Assembly: GCA_012034655.1 (NCBI GenBank) | Contig: JAAUOZ010000026.1 | Coordinates: 1 to 42,679 of the forward strand | DNA from: Leptolyngbyaceae cyanobacterium CSU_1_3 | Lineage (GTDB): Bacteria > Cyanobacteriota > Cyanobacteriia > Leptolyngbyales > Leptolyngbyaceae | DNA: 42,679 nt | Direction: 5' to 3' | Translations under genes and position numbers: made by a program | Part shown: one piece after another, positions 1-42,679 of the stretch | How the letters are laid out: each line of letters begins with the position of its first letter | How positions within the stretch are numbered: position 1 is the stretch's first letter | Notes under the pieces: model-generated | Database searches by the model: none | What the model was told of the DNA's origin: nothing | What the model saw: the letters and a program-made list of their open reading frames with translations, nothing else

Positions 1-28
1 TGGGAGAGGGCTGGGGTGAGGGCAAGAC
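1..28. repeat. Truncated copy (window edge) of a dispersed G/C-rich palindromic element (GGGAGAGGGCTGGGGTGAGGGC)
   Basis: Near-identical to the right arm of the nested palindromes at 18342..18394 and 40366..40459. Only one arm is present because the window starts inside the element. Confidence 0.4.
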
Positions 29-200
29 AGCCTTGCAGTGGATGGAATGATTAGAGTTCTTCAGAAATAACAAAGGTACGCTGTATATGGCGCTAAAAAT
101 TAAATTTTCCGACTTTAAGACGCTTGAGGTAGTGTAGTTGCCTTATTCTTGAAGATGTCTATTGAATCCACGTTCCTAAGGTTTGCAGCCGAGACTCAAG

Positions 201-295
201 TTTTGCGTAGAAGGTTTTGCATAGGATCTGCATAGAAGTTTCTGCATAGAGTCTGCATAGAGTCTGCATAGAGTCTGCATAGAGTCTGCATAGAG
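201..295. repeat. Tandem array of an 11-bp unit TCTGCATAGAG (5 perfect copies at 241..295, about 3 degenerate copies at 201..240)
   Basis: Directly visible as head-to-tail perfect copies. It lies just 3' of the minus-strand gene 387..902. The 85-aa ORF 176..433 that overlaps it is probably an artefact of the repeat. Confidence 0.85.
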
Positions 296-386
296 ATTGT
301 GGAAGAAGTTTCGCCCTCGCCCAAAAAGCACTTCATTTTCAAGGAGAATATTTAGTCTCATCCTTGGGGCGATTAATCCTCGTATC

Positions 387-902
387 TCAGCCCTCCTCTC
401 CATAAAAGTATCCCTGCAAATTTTCTGGCTCAAACCGTCTCAAAATGGTCGTTGCCTTGCGAGTTAGCCCATCTGACCCTTTGACGACTACCAAATATTT
501 GCCAGCGTTGAGGCGATTTCGATAGGGCAACGCATCGCCCCCGCCGACAATTAACCCGACCCCACCGCCGATAAATACACTGCCCATAGCCCCGCCGATC
601 GCCCCCAAAATTCCCCCGATCGCCTGGTTGCCAAACTCACCCGCCCACGGAAAGGTATCTAGTTTTGTAACCAAATTAAAGCCAAACCCCGCCGCAAACC
701 CAAACGGAACTAGCCAAAGCGCCATCAGCTTAGATTGCTTGCGCGCCTGCTCGTTAGGATCGATCAGCCCATACTCATCGGCGCTTTTGTAGCCTCGACC
801 TAAGATCGCCACACTCTCCATGGGCAAACCGTCTCTCTCTAGGGCCGAATAGGCTTCCTCTGCCTGAATGCGATCGCCCAATACCGCCACCAGATAATTC
901 AT
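387..902 (-). CDS. Small membrane protein with a Gly-zipper segment (GGILGAIGGAMGSVFIGGGVGLIVGGG), general-stress/DUF1269-like
   Basis: 171-aa ORF. It has a soluble N-terminal region followed by a glycine-zipper hydrophobic stretch. There is no competing ORF. Confidence 0.55.
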   Translation of the reverse strand: MNYLVAVLGDRIQAEEAYSALERDGLPMESVAILGRGYKSADEYGLIDPNEQARKQSKLMALWLVPFGFAAGFGFNLVTKLDTFPWAGEFGNQAIGGILGAIGGAMGSVFIGGGVGLIVGGGDALPYRNRLNAGKYLVVVKGSDGLTRKATTILRRFEPENLQGYFYGEEG

Positions 903-1016
903 ATCTGTGAGTCTCCCGTCTTGATTTGGTCTATGGCCATCCTACCGAATCATCGATCGCTCACAACCGATGCCGCCCCAATCAGTAGAATTAGAATTTG
1001 ACTCAGGACTATCAAT

Positions 1017-1795
1017 ATGTTGCCAAGGGAAGACCTGCTCAAGGGTGTCGAAAATCGAGAGTGTGTCGTGCGAGTGATTGATCAGGCAGAACAAGCCATC
1101 AAAACCTGGGAAGTCGTGCTAACTGATTTTTTGTCGCCTCCCGAACTCGCCGAAGTGCAGCAGGTTTTTGGGCGGCTGTCAGATGTGCAGATGGTTCCCT
1201 GGGGCGGCTACCCCCAAGCAGAACGGCAACGCCTCGCGATCGCTCGCTCAGAGTTGCCCCTCGACTGCTCGCAGGTTGAAGTGGTTCCCCTCAGCATCGC
1301 GGGCAACTTTTTGTTTGACCCTGCCACCCATCGCGACTTTTTGGGCGCGCTCTTGGGCACGGGCATTGTGCGCGAAAAAGTAGGCGACATCCTTGTTTTG
1401 GGAGAGCGAGGCGCGCAGGCGATCGTCGTGGCAGAGTTGGTTGATTTTTGCAGATGAGTCTCACCCAGGTGCGATCTGTACCCGTCAAGACGCAGCCTAT
1501 CCCGATCGCCGAACTCAAGGTGCGAGAACCCAAAAAGAAAGAACTGACCACCGTAGAAGCCTCCATGCGGCTGGATGCGATCGCCTCGGCGGGGTTTGCC
1601 ATGTCACGCAGCAAAATGGCAGAAATGATTTTGGGGGGCGATGTGCGCGTCAACTGGAAGGAAATCACCTCGACGAGTCACACCGTTAAACCAGGCGATC
1701 TGATTGCCATTCGAGGGAAGGGCCGCGTCGAAGTGGGCGAAATGATGGTCACAAAAAAGGATCGTTATCGAGTTCAACTGACGCGCTTTATCTAG
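1017..1795 (+). CDS. Photosystem II S4-domain protein (YlmH-like RNA-binding S4 protein), split by an apparent 1-bp frameshift near 1445..1450
   Basis: ORFs 1017..1457 and 1448..1795 overlap in different frames. Joined, they give about 260 aa, the length of cyanobacterial PSII S4-domain proteins. The C-terminal S4-like segment is GDVRVNWKEITSTSHTVKPGDLIAIRGKGRV. The frame switch coincides with a T5 run (GATTTTTGCAG). A sixth T would restore VDFLQMSLTQ. Confidence 0.6.
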
Positions 1796-1819
1796 GCAAC
1801 CCTGCGTCAGTAAGCGAAC

Positions 1820-1853
1820 ATTCTCAGCCCGCCCAAAGTGTTGAGAATTTTTG
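1820..1853 (+). terminator. Rho-independent terminator candidate after the S4-domain gene
   Basis: Inverted repeat ATTCTCA(G)..(T)TGAGAAT with a 15-nt loop, followed by TTTTT. It sits 25 nt after the stop codon at 1795. Confidence 0.55.
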
Positions 1854-2197
1854 ACCATTCAATAGTTTTTTTCGGAAACCATATAAACTAACACTACGTA
1901 CTCAGTAGACGCGGTTAGAGATCGAAATGATAGAACGCAATCAAGTTAAAGAATTTAAGAGCATTTGTTTGCGGGGCCTCTACTGAAATTAAGGGTACGG
2001 GTGTTTTTTCGACGATCGTTTGACTTGGGCTACTTGCACAAATCAAGTCAAAAGGAATACATTAATTTCCAATGTTTTCCGGATTTTCTACTGGGGTAGG
2101 GTTGATCCCAAAGAGTCGTGCGATCGGGTGTGTTGCTGAGTGTATCGGGTGGTGTTGGTTCAAATAACCGATGCTCTGAAAGTCTGGAGAGATCACC

Positions 2198-5100
2198 GTG
2201 AACAAAAATTTACTCAAACAGTGGTCAGGGCGAATTGGCTTGATGGCGCTGTTGGCTGTCTTTACGCTGCCGCTTGCCGTAGTGGTTCAGCAGTTGGTGG
2301 CTGAGATCAACATGGGAATGAGCCTGACCCAAAGGGAAAAAGAAGGGCTGGCATACAATCAAACATTGAGAAACCTTTTAGAAAACGTCATTCAACATCG
2401 AAAACTTGCAGATATTTATCTCACGGGCAACGCCGATGATGAGGAAGAATTATTAAAAACTGAACGGACGATCGAGACTAATATTCAACACGTTGAAATC
2501 GTCGAGCGCAAGCTCGGAATCACCCTTAAAACCAAAGAAAATTGGCAGAAAATTCGCTCCCAATGGCAACTGCTCAAATCAGAACTTCAGACCCTATCGG
2601 CTGAAAAAAGCTTTCTGAGCCACACCATTCTCGTCCAAAGCATCATCACCCAAATGATCCATGTGGGTGACACCTCTGAGATGATTCTTGACGCTGAACT
2701 CGACACCTATTATCTGATAGAAGCGCTGATCACCAAACTGCCGACGACGATCGAAGAAACAGCCCAGGCAGGAGAATTGGGTCGGCAAATCGTGGGACGA
2801 AAATCAATCACGCTGGCAGAAGAAGCCCAGATGACCGTTTTTCACCATTTGATCAGCACCCCAACCATGGCGATCGCCAGAAACACCCAGGTAATTTTTG
2901 ACTACAAACCCAAACTCAAAGCAGCCCTACAAACCGAAGTTCAGGCGAGCCTCAACACGACCAACCATTTTCTGAAGCTGATCCAAAAAGACACCCTGGC
3001 TAAGGTTGCCTCTGAGCCAATCAACTATTCCGAAGCGGGTAAAATCGCGATCGCAAACCAATTCAAACTCTACGATGCTATCTTTCCAGCCATCGATCGT
3101 CTTCTGCAAGCTCGTCTCGATAACTATATTTGGCGCAAATATCGGGTGATTACCTTCACCTTCTTGGTGTTGCTGGTCGTCGTTGCCATTTACGTCGCTC
3201 TGGCGCGAAACTGGCAGCAGCGTAAGCGAGTCGAGCAGCGTCTGCGTGTGCAATATGGCATCACCAAGACCCTGGCAGAATCTGACACGCTGGATGAAGC
3301 CTCTGCAAAAATTTTGCAGGCGATTTGTGAAAGCTTGGATTGGGATATAGGCGAATTTTGGACGAGCGATCCTCATCATCAAGTCCTGCGATCGACCCAA
3401 TGCTGGTATGGGCCCCGCCTCAACGTGCCAGAAGCGATTCAACGCCAACCGATAGTTCTCCCTGCGGGCAAGGGGCTAGCTGGGCGCGTATGGCGAGAAG
3501 CACGATCGATCTGGGTTGCAGATCTCAAAAAAGATCCAGATTTTGTCTTGAAGGACAACGACCCCAAAGCAAATCTACACAGCGTCTTTGGTTTCCCAAT
3601 TTTAGAGGGAGAGCGTGTCATCGCTGCCATGTTTTTTTTCAGTCAAGACTTCCAATATCTCGACTCAGAAACGCTGCAAATGATGCTCACCGTTGGGACT
3701 CAAATTGGGCAGTTTATGCGACGCAAACAAGCCGAAATTGCAGTGCGTCATGCAGAAGAACAATATCGCAGCATTTTTGAGAATTCTACAGAAGGCATTT
3801 TTCAAACCACATTAGCAGGGCAATATCTCAGCGTTAACCCCGCACTGGTGAAGATTTATGGCTACGATTCGCCAGAAGATCTGCTCACCAAACTCTCCAG
3901 TATTGAGCAGCAACTCTATGTCGAACCCGATCGTCGCGCCGAATTTTTGAACCTGATTGAGCACCACGATCGCATCGCCAATTTTGAGTCACAGGTCTAT
4001 CACAAAAATGGCAGCACGATTTGGATTTCTGAAAGCGCGGCAGCAGTGCGCGATCGCGATGGCAGCTTATTGTTCTATGTGGGCACGGTGCAAGATATCA
4101 GTGAGCAACGGCGCAGCGCTCAAAAGCTCTACCAGGCCCTCGATTTTGCCGAAACGGCGAGTCGTGCCAAGAGCCAATTTCTCGCCAATATGAGCCACGA
4201 ATTACGCACACCGCTCAATGCAATCATCGGCTACAGCGAAATGCTCCAAGAAGATGCAGGAAGATTTGGGTTTTTCGCAGATTATCCCCGACCTCAGCAA
4301 GATTCGCGGTGCAGGAAAACACCTGCTCAACTTGATCAACGACATTCTTGATATCTCTAAAATCGAAGCAGGCAAAATGGATCTTTACCTGGAGGCTTTT
4401 GATGTGTCAATGCTGATTAGGGAGGTTGAGGCAACCGTGCAGCCGCTTGTCGAAGAGAAACGAAATCAACTTCAAGTGTTTTGTGCAGATAACTTGGGCA
4501 TGATGCACGCAGATCTGACCAAAGTTCGTCAGATTTTACTCAATCTCTTAAGTAACGCTGCGAAGTTTACAGAAAACGGTACGATCACTCTGTCCGTCGA
4601 GCGCAGCGATCGCCCGGTCATCGTCAGCCAAGATCAGCCACTTCAAGCTGTAGGTATGCCTTCAAGTATTTCTCACAGCGCTCCTCCTAGTATTTCTCAT
4701 AGTGTTTCTTCTAGCATTGTTTTTCACGTTTCTGATACTGGAATTGGCATCACCCCAGAACAGAGAAAAATTCTATTTCAGGCATTCACTCAAGCCGATG
4801 CTTCCACGACTCGTAAGTATGGTGGGACGGGGCTGGGGCTGGTGATCAGTCAGAGATTTTGCCAAATGATGGGGGGTGACATTTCCGTCACCAGCGCCCT
4901 GGGGCAAGGCTCAAAGTTTACGGTGCAGTTGCCGATCGCTGTGCCCCATCTCTCCTCTAGCTCAGAAACGCTTCTCCCGCCGCTCGAAAAGTCGCACAAA
5001 AAGCAGTTTACCGTTTTGGTGATTGATGACGACCCCTCAACCCAAGAACTGATGGTGCGCTATTTGCTCAAAGAAGGCCTGCAAGTCGAGACTGCCTCCA

Positions 5101-5762
5101 CCGGAGAAGAAGGCATACAGCGAGCGATCGCGCTACGCCCTGACGCGATCACCCTAGACGTGCTGATGCCCACAATGGACGGCTGGGCGGTGCTGGCAGC
5201 CCTCAAGGCTGATCCTGATCTTGCTGACATTCCGGTGGTGGTGTTGACGATCGTTGACGACAAAAATCTTGGATTTGCCCTCGGTGCATCTGACTACCTG
5301 ACCAAACCGATCGACTACAAACGACTGACCAAAATTCTCAGCAAATACCGCCCAGAAGTTCTAGAACCAGACAAAAATGGACGAGTTCTAATTGTCGAAG
5401 ATGACGACACTACCCGCGATCTATTTCAGCGCACCCTTGCCAAAGAAGGCTGGCTCAGCAGTGTCGCTGACAATGGACGAGTCGCCCTAGAGTGCATTAC
5501 TCACCAAAAACCTGATCTAATTTTGCTAGATCTAATGATGCCAGAAATGAATGGATTCGAGTTTATCAAGCAATTGCAGCAGGTTGCAGCCTGGCGATCG
5601 ATTCCAGTCGTGGTGGTCACGGCGATGAGCCTCACTCCTCTTGATCGCTTACGCCTGAGTGGGTACGTCGAACAAATCCTCCAAAAAGGAGCCTACCGCC
5701 GCGATGAACTGCTCCAAGAAGTCAGAGATTTAGTGCTCACCAACTTCGACCTTGATCCCTAG
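2198..5762 (+). CDS. Hybrid sensor histidine kinase: N-terminal membrane-bounded sensor domain, GAF, PAS, HisKA, HATPase_c and two C-terminal receiver domains. Split by an apparent 1-bp frameshift near 4257..4262.
   Basis: GTG start with GGAGAG 6 nt upstream. There are two TM segments (aa ~13-30 and [19 protein letters not shown]). The H-box is [21 protein letters not shown] 4218..5762 continues the DHp helix in another frame ([21 protein letters not shown]), matching the intact paralog at 7690..7760. G1/G2 boxes are DTGIGI and GGTGLGL. Two REC domains follow (VLVIDDD..D, and LIVEDDD with LDLMMP). A short in-frame SISHS duplication sits in the ATP-lid region. Confidence 0.8.
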
Positions 5763-5982
5763 TCCTCATCCTTGTTGAACCGATCTACAGTTTTCAGACA
5801 CATGACGCATTTCCTATCTTGTTTGCTTTTTTATATCACTTTAAAAAATGAGTGCGATCGATCCTGTTGCTTAAACCAGGCTTCTAAGTAAGCAGGTTGA
5901 GCGGAGTCGAAACCCGACATCTGGTTGGCTTTAATTTCACCCCACTACTTTAGACCCTAAAATCGCCACTCTAAGACTCAAA

Positions 5983-6357
5983 ATGCTATTAGCTATGCCC
6001 AAGATCCTTTTAGTTGAAGATAATGAAATCAATCGAGATATGCTGTCTCGTCGGCTGGCGCGGCGGGGGTTTGATGTCATCGTCGCGATCGACGGCGCAC
6101 AAAGTATTACGATCGCCCAAACCGAACTTCCTGACCTGATTTTGATGGATATGAGCTTGCCCGTCTTAGACGGCTGGGAAGCCACTCGCCAGATCAAGTC
6201 TGCCCTGGCTACCCAAGATATTCCAGTGATTGCGTTGACAGCCCATGCAATGTCGGGCGATCGCGAAAAGTGTATAGATGCGGGGTGCGACGACTACGAC
6301 ACCAAACCCGTCGAGATGCCTCGACTGCTCGAAAAAATTCAGGGACTTTTGGGGTAG
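5983..6357 (+). CDS. Stand-alone CheY-like response regulator (receiver domain only)
   Basis: 124 aa with KILLVEDNEINRDML, the phosphoacceptor context LILMDMSLPVLDGWE, and a conserved T/K (ALTAHA...YDTKP). The start could instead be the internal Met at 5995. Confidence 0.85.
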   Translation: MLLAMPKILLVEDNEINRDMLSRRLARRGFDVIVAIDGAQSITIAQTELPDLILMDMSLPVLDGWEATRQIKSALATQDIPVIALTAHAMSGDREKCIDAGCDDYDTKPVEMPRLLEKIQGLLG

Positions 6358-6361
6358 CAGC

Positions 6362-8324
6362 ATGAAGCAGGGAAAAATCAACTATCTGACCCTCCGCAGA
6401 GGAACCTTGCTGATTATTGGCATTACTCTAGTAAGCCTAAACGCCGCCATCTATGGGGTAGCTTCTACGCTGCTATTAGGCGGTTCTATGCGAGCCGAAG
6501 AAAAAGATACGCGCCAGGCGATGAAAGGGGTATTAAATGTTTTTAACCAAAATATTGAGCAATTTAACCTCAACTTTGCCGATTGGTCTTCTTGGGATGA
6601 TGCCTATCAATTTATTCAAGATGGCAACTCAGACTTTATTCAAACCAATCTAATCGAGCCGCAGTTGGCGATGCTGCAAGTCAACTTAATCTTATTTGTC
6701 GATCGCTCTGGCAAGACAGTCTTCAGCACAGGGTTTGATTTAGAGCAAGGGCGAAAAAAGCCGATCCCCCCCAGTTTTAAGCAGCACTTAAAACCGGATG
6801 GGCTGCTCTTGAAGCATAAGTCGATCAATAGCTCAGTGTCAGGGATTGTGATCTTGCCAGAAGGAGCGATGATCATTGCCTCCCGCCCGATCTCCACCAG
6901 TCAGCGTCAGGGAGAAATTCGAGGCAGTTTGATTGTGGGGCGCTATTTGCGCGAAGAAGAAGTCGATCGCCTGACCCAATCTTTGCAGGTTCCTTTGAAG
7001 GTGCATCCGCTCTTGAAGGGCAAAGTTCCGCCAGAGTTGATTAGTTCGTCTACGCGCAAGCTCGAACACGCAGATGCTTCGGGCTTCCTCGAAGGGGTGA
7101 GCGTGACAGTGCGCGCGCAGGATGAAAAACGATCGTCGGTTTGGCATTGCTGCAAGACATCTACGGCAAACCAGCAGTCATACTTCAGGCGCAAAATTCA
7201 CGAGAAATCTATCAGCAGGGTAAAGACGCGATCCGATTTCTGAGTTTGCTGATTGTAATCGTCGGGTTTATATTTGGCGGTGTCACCTTGATCTTGCTAG
7301 AGAAGCTGATTCTCTCTCGGCTGTCGCAACTGAGTCAAGAAGTGAGCAGCATTGGAGAGAGTGGCGACCTATCTCTGCGGGTTTCGGCTCCTGGCAAAGA
7401 TGAGCTTTCCCATCTGGGGTTTACCATCAACACGATGTTAGAAGCGTTAGAGCAATACGAACACAAACTTCAGCGATCGACGGACGAGATCAAGCAGGCT
7501 AAAGAAGTTGCAGAGCAAGCAAACTGGGCTAAGAGCCAATTTCTCGCTAACATGAGCCATGAATTACGCACACCGATGAATGCGATTATTGGCTATAGCG
7601 AAATGCTGCAAGAAGATGCGATCGAATTAGATCAACAAGAGTTTGTTTCAGACTTACAAAAAATTAACAACGCTGGCAGACACCTGTTGGGATTGATCAA
7701 TGACATTCTAGATTTGTCTAAGATCGAAGCTGGAAAATGGATCTCTACCTGGAAAGTTTTGATATTCCCAGCCTGATTCGGGAGGTGGTTAGCACCATTG
7801 CACCATTGGTCAGTCGAAATGGTAATGTGCTGATCGTTGAGTGTGATCAGCAGTTGGGTTCGATGTGTGCCGACCTGACCAAGACACGCCAAAATTTATA
7901 TAACTTACTGAGCAATGCTTGCAAGTTTACGGCCCAGGGAACGATTCGGTTGACGGTAAGCAGACAGGGGCAAAACTTGCCGCCAGGGTTGAAGTCAGAA
8001 GATGCCCCTCAAAGCTCAAAAAAGGCTCAATCTCTGATTATATTCCGCGTCTCTGACACCGGAATCGGCATGACCGCCGAGCAGATCAATCGCGTGTTTC
8101 AAGCGTTTACCCAAGCAGATGCTTCCACAACTCGTAAGTATGGCGGCACAGGCTTGGGGTTGGCGATCGCCCAACGGTTTTGCCTGATGATGGGCGGCAT
8201 GATCACCGTTGAGAGCGAATTTGGTCAAGGTTCTACTTTTACAATGTCTATTCCTGCAAATGTAGAAGCCATCAAAAAATCATCCATTGCACTTACCTTA
8301 GAGAAAATACGATCGCTGTACTGA
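6362..8324 (+). CDS. Sensor histidine kinase with a periplasmic CHASE-like sensor domain, TM2/HAMP, HisKA and HATPase_c. It lies in three frame pieces, with apparent 1-bp frameshifts near 7125..7129 and 7734..7737.
   Basis: ATG at 6362 sits 4 nt after the stop of the receiver gene. TM1 is [18 protein letters not shown]. Piece 2 (7141..7776) carries TM2, a HAMP-like linker and the H-box [18 protein letters not shown]. Piece 3 (7737..8324) carries DTGIGM and GGTGLGL. Both breaks fall in A-runs (GATGAAAAACG and GGAAAATGG). One added A restores [13 protein letters not shown] and [11 protein letters not shown] respectively. Confidence 0.75.
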
Positions 8325-8451
8325 CAAAAAAAGCTTGATACGTCGGCAGAGCTTCAGTCACTTCAGTGCTGATCGACTTCGCTCAGGGCGCAACCGTGAG
8401 CGGGTTGAGCAGAGTCGAAACCAGCAGGTACATTCTTTTGTAGAAATCGCC

Positions 8452-8506
8452 TAAGTTAAGACAAATAAGTTAAGACAATAAGTTAAGACAAATAAGTTAA
8501 GACAAA
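8452..8506. repeat. Tandem array, 4 copies of a 13/14-bp unit TAAGTTAAGACAA(A)
   Basis: Directly visible. It overlaps the stop codon and 3' end of the minus-strand hydrolase gene and lies 130 nt downstream of the plus-strand kinase gene. Confidence 0.85.
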
Positions 8507-9447
8507 TATTTATCTAAAAATGGCAAAATGCCCTCAGCGAGTTCTATTGGATATTCTTCGTGCAATCCGAGAGAGCCTGGCATACGATGAACCTGAACCC
8601 CTGAAAAGTGAGCCAATACTTCAACTTCAGCACGAGACTTAGGCGGCATGTTGTCTCCAATTACCATCATCACTGGCATGGGCAATGACTGAAATAAGTT
8701 AAACCACGCCTCTCGCTTTTTCACCGCATCTAATGCACCCGTGACAAAAGCAGCCGAAGAAAATCGGGCATTTTGACCCTTTGTCGTCTGCCATTTTTGC
8801 TCTATCAGATCTCGTGTAATATTTTTGGCATCTGCAAAAACATGCCGACCATACATAAATCTCAGAAATCCACGGGTCGTGTTCAAGAAATAGAGTGTTT
8901 GCCCAAGCACAGGAGTATTGATTAGAAGCTGTAAAGCTCGATAGCAACGGCGGTGCTCTCCCATCGCAGTCGGCAAAGGGCCGCGCCAAGTTGGGGAAAC
9001 CAATACAACCCACCGCCACGGTGGAGATGAGCTTCGGTATGCTTTGGCTGCCATCTCCATCACGTATCCAGCGGAGTGCCCTGCGGCAACCACCACGATC
9101 GGCTCCGAAAAAACCGTCTGCACAAAGTTGCGGAGAAAAGATTCGTAGAGGGCGGGGGTGCAGTCGATCGCCAACCGCGAAGAGTCGCCAAACCCGACCC
9201 AATCGAGGGCAAAAACCTGATATTTCTGCGCTAGCCGTTCAGCTAGCCCCCGCATTTCTGCGCGACTGGAAACGCTACTCAGGGCAGGTAACAGTAAAAT
9301 CGGCTTGCCCTCGCCCAGCACCTCGTAGGTAGCCGTGATTGATTTCTCCTTCCAACTCCAGTTGTGCTGCTTGACGCTGCCGCCAATTCTGGTTTCTGGA
9401 GCCGCGATCGCATCGGTGGAATGGTTGACCATCACAGTTTTCTTCAT
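8497..9447 (-). CDS. Alpha/beta-fold hydrolase
   Basis: Nucleophile elbow GHSAG within VVVAAGHSAGYV, and typical alpha/beta hydrolase length. The start was chosen at the MKKTVMV Met (9447). The upstream part of the 358-aa ORF looks non-coding, and 9432 is an alternative start. Confidence 0.7.
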   Translation of the reverse strand: MKKTVMVNHSTDAIAAPETRIGGSVKQHNWSWKEKSITATYEVLGEGKPILLLPALSSVSSRAEMRGLAERLAQKYQVFALDWVGFGDSSRLAIDCTPALYESFLRNFVQTVFSEPIVVVAAGHSAGYVMEMAAKAYRSSSPPWRWVVLVSPTWRGPLPTAMGEHRRCYRALQLLINTPVLGQTLYFLNTTRGFLRFMYGRHVFADAKNITRDLIEQKWQTTKGQNARFSSAAFVTGALDAVKKREAWFNLFQSLPMPVMMVIGDNMPPKSRAEVEVLAHFSGVQVHRMPGSLGLHEEYPIELAEGILPFLDKYLS

Positions 9448-9681
9448 CCTCAAAGCGCTCAAACAACGGATATTTCCCTCAACCACGATACGATGTTCTC
9501 TCCTGTTTGCAAATGTGCAGGCAATAGCAAATCGGATGGCTGCGAAGAGACGGGTCTCAAAAAACACTCGCAAAAAAATAGTAGTCCGTAGGGGAAACTA
9601 CGAACTACTGATGATAACCTACTAGCAATAAACGACTAATAGAGGGGCGAGTTTAAAGGAGCGAGTTTAGAGGGGCGCGTT

Positions 9682-10497
9682 CTATTTGACAATACTGCTT
9701 TGACGGCGACGACGCAGGACGATGCCCGCAGCCCCCAGACCCAAGAGAGACAGACCCACCGAAGGCTCAGGAACTTTCAAGGCTCTGATGTTGTCTTCAC
9801 CGATGTCGATCGCAAAGACTGTATCGTTAAAGTCACGATCGGAGTTCTCGTTTTTGCCATCGGATGCATTCTTTTGTCCATAGAGATCCTCAAAGCCCAG
9901 CAACAAGTAGCGATTGTTAACTGCATAAGCAACGACGTGCTGAAGACCATCTTCGTTCATGGCAGTTTGGGTTCCAAAGACATTCGCGCCTGCTCCTCGA
10001 TTTAGACCATCAGCGCGCAGAGAGAAGTCGAGTTGAGAGCCTCCCAAAATTTGACCCATGCTGACACCATCTCCCATTTTCAGTGCGTTGCCGCCCCAGC
10101 CTCCAACGCAGCCAGTTCCTTCACAGGAGATATCTTTGAAAAGAAGCGCACTCGTATTGGTTGCACCCTTGGATGTGAAGGCGAGTTGGTTGCGGTAGCC
10201 AGCCCCTTCGTTGATGAAAAATGCGGAAACGTTATAGTCATACTTCAGCTTCAGCTTGGTGGGGTCGAGCTTGAACTGTTTGCTTTTGGCAAGTACGATT
10301 CCTTCTGCTTGGACGAAGGGCTGGAAGGGCGCATCGTTGAACCCAGTTTGAGCTTTGTTGAGAACTGTAGGCTGGACACTATCCCAAACAGCATCGCTAG
10401 GGGAAAGAGCAGCCGCCGTTGCGGAGGAAGCTTGAGAAATGACTCCGGTGATAGCAGCAGTAGCGGCGAGAAGACCTGCGAAGAATTTGTTATTCAT
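9682..10497 (-). CDS. Secreted PEP-CTERM sorting-domain protein
   Basis: N-terminal signal peptide MNNKFFAGLLAATAAITGVISQASSATA. The C-terminal motif VPEPSVGLSLLGLGAAGIVLRRRRQ has the PEP motif, a hydrophobic helix and an Arg-rich tail. This is the established exosortase recognition signature. Confidence 0.75.
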   Translation of the reverse strand: MNNKFFAGLLAATAAITGVISQASSATAAALSPSDAVWDSVQPTVLNKAQTGFNDAPFQPFVQAEGIVLAKSKQFKLDPTKLKLKYDYNVSAFFINEGAGYRNQLAFTSKGATNTSALLFKDISCEGTGCVGGWGGNALKMGDGVSMGQILGGSQLDFSLRADGLNRGAGANVFGTQTAMNEDGLQHVVAYAVNNRYLLLGFEDLYGQKNASDGKNENSDRDFNDTVFAIDIGEDNIRALKVPEPSVGLSLLGLGAAGIVLRRRRQSSIVK

Positions 10498-10984
10498 GTG
10501 AGCGGTGTAGATAATGAAGTGCAGCTTTGAGAGAGAACAGCCGATTCGAGGAGATGCTTCCGAATACGATGCGTAACTTCTAATACTTCTAACAGTGTCT
10601 TCTAGCTAACGTCATTAGTTTCTTATTCTCTTGGTTGATTCTTTATTCAAGGCTTTATGCATAGGGGTTTCACGGATTTTATCTCCTGTGAGCAGGCTAA
10701 AAATAGAGGAGATTCGGGCTTTAAAGTTAGTCAATTAGGTGAGGAATTCACTAGCAAATTTAAGTAATAATACATACTTAAATTTAATACTTTATACTTA
10801 GAATTCCTATATCTACTGAGTTTAGCTGATGGGCTTCTCTCGATCGAGCGATTCCAATCCAAATCTGAAGGATGCCGACTTGGGCAAAGCCTATCCTTCG
10901 TCTCCGCAGCAACACTGAAAACACCGATCGACACCTGCTAGATCACAACCCTGGAAACAGCAAAATCCAGCGATCGGCGGTTTC

Positions 10985-12072
10985 TCACTTCTTCGGGAGG
11001 CGAAACATGCGAGCACTTCCATAGCGAGGGGAACGTTTGACGACATATTTACGGGCAAATTGCGGAATGTCGCCGCGATGCCCCATCACAATCACCGCAT
11101 CCCCTGCTTGAAGCACCAACGACTGACAGGGTGAGTCAGGGTTGTGCCGTCTGCTTTGCGAAGCGCAACAATAATAAAAGTGCCTTTGCCACGAACTTCA
11201 ATATCTTCGATCGTCGCCCCCACCATTGGAGAGCCGTGGGCGATCGCCAGTTCATCGACCTGCACATCAACTTGGGCGAGTAGCTCATTGAGACTGCTCC
11301 GCCCATCATCTTGATTGAGAAAATCTAGGGTCGCAGGGTGAGTAATCATGTGAGACATTCGCAACGCGCTGATGGTCGCTGGGAGAACCACTTGATCGGC
11401 TCCTGCCAGTCTGAGTTTTTTCTCAGTAGAAGGAAGCTCGCCACGGGAAAGAATCATCAGTTTGGGGTTGAGTTCGCGGGCTGTCAGGGTAATGAAGACA
11501 TTGGCAGCATCGTCGGGTAAAACCGTTGCCAAAACTTTGGCGCGATCGATGCCCGCAGTGTGCAAAATGGTCTCATCGGTTGCGTTGCCAACGCGCACCA
11601 AATAGTTGTGCGCTTCGGCTCTAGCAATGCGCTCTGGATTGTTATCGATCACGACAAACGGGATTTCTGCATCTAGCAGCTTACGCGCCAAGATTTGCCC
11701 CATGCGACCAAACCCACAAATGATCACATGTTGGCTTAGGGTTTCAATGGTTCGGGTCATTCGTCTCGCTCCTAATGCTTTGTTGATTTCGCCTTCAGTG
11801 ATCATTTGAATAAAACCGCCGACCATATAGACTACTGAGGATGTCCCGGCACAAATGACTAGGATAGTAAAGATTTTTTTGTAGGGGGTGTCGAGTGGGT
11901 TGACTTCCCCAAACCCAACCCCAAAGACGGTAATTACGACCATGTAGATCGAGTCTAAAATTGACCAACCGACACTGACGTAACCCAAAACCGCGAGGAT
12001 AAAAGTAGCAGCAAAAAAGATTGCTCCCATGAGAATGCGTCTGAGAGAAACTTGCATAAGCGATCGCCACAA
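10985..12072 (-). CDS. Potassium channel with a two-TM pore domain plus RCK (TrkA-N/TrkA-C) domain. Apparent 1-bp frameshift near 11143..11146.
   Basis: Selectivity-filter-like VGFGE between two TM helices. Rossmann motif ICGFGRMGQ (GxGxxG). ORF 11092..12072 stops early, but the next frame continues with a textbook TrkA-C segment NPDSPCQSLVLQAGDAVIVMGHRGDIPQFARKYV to the stop at 10985. One extra A in ACAACCCT joins them. Confidence 0.75.
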
Positions 12073-12375
12073 TTTAACGTCAGGTGTAACGGCTCAGGTG
12101 TCTCAGGGTCAATGTTTTATAGAGAACCCGTGCTGTTTATATTCATACGCTTTTTTTTCAGCCTTGTATGTTGCTTGACGCTCTTTTTGGCGTTGAAATA
12201 GCAGAAAAGTAACTGAATCGGGATGATTGTCAAGGGGTGCGATTCGCAGCTATATGTAGATATATTTACAAATGTGCCTGACTTGTGGCAATTCATTAAG
12301 TCCTATTTTCAATTGCAATATTTCATTCATAAACTGAGGGTGCGCTTAGAAGAAAATTGTTTCGGACTCAATCTT

Positions 12376-14661
12376 ATGGATGCTGCACCTGAAAACGAAA
12401 CATTCAAGCCTACGGCGGCTCTTTATCGTTATCAAATTTTAGATAGTGACGCTGAAGCCTCTTTTGACGATTTGGCGCGATTGGCGGCTCAGGTTTGCAA
12501 TGCTCCGATCGCGCTAATTAATTTCATCGATCATCAGCGACAGTGGCTCAAGTCAAAAATCGGCATAGAGGGAGCAGAGCTTCCGTTGGGAGTTGGGTTT
12601 TGCCTGGAGTGTGCTCAGCGTCGCGAGGTGTTGATGATCAGCAATGCGCTGGTCGATGAGCAGTGTGCAGCCAATCCCATTGTGGTGTCGCCGCCTTACG
12701 TGAGATCGTATCTAGGTGTACCGTTAATTGCGCCCGCAAAAGACCCCGCAAAAGACCCCGCAAAAGACCCCGCAAAAGACACTCTAGAACCCGCTAGGGA
12801 TGGAGAAGTGATTGGAACCCTCTGTGTGGCTGATCTAGTTCCTCGCGAGTTTACCCAAGAACAAGTGGATGCTCTGAAAGCACTGGGGCAACAAGTGATG
12901 ATACAGCTAGAGTTAAAGCGTCACCTGCGCGTTTTATCAGAAGCAAGCGCTGCCCAAAAACAAATAGAGGATGCCCTGCGAGAGAGTGAAGCGCGATTTC
13001 GGACGATGGCCAACAGTGCACCTGTGCTGCTGTGGGTTGCCGGAACGGATGCCCTTTGCACTTTTTTTAATCAGTCTTGGTTGGCGTTTACTGGGCGATC
13101 GCTAGAGCAAGAATTGGGTCATGGGTGGGCAGAAGGTGTGCATCCTGACGATTTGCAGGCGTGTATGGACACCTTTTTGTCAGCTTTTAACGATCGCCAA
13201 AGCTTCGAGATGGAATATCGACTCAGACGGGCAGATGGTGAATATCGCTGGCTTTTAGACAAGGGTGTGCCTCGGTTTACGCCGAGCGGCAGTTTTGTCG
13301 GTTATGTCGGTTCCTGCGTAGACATCACCGATCACAAGCACACGCAGGAAGAATTGATCCGGCAAAGCTTGAGTACTCGGTTGTTTTCGGAAACTACGCT
13401 CAAAATTCGGCGATCGCTGCAACTCGAAGAAGTGCTGAAAGTGACGGTGACAGAAATTCAAACACTATTGCAAGCCGATCGTGTGTTGATCTTTCGACTT
13501 TGGGAAACTAGGTTGGGCAGAGTTGTGCAAGAATCATTGGTTCCGGGCTATCCGACTGTGTTGGGTCGAGATATTGTCGATCATTGTTTTCAGCAAGGAT
13601 ATTGGATGCAATATCAACAGGGGCGAGTGAGCGCAATTGCCGATGTCAACACCGCTAACATTCAGCCCTGCCACCGAGAATTTTTGCAACAGTTTGAGGT
13701 GAGAGCCAATTTAGTCGTTCCCATTCTGTGTCGAGAAAAACTTTGGGGGCTACTCATCACTCACCAATGCAGCAATACTCGTCAGTGGAGTCAGTTTGAA
13801 ACCAATTTGTTACAACAACTCGCCAACCAAATCGGCATTGCAATTTCGCAGGCACAATTGCTAGAACAAGAAATCAATCAACGGCAAGAACTCGCCCGAT
13901 CGAACGCTGAGTTAGAACAGTTTGCCTATGTTGCCTCGCACGATCTGCAAGAACCACTCCGCATGGTGACAAGCTATCTGCAACTGTTAGAGAAACGCTA
14001 CAAGAATCAGCTAGGCACAGATGCGGATGAATTCATTAATTATGCAGTCGATGGGGCAGCGCGAATGCAAACGCTGATCTGCGATCTACTCAGCTTGTCT
14101 CGTGTGAGCACCCGTGGTCAGCCGTTTGAGCAGATTGATAGCACGGTTGCGCTAGAGCGGGCGATCGCAAATTTGCAATGGGTGATTCGAGAAAACCAAG
14201 CAGTGATTACCTATGAAAAACTTCCTAAAGTGATGGCAGATGGCACGCAGCTAACGCAGGTTTTTCAGAATTTGATTGGCAACGCAATCAAGTTTCGCGG
14301 GGAAGCCACGCCGAGAATTTGGGTTGGGGTGGAGGGCGATCGCAGCAGTGAACCACCCACTAGCTTGGCGCAATCTACTGCTCAAGCCACACCTCAAAAG
14401 CCTCTTTCTTTAGGTCAGGCAACCCTGCACTTTTATGTGCGAGACAACGGCATTGGCATTGAGCCGCAGTATCATAAGCGCATTTTTATTATTTTTCAGC
14501 GGCTCCATTCTCGAATTCAATACCCTGGAACTGGGATTGGGTTGGCAATTTGTAAAAAGATCATTGAGCGACATGGGGGTGAAATATGGATTGAGTCACA
14601 GCTACAGCAAGGATCAACATTTCACTTTACCCTGCCCGATCACACAGGTACACCCCTATGA
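12376..14661 (+). CDS. Cyanobacteriochrome-type photosensory histidine kinase: GAF, PAS, DXCF-type bilin-binding GAF, phytochrome-like HisKA and HATPase_c
   Basis: Start chosen at MDAAPENE, and the upstream 51 codons of ORF 12223 look non-coding. The second GAF carries both hallmarks of DXCF cyanobacteriochromes: DHCF (13573..13590) and the canonical-Cys context NIQPCHREFLQQFEVRANLVVPIL (about 13655..13740). The H-box ASHDLQEPLR is Cph1-like. G-boxes are DNGIGI and GTGIGL. Confidence 0.8.
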   Translation: MDAAPENETFKPTAALYRYQILDSDAEASFDDLARLAAQVCNAPIALINFIDHQRQWLKSKIGIEGAELPLGVGFCLECAQRREVLMISNALVDEQCAANPIVVSPPYVRSYLGVPLIAPAKDPAKDPAKDPAKDTLEPARDGEVIGTLCVADLVPREFTQEQVDALKALGQQVMIQLELKRHLRVLSEASAAQKQIEDALRESEARFRTMANSAPVLLWVAGTDALCTFFNQSWLAFTGRSLEQELGHGWAEGVHPDDLQACMDTFLSAFNDRQSFEMEYRLRRADGEYRWLLDKGVPRFTPSGSFVGYVGSCVDITDHKHTQEELIRQSLSTRLFSETTLKIRRSLQLEEVLKVTVTEIQTLLQADRVLIFRLWETRLGRVVQESLVPGYPTVLGRDIVDHCFQQGYWMQYQQGRVSAIADVNTANIQPCHREFLQQFEVRANLVVPILCREKLWGLLITHQCSNTRQWSQFETNLLQQLANQIGIAISQAQLLEQEINQRQELARSNAELEQFAYVASHDLQEPLRMVTSYLQLLEKRYKNQLGTDADEFINYAVDGAARMQTLICDLLSLSRVSTRGQPFEQIDSTVALERAIANLQWVIRENQAVITYEKLPKVMADGTQLTQVFQNLIGNAIKFRGEATPRIWVGVEGDRSSEPPTSLAQSTAQATPQKPLSLGQATLHFYVRDNGIGIEPQYHKRIFIIFQRLHSRIQYPGTGIGLAICKKIIERHGGEIWIESQLQQGSTFHFTLPDHTGTPL
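12736..12783 (+). repeat. In-frame 12-bp tandem repeat x4 (GCAAAAGACCCC), encoding (KDPA)4 inside the N-terminal GAF domain of the kinase
   Basis: Directly visible. Translation gives APAKDPAKDPAKDPAKD. It lies in a loop between conserved GAF blocks (YLGVPLI and GTLCVADL). Confidence 0.85.
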
Positions 14662-15092
14662 TGACAACGACTCCCATTCAGGTTTTGCTAGTTGAAGACA
14701 ACCCTGGAGATGCTCAGCTAACTCGTATTGCTCTGGCAGATGGCAAAATGCACATCAATTTGAGCACTGTTGAAGATGGGGTAGAGGCGATGGCGTTTCT
14801 GCGACAGCAGGGAAGCTATGCAGGTGCGCCCCATCCCGATCTGATTTTGCTCGATCTCAACCTGCCCAAAAAGATGGTCGAGAAGTTCTAGAGGAAGTAA
14901 AAGCCGATCAAATTCTCAAGCGCATTCCCATCGTAGTTCTAACAACTTCTCAAGCGGAAGGAGACATTCTTAAAGCTTATGATCTGTGTGCTAATTGTTA
15001 TATTGCCAAGCCTGTAGACTTCGATCAGTTTATCAAAATTATTCAATCGATCGAAAACTTCTGGTTTACGATCGTTAAGCTGCCCCCGGAGT
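14658..15092 (+). CDS. Rcp1-like single-domain response regulator, the phytochrome/CBCR partner. Apparent 1-bp frameshift near 14868..14872.
   Basis: The ATG overlaps the kinase stop (ATGA), so the two genes are translationally coupled. The N-terminal part [14 protein letters not shown]...[11 protein letters not shown] runs into a stop. The next frame continues with [68 protein letters not shown], the typical Rcp C-terminus. An A-run deletion in CCCAAAAAGATGG explains the break. Confidence 0.75.
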
Positions 15093-15100
15093 GAAAGTTT

Positions 15101-17004
15101 ATGACGGAGTTTGCCATCAAAGTGCTACTGGTCGAAGATAACCCTGGGGATGTTCGGTTGCTGTTGGAAATCTTACAGGAAACCCCTCCCGATCAATTCA
15201 CAGTGACGCAGGTTGATCATTTAGAGAAAGCAATTAATTTGCTAACCGCCGAAAGCTTTGATGTCATTCTTTTAGATCTGACACTGCCCGACAGTATGGG
15301 TTTAGATACCTTCCTCAAACTTTACCGTCGAGCTTCAGCCATTCCGATCGTGGTATTGACGGGGTTAGACGATGAAACACTGACGCTTCGGGCAATGCAG
15401 GAAGGAGCGCAGGATTATTTAGTCAAAGGGAAGGTGACAGGCGATCTGGTATCTCGATCGCTGCGATATGCGATCGAGCGACAACGAGCAGAGCATAAAA
15501 TTCGCGAACAAGCAGCACTTTTAGACATCACAACCGATGCAATTTCGGTACGAGATCTACAACACAACATCGTATTTTGGAACCAAGGAGCAGAACGAGT
15601 TTTTGGGTGGCGAGCAGAAGAAGCGATCGGTCAAAATGCAGTTCAGCTACTCTATCGCAAATCTGAATTGCAATTAAAAGAAGCGATCAATGCAGTGATG
15701 GAACAGGGAAAATGGTTTGGTGAATTAAATAAAATCACAAAATCAGGGCAAGAAGTGATTGTTGAAAGCCGCTGGGCATTGGTAAGGGATGATGCAAAAC
15801 GGCCCAAGTCAATTCTCACTGTAGACACAGATATTACAGAAAAAAAACAACTGGAAGCGCAATTCTTTCGAGCACAGCGCTTAGAAAGTATTGGAACACT
15901 GGCAAGTGGCATTGCCCACGACCTAAATAATATTTTGACCCCAATTTTGGCGGCCGCGCAACTGTTGCCGCTCAAATTAAAAAACCTGGACGATCGTAGC
16001 CAACTTCTATTGCAACTTCTAGAGACAAACGCCAAACGGGGTGCAGACTTAGTTAAACAAGTGTTGTCGTTTACCCGTGGTGTAGAAGGCAAACGGATGG
16101 TTTTGCAAACGAGACATCTGATTGCAGAAATTGAGAAAATTCTACAGGAAACGTTTCCAAAGTCTGTCACGATCTACTCTAATATCGCCAAAGATTTGTG
16201 GACCGTATCGGGCGACAGTACACAACTGCATCAGGTGTTGATGAATCTATGCGTGAATGCGCGAGACGCGATGCTTTCGGGTGGGTTGTTGACCCTTTCT
16301 GCCCAAAATCAATGGCTCAATGAAACCGATGTGCGGATGAATTTTGAAGCGCGAGTCGGCCCCTATATTGTGATTAGCGTGGCTGACACTGGGATGGGAA
16401 TTCCGACGGCAAATTTAGAACGCATCTTTGAACCCTTTTTTACCACAAAAGACTTAGGCAAAGGCACAGGGTTGGGGCTGTCAACGGTCGTGGGAATTGT
16501 CAAGAGTCATGGGGGCTTTGTGACGGTGACGAGTCAGGAGGGAACTGGCACAGAATTTAAGGTATTTTGCCTGCGGTGATGGTAAGAGAGCCACAATCGC
16601 CCGATGAAAATGAGTTGCCCAAGGGTGCACACAGCCTAATTTTGGTGGTAGATGACGAAGCCCCCGTGCGAGAGAGCACGAGAATTTCACTTGAAAGCTA
16701 TGAATATCAGGTGCTAACTGCAAAAAATGGGCGAGAAGCGATCGACCTCTACGCCAAACATTGGCAGGAAATCAGTTTGGTTTTATTAGATCTGATGATG
16801 CCGTTAATGGACGGCCCCGCCACACTTCGCGTCTTGAAGCGTATCAATCCTGATGTGGAGGTTGTGGCAATGAGTGGGTTGTCTTCTAAAGGAATGGTTG
16901 CGGCAGCCGCAGGAGAGGGGATTCAACGATTTTGTCTAAGCCATTTACGGTTAAGGAATTGCTAGGCACGTTACAAGAGGTGCTGGTAGAGCAGGGTGAT
17001 TAGC
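15101..17004 (+). CDS. Hybrid histidine kinase REC-PAS-HisKA-HATPase_c-REC. Two apparent 1-bp frameshifts near 16565..16568 and 16929..16934.
   Basis: N-terminal REC is [14 protein letters not shown]...LLDLTLPD. The H-box is IAHDLNNILTPI. G-boxes are DTGMGI and GTGLGL. ORF 16567..16965 is a C-terminal receiver (LVVDDE...LLDLMMP). Its end is restored to the typical FLSKPFTVKELLGTLQEVLVEQGD by one T in CGATTTTGTC, and the junction with the ATPase by one T in GTATTTTGCC. Confidence 0.75.
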
Positions 17005-17499
17005 CCTTGCCCAGAAGCTCGAATTGTCACTATTGCTGGGGTTTATCAAATTTTCTCTAGCGTATGTTGTGGATGAGCCAAAAATGAGCCGTCATGAGCT
17101 ATCGAATTTGTGATATTGATAGTGACCTTTCAGAAAGGACACAGAAAAATAAGCTGAAACTGGCAAACCAAGACTGACAAGCATTTAGTAATGGTCTATT
17201 TTCTCCAACCTTTCCGAAATAGCACTATCGGATCTTGAAGCTATCAAAGTTCGTAGGGGAAAGCCATCATGCAATCTGCCACCTATTGGGTAAGGGGAGA
17301 TCGGGCTGGACGAGTCATCTATGCAAGCTGGAATTGGCTTTTTGGAAAACCTCCCTGGCATATTTTAGGAACTGAGTGAAAGCTTTGCTCAGCGATCATG
17401 GCGAAAACTCTGGGGTGGCGATGTCAATTGGCGAACTGCAACTGCTTTCGACAGTACAACAAACATGACTTTGTTCCGGTTCTTTAATCTAGAGGTTAA

Positions 17500-18309
17500 G
17501 TGATGTATAGAGTCAATTCTTTCGCCGTCAAGCCCTATCTTTTTGGGGGTGCGATCGTGCTCGTTAGCTACTTTTTACTCAATTCATTTGCTCTAATCAA
17601 TGCAGGAGAACGAGGAGTCGTGATGATCTTCGGAAAAGTACAGGACAACATACTAGACGAAGGACTTCACTTCAAAATTCCGCTTGTAACCTCAATTCGC
17701 CCCTTGACGGTAAGAGTCCAAAAAACCGAGATTTCAGCCACAGCAGGGACAAAAGATTTGCAGACTTTGGATATTGTACTGGCTTTGAACTGGCATATTG
17801 AGCCAAGCCAAGTCAATAAGATATTTCAGCGTGTTGGGGATGAAGCTCAAATCGTTGAGCAAATTATCAAGCCTGCAATTACCGAAAGCCTCAAAGCGTC
17901 AACCCCAAAACGGACAGCAGAGGAGATCTTGAAGCAAAGATCAGACCTGAAAGATGAAATTGATCAACAGATCAAAAATCGCCTTCAAACTTACGGGCTA
18001 GTAGTAGATGACGTTTCGCTGCTCAATATTTCCTTTTCAGCCGAATTCACTAAATCGATCGAAGCCAAGCAAATTGCCGAACAAGAGGCAAAACAGGCAG
18101 AATTCATCGCTCTAAAGGCGACCAAAGAAGCCGAAGCTGAAGTCAATCGCGCCAAAGGCCAAGCAGAAGCACAGCGTCTTTTGCGCCAAAATCTAACTGC
18201 TGAACTGCTGCAAAAGCAAGCGATCGACAAATGGAATGGTCAGTTTCCAACTGTGATGGGCGGCAATGGAGCGTTACCCCTGATCAATCTCGCCCCTCCA
18301 AAGCCCTAG
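17500..18309 (+). CDS. SPFH/band-7 (prohibitin-family) membrane protein
   Basis: N-terminal TM helix, then the SPFH core (GERGVVMIFGKV...LDIVLALNWHIEP) and an Ala/Glu-rich coiled-coil tail (AEQEAKQAEFIALKATKEAEAEVNRAKGQAEAQRLL). Confidence 0.85.
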   Translation: MMYRVNSFAVKPYLFGGAIVLVSYFLLNSFALINAGERGVVMIFGKVQDNILDEGLHFKIPLVTSIRPLTVRVQKTEISATAGTKDLQTLDIVLALNWHIEPSQVNKIFQRVGDEAQIVEQIIKPAITESLKASTPKRTAEEILKQRSDLKDEIDQQIKNRLQTYGLVVDDVSLLNISFSAEFTKSIEAKQIAEQEAKQAEFIALKATKEAEAEVNRAKGQAEAQRLLRQNLTAELLQKQAIDKWNGQFPTVMGGNGALPLINLAPPKP

Positions 18310-18341
18310 GTTTTGGCAAAGAAAACGTAACTACTCAAGTC

Positions 18342-18394
18342 CGCCCTCACCCCCAACTCCTCTCCCGCCCTAGGAGAGGGCTAGGGTGAGGGCG
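18342..18394. repeat. Nested G/C-rich palindromic element (CGCCCTCACCC..CCTCTCC..GGAGAGG..GGGTGAGGGCG), probably a bidirectional terminator between convergent genes
   Basis: Outer 11-bp and inner 7-bp inverted repeats. It sits between the ends of gene 17500..18309 (+) and gene 18452..20094 (-). It belongs to the same family as 1..28 and 40366..40459. Confidence 0.55.
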
Positions 18395-18451
18395 AGACGT
18401 TGCACTTTATTTAATTCGCATTCCTAAGTTTGAGGAAAGTTGCACATCGCG

Positions 18452-20094
18452 TTATTTGTTGTTTAGCAGTTGTTGAATATCGATGTTTGTAGGTAGGTCG
18501 CCTTTGCGTAGAATTGAGATCCAGCGTTGTTGTTGGGCTTTGCGTTGAGGATTGTCTGTGCTGCTGAGAGAGGCTTGCAGGTCGGTGATTGCTCCGGGTC
18601 GATCGCCCGCGATCGCTCTGGCAATGCCTCGACTGTTTTGGTAATTGGCAAATTCTGGGGTTGGTGAGAAGGCAACAGCTTTTTCGCAGGCATCCATCAC
18701 GTCTGTTGCTTGTTGGTGTAGACTGCCAAACCAGCAGAGTGTATTCCAGGAGCGGGCAGAAACTTTGAGCGTGGGAGCCAGCAATTTGGCTCGATTGAAG
18801 TGGGCGATCGCTGTTTGAATGTCTCCTTTTCTGGCAGATTCTTCGCCTGTGTGGATGAGGGCAGTTGCCGCTAGTTGTTGAGCTTTGAGCCTAGGATCGA
18901 TATTCAAATCAGTACCGAGTTTTTGAGCGGTCTGAAATTTCGCGATCGCACCTTCGATGTTGTCTGCCTGAGCCAGTTTTTCACCTTCGGCAATCAAGCG
19001 TTTCCCTTCTCCGCGATCGGCAAGTTTTTGAGCGGTTGTCTTTGGGTTTAGAGCCAGTTGAGCATTCCATTTCTTTGCCTGTTGAAATTGTACGATCGCA
19101 GCATTCACATCTCCACTTTTTGCCAGTTCTTCTCCGCGTGCAATTAGCATTGAAGAGGCTTGACTCAGAAGGATGGGGGTTTGGCAGACTGTAATCTCTT
19201 CTAGCGTTTTAGGATGATTGAGTAAGTGGTTGTTTAACTGATCGCAAATCCCAGCTATAGAGCGATCGTAATCCAACAACTTTGTTGATTCTTTTTGCTT
19301 TGCATCGGATGTAACTTTCTGCATTTTTTGCACAGTCAAGCGAACTCGATCTTGGGTTTCAACATTAACCCAGGCGGCAGATTGAATTAAACTTGCAGCT
19401 TTTGCAGCAGAGAGCCGTGCATCTAGATTTTGGTCAGATTGCATTAATGCATTCGCAGCAGTATTGAGTGCTTGAATTTCATTAACTTTTGCGGTTCTAT
19501 AGTTTTGTTCTAGGGTTTGGTATTGTCGCAATGCGAAGGCTCCCAATCCTATAGTGATCGCCAAACTACTGACTAAAGTAGCTAAAACGGCATTTGTTAA
19601 GGGACGATTTTTTGATGGCGATCGATTGGGCTGTAATCGACTTCAGACTCTGATATAGTTTGACCTTCAACCTCAGATTGATCACTCGCAATCATGGGAT
19701 GTAAATCAGCTTCAACCATTTGCACCAGCGATCGTGCCACCCCTTGCACACCCGTTTGATCTTGAACAAGCAACCACTGATGTGCTCTCAAAGTTGGGTA
19801 AAGCCGATCTGGGTCAAAATCCTTTCGCACCACGATCGAGATCAAAGGCCGGTGAGCATGAACAGCATGGGCGATTGTGTGACAACAAGTTTGGGAAGCG
19901 ATCGCATCTGAACTAATAACAAACACAACTTTGTCGGCTGTCTCAATGTTCGCTTTGAGCGTTTGCCAATCTAAATGAGGTGAATTATCTTGCCAGTCTA
20001 TGCACACATCCCACTGCTGCTGGCTCAGTGCTGCACCCAACTCCTGAACAAATTCTCTATCTTGAAGCGCGTAGGATACGAAAATCTTGGTCAT
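18452..20094 (-). CDS. TIR-domain / transmembrane / TPR-repeat protein, a single gene after repair of an apparent 1-bp frameshift near 19608..19613
   Basis: ORF 19597..20094 is a TIR-like domain (KIFVSYALQDREFVQEL...KVVFVISSDAIASQ). ORF 18452..19564 (TTG start) is an Sel1/TPR-like repeat region (repeated G.hp.A.p.F..A.p). One extra A in the A6 run CAAAAAATC fuses them through a contiguous hydrophobic helix NRPLTNAVLATLVSSLAITIGLGAFAL. The 32-nt gap between the ORFs has no promoter-like features. Confidence 0.6.
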
Positions 20095-20562
20095 TGTACT
20101 ATCATCGCACTATGTTTATTTCAACGATCGTTTCAACAAGCTATCTCAATCTACTGTGTAGCACCTGTTTCGCCGAGTTTGGTAAGCAATCCGGAACGCT
20201 CAAGTAACTTCACAATCAAGCCATTTTTTTAATTCAAAATGACAAACTGCTAGTGGTTGTTCTCTAGTAGCTTGTCAGTCGCGATCATGCTTTAGATAGA
20301 TGGAATCGTTGGGCGAGTTCTAACTCTGGTGCGGTTCAGCCCCTCTCTTAAGGTAGGCACGAAACTGCATCCAAGATTGCTAGAGTGAGCCTATCGAAAA
20401 CCGAGAACACAAACCAAAAGCGTTTTCGACCAAAGCTCAGACTTGGGCAAAGGGCAACAAGGTCAACATATTGTGGAGTATGGATCACAATAAGTCCCTC
20501 CGATGATTCGTTTAGACAGAACCTCGGAACACGAACACTAAACTTAGTAAAGGAAAAGAACA

Positions 20563-20835
20563 ATGGGAATTCTAGCTTGGATTGTATTAGGACTGATTGC
20601 AGGGGCGATCGCAAAAGCAATCTACCCAGGTCATCAGGGCGGTGGCATTCTAGGAACAATGGTCTTGGGTATTGTGGGTGCATTCTTGGGTGGAACACTT
20701 TATACGGTCTTGACCACTGGAACGTTAGCTCTAGGTTCGGCTGGGTTGAGCCTTGGGGGCATTGTTGTAGCAGTGTTGGGTGCAATTCTCGCCTTGTTTC
20801 TCTACTATGCATTCACAGGTCGGAATGCTTACTAG
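20563..20835 (+). CDS. GlsB/YeaQ/YmgE-family (transglycosylase-associated) small membrane stress protein
   Basis: 90 aa with the canonical MGILAWIVLGLIAGAIAK...GGILGTMVLGIVGAFLGG sequence. AAGGAAAAG lies upstream of the ATG. The antisense and same-strand ORFs of 154 and 157 aa overlapping it are spurious. Confidence 0.85.
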   Translation: MGILAWIVLGLIAGAIAKAIYPGHQGGGILGTMVLGIVGAFLGGTLYTVLTTGTLALGSAGLSLGGIVVAVLGAILALFLYYAFTGRNAY

Positions 20836-20974
20836 AATCTCTACCTGATGGTCTTTAAGCTTGAATGACTGAATTCTAGAATCATTGAATTCTGAATGCT
20901 CGCCTCTACTAACGTGGGGGCGATTTGCTATAGATAGACAGTTGCAATGCATTATATTGCCGCTAACATAATTA

Positions 20975-21006
20975 TGCTTTCCTATATACATGCTTTCCTA
21001 TATACA
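20975..21006. promoter_or_regulatory. Perfect 16-bp direct repeat TGCTTTCCTATATACA x2 upstream of the urate-catabolism operon. It is a candidate operator and contains TATATA -10-like hexamers.
   Basis: Directly visible, about 225 nt upstream of the hpxO-like start at 21231. Confidence 0.35.
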
Positions 21007-21230
21007 AGTAGAAAGACAAGAGAGAACGCCAGCTAAATCTCCAACTTTTTAACCAACATTTTTACTCAACACCAGCCTTGTTCTTTTGTGGTTATCTAAG
21101 AAAATCTGTATCTAAAATCACAGCAATTTCTAAAACCTTCGTCAAAAGTATATCCTATACACGTAGGAGCCTCACCGTTGGCAACCATGCTACAAGTTCG
21201 ATCGTTATCATTCCGCTCAGAGGGGCAGAC

Positions 21231-22394
21231 ATGAATAATCTGAAGATTGTGATCATTGGAGCGGGCATGGGCGGACTGTGTACAGGGATCGCTCTCCGTC
21301 AGGCTGGGTATCAAGTTGAAATCTTCGATCGCGTCAAAGAACTGCGTCCCGCCGGGGCTGGAATTTCTCTCTGGTCAAATGGCGTAAAAGTGCTAAATCG
21401 CCTAGGTCTGAGCAAAAAAATTGCCTGCATCGGCGGCCAAATGGAGCGGATGCAATACTATAACCATAAAGGCGAATGTTTGACTGACTTTAGCTTGTCT
21501 CCGCTGATCGAAAAAGTTGGGCAACGCCCCTACCCAGTAGCCCGCACCGATCTACAACAAATGCTATTAGAAGTGTTTGGGGCAGACCAGGTACATTTAA
21601 ACTCTAAGTGTGTCGCAGTAGAACAGGAGCACGATCGGGTCACTGCCATCTTTGAAGACGGGCGCAGAGTGGCAGGCGACCTACTGATTGGCGCAGATGG
21701 AACTCACTCAAAACTGCGCGAGTATGTGCTGGGATGCCCCACCGAACGCCGCTATGTTGGCTACGTCAATTGGAATGGACTCGTGCCTGCTAGCGAAGAT
21801 CTAGCCGCAAAAGATAGCTGGGCAATCTATGTTGGCGAACACAAAAGAGCTTCTATGATGCCCGTCGGCAACGATCGCTTCTACTTCTTTTTTGATGTGC
21901 CGCTACCCAAAGGAACCGTGAGCCAGCCAAAACAACACCGCGAAGAATTAATGAGTTTCTTCAAGGGCTGGGCAACACCCGTGCAAGCCCTCATCCAGCG
22001 TCTTGATCCCCTACAAACTAATCGGGTTGAGATTCATGATGTCGAGCCGTTAAACCAATTTGTGCGCGGCCGAGTCGCTTTGCTAGGAGATGCAGCCCAC
22101 AGCACGGCCCCCGATTTGGGGCAAGGGGGATGCCAAGCGATCGAGGATGCAGAAGTCATTACTCGCTATCTGCAAACTACAACCTTGAGCGTAGAAGATG
22201 CCCTAAAGCGATATGAAGCTGAACGCAAGAATCGAGCAAACGATATCGTTCTCAAGGCACGCAAGCGATCAGATATGACACACGGCAAAAATCCAGAAAA
22301 AACGCAGCAGTGGTATGAAGAACTTAAACAAGAGAATGGTAGTAACATCATAAATGCGATCGCGAATACGATTCTTGCAGGGCCAATGCATTAG
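21231..22394 (+). CDS. hpxO: FAD-dependent aromatic-ring monooxygenase, probably an HpxO-type FAD-dependent urate hydroxylase
   Basis: GAGMGG dinucleotide-binding motif ([17 protein letters not shown]), a DG motif ([13 protein letters not shown]) and [15 protein letters not shown]. It is about 387 aa from the ATG at 21231, with GAGGGG upstream. The function is assigned from its position directly upstream of the HIU hydrolase and OHCU decarboxylase genes. Confidence 0.7.
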
Positions 22395-22501
22395 CTCCTC
22401 TATCAGGCAGATTCTCCAAGGATCGTGGATTATTAACTTGGCAACTCAAGATCCGTCAGGCACAATTCAGCAAAACCCAAAACTACTTGCTTAGAAAGTC
22501 T

Positions 22502-22870
22502 ATGGCTGATCACCCCTCTGGTAAACTGACGACTCACGTTCTCGACACGGCTCATGGCTGCCCAGCAGCAAACTTGACGATCGAACTCTGGGCGATCGCC
22601 CCCCAAACCAGAACCCTGCTCAAAACACTGACAACAAATGCGGATGGTCGCACCGACACACCTCTGCTCATGGATGCTGAGTTTAAACTTGGGCGCTACG
22701 AGCTTGTGTTTGCAGTGGGCGAATATTTTATTCAAAAAAATGTTGAGTTGCCAGAGATTCCGTTTCTCGATCGCATTCCGATTCAGTTTGGTATTGCCGA
22801 CCCGACTGGTCACTATCACGTTCCTCTATTGGCTTCTCCGTGGTCTTATAGCACCTATCGAGGCAGTTGA
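22502..22870 (+). CDS. hiuH: 5-hydroxyisourate hydrolase (transthyretin-like)
   Basis: Canonical family signature, including the C-terminal YRGS and [19 protein letters not shown]. About 122 aa from the Met at 22502. Confidence 0.85.
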
Positions 22871-22871
22871 T

Positions 22872-23372
22872 ATGGCTTCTTATACGATCGCCCAACTCAA
22901 TCGCATGAGCCAAGAAGAATTTGTTGAGGCACTGGGAGCTATTTTTGAGGAAACACCTGCGATCGCAGAACAAACCTGGCATTGCAAACCATTCACAGAT
23001 TTTACAGATCTATATCAGAAAATGATTACGATCGTGAATGCAATGACGCAGCCACAACAATTGGCCCTGATTCGATCTCACCCCGACTTGGGAAGTAAGA
23101 CAAAAATGGCAGAAGCCTCTGTACAAGAGCAGTCTGGACTAGGGCTAAATCGGCTCACACCTGATGAATACGCCCACTTTCAAGAACGCAACCAGTCCTA
23201 CAAAGCTCGATTTGGCTTTCCCTTTATTGTGGCTGTCAAAAATCACACGAAGGCCAGTATTTTAGAAGCATTCGATCGACGATTGCAAAGTTCATTCGAG
23301 ACAGAAATCACAGAAGCATTAACAGAAATTTCTGAAATTGCTCGATTTCGCTTAAGAGATCTGATTGTGTAA
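22872..23372 (+). CDS. uraD: OHCU decarboxylase (2-oxo-4-hydroxy-4-carboxy-5-ureidoimidazoline decarboxylase)
   Basis: The ATG overlaps the hiuH stop (TGATATG). Typical motifs are LIRSHPDLG and ARFGFPFIVAVKN. 166 aa. Confidence 0.8.
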   Translation: MASYTIAQLNRMSQEEFVEALGAIFEETPAIAEQTWHCKPFTDFTDLYQKMITIVNAMTQPQQLALIRSHPDLGSKTKMAEASVQEQSGLGLNRLTPDEYAHFQERNQSYKARFGFPFIVAVKNHTKASILEAFDRRLQSSFETEITEALTEISEIARFRLRDLIV

Positions 23373-24167
23373 GTATGAATTGTGCGATCGCCGCACCGTC
23401 AGCATGGCTCTGATGCAACTTTTGCAAGCCTGACCTTTAAGGGGCTTGCAAAAAAATAGAATCCCTCGCTGCATTGTCCGTGAGTGCTGAGGAATCGAAT
23501 ATCATCCGCCTTCTTGATAAAGTTTCTTGCGAGACAACAATGCTACATGGGTCTATTTTGGGGGTTTCACCTTCGATCGCGCTGGAAATTTTCATTGATT
23601 TTCTGCAAGGAAATTAGGGCGCGAGGGTTGAGTGAAGTTGAAACCCGATTCTCTAACAAATGATGCTTGCGCTTGGGCCATCCTGCCCCGGCTGCTCAGT
23701 CCTGAAGGGACTTGCACAGTTAGCCCAAACTTCCAGTTCAGGGTGAGAATGAATCGCAGTGAGCCGCCTGATACAAGATCTAAGTAGACCCGCAAGACAG
23801 TAGGTTTTGACCAGAAATCGATTTAACTTTAACCAACGCAATGTCAATGAAATTTCTTCTCAAAAAGCTTTTCTTCATTACATAATTTATCTCTCAAGTT
23901 TAACTCCCAATGTGAGTTTCAAAGAATGCAGGGAACCATAGGCCTTAGAAACAGCACCTCCAGTGCCAGAAGGGTTGTCTCAGTACCTATGAATTGTATT
24001 AATTTCTTTGATACTCACTCTGAAGAAACTTGATTATTTTTGCAGAAATTGAGTCTTAGAGAAATTGGAATTAGGCAGCAGAAGAAATTCTGTATCAAAG
24101 ATTACATTGTCGTTGCTCTATTTATTTCGAGATTCTAGAAGTCATTCATTTGCTAAGGAGAAAATCC

Positions 24168-27100
24168 GTGCTTAAGCTTACCAATTATGAGATCCAGGAA
24201 AAAATTTATGAAGACTACAAAACGATCGTCTATCGAGGATGCCGGAAGCACGATCGTAAGGCAGTCGTCTTCAAAACCCTCAGAGGAAGTTATCCATCTT
24301 CTGAGGAAATTGCTAGGGTTCGGCATGAGTATGAAATTACCAAAAATTTAGATTTAACAGGAATTGTTAAACCTTGCGGTTTAGAAAAATATAATGGCTT
24401 AGCGATCGTGTTTGAAGACTTTGGCGGGAAATCGCTTAATCACTTTCTTGCTAAAAATCGACCCAATCTGAGTACGTTTCTAAACATCGCAATTCAGCTT
24501 GTGAAAACGCTAGGCAAGCTGCATGAAAGAAACATTATCCATAAAGATATTAAACCGCTCAACATCATTTTCAATTCTAACGATGGCCAAGTTAAAATCA
24601 CTGATTTTGCTAACGCTTCGCTGCTTTTGCAAGAAAACCAGGCGGTGATTCATCCCCATCTACTAGAAGGCACTTTAGCCTATATGTCGCCTGAGCAAAC
24701 AGGTCGCATGAATCGCCCGATCGACTATCGGACAGATTTCTATTCTATGGGAGTTACCCTCTATGAAATGCTGACGGGGCAACTCCCATTTTATGCAGAA
24801 GATGCAATAGAGCTAATCCATTACCATTTGGCCAAGCAGCCAATTGCTCCCCATTATCTTAAGTCAGAAATCCCATCAATTTTGTCTGATATTGTCATGA
24901 AGTTGATGGCTAAAACGGTAGAAGATCGATACCAAAGTGCCTATGGAATTCAATATGACTTAGAGATCTGCCTGGGGCAATTGCAAAAAACTGAGCAGAT
25001 CGAACCTTTTGTTTTAGGTCAAAAAGATATCTCAGCAAAATTTCAAATTCCTCAGTGGTTATATGGGCGAGATCGAGAACTTCAAGTACTAGTTGAAGCC
25101 TACGATCGCATTAGCCGAGGCAGCACCGAAATGATTTTGGTTGAAGGGTATTCTGGAGTAGGAAAGTCAACGCTGGTGCGAGAAATCTACAGGTCTCTCA
25201 GCACGTTGCGACACTCCGAAGGAAGGGTGCAGCAGAGTGGATACTTTGTGAGCGGCAAATTCGATCAATTTAAGCACAATGTTCCCTATGCTGGTTTAAT
25301 TCAGGCATTTCAAGAATTGATTCGGCAGATCTTGACTGAAGGCGAAGCCCAAATCAAAGCCTGGAAAGAAAAAATTCTAGCTGCGATCGGCTCCAATGGG
25401 CAGGTGCTCATTGATGTGATTCCTGAAGTTCAACTGATTATCGGAGCACAACCTGCCATTGCTTGCTTGGCTCCTACAGAAACGCAGAATCGATTTAAGC
25501 TAGTTTTTCAGCAATTTCTGAATGCATTGACTGGCAAAGATCATTCACTTGTTCTATTTCTCGACGACCTGCAATGGGCAGACTCAGCCTCGTTGAATTT
25601 GATTCAACTGGTGATGGCTCCCTCAACTCAGGCATCGCTACTCGTGATAGGTGCTTACCGAGACAACGAAGTGAGTCATTCTCATCCATTAACATTAACG
25701 CTTGACGCAATTCGACAACTGGGAACTGAGATCATCACGCTGAGCTTAGCGCCCCTCAGTCTTGCTGATGTCAACCAGCTACTTGCTGATACGTTGCACC
25801 GCGACCCCTTGGCTTGCCAACCGCTCTCTGAGTTGCTGCTAACTAAAACAAGCGGCAATCCTTTTTTCTTAGCTCAAACGTTGACAACGCTTTATCAAGA
25901 GCGGCATTTATCGTTTGATGCTCAGACAGGTTGTTGGCAGTGGAATCTGGCTCAGATTCAAGAATGGGGATCACCGATAATGTGGTTGAGTTGATGGTCA
26001 GCAAGATTCAGAAATTATCTGAACCAACGCAGAATGTTTTAAAGCTTGCCGCCTGTATTGGAAACTGTTTTGATTTAGGGTTCCTATCGATCGTCAATCA
26101 AAAGTCTCTATCTAAGACCGCAGAAGAGTTGTGGGAGGCTTTGCAAGAAGGTTTAATTTTGCCAACCAGTGAGATTTATATGTTTGTTCAAGATCAGCCA
26201 GTGATGGGTGATGAGTTGCAAACCATAACACAAAATGAATCGCTGAAAATTACCTACAAATTTCTCCACGATCGTGTCCAGCAAGCAGCCTATTCATTGA
26301 TTGCTGATGATCAAAAGCAACCGACCCATCTCCAGATTGGGCGGCTACTGTTGCGCCATACGCCAGTGGCCACCAGAGAAGAAGTCATTTTTGATCTGGT
26401 CAGCCACTTTAATATTGGGGCTGATCTGATCGTGCATCAGTCAGAACGATATGCCGTCGCCGAATTAAATTTGGTGACGGGTCGTAGGGCAAAAGCGGCC
26501 ACTGCCTACGAAGTTGCTGTTCGCTGCTTAAGTGCGGGTCTGAAGTTGTTGCCTGAAGAAAGCTGGCAGTTGAACTATCACTTAACGCTGTCGCTGCATC
26601 TAGAAGCGCTGGAAGCGGAATACTTGAACACTCGGTTTGAGCAAGCAGAGAAATTGGCTGCTATTGTGCTGCACAATGCACAAGAACTGTTGGAAAAAGT
26701 CAAAGTGTATGAGATTAAAATTCAGTTTCATATCTCCCAAAATCAGCAATTAGCCGCGATCGAGACTGCTTTAGAAATTCTCAATCTTCTCGGCGAACCG
26801 TTAGTTCAGGAAGCACCCCAAGACATTGTGGTTGAAGACTTGATTCTTCTTCCTAAAATGACAAACCTGTGCAAGATCGCTGCAATGAAGATTTTAACAT
26901 TGCTCATGCCGCCTGCTTTGTTTGCAAGACCCGCTTTGTTGCCCTCGATCGCCTATGCAATGGTCAATCTCAGCGTTGAGTATGGTAACTCAGCCACCAG
27001 TGCTTATGGTTATGCGTTCTATGGGTTAATTTTGTGCAGCGAAAAAGAGATCGAACGCGGCTATAAATATGGCCAGTTAGCAATGCAAGTGCTAGAGCAA

Positions 27101-29641
27101 TTTGACGCTAAAGAACTGCACAGCAAAATTATCAATGTCTTTAATGTCTTCATTCGCCATTGGAAAGAGCCAGTTCGCCATACGATTAAGCCACTTCAGG
27201 AAGGAATTCAAGTTAGCTTTGAAACGGGAGATATTGAGTATGCGTGCTATAACGCAATTTCCTACTGCACCTATCGCTTTTTTAGCGGAGAAACCCTAGA
27301 AACGGTTCAGCAACAGCAGCATATTTATATCGATTTGTTGCTCAAGCTAAAACAGGAGTATTCAACCTATTTTCTGCAAATTGGGAAGCAACTGGTCTGC
27401 AATCTCATGGGTCAAGCGTATGATAAGTTTCGCTTGATCGGAGAAGATTTTAACGAAGAAGAGGCGATTCCTGCTTTGATGGAGTCTAATAATTTTACGC
27501 TACTTTTCTTTGTTTATCTTGCCAAAACGATTTTGCTATATTTCTTGCAAGACTATCAGCAAGCGATCGTTTATGCCAGACTCGCTGAACAGTATGCAGA
27601 CAGCATGATTGGCTTTATGCACGTACCCGAACTAAATTTCTACACGTCACTCACCTTATTGGCACTCTGCACAACAGCTACCACAGATGAGAAGACGCAA
27701 TATTTAGACCAGGTGCAACGCAATCAAGTGCAAATGCAAGAATGGGCAACTCATGCGCCTGCAAATTATCAACATAAGTTTGATTTAGTCGAAGCCGAAA
27801 GAGCGAGAATTGGTGGACAAATCCTTGAGGCAATGGAATTGTACGATCGAGCAATTTTGGGCGCACAAACAGAGCACTATCTACAAGAAACTGCATTGGC
27901 ATATGAGCGGGCTTCAGAGTTATATGAAGGGTGTGGTCGGGCACAAATCGCTCAGTTTTATCTTGAAGAAGCTTGCCGTGTCTACGATTCTTGGGGGGCT
28001 ACTGCCAAGATTCAAGCCTTAGAGGCAAAGCATTCACAACTCAAGCTAATTGCCCGTAACCTTCCGATGAATGCTGGGGAGGTTCTTCCTACAACAAGTT
28101 CAGTTGTGAGCGATCACCTGGTGAGCCTAGACTTGACCACGATCGTCAAAGCGTCTCAAGCGATCGCAGGTGAGATTGTTTTGAGCAAACTGCTGGATAA
28201 ATTACTTAAAATTGTCATGGAGAATGCAGGTGCTCAGTCTAGTTGTCTAATTTTGCAAAAGAACGGACAACTCGTAGTCGAGGCAACCACTTCAATTGAG
28301 CAAGGCAAAGTTAGTTTACATCCTTCACTACCGATCGAGACTAGCCAGACGTTACCCGTGTCGTTGCTCTACTATGTTGCTAGAACACAAGAAAATCTTG
28401 TTTTAGCCAATGCAATGTGCGAAGAGAGGTTTATTTCAGATCCATACCTGGTTAACCACCGGCCAAAATCTGTTTTATGTGCGCCTATTGTCAATCAAGG
28501 TAAGCTCATTGGTCTGCTGTATTTAGAGAATAATCTCATGATCGGTGCTTTCAACCCAAATCGTCTAGAAGTGCTGAAAATTCTCTCGGCTCAGGCAGCA
28601 ATCTCGATCGAAAATGCTCTCCTCTATGCCAACTTGGCGACAGCAACAGATAGCCTAAAGAAAGCGAATAGTCAATTAGAAGACTATAGCCGTACCTTAC
28701 AGCAGAAAGTTGCCGAACGAACGCTAGAGTTGCAAGAAAAGAATCAAAAACTAAATCAACAAACCACCCAAACTGAATTAGCATTGCACGAGCTAAAGAG
28801 AACTCAGATACAACTCATTCAATCTGAGAAGATGTCAAGCTTGGGGCAGCTAATAGCAGGCATTGCCCACGAGATCAATAACCCCATTAACTTTGTCTAT
28901 GGCAACATTGAATATGTCAATGAGTATATGCAAGAAGTTCTTCATCTACTGCGGCTATATCAGCAGCACTGTTCGCAGCCAATTTTCGCGATACAAGAGA
29001 AACTAGAGGAGATTGACCTCAATTTTCTGCTAACCGATTTCCCAAAAACCCTTGCCTCAATGAAAGTTGGAGCAGAGAGAATTCGGGAGATTGTCAAGAG
29101 CCTACGAAATTTCTCACGTCTAGGTGAGTCAGAGAGCAAAGAGGTCAATATTCACGAAGGCATCAATAGCACTTTGCTGATACTAGAGAATCGCCTGAAA
29201 GAGAAGTTGAACTGTCCTGGTATTCAGGTTGTTAAAGAATATGGTGAACTGCCCATAGTCGATTGTTATGCGGGGCAACTAAACCAAGTGTTTATGAATT
29301 TGATCAGCAATGCGATCGATGCCTTGGGCGAGCGCGATGTCTCAGAAATTCAAGCTCAACCCAGTACGATTTACATTTCTACAGAGGTATTCAACGATCG
29401 TCGTTGGGTCAGAATTTCCATTCGAGATAATGGCAATGGAATATCTGAAGAGTTGCAACATCGTTTGTTTGATCCATTTTTCACCACAAAACCCGTTGGC
29501 TATGGCACAGGGCTAGGGTTATCTATCAGCTACCAGATTGTGGTTGACCAACACAAAGGTCAGTTGAAATGTTTATCAAAACCTGGGCAGGGCGCAGAGT
29601 TTGTGATCGAGATTCCGGTTACACAAGCCTTGTCCACCTAG
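24168..29641 (+). CDS. Giant multidomain signalling protein: Ser/Thr protein kinase, AAA/NTPase, TPR-like helical region, GAF, HisKA and HATPase_c. Apparent 1-bp frameshift near 25962..25966.
   Basis: AAGGAG lies 7 nt before GTG 24168. Kinase motifs are HKDIKPLN, DFA and SPEQ. P-loop is GYSGVGKST. ORF 25931..29641 continues directly (QIQEMGITDNVVEL if one A is added in CAAGAATGGGG). Later features are a GAF (about 28100..28620), the H-box AHEINNPINF and G-boxes DNGNGI and GTGLGL. Confidence 0.75.
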
Positions 29642-29644
29642 TAC

Positions 29645-29682
29645 ATTTAGAGGTGAATTTTCAATAAAATCCACCTCTAAAT
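29645..29682. terminator. Bidirectional stem-loop terminator candidate between a convergent gene pair
   Basis: Perfect 11-bp inverted repeat ATTTAGAGGTG..CACCTCTAAAT with a 16-nt AT-rich loop. It is 4 nt after the stop of the plus-strand gene and 16 nt from the stop of the minus-strand NRPS gene. Confidence 0.5.
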
Positions 29683-29697
29683 CGATGTGCTCAACTA

Positions 29698-32600
29698 CTA
29701 CGATCGAGGCGCTTCTAAGAAACCGTTTTGAATAAAGTAGGAGAAGTAAACCTGTAGCAATTCATCGTTGACGGGTGGGCAAACAATGCCTGTATCTGTC
29801 AAAGCGGCACTAGTATTTTGGCAATCTAGATAGGGGTGATATTGGTATAGCTCCGGTAAAGTTAGCTCTTGATACATCTTTTCTACCTGCATTGGCACTA
29901 GTGGATACAAAGCATTCTCTTGAGAGTATCGTGTATGCTGTAGCAGGCGATCTTTCCACTGATCGTAGGGTAGTTTTTCTACAAAGTAACCGTAATCATT
30001 GATCTGTTGAAAGAATTCCAGAAACTTCTGGGGATGAGGATTTACAACGTGGAAGATTTGTCCTAGTGATTGTTCTTGACGAGAGAGGTGAACGATCGCT
30101 TTACTAGCGTAGTCGATCGGCACAAAGTATTCATGCTTGTTCGGTAGGTCAGGGTAGCATCCGAGTTGAATGCAGCCTTTGATCAATCGAGATGCATAAT
30201 CTTTGGTGTTGGTAATTCCCGTTTGGCTATGTCCTAAGATTAGTCCGGGTCGGAAAATGGTCACGGGTATGCCTCTTGAGCGTGCCGTATGCATCAGTTT
30301 TTCTGCCACCCACTTACTTTGTGAGTATCCCAGAAACAGAATATCTTCACTCGGATCAAGGTCATCGTCTTCATACAAAGCAGACATGCGATTGAAGTAG
30401 CCAGTCGCCCCAAATACAGAATCTGTTGAAATATAATGTACTGTCTTGGTTTGGCTCTGACACGCCAGTTTGAGGATTTCTTGAGTACCTAAAACATTGG
30501 CTGCTTTCATCAAAGAATAGGGCTTGACGAAGTTAACCAATGCACCGTTGTGGTAGATCGTATCAATTTGATCAGCCAACAGGTTGAACTGTTCTGGTGA
30601 TACTCCTAACAATGGTTGAGACAGATCTCCAGGAATAGGAACGATACGATCGCGATAACGCTCATCCCACAATGAATATTGTTCTAACGTTTGTTGTAGT
30701 CTAACTGCACCATCACTGGAGCTAGAACAACGAACCAGACAATAAAGGGTTGCCTGAGTCTGCTGAAGTAACTCATGCACCAAGAAGGCTCCCAAGAACC
30801 CAGTGGCTCCCGTGAGGAAGACATTTTGAGGATTGCTAACGGGAACGATCGCCGGCCCACTTGGGTAAATATCTGATGCCAATACTGCATCGCCTTTGAG
30901 GTCAAGCGTTTTCGTTAAAGCAGCAACACTGTCTACGCCATCTCGCTGTAAGGCTTCTAAGGTTTGGGCAAGACCTTCGATCGTCGGATACTCAAACAGC
31001 AAGCGCACAGGTAACTCGACCTGAAACTCTTCTCTGATGTAAGAAATCAGGTGTGCTGCCAGTAATGAATTGCCACCCAAATAGAAGAAATCATCATGAA
31101 TGCCCAAGTCTTTAATACCCAGCACGGCAGACCAGAAGTGAGCAACCTGCTGTTCCATCAGAGTTCGAGGTGCGATGAAGGTTGATTCTAACTCAGGTCG
31201 AGCATCGGGGAGGGGCAAGGCACGATGATCGACTTTGCCGTTGATGGTGAGTGGCAATGTTTCCAACACAACGAACGCTGAAGGAATCATATATTCCGGT
31301 AATTTCTGCTGAAGGAATCGACGCAGATCGGAAGTGGCTAATGTTCCCTTGGAGGTCAGGTATGCTACCAGTCGCTTATCAGTTGGGATATCTTCTCGAA
31401 CAATGACCACACATTCACTCACATTGGAATAATGCTGAATTGCGGACTCCACATCGCCTAGTTCGATCCGAAAACCGCGAATTTTCACCTGATTGTCGAT
31501 GCGTCCCAAATATTCAATATCGCCATTGGCAAGCCGACGCGCCAGATCTCCTGATTTGTAGAGGCGTGTCTTGGGGCAAAAGGGATTTTCGATAAACCGT
31601 TCAGCCGTTAGCTCTGGGCGATTTAGATAGCCTCTTGCTAACCCTGCGCCACCAATATGCATTTCTCCGGGTACACCGATCGGGACAAGTTGCAGATTTT
31701 GATCCAGCAAATAGACCTGAAGATCAGGAATAGGTTGCCCGATCGCGCTGCCTGCATTGAGGTCTGCGATCGTAATCGGTCGATAGGTCACATGGACAGT
31801 CGTTTCGGTGATGCCATACATATTCACTAGCTGAGGGGTTCGATCTCCGTGGCGATCAAACCAAGATTTTAAGCTTTGCAGTTCCAACGCTTCGCCCCCA
31901 AAGATCACAAAGCGCAATGCTAGATCATCAGAAACGCCAGATAGTTCTTCGGTTCGCATCAGTTGTCGAAAGGCAGAAGGCGTTTGGTTCAGTACTGTGA
32001 CTTTTTCGCTGCATAACAACTTGTAGAAGGAATCTGGCGATCGACCCACACAATGCGGCACAATTACCAACCGTCCGCCATGCAACAATGCACCCCACAG
32101 TTCCCACACCGAGAAATCAAAAGCATAAGAGTGGAAGAGTGTCCAGACATCGTGCTTGTTGAATTGGAACCAAGCCTGAGTTGAGCTAAACAGCCGCATC
32201 ACATTGGAGTGATTGATCAGCACTCCTTTGGGTTTGCCTGTTGAGCCAGAGGTGTAGATCACGTAGGCGAGCGTGTCAGCATTGAGAATACGCCCAGGAG
32301 ATGTAGTAGGAAGTGCGGCGATCGTATCCCCATCTGTATCTAAACAAACGGCTTGAGCGGATGTTTTGGGCAACCGTTGCTGCAAATCAGATTGCGTAAC
32401 TACTAAGGCTGCATTCATATCTTCGACAATGCCCGCCAAGCGTTCTGGTGGCGATGCCGGATCGAGGGGAACATATGCACCGCCTGCCTTCAGAATTCCC
32501 AGAATGGCGACAACCAAATTGAGAGAGCGATCGACACATAGCCCTACTAAACTATCCGGTTTGACCCCCAAGTTTTGCAGGTGATGGGCCAACTGATTTG

Positions 32601-34152
32601 CCCGTTGATCTAACTCTCGATAGGTGAGTTGCTGATCTTGACATACGATCGCGATCGCATCGGGAGTTTGTTCTGCCTGCGCTTCAAACTGTTGATGTAA
32701 ACAGGCAGGGAGGGGGGCAGCCTGGAGATCATGCCCGCCTAGCAGTGCTTGTTGTTCTGTGAGGGTGAGCAGTGGCAAATGTGAAATAGACTGATCCGGG
32801 TTGGCAATGATTCCGGTCAGCACAGTGTGAAAGTGCCCCATGAGGCGCTCGATCGTATCTGCATCAAACAAATCGCTATTGTATTCAACACAGCCCATCA
32901 CTCCGTTTGGCACTTCTGCTAATTGCAGCAGCAGATCAAACTTGGCAGTGCCATTGTGGATGGCTTGAAAATCTAACTGCATATCAAGGGACGATTCTAC
33001 CTCGACAGATGCCCCTGGCAAAAACTCAAGCATGACCTGAAAGAAAGGCTGCTGACCAGCTTGGCGCTCTGGGTGCAATCTTTCTACCAGCGTTTGAAAG
33101 GGCACATCTTGATGGGCATAGGCGGCGATCGTCACCTCTCGTTCTCGCTGCAACAACTCCCGAAAACTCGGAGAGCCAGATAGATCAGTTCGCAGGACGA
33201 TCGTATTAACAAAGCAGCCGATTAGGGGTTCAAGTTCCGATCGCGTCCGCCCTGCTGTCACGGTGGCGACAGGAATATCATTTTGGGCTGTGTAGCGATG
33301 CAATAGGGTTTTGAAGGCTGCCATCAAGGTCATAAACAGGGTCACACCTTCTTGGCGAGAGACTGCCTTGAGTTGATCCGTCACGTCTTGTGACAGGCTG
33401 ACACTATGCCGTGCGCCGCGCAAGCTTCTGACTGCTGGATGAGGTCGATCGGTGGGCAGTTGCAGAACGGGGACATGTTCAAGTTGTTGTTTCCAGTACT
33501 CAATTTGAGGTTCGAGCACATCACTTTCTAGCCATTGCCGTTGCCAATCTGCAAAGTCAGCATATTGAATGGTGAGATCGGCCAGGGGTGAAGGTTTGCC
33601 AGCACAAAAGGCTTCATAGAGTGCTGCCAATTCTTTGAGAAAGACATTAAACAGAGAAACCCCGTCATAAATAATGTGGTGCAGGGTGAGGTAGAGGCGG
33701 TGATGGGTGGCATCTAGGTGTACCAGTGTTGCCCGTAGCAAAGGAGCTTGAGCCAGATCAAAGGGGCGCTCACCTTGAGCAGTCGCAAGTCGCAATGCTT
33801 CGCTTTCTCGATCGTGGGGTGGCAACGGTTGAAGGTTGACCACAGAGAGTTTGAAGGAGGACGGTGGGTGAATGATTTGCAGGGGTTCACCGTCGATCGC
33901 TACAAACGTGGTGCGCCAAACGGCATGGCGACGAAGAATTTCGTTGAAGCTGTGCTCTAGTGCTGCGATGTCGAGAGAACCTGTGAGGTGCAATGTTACT
34001 GTGTCGTTGTAATAAGGACTGTTGGGTTCTAGTTGGGCCAGTAGCCACATTTGCTGTTGAGCCAGAGATGTAGGAAAAACCAAAACCTCTTCTTCTATAG
34101 CAGAAGAGATATTTTTAGCAATGTCTAAGGGCTTGGGAAGATGCTGAACCAT
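29698..34152 (-). CDS. Non-ribosomal peptide synthetase, terminal module C-A-T-R (condensation, adenylation, PCP, NAD(P)H-dependent thioester reductase)
   Basis: C domain HHIIYDG. A-domain core motifs LTYRELDQRAN, YTSGSTGKPKG, FDFSVWE, NMYGITE, GELHIGGAGLARGY, YKSGDL and GRIDNQVKIRGFRIE. PCP LGGNSL. The R domain has GATGFLG and the YSQSK (YxxxK) catalytic pair. 1,484 aa with no competing frame. Confidence 0.9.
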   Translation of the reverse strand: MVQHLPKPLDIAKNISSAIEEEVLVFPTSLAQQQMWLLAQLEPNSPYYNDTVTLHLTGSLDIAALEHSFNEILRRHAVWRTTFVAIDGEPLQIIHPPSSFKLSVVNLQPLPPHDRESEALRLATAQGERPFDLAQAPLLRATLVHLDATHHRLYLTLHHIIYDGVSLFNVFLKELAALYEAFCAGKPSPLADLTIQYADFADWQRQWLESDVLEPQIEYWKQQLEHVPVLQLPTDRPHPAVRSLRGARHSVSLSQDVTDQLKAVSRQEGVTLFMTLMAAFKTLLHRYTAQNDIPVATVTAGRTRSELEPLIGCFVNTIVLRTDLSGSPSFRELLQREREVTIAAYAHQDVPFQTLVERLHPERQAGQQPFFQVMLEFLPGASVEVESSLDMQLDFQAIHNGTAKFDLLLQLAEVPNGVMGCVEYNSDLFDADTIERLMGHFHTVLTGIIANPDQSISHLPLLTLTEQQALLGGHDLQAAPLPACLHQQFEAQAEQTPDAIAIVCQDQQLTYRELDQRANQLAHHLQNLGVKPDSLVGLCVDRSLNLVVAILGILKAGGAYVPLDPASPPERLAGIVEDMNAALVVTQSDLQQRLPKTSAQAVCLDTDGDTIAALPTTSPGRILNADTLAYVIYTSGSTGKPKGVLINHSNVMRLFSSTQAWFQFNKHDVWTLFHSYAFDFSVWELWGALLHGGRLVIVPHCVGRSPDSFYKLLCSEKVTVLNQTPSAFRQLMRTEELSGVSDDLALRFVIFGGEALELQSLKSWFDRHGDRTPQLVNMYGITETTVHVTYRPITIADLNAGSAIGQPIPDLQVYLLDQNLQLVPIGVPGEMHIGGAGLARGYLNRPELTAERFIENPFCPKTRLYKSGDLARRLANGDIEYLGRIDNQVKIRGFRIELGDVESAIQHYSNVSECVVIVREDIPTDKRLVAYLTSKGTLATSDLRRFLQQKLPEYMIPSAFVVLETLPLTINGKVDHRALPLPDARPELESTFIAPRTLMEQQVAHFWSAVLGIKDLGIHDDFFYLGGNSLLAAHLISYIREEFQVELPVRLLFEYPTIEGLAQTLEALQRDGVDSVAALTKTLDLKGDAVLASDIYPSGPAIVPVSNPQNVFLTGATGFLGAFLVHELLQQTQATLYCLVRCSSSSDGAVRLQQTLEQYSLWDERYRDRIVPIPGDLSQPLLGVSPEQFNLLADQIDTIYHNGALVNFVKPYSLMKAANVLGTQEILKLACQSQTKTVHYISTDSVFGATGYFNRMSALYEDDDLDPSEDILFLGYSQSKWVAEKLMHTARSRGIPVTIFRPGLILGHSQTGITNTKDYASRLIKGCIQLGCYPDLPNKHEYFVPIDYASKAIVHLSRQEQSLGQIFHVVNPHPQKFLEFFQQINDYGYFVEKLPYDQWKDRLLQHTRYSQENALYPLVPMQVEKMYQELTLPELYQYHPYLDCQNTSAALTDTGIVCPPVNDELLQVYFSYFIQNGFLEAPRS

Positions 34153-34479
34153 TGGATTATTTTCCTATGTGTGAAGAAGAAGTCAAAACGGGTTAGCAGG
34201 CTCGATCGCTCTAACGCCAAAGGGGACAAAGGGGCCATTTGTAGGTAGCCTGAGATCTTGCACCAGTCGCAACACCTATCTTGCAATCCATGCCTGCAAT
34301 TCATGCTGGGCTAATCGTTAAAGTTCGTTGAAACGGGCTACAATCTTCAGCAGATTAAGCTTCTAACCCATTTCATATTTGGGCGTTGCATGTATAGAGG
34401 GATGAAATGGAATGGAATGGATTGTTGAGAAAGATGCAAGATCTCAGTCAAGCTTTAGCCAAACTTTAGGCAGGCTTTT

Positions 34480-37400
34480 CTACAATTCTTCTGCCGTCTT
34501 AACGGACTTATGAATGGGCAGAGTGTTGTATGTTTGCGTGTTCTTTTCAGGAAGTGTTGCGATGTCAGCAGCGTGTTCTTTTCTAGATCTATCCGATTCT
34601 TCTGGCAATGTAAATACCATTGCAGAAGTTTTTTCTGCGAACTCTTTTTTAGATTTACCTGCCAACTTCGCTTGTATTGAAGATAGCGTCATCCGTCGTG
34701 CTTCGCGCACTACAGAAACTAAAGCAGGCATCTGAGGTTGGGTGCTCATCTGGTATTGCTCGATCGCTTCTGCAAATTTAGCCACGGTTGGAGTTGAAAA
34801 CAACGTATGTAGAGGCAATTGCACCTCAAAGACTTCATTGACTCTGGCCATCACTTGAGTTGCTAAGAGTGAGTGTCCTCCTAGCTCTAAAAACGGATCG
34901 TGAATGCCCACCCGATCGACTCCTAGTAGAGCAGACCAAATCGCAGCAATCTTCTCCTGAGCAGGAGTTTGAGGCGCGATATATTCAACCTTGAAGTCCG
35001 ATCGATTCTCTTCTGGAATCGGTAAAGAACGGCGATCTATTTTTCCATTTGGCGTAAGCGGCAATTGCTCTAGAAAGACAAACGCTGAAGGAACCATATA
35101 TTCTGGTAGCTGACGGCTCAAGAACTGACGCAATTCGCTTAACGGGCTGGGTGTAGTCGTGACCAAATAGGCAACTAGGCGCTTGTTGCCAGGGACATCT
35201 TCTCGCGCTATGACCACACAGTCTTGTACTGTGGAATGTTGGCGCAGAGACGATTCGATTTCGCCTAACTCAATTCGGAAGCCTCGCAGTTTGACCTGGT
35301 GATCAATGCGTCCCAAATATTCAATGCTACCATCGGGCAAATAGCGGGCTAAGTCACCTGTTTTATAGAGCCGATCGCTATCCCCAAAAGGATGGTCAAT
35401 AAATCGTTCCGCCGTCAGATCGGGGCGATTGAGATAGCCACGGGCCAAGCCAATACCGCCGATGTGCAATTCTCCAGCGACCCCGATCGGAACGGGATGA
35501 AGTTGAGCATCAAGCAGATGAATTTGCATATTTGCGATCGCACGGCCAATCGGAACAATGCGACGATTGGCCGTGCGCTGACATGCCCAAAATGTCACAT
35601 CAACCGCCGCTTCGGTCGGGCCATAGAGATTGTGCAATTCAGCGTTGAGACGATCGAAGCAGCGTTCTTGCAATTCAAAGGGTAAAGCTTCTCCGCTACA
35701 AATCACTCGTTTGAGGCACTGGCAACCCTCTAGATTGGGTTCTTGCAAAAATGCCTGGAGCATCGACGGGACAAAGTGCAGCGTTGTAATCTGCTGCTCT
35801 GCGATCAACTGAGCAAGATAGGCACTATCTTTATGTCCTTCAGGTCGGGCAACAACCAGCCGCGCCCCCGTCATCAACGTCCAAAAGAACTCCCAGACAG
35901 AGACATCAAACCCAAAGGGCGTTTTTTGCAGAACGCGATCGCAATCCGACAATTGATAAGCATCTTGCATCCACAACAATCGATTGCAGATGCCCTTGTG
36001 GGTATTCATTGCTCCTTTAGGTTTGCCCGTCGAACCGGAGGTATAAATCACATAGGCAAGATGATCAGGGGTCACAGGGCTGAGCGGAGTTTCTACACTA
36101 GATTGAGCAATCGTCTGCCAGTCTGTATCAAGGCAAATCACCTGTGCCTGAGGTGGCAACTGCGGTAATAGCGACGATTGAGTCAGCAACACTGGAACTT
36201 GAGCATCTGCCATCATAAACGCCAACCGCTCTGGTGGGTAGCTCGGATCAAGGGGAACATATGCACCTCCTGCTTTGAGGATTCCGAGAAGCCCAATCAC
36301 CATTTCTAGCGATCGCTCTATACAGATTCCCACCAAACCATCGGGAGTGATTCCTAGGCTTTGTAAGTGGTTGGCTAATTGATTCGCCCGTTGATTTAAT
36401 TCTTGATAGGTTAGTTGCTCTTCGCAAGCTTGCACAGCAATTGCATCCGGTGTTCTCAAGGCTTGAGCTTCAATCAACTGATGCAGGCAAATCTCTGGAT
36501 ATTCCACATGGGTATTGTTCCAGGTGGCAAGTTGCTGTTGTTCTGCTGTGGTGAGTAATGGCAACTCAGTAAGACGGTGTTCTGGGTGAGCTACAATTCC
36601 TTCTAGTAAGGTTTGAAAATGCTCAGCCAGACGAGCGATCGTATCTGCATCAAATAAGTCAGTGCTATATTCAATGCGCCCGATCAGTCCCTCTGGTCGT
36701 TCATCCAGTTCGAGATACAAATCACATTCTGTTGTTCCGGTGTCTACGTCTTGTTGGCTCAACTGCCACCGAGAATCCGTTTCTACCCAGGGGGGAGCCA
36801 GCACAAACAATACCTGAAACCACGATCGCGGCTGCGAAGTCTTCTGGGTTAATCGTAATGCCTCTACTACCTTTTGAAACGGCGTATCTTGATGGGCATA
36901 GGCATCTAACGTCACCGATCGAACACGTCGCAATAGCTCTCGAAAGCTTGGTGCTCCGGATAAATCAGTCCGTATGATCAGCGTGTTGATAAAACATCCG
37001 ATCAAAGGCTCAATGTCCGATCGATTACGCCCTGCCGTCACCGTAGCAACGGGAATATCATCCTGTGCGGTATAGCGATGCAACAGGGTTTTGAAGGCTG
37101 ACATCAACGTGACATACAATGTCACCCCTTCTTGGCGAGACAGTGCTTTGAGTTGCTCTGTCAATTCTTTGGATAAGCTCAAGCAATGCTGAGATCCTTT
37201 GAGACTTGCGATCGCGGGGTAAGGTCGATCGGTCGGCAATTGCAGTGTCGGGAGGCTTGCGAGTTGTTTTGTCCAATAATCGAGTTGAGGTTGCAGTGTC
37301 TCAGACCGCAACTCTTGCTGCTGCCACGCTGCAAAATCAGCATATTGAATGGTGAGATCGGCCAGGGGTGAAGGCCGCCCAGCACAAAACGCATCATAGA

Positions 37401-39879
37401 GTGCTGATAGTTCTTTGAGAAACACACTATAAAGAGATACACCATCATAGATGATGTGATGCAAGGTGAGATAGAGGCGATGGTCTGTTTCGCTGAGTTG
37501 AACGAGCGTAGCTCGCAACAAGGGGGTCTGAGTCAGATCAAAGGGGCGTTGAGCTTGGGCCGTTGCTAGTTGTAGGGCAGTTTGTGCTTGCTGATCTGGA
37601 AGGTATGTTCTTAGATCTACAACGGACAATGGGAAGGGGAAATGCGGCTGAATGACCTGGTGCGGGATGCCTGCGATCGCTACAAATTTTGTGCGCCAAA
37701 TCCCATGACGGCGAATGATTTCATTCAAGCTTTGCTCTAGTGCAGCAACATTGAGCGAACCTGTAAATTGCAGTGTCACCGCGTCGTTGTAGCAAGGCGT
37801 ATCAGGCTCTAGTTGCGCCAGCAGCCACATTTGTTGTTGCGAAAAGGAAAGCGGTAGCGGCTGATCTAGAGCGACGGGCTGAATGGGTTGAGAACCTTTC
37901 CCTCCATCGCTTGTTGCGATCGCGTGGGCAAATTCTGCGATCGTCGAAGCTGCCAACACAGTCTGCAACGGCACTTGCACCTGGAGAACCTCACAGACTC
38001 GCGCAATCACCTGAGTTGCCAGGAGGGAATGTCCTCCCAGTTCCAAGAACGAGTCGTGAATGCCAATGCCTTCAATGCCCAATACGGTTGTCCAAATTGC
38101 GGCAATTTGCTGCTCAAGTTGAGTGCGAGGTGCAACATAGGGAGCCGACACTTCAGGGCGACTCTCATTGGGAATGGGGAGTGCTCTACGATCGATTTTC
38201 CCATTCGGTGTAAGCGGCAATTGTTCCAGCAATACAAATGCTGAAGGAAGCATATATTCTGGCAACGACTGGCTCAAAAATTGACGACATTCTCCCACGG
38301 TTAAGGCGGTTTCTGACGACATGGCCAAATATGCAACTAGCCGCTTATTACCGGGTATGTCTTCGCGAATCATCACCACACATTCACGAATGTCTGGGTG
38401 TTGACGCAAAGCAGATTCGATTTCGCCAAGCTCAATCCGAAAGCCGCGCAGCTTCACTTGATGGTCGAGCCGTCCCAAATACTCGATCGCGCCATTGGGC
38501 AAACACCGCACCAGGTCTCCCGTTTTATACAGACGAGTTCCCAGATGCCAGGGGTTAGAGATAAACCGTTCAGCCGTTAGTTCAGGGCGATTGAGATATT
38601 CTCTCGCTAGCCCAACTCCACCGATATAGAGTTCTCCGGCGACTCCCGCAGCAACAGGCTGAAGGTGAGAATCTAAGACATAACATTCTGTATTAGAAAG
38701 AGGACGGCCGATCGGAAGGGTGGTGGCATCTTCTGGAACCGTTTCAATCAAATGCCAGGTGGCAAAGGTTGTACTTTCGGTTGGCCCATACACATGCAGT
38801 AATCGCGCTGGTGGCTTATGTCGCAGCACTTCGCGCACCCATTTTGGATCAACCGCTTCCCCCCCAAACAATACCTGCCGAAGCGAGTGAAACGCAGACG
38901 GAACTTCACGGGCGACTTGATTGAAGAGAGCAGTCGTCAGAAATAGGGTGGTGATGTTTTGCGCTTGCAGAAAGTTTGCAAATGTTCTAGGAGTGAGGGC
39001 AATGTCTTGGCTAACGATAACCAATCGCGCTCCATTAACCAATGCACCCCAAATCTCAAATGTTGCTGCATCAAAAGAACAATTAGATACTTGAGCGACA
39101 ACATCTGTAGGGTTGAGATCGATGTAGTTTGTATCCATTACTAATCGATGCACAGCTTTATGTTCTACAGCAACCCCTTTGGGCGTGCCTGTAGAACCAG
39201 AGGTATAAATGACATAGATTAAGTCATCTGCATTGCCAGAAGTGCTAGTGTTATTGACTAGATTTTCGGCTGACTGCTGTGTAACAGTTGACCAATCTGT
39301 ATCTAAACACAGCACTTGAGCCTTGTGTTCAGGAAGCTTTGACAACAGCGCCGTCTGAGTCAGCAGCACAGACACTTGAGCATCTGCCACCATAAACGCC
39401 AACCGCTCTGTTGGGTAGCTCGGATCAAGCGGAACATAGGCTCCCCCTGCCTTGAGAATTCCGAGAAGTCCAATCACCATGTCTAGCGATCGCTCTACAC
39501 AGATCCCGACAAATTGATTGGGGGCTACTCCCAGCGATCGTAGGTGACTCGCTAATTGATTGGCGCGTTGATTCAAATGGTGATAGGTCAATTGCTGATC
39601 TGCAAACTCCACCGCGATCGCGTCTGGTGTTTTTTGGGCTTGAGCTTCAAACAACCGATGAATCGCCGTACCGTGAAACTCAGCGATCGGGAATTCACGG
39701 ATCGAAAATTCACTGATCGGGAATTCACTGATCGGGAACTCACCGATCGGGAACTCACCGATCGGGAATTCACGGAGTTGCTTTCTGAGCTTCTCATCTC
39801 TAGCAGCTTCATACTTGAGGTTTGGGTATGCATTCCAAAGACGCATTTCTACAGAGCCTTCAGGGATTCGTTTCTCCAT
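34480..39879 (-). CDS. Non-ribosomal peptide synthetase with two modules, A-T-C-A-T, an N-terminal repeat extension and a ~100-aa C-terminal tail that may be a docking region
   Basis: Two full A domains (YTSGSTGTPKG then YTSGSTGKPKG, with the NTHKGICNRLLW motif in the second), two PCPs (LGGHSL x2), one C domain (HHIIYDG) and no E or TE domain. 1,799 aa. The start codon is uncertain (ATG at 39879 or the internal MRLW). Confidence 0.9.
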   Translation of the reverse strand: MEKRIPEGSVEMRLWNAYPNLKYEAARDEKLRKQLREFPIGEFPIGEFPISEFPISEFSIREFPIAEFHGTAIHRLFEAQAQKTPDAIAVEFADQQLTYHHLNQRANQLASHLRSLGVAPNQFVGICVERSLDMVIGLLGILKAGGAYVPLDPSYPTERLAFMVADAQVSVLLTQTALLSKLPEHKAQVLCLDTDWSTVTQQSAENLVNNTSTSGNADDLIYVIYTSGSTGTPKGVAVEHKAVHRLVMDTNYIDLNPTDVVAQVSNCSFDAATFEIWGALVNGARLVIVSQDIALTPRTFANFLQAQNITTLFLTTALFNQVAREVPSAFHSLRQVLFGGEAVDPKWVREVLRHKPPARLLHVYGPTESTTFATWHLIETVPEDATTLPIGRPLSNTECYVLDSHLQPVAAGVAGELYIGGVGLAREYLNRPELTAERFISNPWHLGTRLYKTGDLVRCLPNGAIEYLGRLDHQVKLRGFRIELGEIESALRQHPDIRECVVMIREDIPGNKRLVAYLAMSSETALTVGECRQFLSQSLPEYMLPSAFVLLEQLPLTPNGKIDRRALPIPNESRPEVSAPYVAPRTQLEQQIAAIWTTVLGIEGIGIHDSFLELGGHSLLATQVIARVCEVLQVQVPLQTVLAASTIAEFAHAIATSDGGKGSQPIQPVALDQPLPLSFSQQQMWLLAQLEPDTPCYNDAVTLQFTGSLNVAALEQSLNEIIRRHGIWRTKFVAIAGIPHQVIQPHFPFPLSVVDLRTYLPDQQAQTALQLATAQAQRPFDLTQTPLLRATLVQLSETDHRLYLTLHHIIYDGVSLYSVFLKELSALYDAFCAGRPSPLADLTIQYADFAAWQQQELRSETLQPQLDYWTKQLASLPTLQLPTDRPYPAIASLKGSQHCLSLSKELTEQLKALSRQEGVTLYVTLMSAFKTLLHRYTAQDDIPVATVTAGRNRSDIEPLIGCFINTLIIRTDLSGAPSFRELLRRVRSVTLDAYAHQDTPFQKVVEALRLTQKTSQPRSWFQVLFVLAPPWVETDSRWQLSQQDVDTGTTECDLYLELDERPEGLIGRIEYSTDLFDADTIARLAEHFQTLLEGIVAHPEHRLTELPLLTTAEQQQLATWNNTHVEYPEICLHQLIEAQALRTPDAIAVQACEEQLTYQELNQRANQLANHLQSLGITPDGLVGICIERSLEMVIGLLGILKAGGAYVPLDPSYPPERLAFMMADAQVPVLLTQSSLLPQLPPQAQVICLDTDWQTIAQSSVETPLSPVTPDHLAYVIYTSGSTGKPKGAMNTHKGICNRLLWMQDAYQLSDCDRVLQKTPFGFDVSVWEFFWTLMTGARLVVARPEGHKDSAYLAQLIAEQQITTLHFVPSMLQAFLQEPNLEGCQCLKRVICSGEALPFELQERCFDRLNAELHNLYGPTEAAVDVTFWACQRTANRRIVPIGRAIANMQIHLLDAQLHPVPIGVAGELHIGGIGLARGYLNRPDLTAERFIDHPFGDSDRLYKTGDLARYLPDGSIEYLGRIDHQVKLRGFRIELGEIESSLRQHSTVQDCVVIAREDVPGNKRLVAYLVTTTPSPLSELRQFLSRQLPEYMVPSAFVFLEQLPLTPNGKIDRRSLPIPEENRSDFKVEYIAPQTPAQEKIAAIWSALLGVDRVGIHDPFLELGGHSLLATQVMARVNEVFEVQLPLHTLFSTPTVAKFAEAIEQYQMSTQPQMPALVSVVREARRMTLSSIQAKLAGKSKKEFAEKTSAMVFTLPEESDRSRKEHAADIATLPEKNTQTYNTLPIHKSVKTAEEL
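39685..39774 (-). repeat. In-frame 15-bp tandem repeat x6 (GATCGGGAATTCAC[G/T]) encoding (EFPIG/EFPIS)n at the NRPS N-terminus
   Basis: Directly visible. Translation on the minus strand gives REFPIGEFPIGEFPISEFPISEFSIREFPIAEF, immediately before the first adenylation domain. Confidence 0.85.
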
Positions 39880-39959
39880 GGTTCTACTTACACCTTGGGG
39901 GATGAATAAAGGCTAGTTCATTAAACCTTGAATCCTATACCGTAATTTTGCTCAAAAGA

Positions 39960-40360
39960 AAGTTAAATTTATCTTTAGTTTTTAAGTAATTTTGACTAAT
40001 TAAAATTTTATAAAGTCTTAATAATTAGAGCTTATATCCGCCGGGCAAGGCGAGGTTCAAGCAGGTTTTGAGGCTACATTCCTTTGATAGCCAGATAAAG
40101 CTCTATGGCAACCATTGATAAAATATTTCAATATGAATTAACAAAAATTAAGCAACTGTGAAATTACTACAAAAACTGACTAAGTAATGTTACGCAAACC
40201 ACGGACAACAATTGCGGTGACGCTTAAATAAAATTGCGCCGGATTACCCACTATCCAGAGTTTGAGCGAGATCAAAAAATGAGCGATCGGCTCCATCAAC
40301 TTCTCAAACCAGAATGAAGAGTTGTCTTAGGAATGAGAATTAAATAAGCTGTAACGCTTC
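39960..40360 (-). promoter_or_regulatory. AT-rich upstream region of the NRPS operon, a probable promoter region
   Basis: About 400 bp at roughly 70% A+T with no ORF, directly upstream of the first NRPS gene on the minus strand. No specific -35/-10 could be assigned with confidence. Confidence 0.3.
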
Positions 40361-40365
40361 GGATT

Positions 40366-40459
40366 TGCCCTCACCCCAACCCTCTCCCAAGTTGGGAGAG
40401 GGAGCAGGAGTCCGGTTCCTCTTCTCCCATTTTGGGAGAAGGGGTTAGGGGATGAGGGT
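40366..40459. repeat. Compound G/C-rich palindromic element of the same family as 18342..18394, probably a terminator for the downstream minus-strand kinase gene
   Basis: Perfect inner hairpin CCCTCTCCC-AAGTT-GGGAGAGGG, a second hairpin CCTCTTCTCCC-ATTTT-GGGAGAAGGGG, and flanking GCCCTCACCCC..GGGGATGAGGGTC arms. It lies 20 nt beyond the stop of gene 40481..42417. Confidence 0.5.
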
Positions 40460-40480
40460 CTTAAGTTTAATTCCACCTAC

Positions 40481-42417
40481 CTACTTAGGGGTTTCATCGC
40501 TTGATTTGATTCGCTGCAAAGGAATCTGAATCATAAACTCAGCGCCTTGTCCGATCTTCGATCGACACAGTAACTTTCCTTTGTGCCTTTCCACAACAAT
40601 TTGATAGCTGATAGATAAACCCAACCCAGTGCCTTTGCCCACAGATTTGGTGGTAAAGAAGGGGTCAAATAGCTTAGAGCAAACGGCCTCACTCATGCCC
40701 ATGCCATTATCAGCAATGCGAATCGTTACCCACTGATTGGTAGTGACTTCAGTTTGGACGTGAATTGTATTGGGGTTGGTTTTGATTTCCTCAAAAGTGC
40801 GCTGTTGGTTATATTCTTCAAAAGCGTCAATAGCGTTACTCAAGATGTTCATGAACACCTGATTTAGAGGCCCCGCATAGCACTCGACTAAGGGCAATTG
40901 CCCATATTCTTTAATCACCTGAATCTCTGGACGTTCTGCGTTTGCTTTCAGACGATTATTTAAAATGACGATCGTGCTATCAATACCCTCATGGAGATCG
41001 ACCGATTTAACTTCGGCTTCATCTAGTCGAGAAAAGTTCCGCAGAGACATCACAATTTCACGAATGCGATCGTGCCCAAATACATCGACTGGACAATCTT
41101 CGCGAGATCTTCTACGAGAAAATCAACATCAATTCTGTCAATTTCGGTTTGAAGCTCGGCGGATGGGTTGGGGCAGTCTTGTTGATAAAGCTGTAGGAGT
41201 CTGAGCAAATCTTCAGCATATTCTTTAACATAGCTGAGGTTGCCATGAATAAAGTTAATGGGGTTATTAATTTCGTGGGCAACTCCTGCCACCATTTGCC
41301 CAATGCTAGACATTTTCTCGCTCTGAATCAGACTCAATTGAGTCTGCTCTAGCTCTTGCAGCATTTGCTCAAGCCAGCTATTTTTCTCACTGATTTCTTG
41401 CGTTCTAGCTTCAACTTTCTTCTCTAAGGTATGACTATAGACCTCTAGTTTTGCATTCGCATCGATTTGTTCGTGTAGCAAATCTTTGACTTTTCTAATC
41501 AGTTCATTTAAGACGATAGTTAATTCACCCACTTCATCTTGGCTAGTAATAGGCGCTTGTAGATCAAAATTTTTGGTGTGGATGACTTGCTGAGCAATAT
41601 CAGCAGTTCTTTGAATAGGACGGGCGATCGCTCGACTAGCATAGAGGGAGAAGATAAGGGCGATCGTCATCGAAAATAATAGGCTAGTCGAAATGATTTG
41701 GATTCGCAATTCTATAGCAGCTTCTATAGCTTTCTCTGCTTCCTCGTACTCGTCGGTCGCTACGTCCAGCAGCTTATTAACCTGCTCTGAAAATTGATCA
41801 AACTCAACAACTAGTTCATCATTATTCGTCGCTATCAACTGTTCTTGAGCCGCTTTTCTCTTTTCTGCGGGCAGGCTGTTCGGGTTGAGTTGCTGAAACT
41901 GTTTTTCTACTTTCTGTAAACGTAGATCTAAGCTCTCATAGGTTTGGGATAACTTGTCGAGAACCGCTTGCTCAATGTCTGACTCTTCAATGTCGGGGTT
42001 TATATACCCCTGGGTAGATTTAAACTCTGCCCATATCCGACGGGTTGAAGCCAAATCCTCTAAAAAATGACCATACTCTATCTGCCAGAGTGAGGGCTTT
42101 ATCATCGACAGCACGAGTTGTTTTTGGTGCAGATGGGTTTCTAGCACGTCACTCTCCAAGCGGTAGACCAGTCCGATCTCCTGAACGGCATCTTCTGCTG
42201 CTCTGTAGGCCGCTTTTTGGTAATAATCTGCAATCAGAAAGCCCGTAGTAGTTCCTACAACAGCCACTCCGATCGCCAATCCATAGCCCAGGCTAATTTT
42301 TTGACCCACCCTCAAGCGGCTAAACCTTTGCCCCCAACCCTTTGCAAAAGGCAGTGAGTTTTGAGAAGAACTCTTGACGGCTGGGCTGTTTGGCTCCGGT
42401 GCTTGATTCGTTGACAT
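40481..42417 (-). CDS. Membrane sensor histidine kinase (TM, extracytoplasmic helical sensor, TM, HAMP-like, HisKA, HATPase_c). Apparent 1-bp frameshift near 41066..41076.
   Basis: Start chosen at MSTNQAPEP. The extended 5' part of ORF 41050..42573 lacks coding character. TM helices are ISLGYGLAIGVAVVGTTTGFLIA and IISTSLLFSMTIALIFSLY. The H-box is AHEINNPINFIHGN. The C-terminal ORF 40481..41053 (DNGMGM, GKGTGLGL) continues in another frame. One added G gives ...GTDRIREIVMSLRNFSRL, which parallels the paralogous module at about 28800..29641. Confidence 0.7.
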
Positions 42418-42631
42418 TGTTTGAGGTAAGGGTAGGGGAGCTTCTAAAGATTGAGAGGCTAGAGAAGAAAGGTATAGAAAATCGAGAGACTTTTGAGCTT
42501 GATCATAAAAGACGTGGCACGAGGGATGCTCCCCAATAAGAGTGCCCCTAATACTTTCAACAATCTCTCTCAAATTCTAATTTAGGCAGACGGCTCTTGG
42601 TTTTCTGGCTCTTTAGCCAATTGCAGCACTT

Positions 42632-42679
42632 TAAAACCCCCCAGTCTAACAAAACCCCCCAGTCTAACAAAACCCCCGT
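42632..42679. repeat. Tandem repeat of an 18-bp unit AAAACCCCCCAGTCTAAC (2 full copies plus a partial one, running into the window edge)
   Basis: Directly visible. It lies upstream of the minus-strand sensor kinase gene. Confidence 0.7.

Follow-up and report, generated by a model that had tools for sequence, protein, structure and literature searches.

Ion Torrent sequencing uses flow chemistry and shares with pyrosequencing a weakness at homopolymers, whose lengths it miscalls mostly as too short. Real interruptions of genes are described as well. In pseudogene-rich genomes at an early stage of reductive evolution ('Nostoc azollae', Sodalis), many genes are interrupted and frameshifts are prominent among the lesions. 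At phase-variable contingency loci, a one-base change in a run switches the reading frame; the tract usually has at least 7 bases, lies near the gene start and belongs to a surface or restriction-modification gene. In some bacteria, transcriptional slippage can occur even at short A/T runs.

We analysed here a contig of the Leptolyngbyaceae cyanobacterium CSU_1_3 (JAAUOZ010000026.1; 42,679 nucleotides, hereafter the window) in which nine genes are split by single-base frameshifts. These breaks are very probably indel errors in an Ion Torrent metagenome consensus and not gene decay. The proteins of the window match exactly NJR49179-NJR49191 of CSU_1_3. This bin can be linked by its sample code and by the format of its name (the study has bins named like CSU_1_8) to a survey of South African stromatolites, whose reads came from an IonTorrent Ion P1.1.17 chip and were put together by SPAdes 3.12 in its --iontorrent mode (bioRxiv 10.1101/818625). 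According to the same source, the codes CSU and SU stand for Schoenmakerskop Upper in January and April 2018, and homopolymeric runs are a problem that comes with the IonTorrent chemistry itself. Through the names of the bin and the samples, the window is thus traced to a flow-based platform, as expected of an artefact. A literature search on SRR14117741, JAAUUY and GCA_012030915 found nothing.

Frame breaks and intact genes in the window

The open reading frame list, the translations and a permissible-interval analysis confirmed 11 frame breaks, at or near the places where a first-pass annotation made from the sequence alone had put them. That annotation spoke of eleven interrupted genes; the 11 breaks are present, but they fall in nine genes, because two sites lie in the CHASE4 kinase and two in the REC-PAS kinase. 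A base is missing at 10 sites and in excess at one. Runs of at least 4 A or T represent 5.7% of the bases of the split genes and contain 7 of the 11 sites, in runs of 4-6 bases (binomial P = 5e-7). The enrichment in A/T homopolymers is thus real, but "almost all" was too strong, since four sites lie elsewhere: 4259 (an extra G), 11127 and 41072 (single missing bases), and 25963-69 (a base missing from AA or GGGG). For the same reason, the statement that adding one base to an A or T run restores a conserved motif holds only in part: ten sites do need an added base, 4259 needs a removal, and four sites are outside A/T runs. The G-run reported near 4258 as the sole exception exists as a GG at 4259-4260, but 11127, 25963-69 and 41072 are exceptions too. 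Two of the four sites outside A/T runs have no clear homopolymer at all, a context less typical of flow-chemistry error.

At each site, a one-base repair yields a full-length conserved protein. The repaired junctions are spanned by Pfam domains and orthologues run through the same points unbroken; for the S4 and TIR-TPR genes, the exact repaired protein is present elsewhere. No in-frame stop, larger deletion or insertion element was found in the split genes, whose lesions are single-base frameshifts only, and no downstream piece closes before its natural stop. Nothing in the window matched Rfam.

The ylmH/S4-domain gene (1017-1795, plus strand) is one T short in a run of five T at 1445-1449. 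A contig of the Logan assembly of run SRR14117741 (L083) has six T at this position, is otherwise identical to the window over 266-3655 and encodes an unbroken YlmH/S4 protein of 259 amino acids; in the repaired protein the Pfam YlmH_RBD domain (residues 94-165) covers residue 142, where the junction lies. In the gene of the GAF-PAS hybrid histidine kinase (2198-5762, plus strand), GG stands for a single G at 4259-4260, and the frame offset shows a surplus of one base in the window. With one G removed, the protein matches the motif LQE[ED]A[EQ]DLG of more than 45 homologues and a full-length Pfam HisKA domain (residues 657-725) spans the junction. Dropping a T from the run of five at 4271-75 was considered as an alternative repair and rejected; it gives QEDAGRFGF where homologues have A[EQ]DLG.

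Both sites of the CHASE4-HAMP histidine kinase gene (6362-8324, plus strand) are one A short. At the first, a run of five A at 7125-7129, frame analysis requires one added base, and the Logan contig L166 (window 7120-8467) has six A, 5 nt from its end. At the second, a run of four A at 7734-7737, an added A produces a sequence of the same form as the paralogue at 4218-5762, and the Pfam HisKA domain (residues 390-458) ends at the repaired junction; here L166 has the same four A as the window. The Ion_trans_2/TrkA_N/TrkA_C potassium channel gene (10985-12057, minus strand) had been thought to break in an A/T run at 11144. Alignment of homologues, whose motif at this point is THP[G/D/S]Q, places the break instead at about 11127, where a base is missing from a glycine codon, G[G]T (11127-11128). 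Among the 120 homologues listed, most have 349-361 amino acids and all have TrkA_C, the best match being a protein of Phormidesmis priestleyi (86% identical, 357 amino acids). TrkA_C (residues 269-336) spans the junction of the repaired protein. The break at 11127 is also present in a Logan contig (L001).

In the single-domain response regulator gene (14658-15094, plus strand), one A is missing from a run of five at 14868-14872; the repaired protein has 145 amino acids and a Pfam Response_reg match (positions 1-110 of the 111 of the model) that spans the junction. The REC-PAS-HisKA-HATPase-REC kinase gene (15101-17003, plus strand) lacks one T in each of two runs of four, at 16565-16568 and 16930-16933. 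Orthologues with 59, 57 and 54% identity are unbroken through F.[VLI][FY]LP[AV] at the first, and repair of the second yields RFLSKPFTVKELL, where orthologues have an unbroken FL[QSN]KP[YF]T. A metagenome scan with the repaired kinase returned orthologues of at most 59% identity, which can be used for continuity but not for base-level comparison. The Logan contig L082 does not differ from the window at 14868, 16565 or 16930.

On the minus strand, the TIR-TPR gene (18452-20094) is one base short in a run of six A (T on the plus strand) at 19608-19613. The corresponding contig of SU_3_3, a second bin from the same pool, has seven bases there, and the repaired prediction of 547 amino acids is identical residue for residue to NJK53180.1 of that bin. 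The large Ser/Thr-kinase-AAA_16-GAF-histidine-kinase gene (24150-29641, plus strand) lacks a base in AA (25963-64) or GGGG (25966-69). One base must be added within a permissible interval of 25919-25991, and three homologues (29-34% identity) align across the site without a gap.

The HAMP sensor histidine kinase gene (40481-42417, minus strand) lacks one base at 41072-41073, outside any A/T run. This base is the sole frame-breaking difference from a JGI orthologue (L167; 91% nucleotide identity over 2015 bp), which reads GGGCAGCGATCGC where the window has GGGCA-CGATCGC, a non-homopolymer context; homologues have SMYLG[ST]DRIREIV at this point. In comparison with L167, dN/dS in this one gene is 0.14 downstream of the break and 0.26 upstream. 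Exact look-ups gave no match for window fragments 1017-1457, 5983-6357, 5995-6357, 4218-5759, 25931/25964-29641, 40481-41053/41050 and 41053-42417, nor for two repaired proteins, the response regulator and one variant of the potassium channel. At 4259, 25963-69 and 41072, a second assembly is therefore missing.

Two nonribosomal peptide synthetase (NRPS) genes on the minus strand (29698-39879) and a GAF-PAS-GAF histidine kinase gene of about 2.4 kb (12223-14661, plus strand) are intact, as the first-pass annotation had seen for the NRPS genes and for the kinase, which it called a cyanobacteriochrome. The NRPS genes have the domain orders A-T-C-A-T (34480-39879) and C-A-T-reductase (29698-34152), with full-length Pfam Condensation, AMP-binding, PP-binding and NAD_binding_4 models; the kinase is a single open reading frame with complete Pfam domains. 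That annotation had left lower homopolymer content as a possible reason for the sparing of the NRPS genes. The density of A/T runs of at least 4 bases is indeed 6.0 per kb there and 12.8 per kb in the split genes, and this lower density partly explains the absence of breaks. Nevertheless, 2.6-4.0 breaks would be expected, and even at 2.6 the probability of finding none is about 0.075, so that the sparing remains marginally unlikely after homopolymer content is allowed for. For the GAF-PAS-GAF kinase, the same error model predicts about 1.0 break, with a probability of about 0.37 of none. A scan of species-representative genomes with this intact kinase revealed no close relative (best match 62% over a partial alignment), which made comparison with a finished genome impossible.

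Other assemblies of the same population

The SU_3_3 bin was sampled four months after CSU_1_3. Two of its contigs (L084 and L165) correspond to window positions 16946-21532 and 21568-25880, and over these 8.9 kb the two bins differ by 16 single-base indels and by 1 substitution. The TIR-TPR gene is broken in the window and intact in SU_3_3; conversely, the urate hydroxylase gene hpxO, a prohibitin gene, a small GlsB/YeaQ-like gene and the Ser/Thr kinase gene are broken in SU_3_3 and intact in the window. The SU_3_3 contigs also have non-homopolymer indels at 21429 and 20617, as well as four deletions clustered in 32 bp (25545-25576), a pattern that looks like a region of low-quality reads and not like switching.

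Over 13.3 kb, Logan contigs of SRR14117741 align to the window free of substitutions and depart from it only in run length, at 1445, 7125 and 9211. At 9211 and 7125, the alternative run lengths are seen at contig tips, an indirect hint that run lengths may be mixed in the reads. This near-identity, as opposed to the many differences from SU_3_3, suggests that SRR14117741 is the CSU read set. An intact version thus exists in another assembly for 3 of the 11 sites (1445, 7125 and 19608-13), whereas five (7734-37, 11127, 14868-72, 16565-68 and 16930-33) are the same in the Logan contigs and in the window. Breaks shared in this way would reflect a systematic error of the reads or, with lower probability, be real. 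Assemblies of one organism therefore differ by indels and hardly by substitutions, with errors on both sides.

Origin of the breaks and comparison with known systems

The preference of the first-pass annotation for systematic sequencing or assembly error over pseudogenisation is borne out by the Ion Torrent platform, by the almost exclusively single-base indel differences between assemblies and by the intact runs at 1445, 7125 and 19608-13. The other eight sites are probably errors of the same kind, judging from the conservation of the repaired proteins and by analogy with the proven sites. In flow sequencing, the signal of each nucleotide flow scales with how many identical bases are added, so that run lengths are miscalled. 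Coverage would be modest for a single organism of a stromatolite community, and some miscalls could then win the consensus, the IonHammer correction of SPAdes may clear only part of them, and each surviving error would split a gene into two overlapping open reading frames.

Some or all of the frameshifts could alternatively be real and very recent, for example in a mismatch-repair-deficient lineage that loses signalling genes by slippage and keeps its NRPS genes by selection. The five sites at which the SPAdes contig agrees with the Logan assembly, the mostly sensory or regulatory nature of the genes hit and the absence of NRPS breaks where 2.6-4.0 are expected all fit this proposal. We nevertheless consider it very unlikely. 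The platform is known for exactly this type of error; a mutator lineage would also gain base substitutions, and samples taken four months apart differ by the indels and single substitution described above, with different genes broken. In addition, the split genes are free of nonsense mutations, larger deletions and insertion elements, the housekeeping gene ylmH is hit as well, yet intact in another assembly, and selection past the break at 41072 is not relaxed in the one gene for which dN/dS was compared (0.14). A narrower version, in which the five Logan-shared frameshifts and perhaps the three uncovered ones are real and the January 2018 population was rapidly losing two-component and ion-channel genes while keeping its NRPS genes, has a chance that is fainter still; if true, it would suggest that a natural lineage is deficient in mismatch repair.

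The run-length differences at 1445, 7125, 9211 and 19608-13 could in principle fit phase-variable contingency tracts, or a real mixture of run lengths sampled differently by the assemblies. Such an origin is highly improbable for tracts of just 4-6 bases, situated anywhere in the genes, some of them within HisKA, REC and TrkA_C domains, and in genes for cytoplasmic signalling and housekeeping; four sites are moreover outside A/T runs, and SU_3_3 has its own non-homopolymer indels and deletion cluster. Least credible of all is programmed ribosomal frameshifting or transcriptional slippage at the runs, which we practically discount. Slippage at short runs has precedents, but nothing specific in support of recoding was found here, the orthologues examined for the potassium channel, the REC-PAS kinase, the hybrid kinase, the sensor kinase and the S4 protein are all encoded in a single frame, and three of the genes stay in one frame in SU_3_3 or Logan contigs. 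To our knowledge, there is no precedent for as many as eleven independent recoding sites within 42 kb.

Read as sequencing errors, the breaks provide a practical warning about data quality and no basis for biological claims. Consensus errors break roughly two in five genes on this contig, and SU_3_3 fares worse still, at about 1.6 errors per kb over the part that was compared. Since such errors split genes, any count of genes or pseudogenes, comparison of signalling repertoires or inventory of domains that relies on these Ion Torrent bins will be biased against long genes rich in A/T runs. The accession series from NJR49183 to NJR49185 can accommodate only one protein for four genes, which would fit the removal of frameshifted genes as pseudogenes from the deposited annotation.

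Compared with described systems, the window resembles phase-variable loci in that one-base changes in runs switch the frame. It differs from them in that its tracts are too short and not near gene starts, non-homopolymer sites are hit too, and the genes are neither surface nor restriction-modification genes. With pseudogene-rich genomes it shares the many interrupted genes and the prominence of frameshifts, but nonsense mutations, deletions and insertion elements are absent, downstream regions are open and, from dN/dS in one gene, under purifying selection, and the lesions at 1445, 7125 and 19608-13 are missing from another assembly of the same population. Indel error of flow sequencing (Ion Torrent, 454) accounts less well for the 4 of 11 sites outside A/T runs, two of them without a clear homopolymer, and for the 5 sites reproduced by a second assembler. 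It nevertheless matches the window in the documented platform, the single-base size of the changes, the bias towards missing bases, the enrichment in A/T runs, the disagreement between assemblies of the same organism and the restoration of conserved proteins by repair.

Sites and signature of the frame breaks

From the ORF list and translations, nine genes are each divided into neighbouring overlapping ORFs in differing frames. The breaks number eleven, a figure that the first-pass annotation had given for the genes themselves. For each junction, we computed the interval that must contain the frame change and whether the window lacks a base there or has one in excess. One base must be added at 10 of the 11 junctions, as had been proposed for all of them; the exception is the hybrid kinase, where a base is in surplus near 4259 and where more than 45 homologues with the motif LQE[ED]A[EQ]DLG fit only after one G of the GG at 4259-4260 is deleted. 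An A/T run is the sole plausible culprit at seven sites (T5, 1445-1449; A5, 7125-7129; A4, 7734-7737; A5, 14868-14872; T4, 16565-16568; T4, 16930-16933; T6, 19608-19613). Since A/T runs of at least 4 bases make up only 5.7% of the split-gene bases, this is far above chance (P = 5e-7). The claim that almost all sites lie in A/T homopolymers holds for these seven; the other four, including that of the hybrid kinase, differ. K+ channel homologues (120 listed), mostly 349-361 aa long, read THP[G/D/S]Q, so the missing base falls in a Gly codon around 11127, about 17 nt away from the run previously blamed. The Ser/Thr kinase lacks a base within AA or GGGG at 25963-25969, and in the last sensor kinase, at 41072/73, a 91% identical orthologue reads GGGCAGCGATCGC where the window reads GGGCA-CGATCGC. 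The hexamer CGATCG adjoins several frameshift sites (7125, 19608 and 41072).

The repairs yield real conserved proteins at every site. Pfam domains cross the repaired junctions of the S4 protein (YlmH_RBD), the K+ channel (TrkA_C) and the small response regulator (Response_reg); HisKA becomes full-length across that of the hybrid kinase and extends as far as the junction in the repaired CHASE4 kinase. Both REC-PAS kinase junctions are uninterrupted in orthologues at 54-59% identity, as is the Ser/Thr kinase junction in three distant homologues. Translations revealed no in-frame stops or larger deletions in any split gene, and every downstream piece is open as far as its natural stop.

Comparison with other assemblies

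By exact-sequence look-up, the window proteins are NJR49179 to NJR49191 in the bin Leptolyngbyaceae cyanobacterium CSU_1_3, whose 42679-bp contig is the window. Waterworth et al. (bioRxiv 10.1101/818625) use the codes CSU and SU, and bin names like CSU_1_8, in their study of peritidal stromatolites, where CSU is Schoenmakerskop Upper in January 2018 and SU is that pool in April 2018; the tie between accession and paper is based on these bin and sample names. The libraries were run on an IonTorrent Ion P1.1.17 chip, assembled with SPAdes 3.12 (--iontorrent --only-assembler) and binned with Autometa, and the authors themselves describe trouble with homopolymeric runs as inherent to the chemistry (bioRxiv 10.1101/818625).

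The sister bin SU_3_3 (GCA_012030915.1) differs from the window by six single-base indels and zero substitutions over 16946-21532 (contig L084), and by ten indels and one substitution over 21568-25880 (L165). Judged by reading frames, both assemblies contain errors. The TIR-TPR gene is broken in the window, whereas the SU_3_3 run has seven bases, and the repaired protein (547 aa) matches NJK53180.1 of SU_3_3 at every residue. Conversely, hpxO (two deletions), the prohibitin gene and a gene for a 90-aa GlsB/YeaQ/YmgE-like small membrane protein (20563-20835, + strand; readily overlooked) are broken in SU_3_3 and intact in the window; the Ser/Thr kinase lies in at least three pieces in SU_3_3, at places where the window keeps the frame. 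Within 32 bp of L165 (3978-4009; window 25545-25576) there are four single-base deletions and one substitution, in what looks like a low-quality read region passed into the consensus. At intergenic position 20458 the window has TT and SU_3_3 TTT, with no reading frame to judge by.

Logan contigs, a separate assembly of run SRR14117741, cover 13.3 kb of the window with zero substitutions and run-length differences only. They have T6 at 1445, which leaves the YlmH/S4 gene intact (259 aa), and A6 at 7125, close to a contig tip; at 9211, also at a tip, they have T4 against T5 in the window, which is the intact version. Calls at 7734-37, 11127, 14868-72, 16565-68 and 16930-33 are common to both. 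Because the window is much nearer to these contigs than to SU_3_3, SRR14117741 is most likely the CSU read set handled by a different assembly program, in which case the shared calls provide no independent confirmation. One Logan contig (L001) stops, as a k=31 assembly would, inside a perfect 12-nt tandem repeat (four copies, 12733-12780) encoding (PAKD)4 within the GAF-PAS kinase.

Origin of the frame breaks

The frame breaks are almost certainly errors in the consensus produced by a flow-chemistry assembly. There is documentation for the platform; the signature fits, with bases mostly missing and enrichment in runs; two samples from a single population show hardly any differences but indels, and different genes are broken in each; 3 of the 11 sites are intact elsewhere; and a conserved protein is regained with every repair. 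On these grounds the systematic sequencing or assembly error proposed in the first-pass annotation is upheld.

At the five sites where the Logan contigs agree with the window, and at the three that no second assembly covers, a real and recent mutation retains a very small probability. In the last sensor kinase, comparison with a JGI orthologue gave 176 substitutions, one in-frame 3-nt indel and one frame-breaking base, with a dN/dS of 0.14 downstream of the break and 0.26 upstream. Relaxed selection was thus not found downstream, in the part left untranslated if the frameshift is real, so the break in this one gene is either an artefact or extremely recent. Tract lengths, gene types and single-frame orthologues all speak against phase variation and programmed recoding.

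Unbroken genes and other features of the window

Both NRPS genes (34480-39879 and 29698-34152, - strand) are unbroken, as had been noted, with full-length domain models for A-T-C-A-T and C-A-T-reductase; this order suggests a tripeptide with reductive release. A 15-nt tandem repeat (6.3 copies, 39680-39773) lies in the part of the upstream gene that encodes its first 100 residues. Were the breaks uniform over coding sequence, the NRPS genes should contain 4.0 of them (P(0) = 0.018). The NRPS genes are poorer than the split genes in A/T runs of at least 4 (6.0 versus 12.8 per kb) and, in the count proposed earlier, of at least 5 (1.4 versus 4.1). A model that takes per-run error rates from elsewhere in the window, and adds a uniform rate to allow for the four sites outside A/T runs, lowers the expectation to 2.6 (P(0) = 0.075). 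Lower homopolymer content, raised earlier as a possible cause, therefore accounts for some of this difference, and what is left over counts as weak, post-hoc evidence. For the 2.4-kb GAF-PAS kinase (12223-14661, + strand), which is also intact, about 1.0 break is expected (P(0) ~0.37), so its lack of breaks calls for no explanation.

The window also carries an intact three-gene urate-degradation set (21231-23372): FAD-dependent urate hydroxylase HpxO (21231-22394), transthyretin-like 5-hydroxyisourate hydrolase (22487-22870) and OHCU decarboxylase (22875-23372). Intergenic tandem repeats lie at 218-295 (period 11 nt), 8452-8508 (14 nt) and 42633-42677 (18 nt); the contig ends inside the last, which probably accounts for the assembly break. 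The HIP1 octamer GCGATCGC occurs in 37 copies over the whole window, against about 0.6 expected, an abundance typical of many cyanobacteria.

What the first reader, a model, noticed from the sequence alone, without database searches (positions are those of the whole stretch)
18452..20094. TIR domain fused through a single transmembrane helix to a TPR/Sel1-like repeat array
After repair of the A6-run shift, the TIR-like ORF and the downstream TTG-start TPR ORF form one protein. The inferred junction is itself a clean hydrophobic helix (LTNAVLATLVSSLAITIGLGAFAL), which supports the fusion. Bacterial TIR domains are best known as NADase effectors in antiphage systems such as Thoeris and other TIR-containing abortive-infection proteins. 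This architecture (TIR, one TM helix, a long repeat array with no NTPase) does not match the standard ones. The usual WxxxE-type catalytic glutamate position appears to be replaced (SQTCCHTIAHAV), so it may be a non-catalytic scaffold.
Basis: partly seen in the sequence, partly recalled or inferred. Interest (0 to 1): 0.55.

Follow-up and report, generated by a model that had tools for sequence, protein, structure and literature searches.

The report
Glu-less TIR membrane protein, split by error
The two open reading frames are one 547-residue cyanobacterial membrane protein (inside: a TIR domain that has lost its catalytic glutamate; then one membrane helix; then a TPR-like repeat module), and the split is a one-base assembly error; it is a cut-down, probably non-enzymatic relative of a common but unstudied family of TIR-membrane-WD40-TPR proteins.

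Summary
On the minus strand, a TIR ORF (19597-20094) and a TPR ORF (18452-19564) are separated by one missing base in an A6 run (19608-19613).

A sister assembly of the same population has A7 there. The two assemblies differ by 0 substitutions and 6 one-base indels in 4.6 kb. At least six other genes in the window are split in the same way, so the shift is an assembly artefact.

The protein has these parts:
- a TIR domain (Pfam 59 bits; AlphaFold and Foldseek match SPARTA, AbTir and SARM1);
- a disordered linker;
- one transmembrane helix and a helical stalk;
- a TPR-like solenoid (pLDDT 93).

The nearest relative (54% identity, Phormidesmis) and about 20 others are TIR-linker-TM-WD40-TPR proteins of 820-1300 aa. 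This protein lacks their juxtamembrane linker and the whole WD40 array.

Its TIR is strongly diverged: 24 of 53 conserved positions are changed, and the catalytic Glu is Thr73. The TPR module is normally conserved.

The most likely reading is a non-catalytic, truncated paralogue acting as a regulator or scaffold, or a gene drifting towards loss. SPFH adjacency is not conserved in relatives. Interest is modest.

The parts
18452..20094 (-). Whole gene: 547 codons plus stop once one A is restored in the A6 run. It is annotated here as two CDS: NJR49187.1 (165 aa TIR) and NJR49186.1 (359 aa, HC780_06070).
19702..20094 (-). TIR domain, aa 1-131. It has a five-strand beta/alpha fold.
   Evidence: Pfam TIR_2 59.1 bits. 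A family profile hits Cat1, TLR, MyD88, AbTir and SARM1 in the PDB. AlphaFold pLDDT is about 80-90 with strands 3-7, 29-32, 55-60, 84-89 and 106-110. Foldseek hits SPARTA TIR-APAZ, AbTir (TM 0.77), SARM1 and RPS4.
19876..19878 (-). Codon ACA = Thr73, at the position of the TIR catalytic glutamate (WxxxE column).
   Evidence: Glu in 21/21 relatives and in SARM1 in the alignment. The column is listed as nearly invariant E73. It aligns to the Glu of the WCxxE motif of Cat1 and TLR. Changing a Glu codon to ACA needs two base changes.
19601..19701 (-). Acidic, disordered linker, aa 132-165. It replaces the conserved juxtamembrane helical module of the family (HTRLL.RA.EW...LLRG..L..A..WL...EP..T..Q..YI..SR).
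   Evidence: AlphaFold pLDDT <50 for residues 132-163. Alignment gap and non-homology against 16 relatives.
19608..19613 (-). A6 homopolymer (T6 on the plus strand) where one base is missing. The sister assembly has seven.
19529..19600 (-). Single transmembrane helix, aa 166-189: LTNAVLATLVSSLAITIGLGAFAL.
   Evidence: Kyte-Doolittle mean 2.04. Homologous to P0009 ATNAALIAVMSGLVIATGLGIFAF. It forms part of AlphaFold helix 166-219, pLDDT 87-95.
19289..19528 (-). Post-membrane helical stalk, aa 190-269. It ends in a 16-residue bridge (KMQKVTSDAKQKESTK) where relatives carry about 590 aa of WD40 repeats.
   Evidence: 53% identity to P0009 over the TM plus stalk columns (local BLASTP alignments give 47-53%). 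Helices 166-219, 223-239 and 245-269. No WD40 remnant in any frame.
18455..19288 (-). TPR-like alpha-solenoid module, aa 270-547. It includes the family's conserved C-terminal cap and four near-invariant cysteines (C284, C304, C454, C470).
   Evidence: 59% identity to the C-terminus of P0009. Pfam TPR_2 at aa 411-442. AlphaFold pLDDT 93, 15 helices. Foldseek hits SPINDLY TPRs, consensus TPR and P58IPK. Cys conserved in 67/68, 67/68, 144/145 and 143/145 sequences.
20109..20136 (-). Weak sigma-70-like -35/-10 match (TTGAAA-16-CATAGT) just upstream of the ATG.
   Evidence: The number of such sites is no greater than in shuffled sequence, so this is only a candidate.
18342..18394 (.). GC-rich hairpin between the convergent 3' ends of the SPFH gene and this gene. 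It is a probable bidirectional terminator or a repeat element.
   Evidence: Arms 18342-18352/18384-18394 are 100% complementary; inner arms 18352-18365/18373-18386 are 79% complementary.

Best explanation
Shown: the locus is a single gene for a 547-aa bitopic membrane protein, and the frameshift is a one-base homopolymer error of this assembly. The parts run in order: TIR domain (1-131), disordered acidic linker (132-165), one TM helix (166-189), helical stalk (190-269) and TPR-like solenoid (270-547).

Shown: it descends from the cyanobacterial family TIR / conserved juxtamembrane linker / TM / stalk / WD40 propellers / TPR module. Compared with that family it has lost most of the linker and all WD40 repeats.

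Shown: its TIR has evolved much faster than that of its nearest relative and has Thr in place of the catalytic Glu. The C-terminal TPR module is conserved about as well as in other members.

Inferred: the TIR faces the cytoplasm and the stalk plus TPR module faces the periplasm (N-in/C-out).

Inferred: in the parent family, the outside repeats sense or bind something and cluster the inside TIR domains, which then cleave NAD+.

Inferred: this protein can no longer cleave NAD+. It most likely survives as a non-enzymatic partner, that is a regulator, decoy or scaffold. It would still use its TPR module, membrane helix and stalk, and perhaps its TIR surface, to associate with Glu-bearing TIR-TM proteins of the same genome. 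At least one such protein, P0204, appears to exist.
For: One gene, artefactual shift:
- P0156 (NJK53180.1) is identical to the repaired protein.
- The sister contig differs from the window by 0 substitutions and 6 one-base indels, including T7 against T6 at 19607/19608.
- Each assembly breaks different genes. SPFH is intact here but split in L008.
- Six other genes in the window are split by one-base shifts, mostly one base missing in an A or T run.
- Homology to P0009 runs straight across the junction.

Descent from the WD40 family:
- The exhaustive HMMER search gives P0009 as the best relative (1180 aa, 54% identity).
- All TIR+TPR hits checked among the top 150 carry WD40.

Degenerate TIR:
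- Thr73 against Glu in 21/21 relatives.
- 24 of 53 conserved TIR columns are changed, against 0-5 in core members.
- TIR identity to 13 outgroups is 32-41%, against 48-68% for P0009.

Conserved TPR module: 4 of 32 conserved columns are changed, against a family mean of 3.0.

Folds.

Topology:
- K/R are richer on the N-side of the TM in most relatives.
- The four cysteines of the C-terminal module are near-invariant.
- The same TIR-linker-TM cassette is fused to a Cache/PDC-like part in P0166, although that match is sub-threshold.

Still under selection: a 547-codon ORF stays open in only 2-8% of neutral point-substitution simulations at 8-12% extra amino-acid change.

Possible partner: P0204 (NJR48483.1) falls in the same accession block as this MAG's NJR49186/7. 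It is a TIR-linker-TM protein with the Glu intact.
Against: - No experiment bears on function, and no read data were available.
- No close orthologue other than the identical sister copy was found, so purifying selection cannot be measured directly.
- Loss of the linker, the WD40 array and the Glu together is also what early gene decay looks like.
- The K/R balance around this protein's own TM is 3:3, so it says nothing about orientation.
- The Cache-like match in P0166 is below Pfam thresholds.
- Assigning P0204 to the same MAG rests only on the accession block and a truncated name.
- No canonical WD40-bearing paralogue was shown in this genome.
Confidence: 0.55

Rival explanations
1. A decaying remnant. 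The gene is an intact-looking but functionless leftover of a TIR-TM-WD40-TPR paralogue. It has lost its sensor propellers, coupling linker and catalytic residue, and is drifting towards loss.
For: - About 590 aa of WD40 and most of the juxtamembrane linker are deleted relative to every relative.
- Glu is replaced by Thr, and 24 of 53 conserved TIR positions are changed.
- All three regions are somewhat accelerated relative to P0009.
- The family sits in tandem paralogue arrays that suggest rapid birth and death.
- This protein is a singleton with no close orthologues.
Against: - The true sequence has no frameshift and no stop in 547 codons.
- The neutral simulation makes an open ORF unlikely at this level of divergence: 2-16% depending on assumptions, with indels not counted.
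- The C-terminal module is as conserved as in bona fide members.
- AlphaFold models both halves confidently.
Confidence: 0.27
2. A genuine frameshift giving two separate products: a soluble 165-aa TIR protein and a 359-370-aa TPR protein. They would work as a two-gene TIR/TPR pair like the reported Bacillus cereus BcTir/BcTpr defence operon.
For: - The window as assembled reads this way, and NCBI annotated two CDS.
- A two-gene TIR + TPR antiphage system has been described (bioRxiv 10.1101/2023.05.26.542521).
Against: - The sister assembly, identical at every substituted position, has the intact ORF.
- One-base indels are rife in both assemblies and break housekeeping-type genes such as YlmH and SPFH.
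- The downstream ORF would have to start at a TTG inside, or just after, the TM helix.
- BcTpr carries an N-terminal glycosidase domain that is absent here.
- An A6 run with no X XXY YYZ heptamer is a poor programmed-frameshift site (sequence).
Confidence: 0.04
3. An active NAD+-cleaving abortive-infection effector. The TIR still hydrolyses NAD+ through another residue when the TPR module senses phage or envelope damage.
For: - The TIR fold is intact.
- There are weak partial matches to PADLOC ThsB models, best 28.9 bits.
- TIR domains are common defence effectors (general knowledge; context).
Against: - The catalytic Glu required in all characterised TIR NADases is Thr.
- Many other family-invariant TIR residues are lost.
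- There is no ThsA, SIR2, SLOG or other defence gene nearby. The neighbours are SPFH, two-component genes, a small membrane protein and urate-catabolism genes.
- Relatives' loci are paralogue arrays, not defence islands.
Confidence: 0.06

Closest known systems
Cyanobacterial TIR-linker-TM-WD40-TPR proteins. Examples: Phormidesmis sp. 146-12 WP_446871423.1 (P0009), Oscillatoria sp. FACHB-1407 WP_190512234.1 (P0015), Lyngbya sp. HA4199-MV5 MBW4693561.1 (P0012). They are annotated only as 'TIR domain-containing' or 'WD40 repeat' proteins, and I know of no experimental work on them.
   Same: - N-terminal TIR_2 domain.
- Homologous TM helix and post-TM helical stalk (about 47-53% identity to P0009).
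- Homologous C-terminal TPR module with the conserved cap and four cysteines (59% identity to P0009).
- No NTPase.

   Different: - Lacks most of the conserved juxtamembrane linker and the whole WD40 array, about 590 aa.
- The catalytic Glu is Thr, and the TIR is far more diverged.
- It stands alone rather than in a tandem paralogue array.

Other TIR-linker-TM proteins with different outside parts. Examples: P0215 (561 aa, TIR-TM-7 classical TPRs), P0193 (Phormidesmis TIR-TM-TPR), P0166 (Cache/PDC-like), P0204 (same MAG, coiled coil plus unknown domain).
   Same: The overall plan is TIR inside, one TM helix, then a repeat or sensor module, with no WD40 and no NTPase. This shows that a TIR-TM-TPR layout is not unique.
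   Different: Those proteins keep the juxtamembrane linker and the catalytic Glu. Their TPRs are classical 34-residue repeats unrelated to the WD40-associated TPR module found here.
TIR NADases (SARM1, AbTir, SPARTA TIR-APAZ, Cat1, ThsB)
   Same: The fold. These are the Foldseek and profile matches.
   Different: No catalytic Glu. The protein is membrane-anchored. There are no partner genes such as ThsA, Argonaute or CRISPR.
Animal Toll-like receptors and non-signalling TIR receptors such as SIGIRR (an analogy from general knowledge, not homology of the whole protein)
   Same: A single-pass membrane protein with a repeat solenoid on one side and a TIR on the other. SIGIRR-type members act as decoys or regulators rather than signal generators.
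   Different: The domain order is reversed (TIR at the N-terminus, type II orientation). The repeats are TPR/WD40, not LRR or Ig. The origin is independent. The regulator role here is only inferred.
BcTir/BcTpr two-gene defence system (bioRxiv 10.1101/2023.05.26.542521)
   Same: A TIR-containing product and a TPR-containing product from adjacent reading frames, if the window is read literally.
   Different: Here the two frames are one gene. There is no glycosidase domain on the TPR part, and no demonstrated homology.

Membership tests
TIR domain superfamily (Pfam TIR_2, PF13676) | Profile match above the curated threshold | tested here: met
   59.1 bits against a cutoff of 28, residues 4-111
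TIR domain superfamily (Pfam TIR_2, PF13676) | Flavodoxin-like five-stranded beta/alpha fold | tested here: met
   AlphaFold model. Foldseek hits AbTir (TM 0.77), SARM1, SPARTA and RPS4 TIRs at E of 1e-4 to 5e-6.
TIR NAD+ hydrolases (SARM1/AbTir/ThsB type) | Catalytic glutamate in the WxxxE position of helix alphaC | tested here: not met
   Thr73, against Glu in 21/21 relatives, SARM1, and the Cat1 and TLR alignments
TIR NAD+ hydrolases (SARM1/AbTir/ThsB type) | NAD+ cleavage activity | not testable with these tools
   Needs an enzyme assay
Thoeris (ThsA + ThsB) | A ThsA (SIR2, or Macro/TM plus SLOG) gene adjacent to the TIR gene | tested here: not met
   The neighbours within about 5 kb are SPFH, a histidine kinase with a response regulator, Transgly_assoc, an FAD monooxygenase, HIUase and OHCU decarboxylase. 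PADLOC ThsB matches are partial and weak, best 28.9 bits.
Cyanobacterial TIR-linker-TM-WD40-TPR family | N-terminal TIR followed by a homologous TM helix and helical stalk | tested here: met
   A continuous BLASTP alignment with P0009 over query residues 1-257, interrupted only by the linker deletion
Cyanobacterial TIR-linker-TM-WD40-TPR family | Conserved juxtamembrane linker (TDL.HV..HTRLL.RA.EW...LLRG..L...WL...EP..T..Q..YI..SR) | tested here: not met
   It is replaced by a shorter, non-homologous acidic segment with pLDDT <50
Cyanobacterial TIR-linker-TM-WD40-TPR family | WD40 beta-propeller array between the stalk and the TPR module | tested here: not met
   No WD40 Pfam hit. A 16-residue bridge stands where P0009 has residues 312-903, with no remnant in other frames.
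Cyanobacterial TIR-linker-TM-WD40-TPR family | C-terminal TPR module with the conserved cap (SWN.LCW.GSL...VM.ACEKAV...DSRG.ARA..GD..GAI.DF) and four cysteines | tested here: met
   59% identity to P0009. 28 of 32 conserved columns are kept. All four cysteines are present.
TPR repeats (Pfam clan) | At least one repeat above threshold, and a helical-hairpin solenoid | tested here: met
   TPR_2 34.3 bits against a cutoff of 27. AlphaFold pLDDT 93 with paired helices. TPR proteins top the Foldseek list.
Sel1-like repeats (PF08238) | Profile match | tested here: not met
   No Sel1 hit at E<=1 in the Pfam scan
SPFH-partnered membrane systems | Conserved, co-oriented adjacency to an SPFH/Band 7 gene | tested here: not met
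   The SPFH gene (17500-18309, plus strand) is convergent with this gene. No SPFH gene lies beside P0009, P0015 or P0012.
BcTir/BcTpr two-gene system | Two separate genes, with an N-terminal glycosidase domain on the TPR protein | tested here: not met
   There is a single ORF in the sister assembly, and only a TM helix and stalk precede the TPR part

The most novel reading that the evidence does not exclude
The protein may be a catalytically dead co-receptor or decoy within a family of bacterial single-pass 'TIR receptors' that have an outside WD40/TPR/Cache sensor and an inside TIR NADase. It would keep the outside TPR module and the membrane stalk to join Glu-bearing paralogues. It would then damp or tune their NAD+-cleaving output, much as SIGIRR or RRS1-type inactive TIR partners do in animals and plants.
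Probability: 0.2. Interest if true: 0.6.

Novelty: new variant of a known kind. Interest (0 to 1): 0.3.

Why it matters
For annotation: the two CDS in this MAG should be merged. The window's many one-base indels mean that every 'frameshift' or 'pseudogene' in it needs the same scepticism.

For biology: the parent family places a TIR NADase-type domain on the cytoplasmic side of a single membrane helix, with large repeat sensors on the other side. It occurs in tandem, diversifying arrays in filamentous cyanobacteria, and as far as I know it is experimentally untouched. It is a natural candidate for a bacterial receptor-type TIR system.

A naturally Glu-less, sensor-truncated member would be a handy probe. 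It could show whether such proteins work as oligomers and whether inactive partners regulate them. On its own, though, it is a modest finding.

Tried and rejected
- **Pseudogene because of the frameshift.** This was my working idea. I dropped it when the window proved full of one-base shifts and the sister contig gave the intact gene.
- **Programmed -1 frameshift or transcriptional slippage.** The run is only A6 and has no X XXY YYZ heptamer in frame. It is unnecessary given.
- **WD40 loss as a collapsed-repeat assembly artefact.** Rejected because no WD40 unit or remnant remains in any frame, and both assemblies agree.
- **SPFH as a functional partner.** Not conserved in relatives, and convergent in orientation.
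- **Thoeris or another defence island.** No partner genes are present.
- **Searches that gave little:**
  - The word-indexed protein search found almost nothing for this protein.
  - The genome-contig scan returned only Moorena TPR-module loci.
  - A PDB sequence search with the single TIR sequence was insignificant until a family profile was used.
  - The NCBIfam match (FabG, 18.8 bits against 273) is noise.
  - A literature search for the MAG name found nothing.
- **Technical dead ends:**
  - A MAFFT alignment mixing N-terminal and C-terminal fragments misaligned them (A2), so it was discarded and the two halves were modelled separately.
  - The assembly accession of the window could not be retrieved.
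Full report
**1. What is in the sequence**

The feature lies on the minus strand. A 165-aa ATG ORF (19597-20094) is followed by a 370-aa TTG ORF (18452-19564). Between them the minus strand reads CAT CAA AAA ATC GTC CCT TAA. The A6 run is T6 at 19608-19613 on the plus strand.

Adding one A gives a 547-aa protein whose junction reads HQKNRPLTNAVLATLVSSLAITIGLGAFAL. The two frames are simultaneously open for only about 14 codons, so any shift must lie there. The window is the whole 42,679-nt contig of the MAG 'Leptolyngbyaceae cyanobacterium CSU_1_3'. NCBI annotates the two pieces as NJR49187.1 (TIR, 165 aa) and NJR49186.1 (HC780_06070, 359 aa).

**2. Is the frameshift real? No.**

Three lines of evidence agree.

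(a) The 90%-identity cluster of the TIR ORF contains a second member, NJK53180.1 (P0156). It is 547 aa and comes from another Leptolyngbyaceae MAG. Its sequence is identical to the repaired protein, residue for residue.

(b) Its 4589-nt contig is L008 (JAAUUY010000261.1, GCA_012030915.1). It aligns to window 16946-21532 with no substitutions and six one-base indels. One of these is T7 against T6 at exactly this run.
- Each assembly breaks different genes.
- The SPFH gene is intact here, with a full-length Band_7 match, but is split into two ORFs in L008.
- The TIR-TPR gene is intact in L008 and split here.

(c) The window contains at least six more genes cut by one-base shifts:
- YlmH near 1445, at a T5 run.
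- A hybrid histidine kinase near 4255.
- A CHASE4-HAMP-HisKA-HATPase kinase near 7125 (A5) and again near 7735 (A4).
- A Pkinase-AAA_16-GAF-kinase near 25965.
- A further kinase near 41055.

In six of the seven sites, counting the TIR-TPR site itself, the reading that restores the domain needs one extra base, usually in an A or T run.

Homology also runs straight through the junction. This protein reads HQKNRPLTNAVLATLVSSLAITIGLGAFALRQYQT, and P0009 reads KQKKLRQATNAALIAVMSGLVIATGLGIFAFRQYQT. I had at first taken the shift as a sign of gene decay, and these results overturned that. A programmed shift is neither needed nor favoured, because the run is A6 with no slippery heptamer in frame.

**3. 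Anatomy of the 547-aa protein**

*TIR domain.*
- Pfam TIR_2 scores 59.1 bits against a cutoff of 28.
- A profile of the family's TIRs hits Cat1, TLRs, MyD88, AbTir, SPARTA and SARM1 in the PDB.
- AlphaFold with 14 relatives gives a five-strand beta/alpha domain (residues 1-128, pLDDT mostly 80-90). A disordered stretch follows (132-163, pLDDT <50), then a long helix (166-219) that contains the hydrophobic segment, then helices 223-239 and 245-269.
- Foldseek places the model with SPARTA TIR-APAZ, AbTir (TM 0.77 on the target), SARM1, RPS4 and BtpA.

*Transmembrane helix.* The hydrophobic segment is the only one above the usual TM threshold.

*C-terminal module.* Residues 257-547 model as 15 helices at pLDDT 93. 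They match TPR solenoids: SPINDLY, consensus TPR and P58IPK. Pfam finds one TPR_2 above threshold and no Sel1.

**4. Where it comes from**

An exhaustive HMMER search found 6027 relatives at E<=0.001. The best is P0009 from Phormidesmis (1180 aa, 54% identity). About 20 of the top 150 carry a TIR that matches this one. Most are complete proteins of about 820-1300 aa in which that TIR is at or near the N-terminus. Every one checked has WD40 repeats between the post-membrane stalk and the TPR module.

Against P0009, the TIR is about 50% identical, the TM plus stalk about 47-53%, and the TPR module 59%. Two blocks are missing here:
- Most of a strongly conserved juxtamembrane module (TDL.HV..HTRLL.RA.EW...LLRG...).
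- The whole WD40 array, P0009 residues 312-903. It is replaced by a 16-residue bridge with no WD40 trace in any frame.

An assembly collapse would have left at least one repeat, and the two assemblies agree, so the deletion is real.

**5. The TIR is degenerate; the TPR module is not**

- Thr73 (ACA) sits in the column that is Glu in all 21 relatives and in SARM1. I supplied the SARM1 sequence from memory, and its catalytic Glu is E642. The same column is the WCxxE glutamate in the Cat1 and TLR alignments.
- In a leave-one-out count, this protein departs from 24 of 53 highly conserved TIR columns. Core members depart from 0-5.
- Its TIR is 32-41% identical to 13 outgroups, whereas P0009's is 48-68%.
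- By contrast, the C-terminal 107 residues depart from only 4 of 32 conserved columns (family mean 3.0, sd 2.3).

So the lineage has relaxed or changed constraint on the TIR but kept the TPR module. A simple neutral simulation of point substitutions only keeps the 547-codon ORF open in 2-8% of runs at 8-12% extra amino-acid change. For the TIR alone at 20-30% change, the figure is 7-16%. This mildly favours continued selection over pure decay.

**6. Topology and family logic (inferred)**

- Most relatives have more Lys and Arg on the N-terminal side of the TM helix. This protein is balanced at 3:3.
- The C-terminal module has four near-invariant cysteines: 67/68, 67/68, 144/145 and 143/145 sequences. 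This would fit disulfides outside the cytoplasm.
- A profile search with the N-terminal half shows that the same TIR-linker-TM cassette is joined to other C-terminal parts:
  - Seven classical TPRs (P0215, 561 aa).
  - A Cache/PDC-like region, although below Pfam thresholds (P0166).
  - Unknown domains (P0204, P0222).

This fits a type II arrangement with the TIR inside and a sensor outside. It also shows that TIR-TM-TPR without WD40 or an NTPase already exists elsewhere. All of these other proteins keep the Glu and the linker.

P0204 (NJR48483.1) lies in the same accession block as this MAG's proteins. The genome therefore probably encodes at least one Glu-bearing TIR-TM protein.

**7. Neighbourhood**

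The gene is monocistronic:
- Its 3' end faces the 3' end of an SPFH/Band 7 gene across a GC-rich hairpin (18342-18394).
- Its 5' end diverges from a small Transgly_assoc membrane protein.
- The loci of P0009, P0015 and P0012 show tandem arrays of two or three TIR-TM-WD40(-TPR) paralogues and no SPFH gene.
- No ThsA-like or other defence gene is nearby.

**8. Most likely mechanism**

For the parent family I infer that outside WD40/TPR modules bind a ligand or partner and cluster the inside TIRs. These then cleave NAD+, as oligomerised TIR NADases do (established for SARM1, AbTir, SPARTA and Cat1).

This protein lacks the catalytic Glu, the coupling linker and the propellers, so it should not cleave NAD+ or sense in the same way. 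It keeps the TPR module, the stalk and the TM helix. Its most plausible role is therefore a non-enzymatic partner (regulator, decoy or scaffold) of Glu-bearing paralogues.

Estimated probabilities:
- Non-enzymatic partner, including the shown structural claims: about 0.55.
- Functionless remnant: about 0.27.
- Active NADase despite Thr73: about 0.06.
- Genuinely two proteins: about 0.04.

**9. Verdict**

However:
- The split is an assembly error.
- The intact protein is already in GenBank as a 'TIR domain-containing protein'.
- The architecture is a trimmed variant of a common, uncharacterised cyanobacterial family rather than a new kind of system.

Interest is modest (0.3). The more interesting object is the parent family of single-pass TIR proteins.

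Noticed in passing
window 1017-1795; 2198-5762; 6278-8324; 24150-29641; 40481-42573: At least six further genes are split by one-base frameshifts: YlmH near 1445, a hybrid histidine kinase near 4255, a CHASE4-HAMP-HisKA-HATPase kinase near 7125 and near 7735, a Pkinase-AAA_16-GAF-histidine kinase near 25965, and a kinase near 41055. Most sites lack one base in a short A or T run. This marks an indel-prone assembly, so 'pseudogenes' in this MAG should not be trusted.
   Followed up: partly
L008 1-4589 (= window 16946-21532, reversed): A sister-MAG contig is identical at every aligned base but differs by six one-base indels, at window positions 17902, 19607, 20458, 20617, 21414 and 21429. Its SPFH gene is split where the window's is intact. 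Each assembly therefore has its own private indel errors.
   Followed up: yes
L005 5843-11199; L006 1-9375; L007 1-9570: In Phormidesmis, Oscillatoria and Lyngbya, the TIR-TM-WD40-TPR genes sit in head-to-tail arrays of two or three paralogues. Neighbouring copies are about 47% identical between genomes. The pattern recalls diversifying receptor families.
   Followed up: partly
P0166, P0204, P0213, P0215, P0222 (proteins): The TIR + conserved juxtamembrane linker + TM cassette is a mobile N-terminal module. It is joined to varied C-terminal parts: classical TPR arrays, a sub-threshold Cache/PDC-like region, a coiled coil plus unknown domains. All of these keep the catalytic Glu.
   Followed up: partly
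window 18342-18394: A GC-rich hairpin lies between the convergent SPFH and TIR-TPR genes. The outer arms are 11/11 complementary, and the inner arms are 14 nt at 79%. It has no T-tract. It may be a bidirectional terminator or a dispersed repeat.
   Followed up: no
window 21078-23372: An FAD-dependent monooxygenase, an HIUase/transthyretin-like protein and an OHCU decarboxylase lie in a row. This looks like a urate-to-allantoin degradation cluster.
   Followed up: no
window 29698-39879 (minus strand): Two large non-ribosomal peptide synthetase genes. One is A-T-C-A-T (1799 aa) and the other is C-A-T plus a terminal reductase (1484 aa).
   Followed up: no
window 18452-19288 (aa 284, 304, 454, 470): The WD40-associated TPR module has four cysteines conserved in more than 98% of about 70-145 homologues. 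This suggests two disulfides or a metal site. The distances could not be measured because model coordinates are not exposed.
   Followed up: partly

Follow-up and report, generated by a model that had tools for sequence, protein, structure and literature searches.

A compact two-gene, three-module peptide synthetase locus with predicted reductive release in a Leptolyngbyaceae cyanobacterium

The analysed stretch of DNA (the window: positions 1 to 42,679 of contig JAAUOZ010000026.1, assembly GCA_012034655.1) of the Leptolyngbyaceae cyanobacterium CSU_1_3 contains a real, fairly ordinary and uncharacterised natural-product locus. It probably encodes a functional, self-contained non-ribosomal peptide synthetase (NRPS) of two proteins and three modules, for which reductive release of the tripeptide Ile-Ser-Thr is predicted. 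Comparable orphan NRPS loci number in the thousands, and this one bears on no long-standing open question. It is nevertheless a compact, intact target, two genes in 10.2 kb, well suited to heterologous expression, and the predicted product is very simple, with a mass that is easy to search for. If confirmed, this product would extend the known repertoire by a small peptide alcohol or aldehyde of cyanobacterial origin, and would provide a clean natural case of A-domain specificity exchange (Ser/Thr) in an otherwise position-conserved line.

Gene layout and domain organization

The locus consists of two collinear genes on the minus strand, which together encode three modules in the order A-T-C-A-T, then C-A-T-R (Table 1). 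Coordinates, strand and domains are exactly those of the preliminary description of this DNA.

Table 1. Features of the NRPS locus, in window positions; residues refer to the protein concerned.
Feature	Position	Strand	Description	Basis
NRPS1 gene	34480..39879	-	1799 aa; modules 1 and 2, A1-T1-C2-A2-T2 and C-terminal tail	ORF, Pfam, NCBIfam
Leader of NRPS1 (residues 1-76)	39652..39879	-	non-conserved; no Pfam match
Tandem repeat in NRPS1 leader	39680..39773	-	15 bp x 6.3, in frame, encodes (EFPIx)6	TRF and translation
A1 (residues 77-565)	38185..39651	-	code DAFFLGVTFK, predicted Ile (Val minor)	Pfam and code
T1 (about residues 590-655)	37915..38112	-	core LGGHSL, Ser618	Pfam PP-binding and motif
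C2 (residues 675-1117)	36529..37857	-	HHIIYDG; LCL-like N-terminal motif LPLSFSQQQMWLL	Pfam (E 4e-105) and motifs
A2 (residues 1135-1616)	35032..36477	-	code DVWHISLVDK, predicted L-Ser	Pfam and code
T2 (residues 1642-1706)	34762..34956	-	LGGHSL	Pfam and motif
NRPS1 C-terminal tail	34483..34761	-	93 aa 3' of T2; basic motif MPALVSVVREARRMTLSSIQAKLA
Intergenic spacer	34153..34479	-	327 bp, between NRPS1 and NRPS2
NRPS2 gene	29698..34152	-	1484 aa; module 3 and release, C3-A3-T3-R	ORF, Pfam, NCBIfam
C3 (residues 27-471)	32740..34074	-	HHIIYDG; preceded by acidic N-terminus EEEVLVFP	Pfam (E 4e-108) and motifs
A3 (residues 489-976)	31225..32688	-	code DFWNIGMVHK, predicted Thr	Pfam and code
T3 (residues 1002-1065)	30958..31149	-	LGGNSL	Pfam and motif
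R, terminal thioester reductase (residues 1110-1479)	29716..30825	-	TGATGFLG, YSQSK, upstream ST	TIGR01746, NAD_binding_4

Pfam identified two AMP-binding (E 2e-189), two AMP-binding_C and two PP-binding domains in NRPS1, with a single Condensation domain between the modules (675-1117). NRPS2 contains Condensation (27-471), AMP-binding (489-843, E 4e-96), AMP-binding_C (901-973), PP-binding (1002-1065) and NAD_binding_4 (1113-1353, E 5.5e-73). The A domains also exceed the cut-off of the NCBIfam model TIGR01733. Their core motifs A3 (SGSTGxPK), A8 (GRxDxQVKxRGxRIE) and A10 (NGKxD) are intact in all three. Each A domain is followed by a carrier domain with the phosphopantetheine-attachment serine (GGxS), within the core LGGHSL (at 615 and 1667 of NRPS1) or LGGNSL (at 1026 of NRPS2), and both C domains carry the active site HHIIYDG. 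By these intact A, T and C motifs, the locus is a modular (type I) NRPS, for which phosphopantetheinylation and peptide synthesis are predicted.

Neither Pfam nor NCBIfam reported an E, MT, TE or Cy domain in the two proteins, in line with the earlier statement that the first three are missing. The intervals between the domains are too short for E, MT or TE, none of which occurs in either protein. A heterocyclising Ser/Thr synthetase with Cy domains, of the oxazoline siderophore type, was rejected, as both C domains read HHIIYDG and not DxxxxD.

Predicted peptide and its release

The ten-residue codes of the A domains were extracted by multiple alignment to GrsA, whose own code came out as DAWTIAAICK. 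Predictions from such codes can fail. A pairwise MAFFT alignment of A1 with GrsA gave DAFTLGVTFK; this version was discarded because code position 278 was shifted. The code DAFFLGVTFK is backed by the multiple alignment and by an ungapped local context (NITTLFLTTA against EITVITLPPT). All three codes are identical to published codes linked to products: that of A1 occurs with Ile/Val products (PMC2533009, PMC13122637), that of A2 in module 1 of variovoracin RlpB, whose product contains L-Ser (PMC12964202), and that of A3 in OciA-A2, which incorporates Thr (PMC2533009). From these identities we infer Ile (Val), Ser and Thr as substrates, and the predicted product is H-Ile-Ser-Thr, with Val as a minor residue at position 1, reductively released. 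The NRPS1 leader is devoid of any domain, a starter C included, so the peptide is predicted to keep its N-terminal amine free. The C domains have LCL-like N-terminal motifs, the carrier cores preceding them read GGHSL, and there is no E domain. These C-domain and carrier-core motifs are read as LCL signs, and the residues would be in the L-configuration.

Assembly would start on module 1 (A1-T1), which has no starter C and would place L-Ile, sometimes Val, on T1. C2 would couple this residue to L-Ser, loaded on T2 by A2. The dipeptidyl-T2 would then pass from NRPS1 to NRPS2, probably via the basic tail of the former and the acidic N-terminus of the latter, and C3 would couple the dipeptide to L-Thr on T3. 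Finally, the SDR-type R domain would cleave the Ile-Ser-Thr-S-T3 thioester with NAD(P)H, so that the peptide would leave with its N-terminal amine free and its C-terminus reduced. Four-electron reduction to H-Ile-Ser-threoninol (C13H27N3O5, [M+H]+ 306.202) appears slightly more likely than two-electron reduction to the aldehyde H-Ile-Ser-threoninal ([M+H]+ 304.187). Both the number of reduction steps and the biological role of the product we infer.

The terminal domain matches TIGR01746 'thioester reductase domain' with 369.8 bits (cut-off 213.35), starting about 45 residues after T3. Its Rossmann motif TGxxGxxG reads TGATGFLG at residues 1114-1121, the same as in the ortholog (see below) and in MxaA. 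The active-site YSQSK (1276-1280) aligns with YAQSK of MxaA, and HYISTDS upstream aligns with HYVSTVS. The preliminary description had read this domain as a reductase with GATGFLG and YxxxK, and had named a NAD-binding motif that is degenerate on proper alignment as evidence to the contrary; the aligned motif is intact. Reductive release of a tripeptide, as proposed there, is the natural reading of the domain order, the module count and a functional-looking predicted R domain. It is extremely improbable that the domain is a non-redox R* domain, releasing the chain by Dieckmann or other condensation. R* domains do have the same fold and Pfam family as R domains, but here TGATGFLG and Tyr-x3-Lys are intact and align with NADPH-bound MxaA, and the line offers no beta-keto or PKS-derived group with which the thioester could condense.

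The R domain was compared to MxaA and AusA-R. The nearest solved relative is MxaA (4u7w; E 1.6e-100), with only about 45% identity over ~400 residues, so that the number of reduction steps is not simply transferable; closeness to MxaA is not known to separate two-electron from four-electron reductases reliably. The aldehyde-producing AusA-R is much further away (E 1.7e-13). We know of no accepted sequence signature for aldehyde- versus alcohol-forming R domains. The domain is also ~50% identical to T-TR proteins of Nostocales, one of them named 'HglB' by a source, which we take to be fatty-alcohol makers. In PMC8024701, MxaA-R is cited as an alcohol-releasing, NADPH-dependent R domain. Because the closest solved R domain is an alcohol former, the comparison leans weakly to Ile-Ser-threoninol over release as an aldehyde.

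The same line may instead stop after two electrons, a real but lesser possibility. Ile-Ser-threoninal could then act as a covalent protease or proteasome inhibitor, or go on to a hemiacetal, imine or dimer. Genuine aldehyde formers do occur among the R-terminated NRPSs of cyanobacteria, NcpB being one (PMC7551626). Moreover, the di-modular A-T-C-A-T-R architecture, common in metagenomes (L083, L085, L086, L090) and with R domains 50-58% identical to the one described here, classically leads to dipeptide aldehydes and pyrazinones (PMC7586950, PMC8024701). Against this stand MxaA as the closest characterised R domain, an alcohol former, and the distance of AusA-R. A head-to-tail imine of the tripeptide would need a 9-membered ring, which is chemically unattractive. 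In addition, the known protease-inhibitor aldehydes rarely end in Ser or Thr. With an alcohol former as the nearest characterised R domain, the reactive aldehyde, imine ring or protease inhibitor stressed in the preliminary description is the less favoured reading.

Comparison with characterised synthetases

No matching characterised cluster was found in the full-text literature on Phormidesmis NRPS, cyanobacterial peptide aldehydes and thioester reductases, and threoninol or serinol, and the NCBIfam equivalogs MxcG, AusA, EntF and SolG all score far below cut-off. Near-identity to a characterised cluster, which had been named as an argument against the locus, was not encountered in either comparison.

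With the R domain of MxaA (myxalamid, Stigmatella aurantiaca; PDB 4U7W/4W4T), the terminal domain shares TGATGFLG, HY(I/V)ST and Y-x-Q-S-K-W-V-A-E-K-L. MxaA, however, ends a PKS-NRPS hybrid and acts on a polyene acyl-alanine, whereas the three modules described here are all of NRPS type, with Thr predicted as the last residue. Variovoracin RlpB is likewise a small R-terminated NRPS with the Ser code DVWHISLVDK, and an amino alcohol forms the end of its product, a lipo-Ser-leucinol (PMC12964202). It differs in being proteobacterial and in having two modules (C-A-T-C-A-T-R) instead of three, a lipid-attaching starter C and linked glycosyltransferase genes; the present locus lacks both a starter C and tailoring genes linked to it.

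The aureusimine synthetase AusA also begins with A-T without a starter C and releases its product reductively, and its NCBIfam model (NF047350) aligns to both proteins, but with scores of 1297 and 818 against a cut-off of 2500, the three modules here being spread over two proteins. The aldehyde of the two-module AusA closes a 6-membered ring, which a tripeptide cannot do. The myxochelin synthetase MxcG shares C-A-T-R with NRPS2, of which residues 26-1481 align to positions 5-1441 of the 1442 of the model (NF038078). At 813.8 bits against a cut-off of 2300, NRPS2 is not an ortholog, and the Lys activation and aryl-acid condensation of MxcG have no equivalent here. The nostocyclopeptide synthetase NcpA/NcpB is cyanobacterial and made of two proteins, its R domain releases the peptide as a linear aldehyde whose N-terminus is free, and this peptide contains an Ile-Ser pair (PMC7551626). 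The present locus shares none of its other features, namely seven modules, an E domain, genes for MePro supply, a transporter and a protease, and a macrocyclic imine as product.

Relatives, neighbourhood and variable regions

An ortholog pair with the same codes occurs in Phormidesmis sp. 146-33 (P0001/L079), with 84% identity for NRPS1 and 85% for NRPS2. Against this pair, dN/dS is 0.11 for NRPS1, 0.09 for NRPS2 and 0.07 for R, and lies between 0.03 and 0.11 across every catalytic domain at a dS of about 0.8-0.9, which places both genes under purifying selection. A second two-gene cassette of the same architecture, on metagenome contigs L081/L082, is 58-60% identical, lies among different neighbours and has codes for Ile-Thr-Ser. 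The neighbourhoods of the two cassette contexts have no accessory gene in common, so the cassette appears self-contained. Among metagenome contigs, matches to the T-R part did not exceed 56% identity and end di-modular or longer lines, and the genome contigs scanned held only non-orthologous NRPSs (<=55% identity).

It is quite possible, if short of probable, that these cassettes represent an undescribed small cyanobacterial family of 'hydrophobic-hydroxy-hydroxy' tripeptides whose amine is free and whose C-terminus is reduced. This family would comprise Ile-Ser-Thr-ol/al here and Ile-Thr-Ser-ol/al in L081, made by a mobile, self-sufficient two-gene unit under strong purifying selection, and would form a new compound class. 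Its members could be, for example, peptides with a 2-amino-1,3-diol head, or with a Thr/Ser-aldehyde warhead that has a specific target or a signalling role.

Sensor kinases dominate the surroundings of the locus, and the window contains neither an MbtH, PPTase or transporter gene nor one with an evident tailoring function, both as first described. A 59-aa ORF in the spacer (34125..34304) was considered as MbtH and rejected, having no Pfam match. No Rfam family reached its gathering score anywhere in the window, and no upstream regulatory RNA was found. The missing transporter and tailoring genes would also fit a larger pathway of which the two genes are the core, an unlinked N-acyltransferase, glycosyltransferase, transaminase or exporter enlarging the product. 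R-released products are indeed processed elsewhere, the reduced dipeptide of variovoracin being part of a glycolipopeptide (PMC12964202). This is unlikely, as the cassette recurs among wholly different neighbours with no accessory gene in common and NRPS1 has no starter C for N-acylation. Of the two options raised earlier, a minimal locus or one with partners elsewhere, the minimal one is favoured by this recurrence, and partners nearby are not.

Many genes around the locus carry frameshifts, one such site being 25965. Five or more of the nearby signalling genes are split, one of them with a defined 1-bp deletion, which raises the question of a decaying genome region versus an error-prone assembly. 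A decaying or silent relic would agree with these split genes, with the additional spacer DNA and with the expanded repeat in the NRPS1 leader. However, the 9.85 kb of NRPS coding sequence is free of frameshifts and stops, all catalytic motifs are intact, and dN/dS is ~0.1 at the dS given above; a relic is very unlikely.

Variation is concentrated outside the catalytic domains. The NRPS1 leader has 76 aa here, 37 aa in the Phormidesmis ortholog and ~8 aa in L081; in the alignment, the (EFPIx)6 repeat is absent from both relatives, and dN/dS of the leader against the ortholog is 0.45. The C-terminal tail of NRPS1 (dN/dS 0.34) has no Pfam match, and its basic motif is conserved in the ortholog and present as two variant copies in L081. 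It is probably a docking element towards NRPS2.

In the spacer, ~240 bp (34222..34464) have no counterpart in the ortholog by blastn. A second copy of this insert was not found within the window, and a repeated mobile element was rejected as its origin. The final ~55 bp of the spacer are conserved in the ortholog and contain an AGGAAA ribosome-binding site and a promoter-like TTGACT-N16-GAAAAT (34186..34159), a consensus match only; promoter counts in the promoter/terminator scan were no higher than in shuffles, so that scan is uninformative. The lineage-specific insert may uncouple the expression of NRPS1 and NRPS2.

Domain organization of the NRPS genes

The two NRPS genes match, as exact ORFs, the coordinates and the A-T-C-A-T and C-A-T-R architectures of the preliminary description: NRPS1 carries modules 1 and 2, NRPS2 module 3 and the release domain. 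Their adenylation (A), carrier (T), condensation (C) and thioester reductase (R) domains were recognized by Pfam and NCBIfam with E-values that exclude chance. The spacing of the mapped domains leaves no room for E, MT, TE or Cy domains, the first three of which had been described as absent. The HHIIYDG active site is intact in both C domains, as are the A3, A8 and A10 cores of the A domains, and the three carrier cores read LGGHSL, LGGHSL and LGGNSL. This coding sequence of 9.85 kb is intact, unlike the split neighbouring genes.

Features of the NRPS locus and its surroundings
Feature	Position	Strand	Description
Split gene	1017-1795		YlmH_RBD + S4 ORFs
Split gene	2198-5762		GAF-PAS-HisKA (partial) + HATPase-REC-REC ORFs
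Split gene	6278-8324		CHASE4 + HAMP-HisKA + HATPase ORFs
TPR protein	18452..19564		Adjoins the TIR protein
TIR-domain protein	19597..20094
Enzyme pair	21078-23372		FAD-dependent monooxygenase (FAD_binding_3), then OHCU decarboxylase
Downstream kinase gene	24150-29641	convergent	Directly downstream of the cassette; Ser/Thr-kinase-AAA_16-GAF-histidine-kinase, split into Pkinase-AAA_16 + GAF-HK ORFs
Kinase-NTPase fusion	24150-25994		Ser/Thr kinase fused to STAND-like AAA_16 NTPase
NRPS2	29698..34152	-	1484 aa; C-A-T-R; Pfam Condensation 27-471, AMP-binding 489-843, AMP-binding_C 901-973, PP-binding 1002-1065, NAD_binding_4 (R) 1113-1353 (E 5.5e-73)
Spacer insert	34222-34464		Repeats: (ATGGA)4, 11-bp unit, 13-bp unit
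NRPS1	34480..39879	-	1799 aa; A-T-C-A-T; Pfam AMP-binding x2, PP-binding x2, Condensation 675-1117
Leader repeat	39680-39773		15-bp unit x 6.3 in tandem, CGATCG core per copy, inside NRPS1 leader
Palindromic element	40370-40470		G/C-rich; CCTCTTCTCCCA...TGGGAGAAGGGG, second arm GGGAGAGGGTTGGGGTGAGGG; directly downstream of kinase gene
Upstream kinase gene	40481-42573		HAMP-HisKA/HATPase kinase, split into HAMP-HisKA + HATPase ORFs
Terminal repeat	42633-42677		Exact 18-bp x 2.5 tandem repeat AAAACCCCCCAGTCTAAC at the window end

The SDR-type terminal R domain claimed earlier is borne out. The TIGR01746 thioester-reductase model (NCBIfam) scores 370 bits on NRPS2 residues 1110-1479, against a cut-off of 213. 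The motifs TGATGFLG (1114-1121) and YSQSK (1276-1280) are intact and line up with their counterparts in the NADPH-bound MxaA structure, so that the NAD-binding motif is not degenerate. The domain bears all features of an active thioester reductase, a full set that excludes a non-redox R* reading.

After T2, NRPS1 continues for 93 aa without a Pfam match. The first part of this tail, MPALVSVVREARRMTLSSIQAKLA, is kept in the orthologous cassette of Phormidesmis sp. 146-33 (contig L079), and its motif is duplicated in the distant two-gene cassette of metagenome contig L081 as QLPTLTSAVQQ(M/A)R...RRMKLSALREEL. NRPS2 and its relatives have acidic N-termini (EEEVLVFP, DEEVLVFP), and it is reasonable to suppose that the basic tail of NRPS1 may dock with this acidic head. 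The spacer between the genes measures 327 bp (129 bp in the ortholog), of which ~240 bp has no counterpart in the ortholog and no second copy in the window. Only its last ~55 bp are conserved; they hold a ribosome-binding site (AGGAAA) and a match to a promoter-like site (TTGACT-N16-GAAAAT). A 59-aa spacer ORF was ruled out as MbtH by domain search. The leader repeat codes in frame for (EFPIG/S/R/A)6; since it is missing from both L079 and L081, it looks like a lineage-specific expansion within the coding region.

Predicted peptide and its release

Stachelhaus positions were read from an alignment to GrsA-PheA, a numbering that is valid because the reference sequence returned the canonical DAWTIAAICK. 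All three codes are exact matches to published ones and are shared by the Phormidesmis ortholog. The A1 code, DAFFLGVTFK (Ile, Val minor), is that of Oci A5/A7 of Planktothrix (PMC2533009) and of Ile-activating domains in the aeruginosin, suomilide and pseudospumigin lines (PMC13122637). DVWHISLVDK of A2 (L-Ser) recurs in RlpB of the variovoracin pathway, in its Ser module, and the RlpB product has L-Ser (PMC12964202); DFWNIGMVHK of A3 (Thr) is the OciA-A2 code (PMC2533009). An all-L peptide with its N-terminal amine free is suggested by the lack of E and starter C domains, the LCL-like look of the C-domain N-termini (LSFSQQQMWLL, TSLAQQQMWLL), the GGHSL carrier cores and a non-conserved NRPS1 leader (76, 37 and ~8 aa in the three relatives).

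The nearest solved relative of the R domain is by far MxaA-R (E 1.6e-100, ~45% identity), given as alcohol-releasing (PMC8024701). Carboxylic acid reductases and Mtb-R (~E 1e-31) and the aldehyde-forming AusA-R (1.7e-13) lie farther off. The domain is also ~50% identical to Nostocales stand-alone T-TR proteins, one annotated HglB, which we take to be fatty-alcohol formers. A tripeptide aldehyde or alcohol had been proposed; the intact reductase agrees with this, and the three comparisons make us lean, weakly, to the alcohol H-Ile-Ser-threoninol ([M+H]+ 306.202) rather than the aldehyde ([M+H]+ 304.187), with either end point compatible with the sequence. The cyclic imine envisaged in the preliminary description would be unattractive for a tripeptide, as a 9-membered ring would be required; nostocyclopeptide, the known imine case, has seven residues (PMC7551626).

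The locus shares the R-terminated NRPS logic of AusA, MxcG, RlpB, NcpB and the MxaA terminus, but is orthologous to none of them. NCBIfam equivalog scores of the window proteins are all far under cut-off, and full-text literature searches found no characterised matching cluster, let alone a near-identical one. It is an orphan trimodular reductive-release NRPS whose small product is confidently predicted. Its logic holds nothing unexpected, but as a compact, intact and conserved locus it lends itself readily to testing.

Relatives and selection

NRPS2 has its best homolog, at 85% identity, in Phormidesmis sp. 146-33 (Leptolyngbyaceae), and L079 is syntenic over both NRPS genes and the downstream kinase, with ~81% DNA identity. 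This places the origin of the window in a filamentous cyanobacterium related to that strain. Between the two, dS is ~0.8-0.9 and dN/dS 0.11 (NRPS1) and 0.09 (NRPS2), with 0.03-0.11 across individual catalytic domains (R, 0.07); only the NRPS1 N-terminal leader (0.45) and C-terminal tail (0.34) are relaxed. Given these low ratios, selection clearly maintains both genes.

The more distant copy of this cassette, on metagenome contigs L081 (10001-19868) and L082, encodes the same proteins in both contigs, A-T-C-A-T (1739 aa) and C-A-T-R (1507 aa), with 58-60% identity to the window. Its neighbours are unrelated to the window's: UvrD, a phycobilisome protein, UbiA and an IS66-type transposase fragment immediately upstream in L081. 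Its codes read Ile-Thr-Ser. The A domains pair by specificity (window A2 with L081 A3, 76%; window A3 with L081 A2, 72%), whereas the T domains and, more weakly, the C domains cluster by position; A-domain exchange has therefore swapped the order of Ser and Thr. The C domains are 87% identical to one another within this cassette versus 63% in the window, which suggests recent gene conversion.

A further contig (L080) holds a T-R fragment (71% identity) beside Uma2 and ValRS genes. The remaining relatives that were found sit at the end of di-modular or longer lines. Four metagenome contigs (L083, L085, L086, L090) encode di-modular A-T-C-A-T-R synthetases with T-R ends 50-58% identical to the window's, probably dipeptide aldehyde/pyrazinone-type loci.

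Genomic surroundings

In agreement with the preliminary description, domain annotation of the window linked no gene for MbtH, a PPTase, a transporter or a plausible tailoring enzyme to the NRPS genes. The locus had been considered either minimal or served by partners elsewhere. No accessory gene is common to the different neighbourhoods, and a minimal locus is therefore better supported than partners next door.

The neighbourhood is, as noted before, rich in sensor kinases, which lie on both flanks and, with response regulators, elsewhere in the window. Other genes encode a K+ channel, a Band-7 protein and an alpha/beta hydrolase; a window scan found no Rfam families. At least five genes, four of signalling type, are broken into adjacent or overlapping ORFs. 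In Phormidesmis sp. 146-33 one gene of 1829 aa corresponds to the downstream Pkinase/HK pair, and the window has a 1-bp deletion near 25965 (CAAGAA-TGGGG vs CAAGAAGTGGGG). Either the split ORFs are genuine pseudogenes or they stem from indel errors in the assembly. The domain content of the TIR/TPR pair and the kinase-AAA_16 fusion resembles that of defence or signalling NTPases. The FAD monooxygenase and OHCU decarboxylase look like a pair for urate degradation, not like tailoring enzymes of the NRPS.

Follow-up and report, generated by a model that had tools for sequence, protein, structure and literature searches.

The 42,679-nucleotide stretch of Leptolyngbyaceae cyanobacterium CSU_1_3 analyzed here (herein referred to as the window) contains an uncharacterized orphan non-ribosomal peptide synthetase (NRPS) with reductive release, which stays within textbook logic throughout. 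Its two genes probably form a self-contained three-module linear NRPS making a reductively released Ile-Ser-Thr tripeptide, with the alcohol slightly favored as the final product.

The cluster consists of two ORFs on the minus strand, which carries all the cluster features given with coordinates below, and the outer limits of these ORFs in the ORF list are exactly 29698-39879. ORF-A (34480..39879) encodes NRPS subunit 1 of 1799 aa, in which two AMP-binding, two PP-binding, and one Condensation domain were found by Pfam in the order A1-T1-C2-A2-T2, followed by a C-terminal tail. ORF-B (29698..34152; ORF list and Pfam) encodes subunit 2 of 1484 aa, with the order C3-A3-T3-R. The intergenic spacer (34153..34479) comprises 327 bp, and its counterpart in the Phormidesmis sp. 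146-33 locus (L001) comprises 129 bp. The window and the loci retrieved for comparison contain no further copies of the spacer; thus, it is not a repeated element. The start context of ORF-B, AGGA(A/G)A..ATG, which includes the Shine-Dalgarno sequence and the start codon, is conserved in the Phormidesmis ortholog. In the promoter and terminator scan, promoter-like sites were fewer than in shuffled sequence.

Phormidesmis sp. 146-33 has the same two genes. ORF-A is 84% identical to the product of L001 207-5489 (dN/dS 0.11) and ORF-B is 85% identical to P0001 (dN/dS 0.09), and such ratios of about 0.1 indicate long-term purifying selection. Nonetheless, the window also contains sensor-kinase genes broken by apparent frameshifts, at least five in number, and because of these genes residual sequence errors or gene decay may be present near the NRPS genes. 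The cluster itself could accordingly be silent or decaying, or its intact frames could be an artefact of assembly polishing amid many broken genes. A draft MAG contig of Leptolyngbyaceae cyanobacterium SU_3_3 with the same sequence (L110) also speaks for this explanation, as seven single-base indels within 2.56 kb break its NRPS frames. However, six of the seven are homopolymer under-calls, and the window keeps the L001-homologous frame at all seven sites. Together with the selection against changes seen in the comparison with the ortholog, and with 9.85 kb of NRPS coding sequence that is open and has every core motif present, this makes decay or artefact very improbable.

By domain order and motifs, the system is a modular type A (linear) NRPS with complete core motifs. 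The adenylation domains A1 (38185..39651), A2 (35023..36477), and A3 (31234..32688) all carry, from the A3-A10 series of core motifs, TSGSTGxPKG, FDxS, NxYGxTE, YK(T/S)GD, GRxDxQVK, and NGK(I/V)D in the motif scan, as well as the Asp235/Lys517 pair for alpha-amino acids, and PF00501/PF13193 and TIGR01733 scored above cutoff for the A domains. The phosphopantetheine-attachment Ser motif was found in each of the three carrier domains: LGGHSL in T1 (37915..38112, approximate limits from the motif scan and a Pfam PP-binding match in two stretches; motif at 38040..38023) and in T2 (34762..34956, Pfam residues 1642-1706; motif at 34884..34867), and LGGNSL in T3 (30958..31149, Pfam residues 1002-1065; motif at 31080..31063). 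Two PF00668 matches correspond to the condensation domains C2 (36529..37857, residues 675-1117) and C3 (32740..34074, residues 27-471), both of which contain HHIIYDG (37461..37441 and 33681..33661, respectively). With TycC6 (2JGP), C3 gave 244 bits, as opposed to about 120 bits for SrfA-C and TycB; we take these references to represent the LCL and DCL types. The Cy-type motif DxxxxD was not found in C2 or C3 by the motif scan, and no E, MT, or Cy domains were found in ORF-A or ORF-B.

Pocket residues of the A domains were read at positions 235, 236, 239, 278, 299, 301, 322, 330, 331, and 517 of GrsA-PheA. This reference was checked against PDB 1AMU chain A (residues 1-557, same numbering); only residue 2 differed and was corrected. 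When the three A domains were aligned with GrsA by MAFFT L-INS-i (4 sequences), the codes obtained were DAFFLGVTFK for A1, DVWHISLVDK for A2, and DFWNIGMVHK for A3 (pocket codons 39072..38197, 35907..35041, and 32118..31234), and an independent alignment of 260 domains gave the same three codes. The codes read by hand in the earlier note were thus reproduced by automated extraction from both multiple alignments. A misplaced gap between positions 278 and 299, feared in that note, was not borne out: the insertions there comprise 3, 4, and 7 residues, and the conserved motifs ITxL and (V/L)xxxGE anchor both sides, with the codes unchanged. A T at position 278 of A1 was obtained only from a two-sequence BLOSUM62 local alignment with a three-residue shift. 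This reading was rejected, since neither multiple alignment has a gap between 239 and 278 and each places F there, as in the published code.

All three codes are identical at 10 of 10 positions to published, product-linked codes. DAFFLGVTFK is the code of OciB-A5/OciC-A7, which are linked to Ile with minor Val in cyanopeptolins (PMC2533009), and it was also reported in aeruginosin-type Ile domains (PMC13122637). DVWHISLVDK is the code of AM1 of variovoracin RlpB, a domain predicted to be Ser-specific; serine is the first residue of the product dipeptide (PMC12964202). DFWNIGMVHK, which had already been recognized as identical to a known Thr code, is that of OciA-A2, with Thr in every congener (PMC2533009). 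The 8 of 10 matches quoted previously for A1 and A2 are arithmetically correct but are not the closest ones, since published codes match at all ten positions. The motif NTHxGxxNRL, previously described as Ser/Cys-type, is present in A2 as NTHKGICNRL; it was found in 15 of the 239 A domains with complete codes, and all 15 carriers have DVWHxSLxDK (Ser-type), in a sample that contains no Cys-type domains. In the whole-domain PDB ranking, EntF scored 445 bits with A2, 319 with A1, and 278 with A3, and FscH and Txo1/2, like EntF, gave their highest scores of the three domains with A2. With A3, ObiF1 reached 495 bits and 5N9W 376 bits; with A1 and A2, both entries gave 233-344 bits.

Thus, the codes support Ile/Val, Ser, and Thr as the predicted substrates of A1, A2, and A3, respectively. 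The order Ile/Val-Ser-Thr proposed in the earlier note is likewise supported, because the exact codes go together with a gene order in which a loading A-T starts ORF-A and R ends ORF-B, and with no other domains. The codes could still mislead, with other or non-proteinogenic substrates being used: A1, for instance, might take allo-Ile, Leu, or Val, and A2 or A3 might take allo-Thr, Dhb precursors, or homoserine. A domain with the code DAFFLGVTFK yields both Ile and Val congeners (PMC2533009), and related Ile-type pockets can accept L-allo-Ile (PMC13122637). Nevertheless, the complete matches to three product-tied domains are all kept in the Phormidesmis ortholog pair (30 of 30 pocket residues identical), and in a relative with about 60% identity the Ile and Thr codes are identical and the Ser code has one V-to-I change. 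These observations make other substrates quite improbable.

The motifs GxxGxxG and S/T-Y-K separate redox R domains from non-redox R* Dieckmann cyclases. The terminal thioester reductase domain R of ORF-B (29716..30825) matches PF07993 (5.5e-73) and TIGR01746 (369.8 bits, cutoff 213.35; residues 1110-1479). Its GATGFLG (30810..30790), HYISTDS, and YSQSK (within YSQSKW, 30327..30310) fall on the corresponding residues of MxaA-R (4U7W) in the alignment, and three family members show no variation in them. MxaA-R is also the best PDB match (E 1.8e-100, 340 bits), with Mtb-R at 112 bits and AusA-R at 54 bits (E 1.7e-13). Next in sequence similarity, at about 48% identity, come T-R proteins that stand alone, including one annotated as HglB. 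The R domain is therefore intact, and the reductive release proposed in the earlier note is supported.

For the C-terminal end, either threoninal or threoninol had been proposed; the reductive end is supported, and between the two threoninol appears somewhat likelier, since the nearest characterized relatives of R form alcohols. MxaA-R reportedly does so by 4-electron reduction. The literature on R domain structures is consistent with alcohol formation by MxaA-R; according to it, Mtb-R forms an alcohol by 4-electron reduction, and among the R structures only that of AusA-R produces an aldehyde (PMC8024701). On these grounds, Ile-Ser-threoninol would be slightly favored over the aldehyde, with similarity of R domains being an unreliable guide to reduction depth.

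In the same assembly line, R may instead stop at the aldehyde, as the earlier note preferred. Ile-Ser-threoninal would then be a warhead of the protease/proteasome type, or would cyclize, for example through the backbone amide N to a 6-membered hemiaminal or through the Ser OH to a 7-membered hemiacetal. The intact R domain is compatible with this outcome, and the sequence leaves the depth of reduction unfixed. Aldehyde-forming R domains occur in cyanobacteria, as in the pathways for nostocyclopeptide and for spumigin/aeruginosin argininal. Peptide aldehyde inhibitors in cyanobacteria are also mentioned in the literature (PMC6350856). On the other hand, the closest characterized R domains, MxaA-R and the HglB-type T-R proteins, are alcohol-associated, with AusA-R far behind in similarity, and by chemical inference the free N-terminal amine of a tripeptide cannot give the favored 6-membered pyrazinone. 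Release as the aldehyde is thus a possible but rather unlikely outcome. The hemiaminal or oxazolidine chemistry suggested for the product is plausible. In the searchable literature, no threoninal or threoninol tied to a biosynthetic gene cluster was found, which is weak negative evidence but fits the previous description of such an end as unusual; nothing relevant was found there on a matching compound or on cyanobacterial tripeptide aldehydes.

In the preferred reading, a reductively released tripeptide, module 1 (A-T, without a C domain) would load L-Ile and sometimes L-Val, the N-terminal amine staying free, and C2 would join Ile with the Ser loaded by A2. The dipeptidyl-T2 would be handed from ORF-A to ORF-B, possibly via the conserved tail of ORF-A, and C3 would join the dipeptide with the Thr loaded by A3. 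The SDR-type R domain would then free Ile-Ser-Thr-S-T3 using NAD(P)H, yielding a C-terminal aldehyde (2-electron) or the amino alcohol Ile-Ser-threoninol (4-electron). All residues would be L, as expected from the lack of E domains.

The tail of ORF-A (34483..34761, about 93 aa) lies outside every Pfam domain. Its motif QMPALVSVVREARRMTLSS is conserved in L001 and in a metagenomic locus (L080), the latter having two copies, and the tail may serve for docking to ORF-B. When 1.84 billion representatives were searched with the tail, only an identical fragment (P0241) and one repetitive match with 26% identity came back, which gives no measure of family size. The tail was also considered as what gene fission might have left of a C-domain N-terminus, but this idea was dropped because the local alignment scores of only 25-26 are meaningless.

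At the other end of ORF-A, module 1 is extended at its N-terminus by about 75 aa, which could suggest that the two genes are the core of a larger pathway, with N-terminal acylation or tailoring by enzymes encoded elsewhere and a product other than the free tripeptide. No transporter, PPTase, or tailoring gene lies nearby, so other needed functions must be encoded elsewhere. Neither a PPTase gene nor an MbtH-like motif was found in the window (MbtH scan of six frames); EntF-like Ser A domains often need an MbtH partner. Trans-acting acylation or tailoring may likewise be encoded elsewhere in the genome. However, conservation of the extension is poor, and 34 of its residues are a repeat insertion: an in-frame 15-bp tandem repeat of 6.3 copies (39680..39773, found by TRF) encodes EFPIG/EFPIS units ahead of A1, precedes the first A-domain motif, and is missing from the Phormidesmis ortholog. 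Moreover, Pfam detected neither a starter C domain nor an FAAL or acyl-carrier element in ORF-A or ORF-B. Only the two NRPS genes are common to the window, L001, and L080, with no shared tailoring genes; hence, no tailoring enzymes are implied. A larger pathway is therefore improbable.

The metagenomic relative mentioned above (about 60% identity) is a cyanobacterial two-gene cluster (L080/L081) encoding P0070 and a 1507-aa C-A-T-R protein. Like the window, it has the split into A-T-C-A-T and C-A-T-R proteins, the tail motif of ORF-A, and the Ile code in module 1. In contrast to the window, its codes read Ile-Thr-Ser, so that the Ser and Thr A cores are found in opposite modules 2 and 3. Identity between the A cores of the two systems is 0.76-0.82 when they are paired by specificity and 0.33-0.34 when they are paired by position, whereas the T and C domains group by position. 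Replacement of A domains between modules is documented for the group of the cyanopeptolin and aeruginosin/suomilide synthetases (PMC2533009).

Further members of the family were sought in genomes and metagenomes. A scan of GTDB genomes gave 78 loci, none with more than 55% identity. Six of the GTDB loci match ORF-B over nearly its full length (C-A-T-R), and all six were rejected because of other codes and architectures. A metagenome scan with an R-domain profile added no members to the family; its matches were HglB-like T-R genes and NRPSs without relation to it. The first protein search placed two-module proteins above the true single-module relatives, and L080 was found only via P0070; for this reason, the known family size is a lower bound.

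Several known systems share parts of this architecture. Variovoracin RlpB, C-A(Ser)-T-C-A(Leu)-T-R, shares with the window the Ser code and LCL-type condensation, and its terminal R gives the C-terminal amino alcohol leucinol, the window system also ending in R (PMC12964202). Nevertheless, RlpB is a proteobacterial system of two modules that starts with a lipid-starter C domain and makes a glycolipopeptide, whereas the window has three modules, an A-T start leaving a free amine, and Thr as the last residue. The likeness to MxaA of myxalamid (4U7W) is limited to the R domain, with no similarity in the upstream assembly line; MxaA is a PKS-NRPS hybrid, and its released product is a polyene-alaninol. 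The Oci cyanopeptolin and aeruginosin/suomilide synthetases have the same DAFFLGVTFK and DFWNIGMVHK codes but are much larger, contain tailoring domains, release mostly by TE, and are not orthologous. Pyrazinone synthetases of the AusA type (A-T-C-A-T-R) likewise begin with a starter A-T, condense in the LCL manner, and end in R, which is aldehyde-releasing in that type. They differ in having two modules in one protein, as compared with three modules on two proteins, and their pyrazinone ring is closed to a tripeptide aldehyde. Scores for whole-synthetase profiles stayed below cutoff: NF047350 (AusA type) gave 1297 bits for ORF-A and 818 for ORF-B (cutoff 2500), NF007605 (EntF) gave 1008 and 416 bits (cutoff 2400), and NF038078 (MxcG myxochelin synthetase) gave 813.8 bits (cutoff 2300), with ORF-B aligning end to end in the same order C-A-T-R.

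We tentatively propose, at somewhat less than even confidence, that the window, the Phormidesmis ortholog, and the Ile-Thr-Ser relative form a small family of two-gene NRPSs from cyanobacteria that has not been described before. The family would make hydroxy-rich tripeptides with a free amine and, at the C-terminus, an amino alcohol or aldehyde (threoninol/threoninal or serinol/serinal), Ser and Thr being permuted by A-core exchange in a C/T scaffold that is otherwise orthologous. In the searchable literature, no precedent for such ends was found among natural products. If the proposed assembly line is correct, the two genes, which span less than 10.2 kb, would be a minimal system that is easy to clone, and their product, a very small and polar peptide, would carry threoninol or threoninal as a rare C-terminal group. 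The window and the Ile-Thr-Ser relative would be a natural pair in which A-core exchange reprograms an NRPS with C and T domains unchanged; such a pair would be useful for NRPS engineering and, given the exchange of Ser and Thr cores within that scaffold, would be a natural test of the acceptor tolerance of C domains. If the family reading is also correct, the products may include a new small protease/proteasome ligand or signaling molecule.

The two NRPS genes, ORF-A (39879..34480, minus strand, 1799 aa) and ORF-B (34152..29698, minus strand, 1484 aa), are co-directional and lie 327 bp apart. In the ORF listing and Pfam results, their outer ends coincide exactly with the limits 29698-39879 of the assembly line proposed in the earlier note. 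Pfam assigns A-T-C-A-T to ORF-A and C-A-T-NAD_binding_4 to ORF-B, with no further domains in either protein. In NCBIfam, the adenylation regions of both proteins exceed the curated TIGR01733 cutoff and the C-terminal reductase of ORF-B exceeds that of TIGR01746; scores with the equivalog models AusA, MxcG, EntF, and SolG are far under their cutoffs. A motif scan of both proteins found complete core motifs in A1, A2, and A3, three carrier motifs (LGGxS), two condensation motifs (HHIIYDG), intact R-domain motifs (GATGFLG and YSQSK), and no Cy-type motif. The C3 score with TycC6 is twice that with SrfA-C or TycB; this preference, together with the lack of an E domain in the line, fits LCL condensation and a predicted all-L product.

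Specificity codes were extracted by MAFFT L-INS-i alignment of A1-A3 (ORF-A residues 77-565 and 1135-1619; ORF-B residues 489-973) with GrsA-PheA, checked against PDB 1AMU chain A (residues 1-557, same numbering), at positions 235, 236, 239, 278, 299, 301, 322, 330, 331, and 517. The codes obtained were DAFFLGVTFK for A1, DVWHISLVDK for A2, and DFWNIGMVHK for A3. They were unchanged in a second extraction from 259 A domains, comprising those of the window, the ortholog, and 119 other proteins from the first homology search. Thus, both the four-sequence and the 259-domain alignments reproduce the codes previously read by hand. The gap placement between positions 278 and 299, considered the main risk of that reading, also held: insertions of 3, 4, and 7 residues are found there, with conserved motifs on both flanks. 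The sole dissent came from a two-sequence local alignment, which placed T rather than F at position 278 of A1; it was set aside. Mutual identity of A1-A3 is 60-78% at the N- and C-terminal ends and just 25-40% over the A4-A5 pocket region, a mosaic of the kind that recombination and homogenisation commonly produce in NRPS genes.

The 8 of 10 matches formerly reported for A1 (Ile-type) and A2 (Ser) understate the agreement, since exact published matches exist for both; the exact Thr match of A3 stands. The A1 code is that of OciB-A5 and OciC-A7 from Planktothrix cyanopeptolin synthetases, corresponding to peptide positions occupied by Ile, with Val congeners (PMC2533009), and recurs in the A domains that incorporate Ile in the suomilide, aeruginosin, and pseudospumigin pathways (PMC13122637). 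The A2 code is found unchanged in module 1 of variovoracin RlpB; Ser is the predicted substrate of that module, and the variovoracin dipeptide starts with serine (PMC12964202). The A3 code is that of OciA-A2, with Thr in all congeners (PMC2533009). The NTHxGxxNRL motif, described earlier as Ser/Cys-type, is present in A2 as NTHKGICNRL; among 239 sampled A domains, none of them Cys-type, it was found in 15, all with DVWHxSLxDK codes. Against solved structures, the whole-domain score with EntF was 445 bits for A2, 319 for A1, and 278 for A3. A3 scored 495 bits with ObiF1 and 376 with 5N9W, and A1 and A2 scored 233-344 with these two entries. With the substrates that we take the EntF, ObiF1, and 5N9W entries to activate, this structure-based ranking agrees with the substrates predicted from the pocket codes.

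The nearest relative of ORF-B (85% identity) is protein P0001 of Phormidesmis sp. 146-33. Its contig carries both NRPS genes in the same order, followed, as in the window, by a convergent Ser/Thr-kinase-AAA-GAF-histidine-kinase gene; the ORF-A partner is 84% identical, C-terminal tail included. All 30 pocket residues are identical, for which a rough calculation gives a chance of roughly 0.5% at ~16% overall divergence. The dN/dS values are 0.11 for ORF-A and 0.09 for ORF-B, and the ORF-B start codon with its AGGA Shine-Dalgarno context is kept, the intergenic spacer being 129 bp vs 327 bp in the window. The conserved pocket, dN/dS values, and conserved start establish ORF-A and ORF-B as real, separate genes under purifying selection.

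The closest solved relative of the R domain is MxaA-R (4U7W; E 1.8e-100, 340 bits), with cofactor and catalytic residues aligned; Mtb-R scored 112 bits and AusA-R 54 bits. A search with a profile built from three R domains of the family retrieved hundreds of stand-alone T-R proteins at ~48% identity, one of them annotated as HglB of the heterocyst-glycolipid PKS; the product of that pathway is a fatty alcohol. From this likeness to MxaA-R and HglB-type proteins, Ile-Ser-threoninol would be marginally favored over the aldehyde as release product. For the putative aldehyde, the hemiaminal or oxazolidine formation suggested earlier is chemically reasonable. No biosynthetic precedent for a threoninol or threoninal terminus was found in the searchable literature.

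A more distant relative, reached through protein P0070, was found on two metagenomic cyanobacterial contigs, L080 (10001-19868) and L081. Its two genes are divided in the same way, A-T-C-A-T (1739 aa) and C-A-T-R (1507 aa), with ~60% identity, and its codes (DAFFLGVTFK, DFWNIGMVHK, and DVWHISLIDK) read as a predicted Ile-Thr-Ser order. Identity of A3-A6 cores between the window and L080 is 0.76-0.82 by specificity and 0.33-0.34 by module position, and the T and C domains cluster by module position. Judged from these similarities, modules 2 and 3 have evidently swapped their Ser and Thr A cores, the scaffold around them being otherwise orthologous. Within L080, C2 and C3 have 89% identity and share an uninterrupted stretch of ~250 identical residues, a sign of recent gene conversion inside the cluster. 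IS66 transposase fragments are located just upstream of this cluster. The window, Phormidesmis, and L080 loci share no genes beyond the two NRPS genes, a pattern in favor of a self-contained pathway of two genes. Among 78 GTDB-representative loci, identity to ORF-B never rose above 55%; six aligned with almost all of ORF-B and had codes and architectures different from those of the family, and a metagenome scan yielded no further members. The family looks rare, its size being a lower bound because the searches were word- or pattern-seeded and the first of them placed two-module proteins ahead of true relatives.

The ORF-A tail (34483-34761) has no Pfam match and contains the conserved sequence Q(M/L)P(A/T)L(V/T)S(V/A)V(R/Q)(E/Q)ARRM(T/K)LS, a motif kept in three clusters (window, Phormidesmis, and L080/L081) otherwise only 60% identical; the tail may be an inter-subunit docking element. 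In L080 the motif is duplicated. Immediately ahead of A1, an in-frame 15-bp tandem repeat (39680-39773, minus strand; ORF-A residues ~36-67; 6.3 copies with 87% matches) codes for EFPIG/EFPIS/EFSIR units and is missing from the Phormidesmis ortholog. Its unit includes CGATCG, the core sequence of the HIP1 palindrome of cyanobacteria. HIP1 (GCGATCGC) is present in 37 copies in the 42.7-kb window vs about one expected, a cyanobacterial signature.

The flanks encode sensor kinases, a TIR/TPR gene pair, purine-catabolism-like genes, and similar functions; genes for tailoring enzymes, transporters, or a PPTase were not found around the NRPS genes within the window, and neither was any MbtH-like motif. 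A TIR-domain ORF (19597-20094, minus strand, 165 aa) directly upstream of a TPR-repeat ORF (18452-19564, minus strand, 370 aa) could form a signalling or defence pair. At 21078-23372, the gene for a 438-aa FAD-dependent monooxygenase precedes one for an OHCU decarboxylase with an ~87-aa N-terminal extension; together they resemble a urate or purine catabolism pair.

Four sensor-kinase genes each appear as two or more overlapping ORFs, apparently because of single-base frameshifts (2198-4351/4218-5762, 6278-7243/7141-7776/7737-8324, 24150-25994/25931-29641, and 41050-42573/40481-41053). The third is an intact 1829-aa protein in Phormidesmis sp. 146-33, and its junction (~25964-25970) contains a GGGG run. 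Homopolymer runs of at least 4 were found in four of five junction regions examined; the nearest run (41032) to the junction at ~41074 in the fourth gene is ~40 bp away. These runs suggest residual indel errors rather than pseudogenes. Runs of at least 5 identical bases occur at 2.3/kb in the NRPS genes vs 5.3/kb in the remaining window. A contig of the draft MAG Leptolyngbyaceae cyanobacterium SU_3_3 (JAAUUY010000620.1, GCA_012030915.1) matches window positions 34912-32352 over 2.56 kb (contig positions 504-3059) with no mismatches and seven 1-bp indels, six being homopolymer under-calls in that contig, where the NRPS gene calls are shattered; at all seven, the window retains the frame homologous to the Phormidesmis ortholog. 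Bases 1-503 of the contig do not match the window. The near-identity of the remaining stretch to a Leptolyngbyaceae MAG is in keeping with the relationship to Phormidesmis, also of the Leptolyngbyaceae.

Exact code matches, whole-domain ranking, and pocket conservation in the ortholog together support the Ile/Val-Ser-Thr assembly line of the earlier note. The system is a minimal trimodular orphan NRPS with reductive release, predicted to make L-Ile(/Val)-L-Ser-L-Thr with a reduced C-terminus. It belongs to a well-known kind of system and goes slightly beyond routine in its predicted threoninol or threoninal terminus, for which no biosynthetic precedent turned up in the searchable literature, and in the natural Ser/Thr module permutation of its relative.
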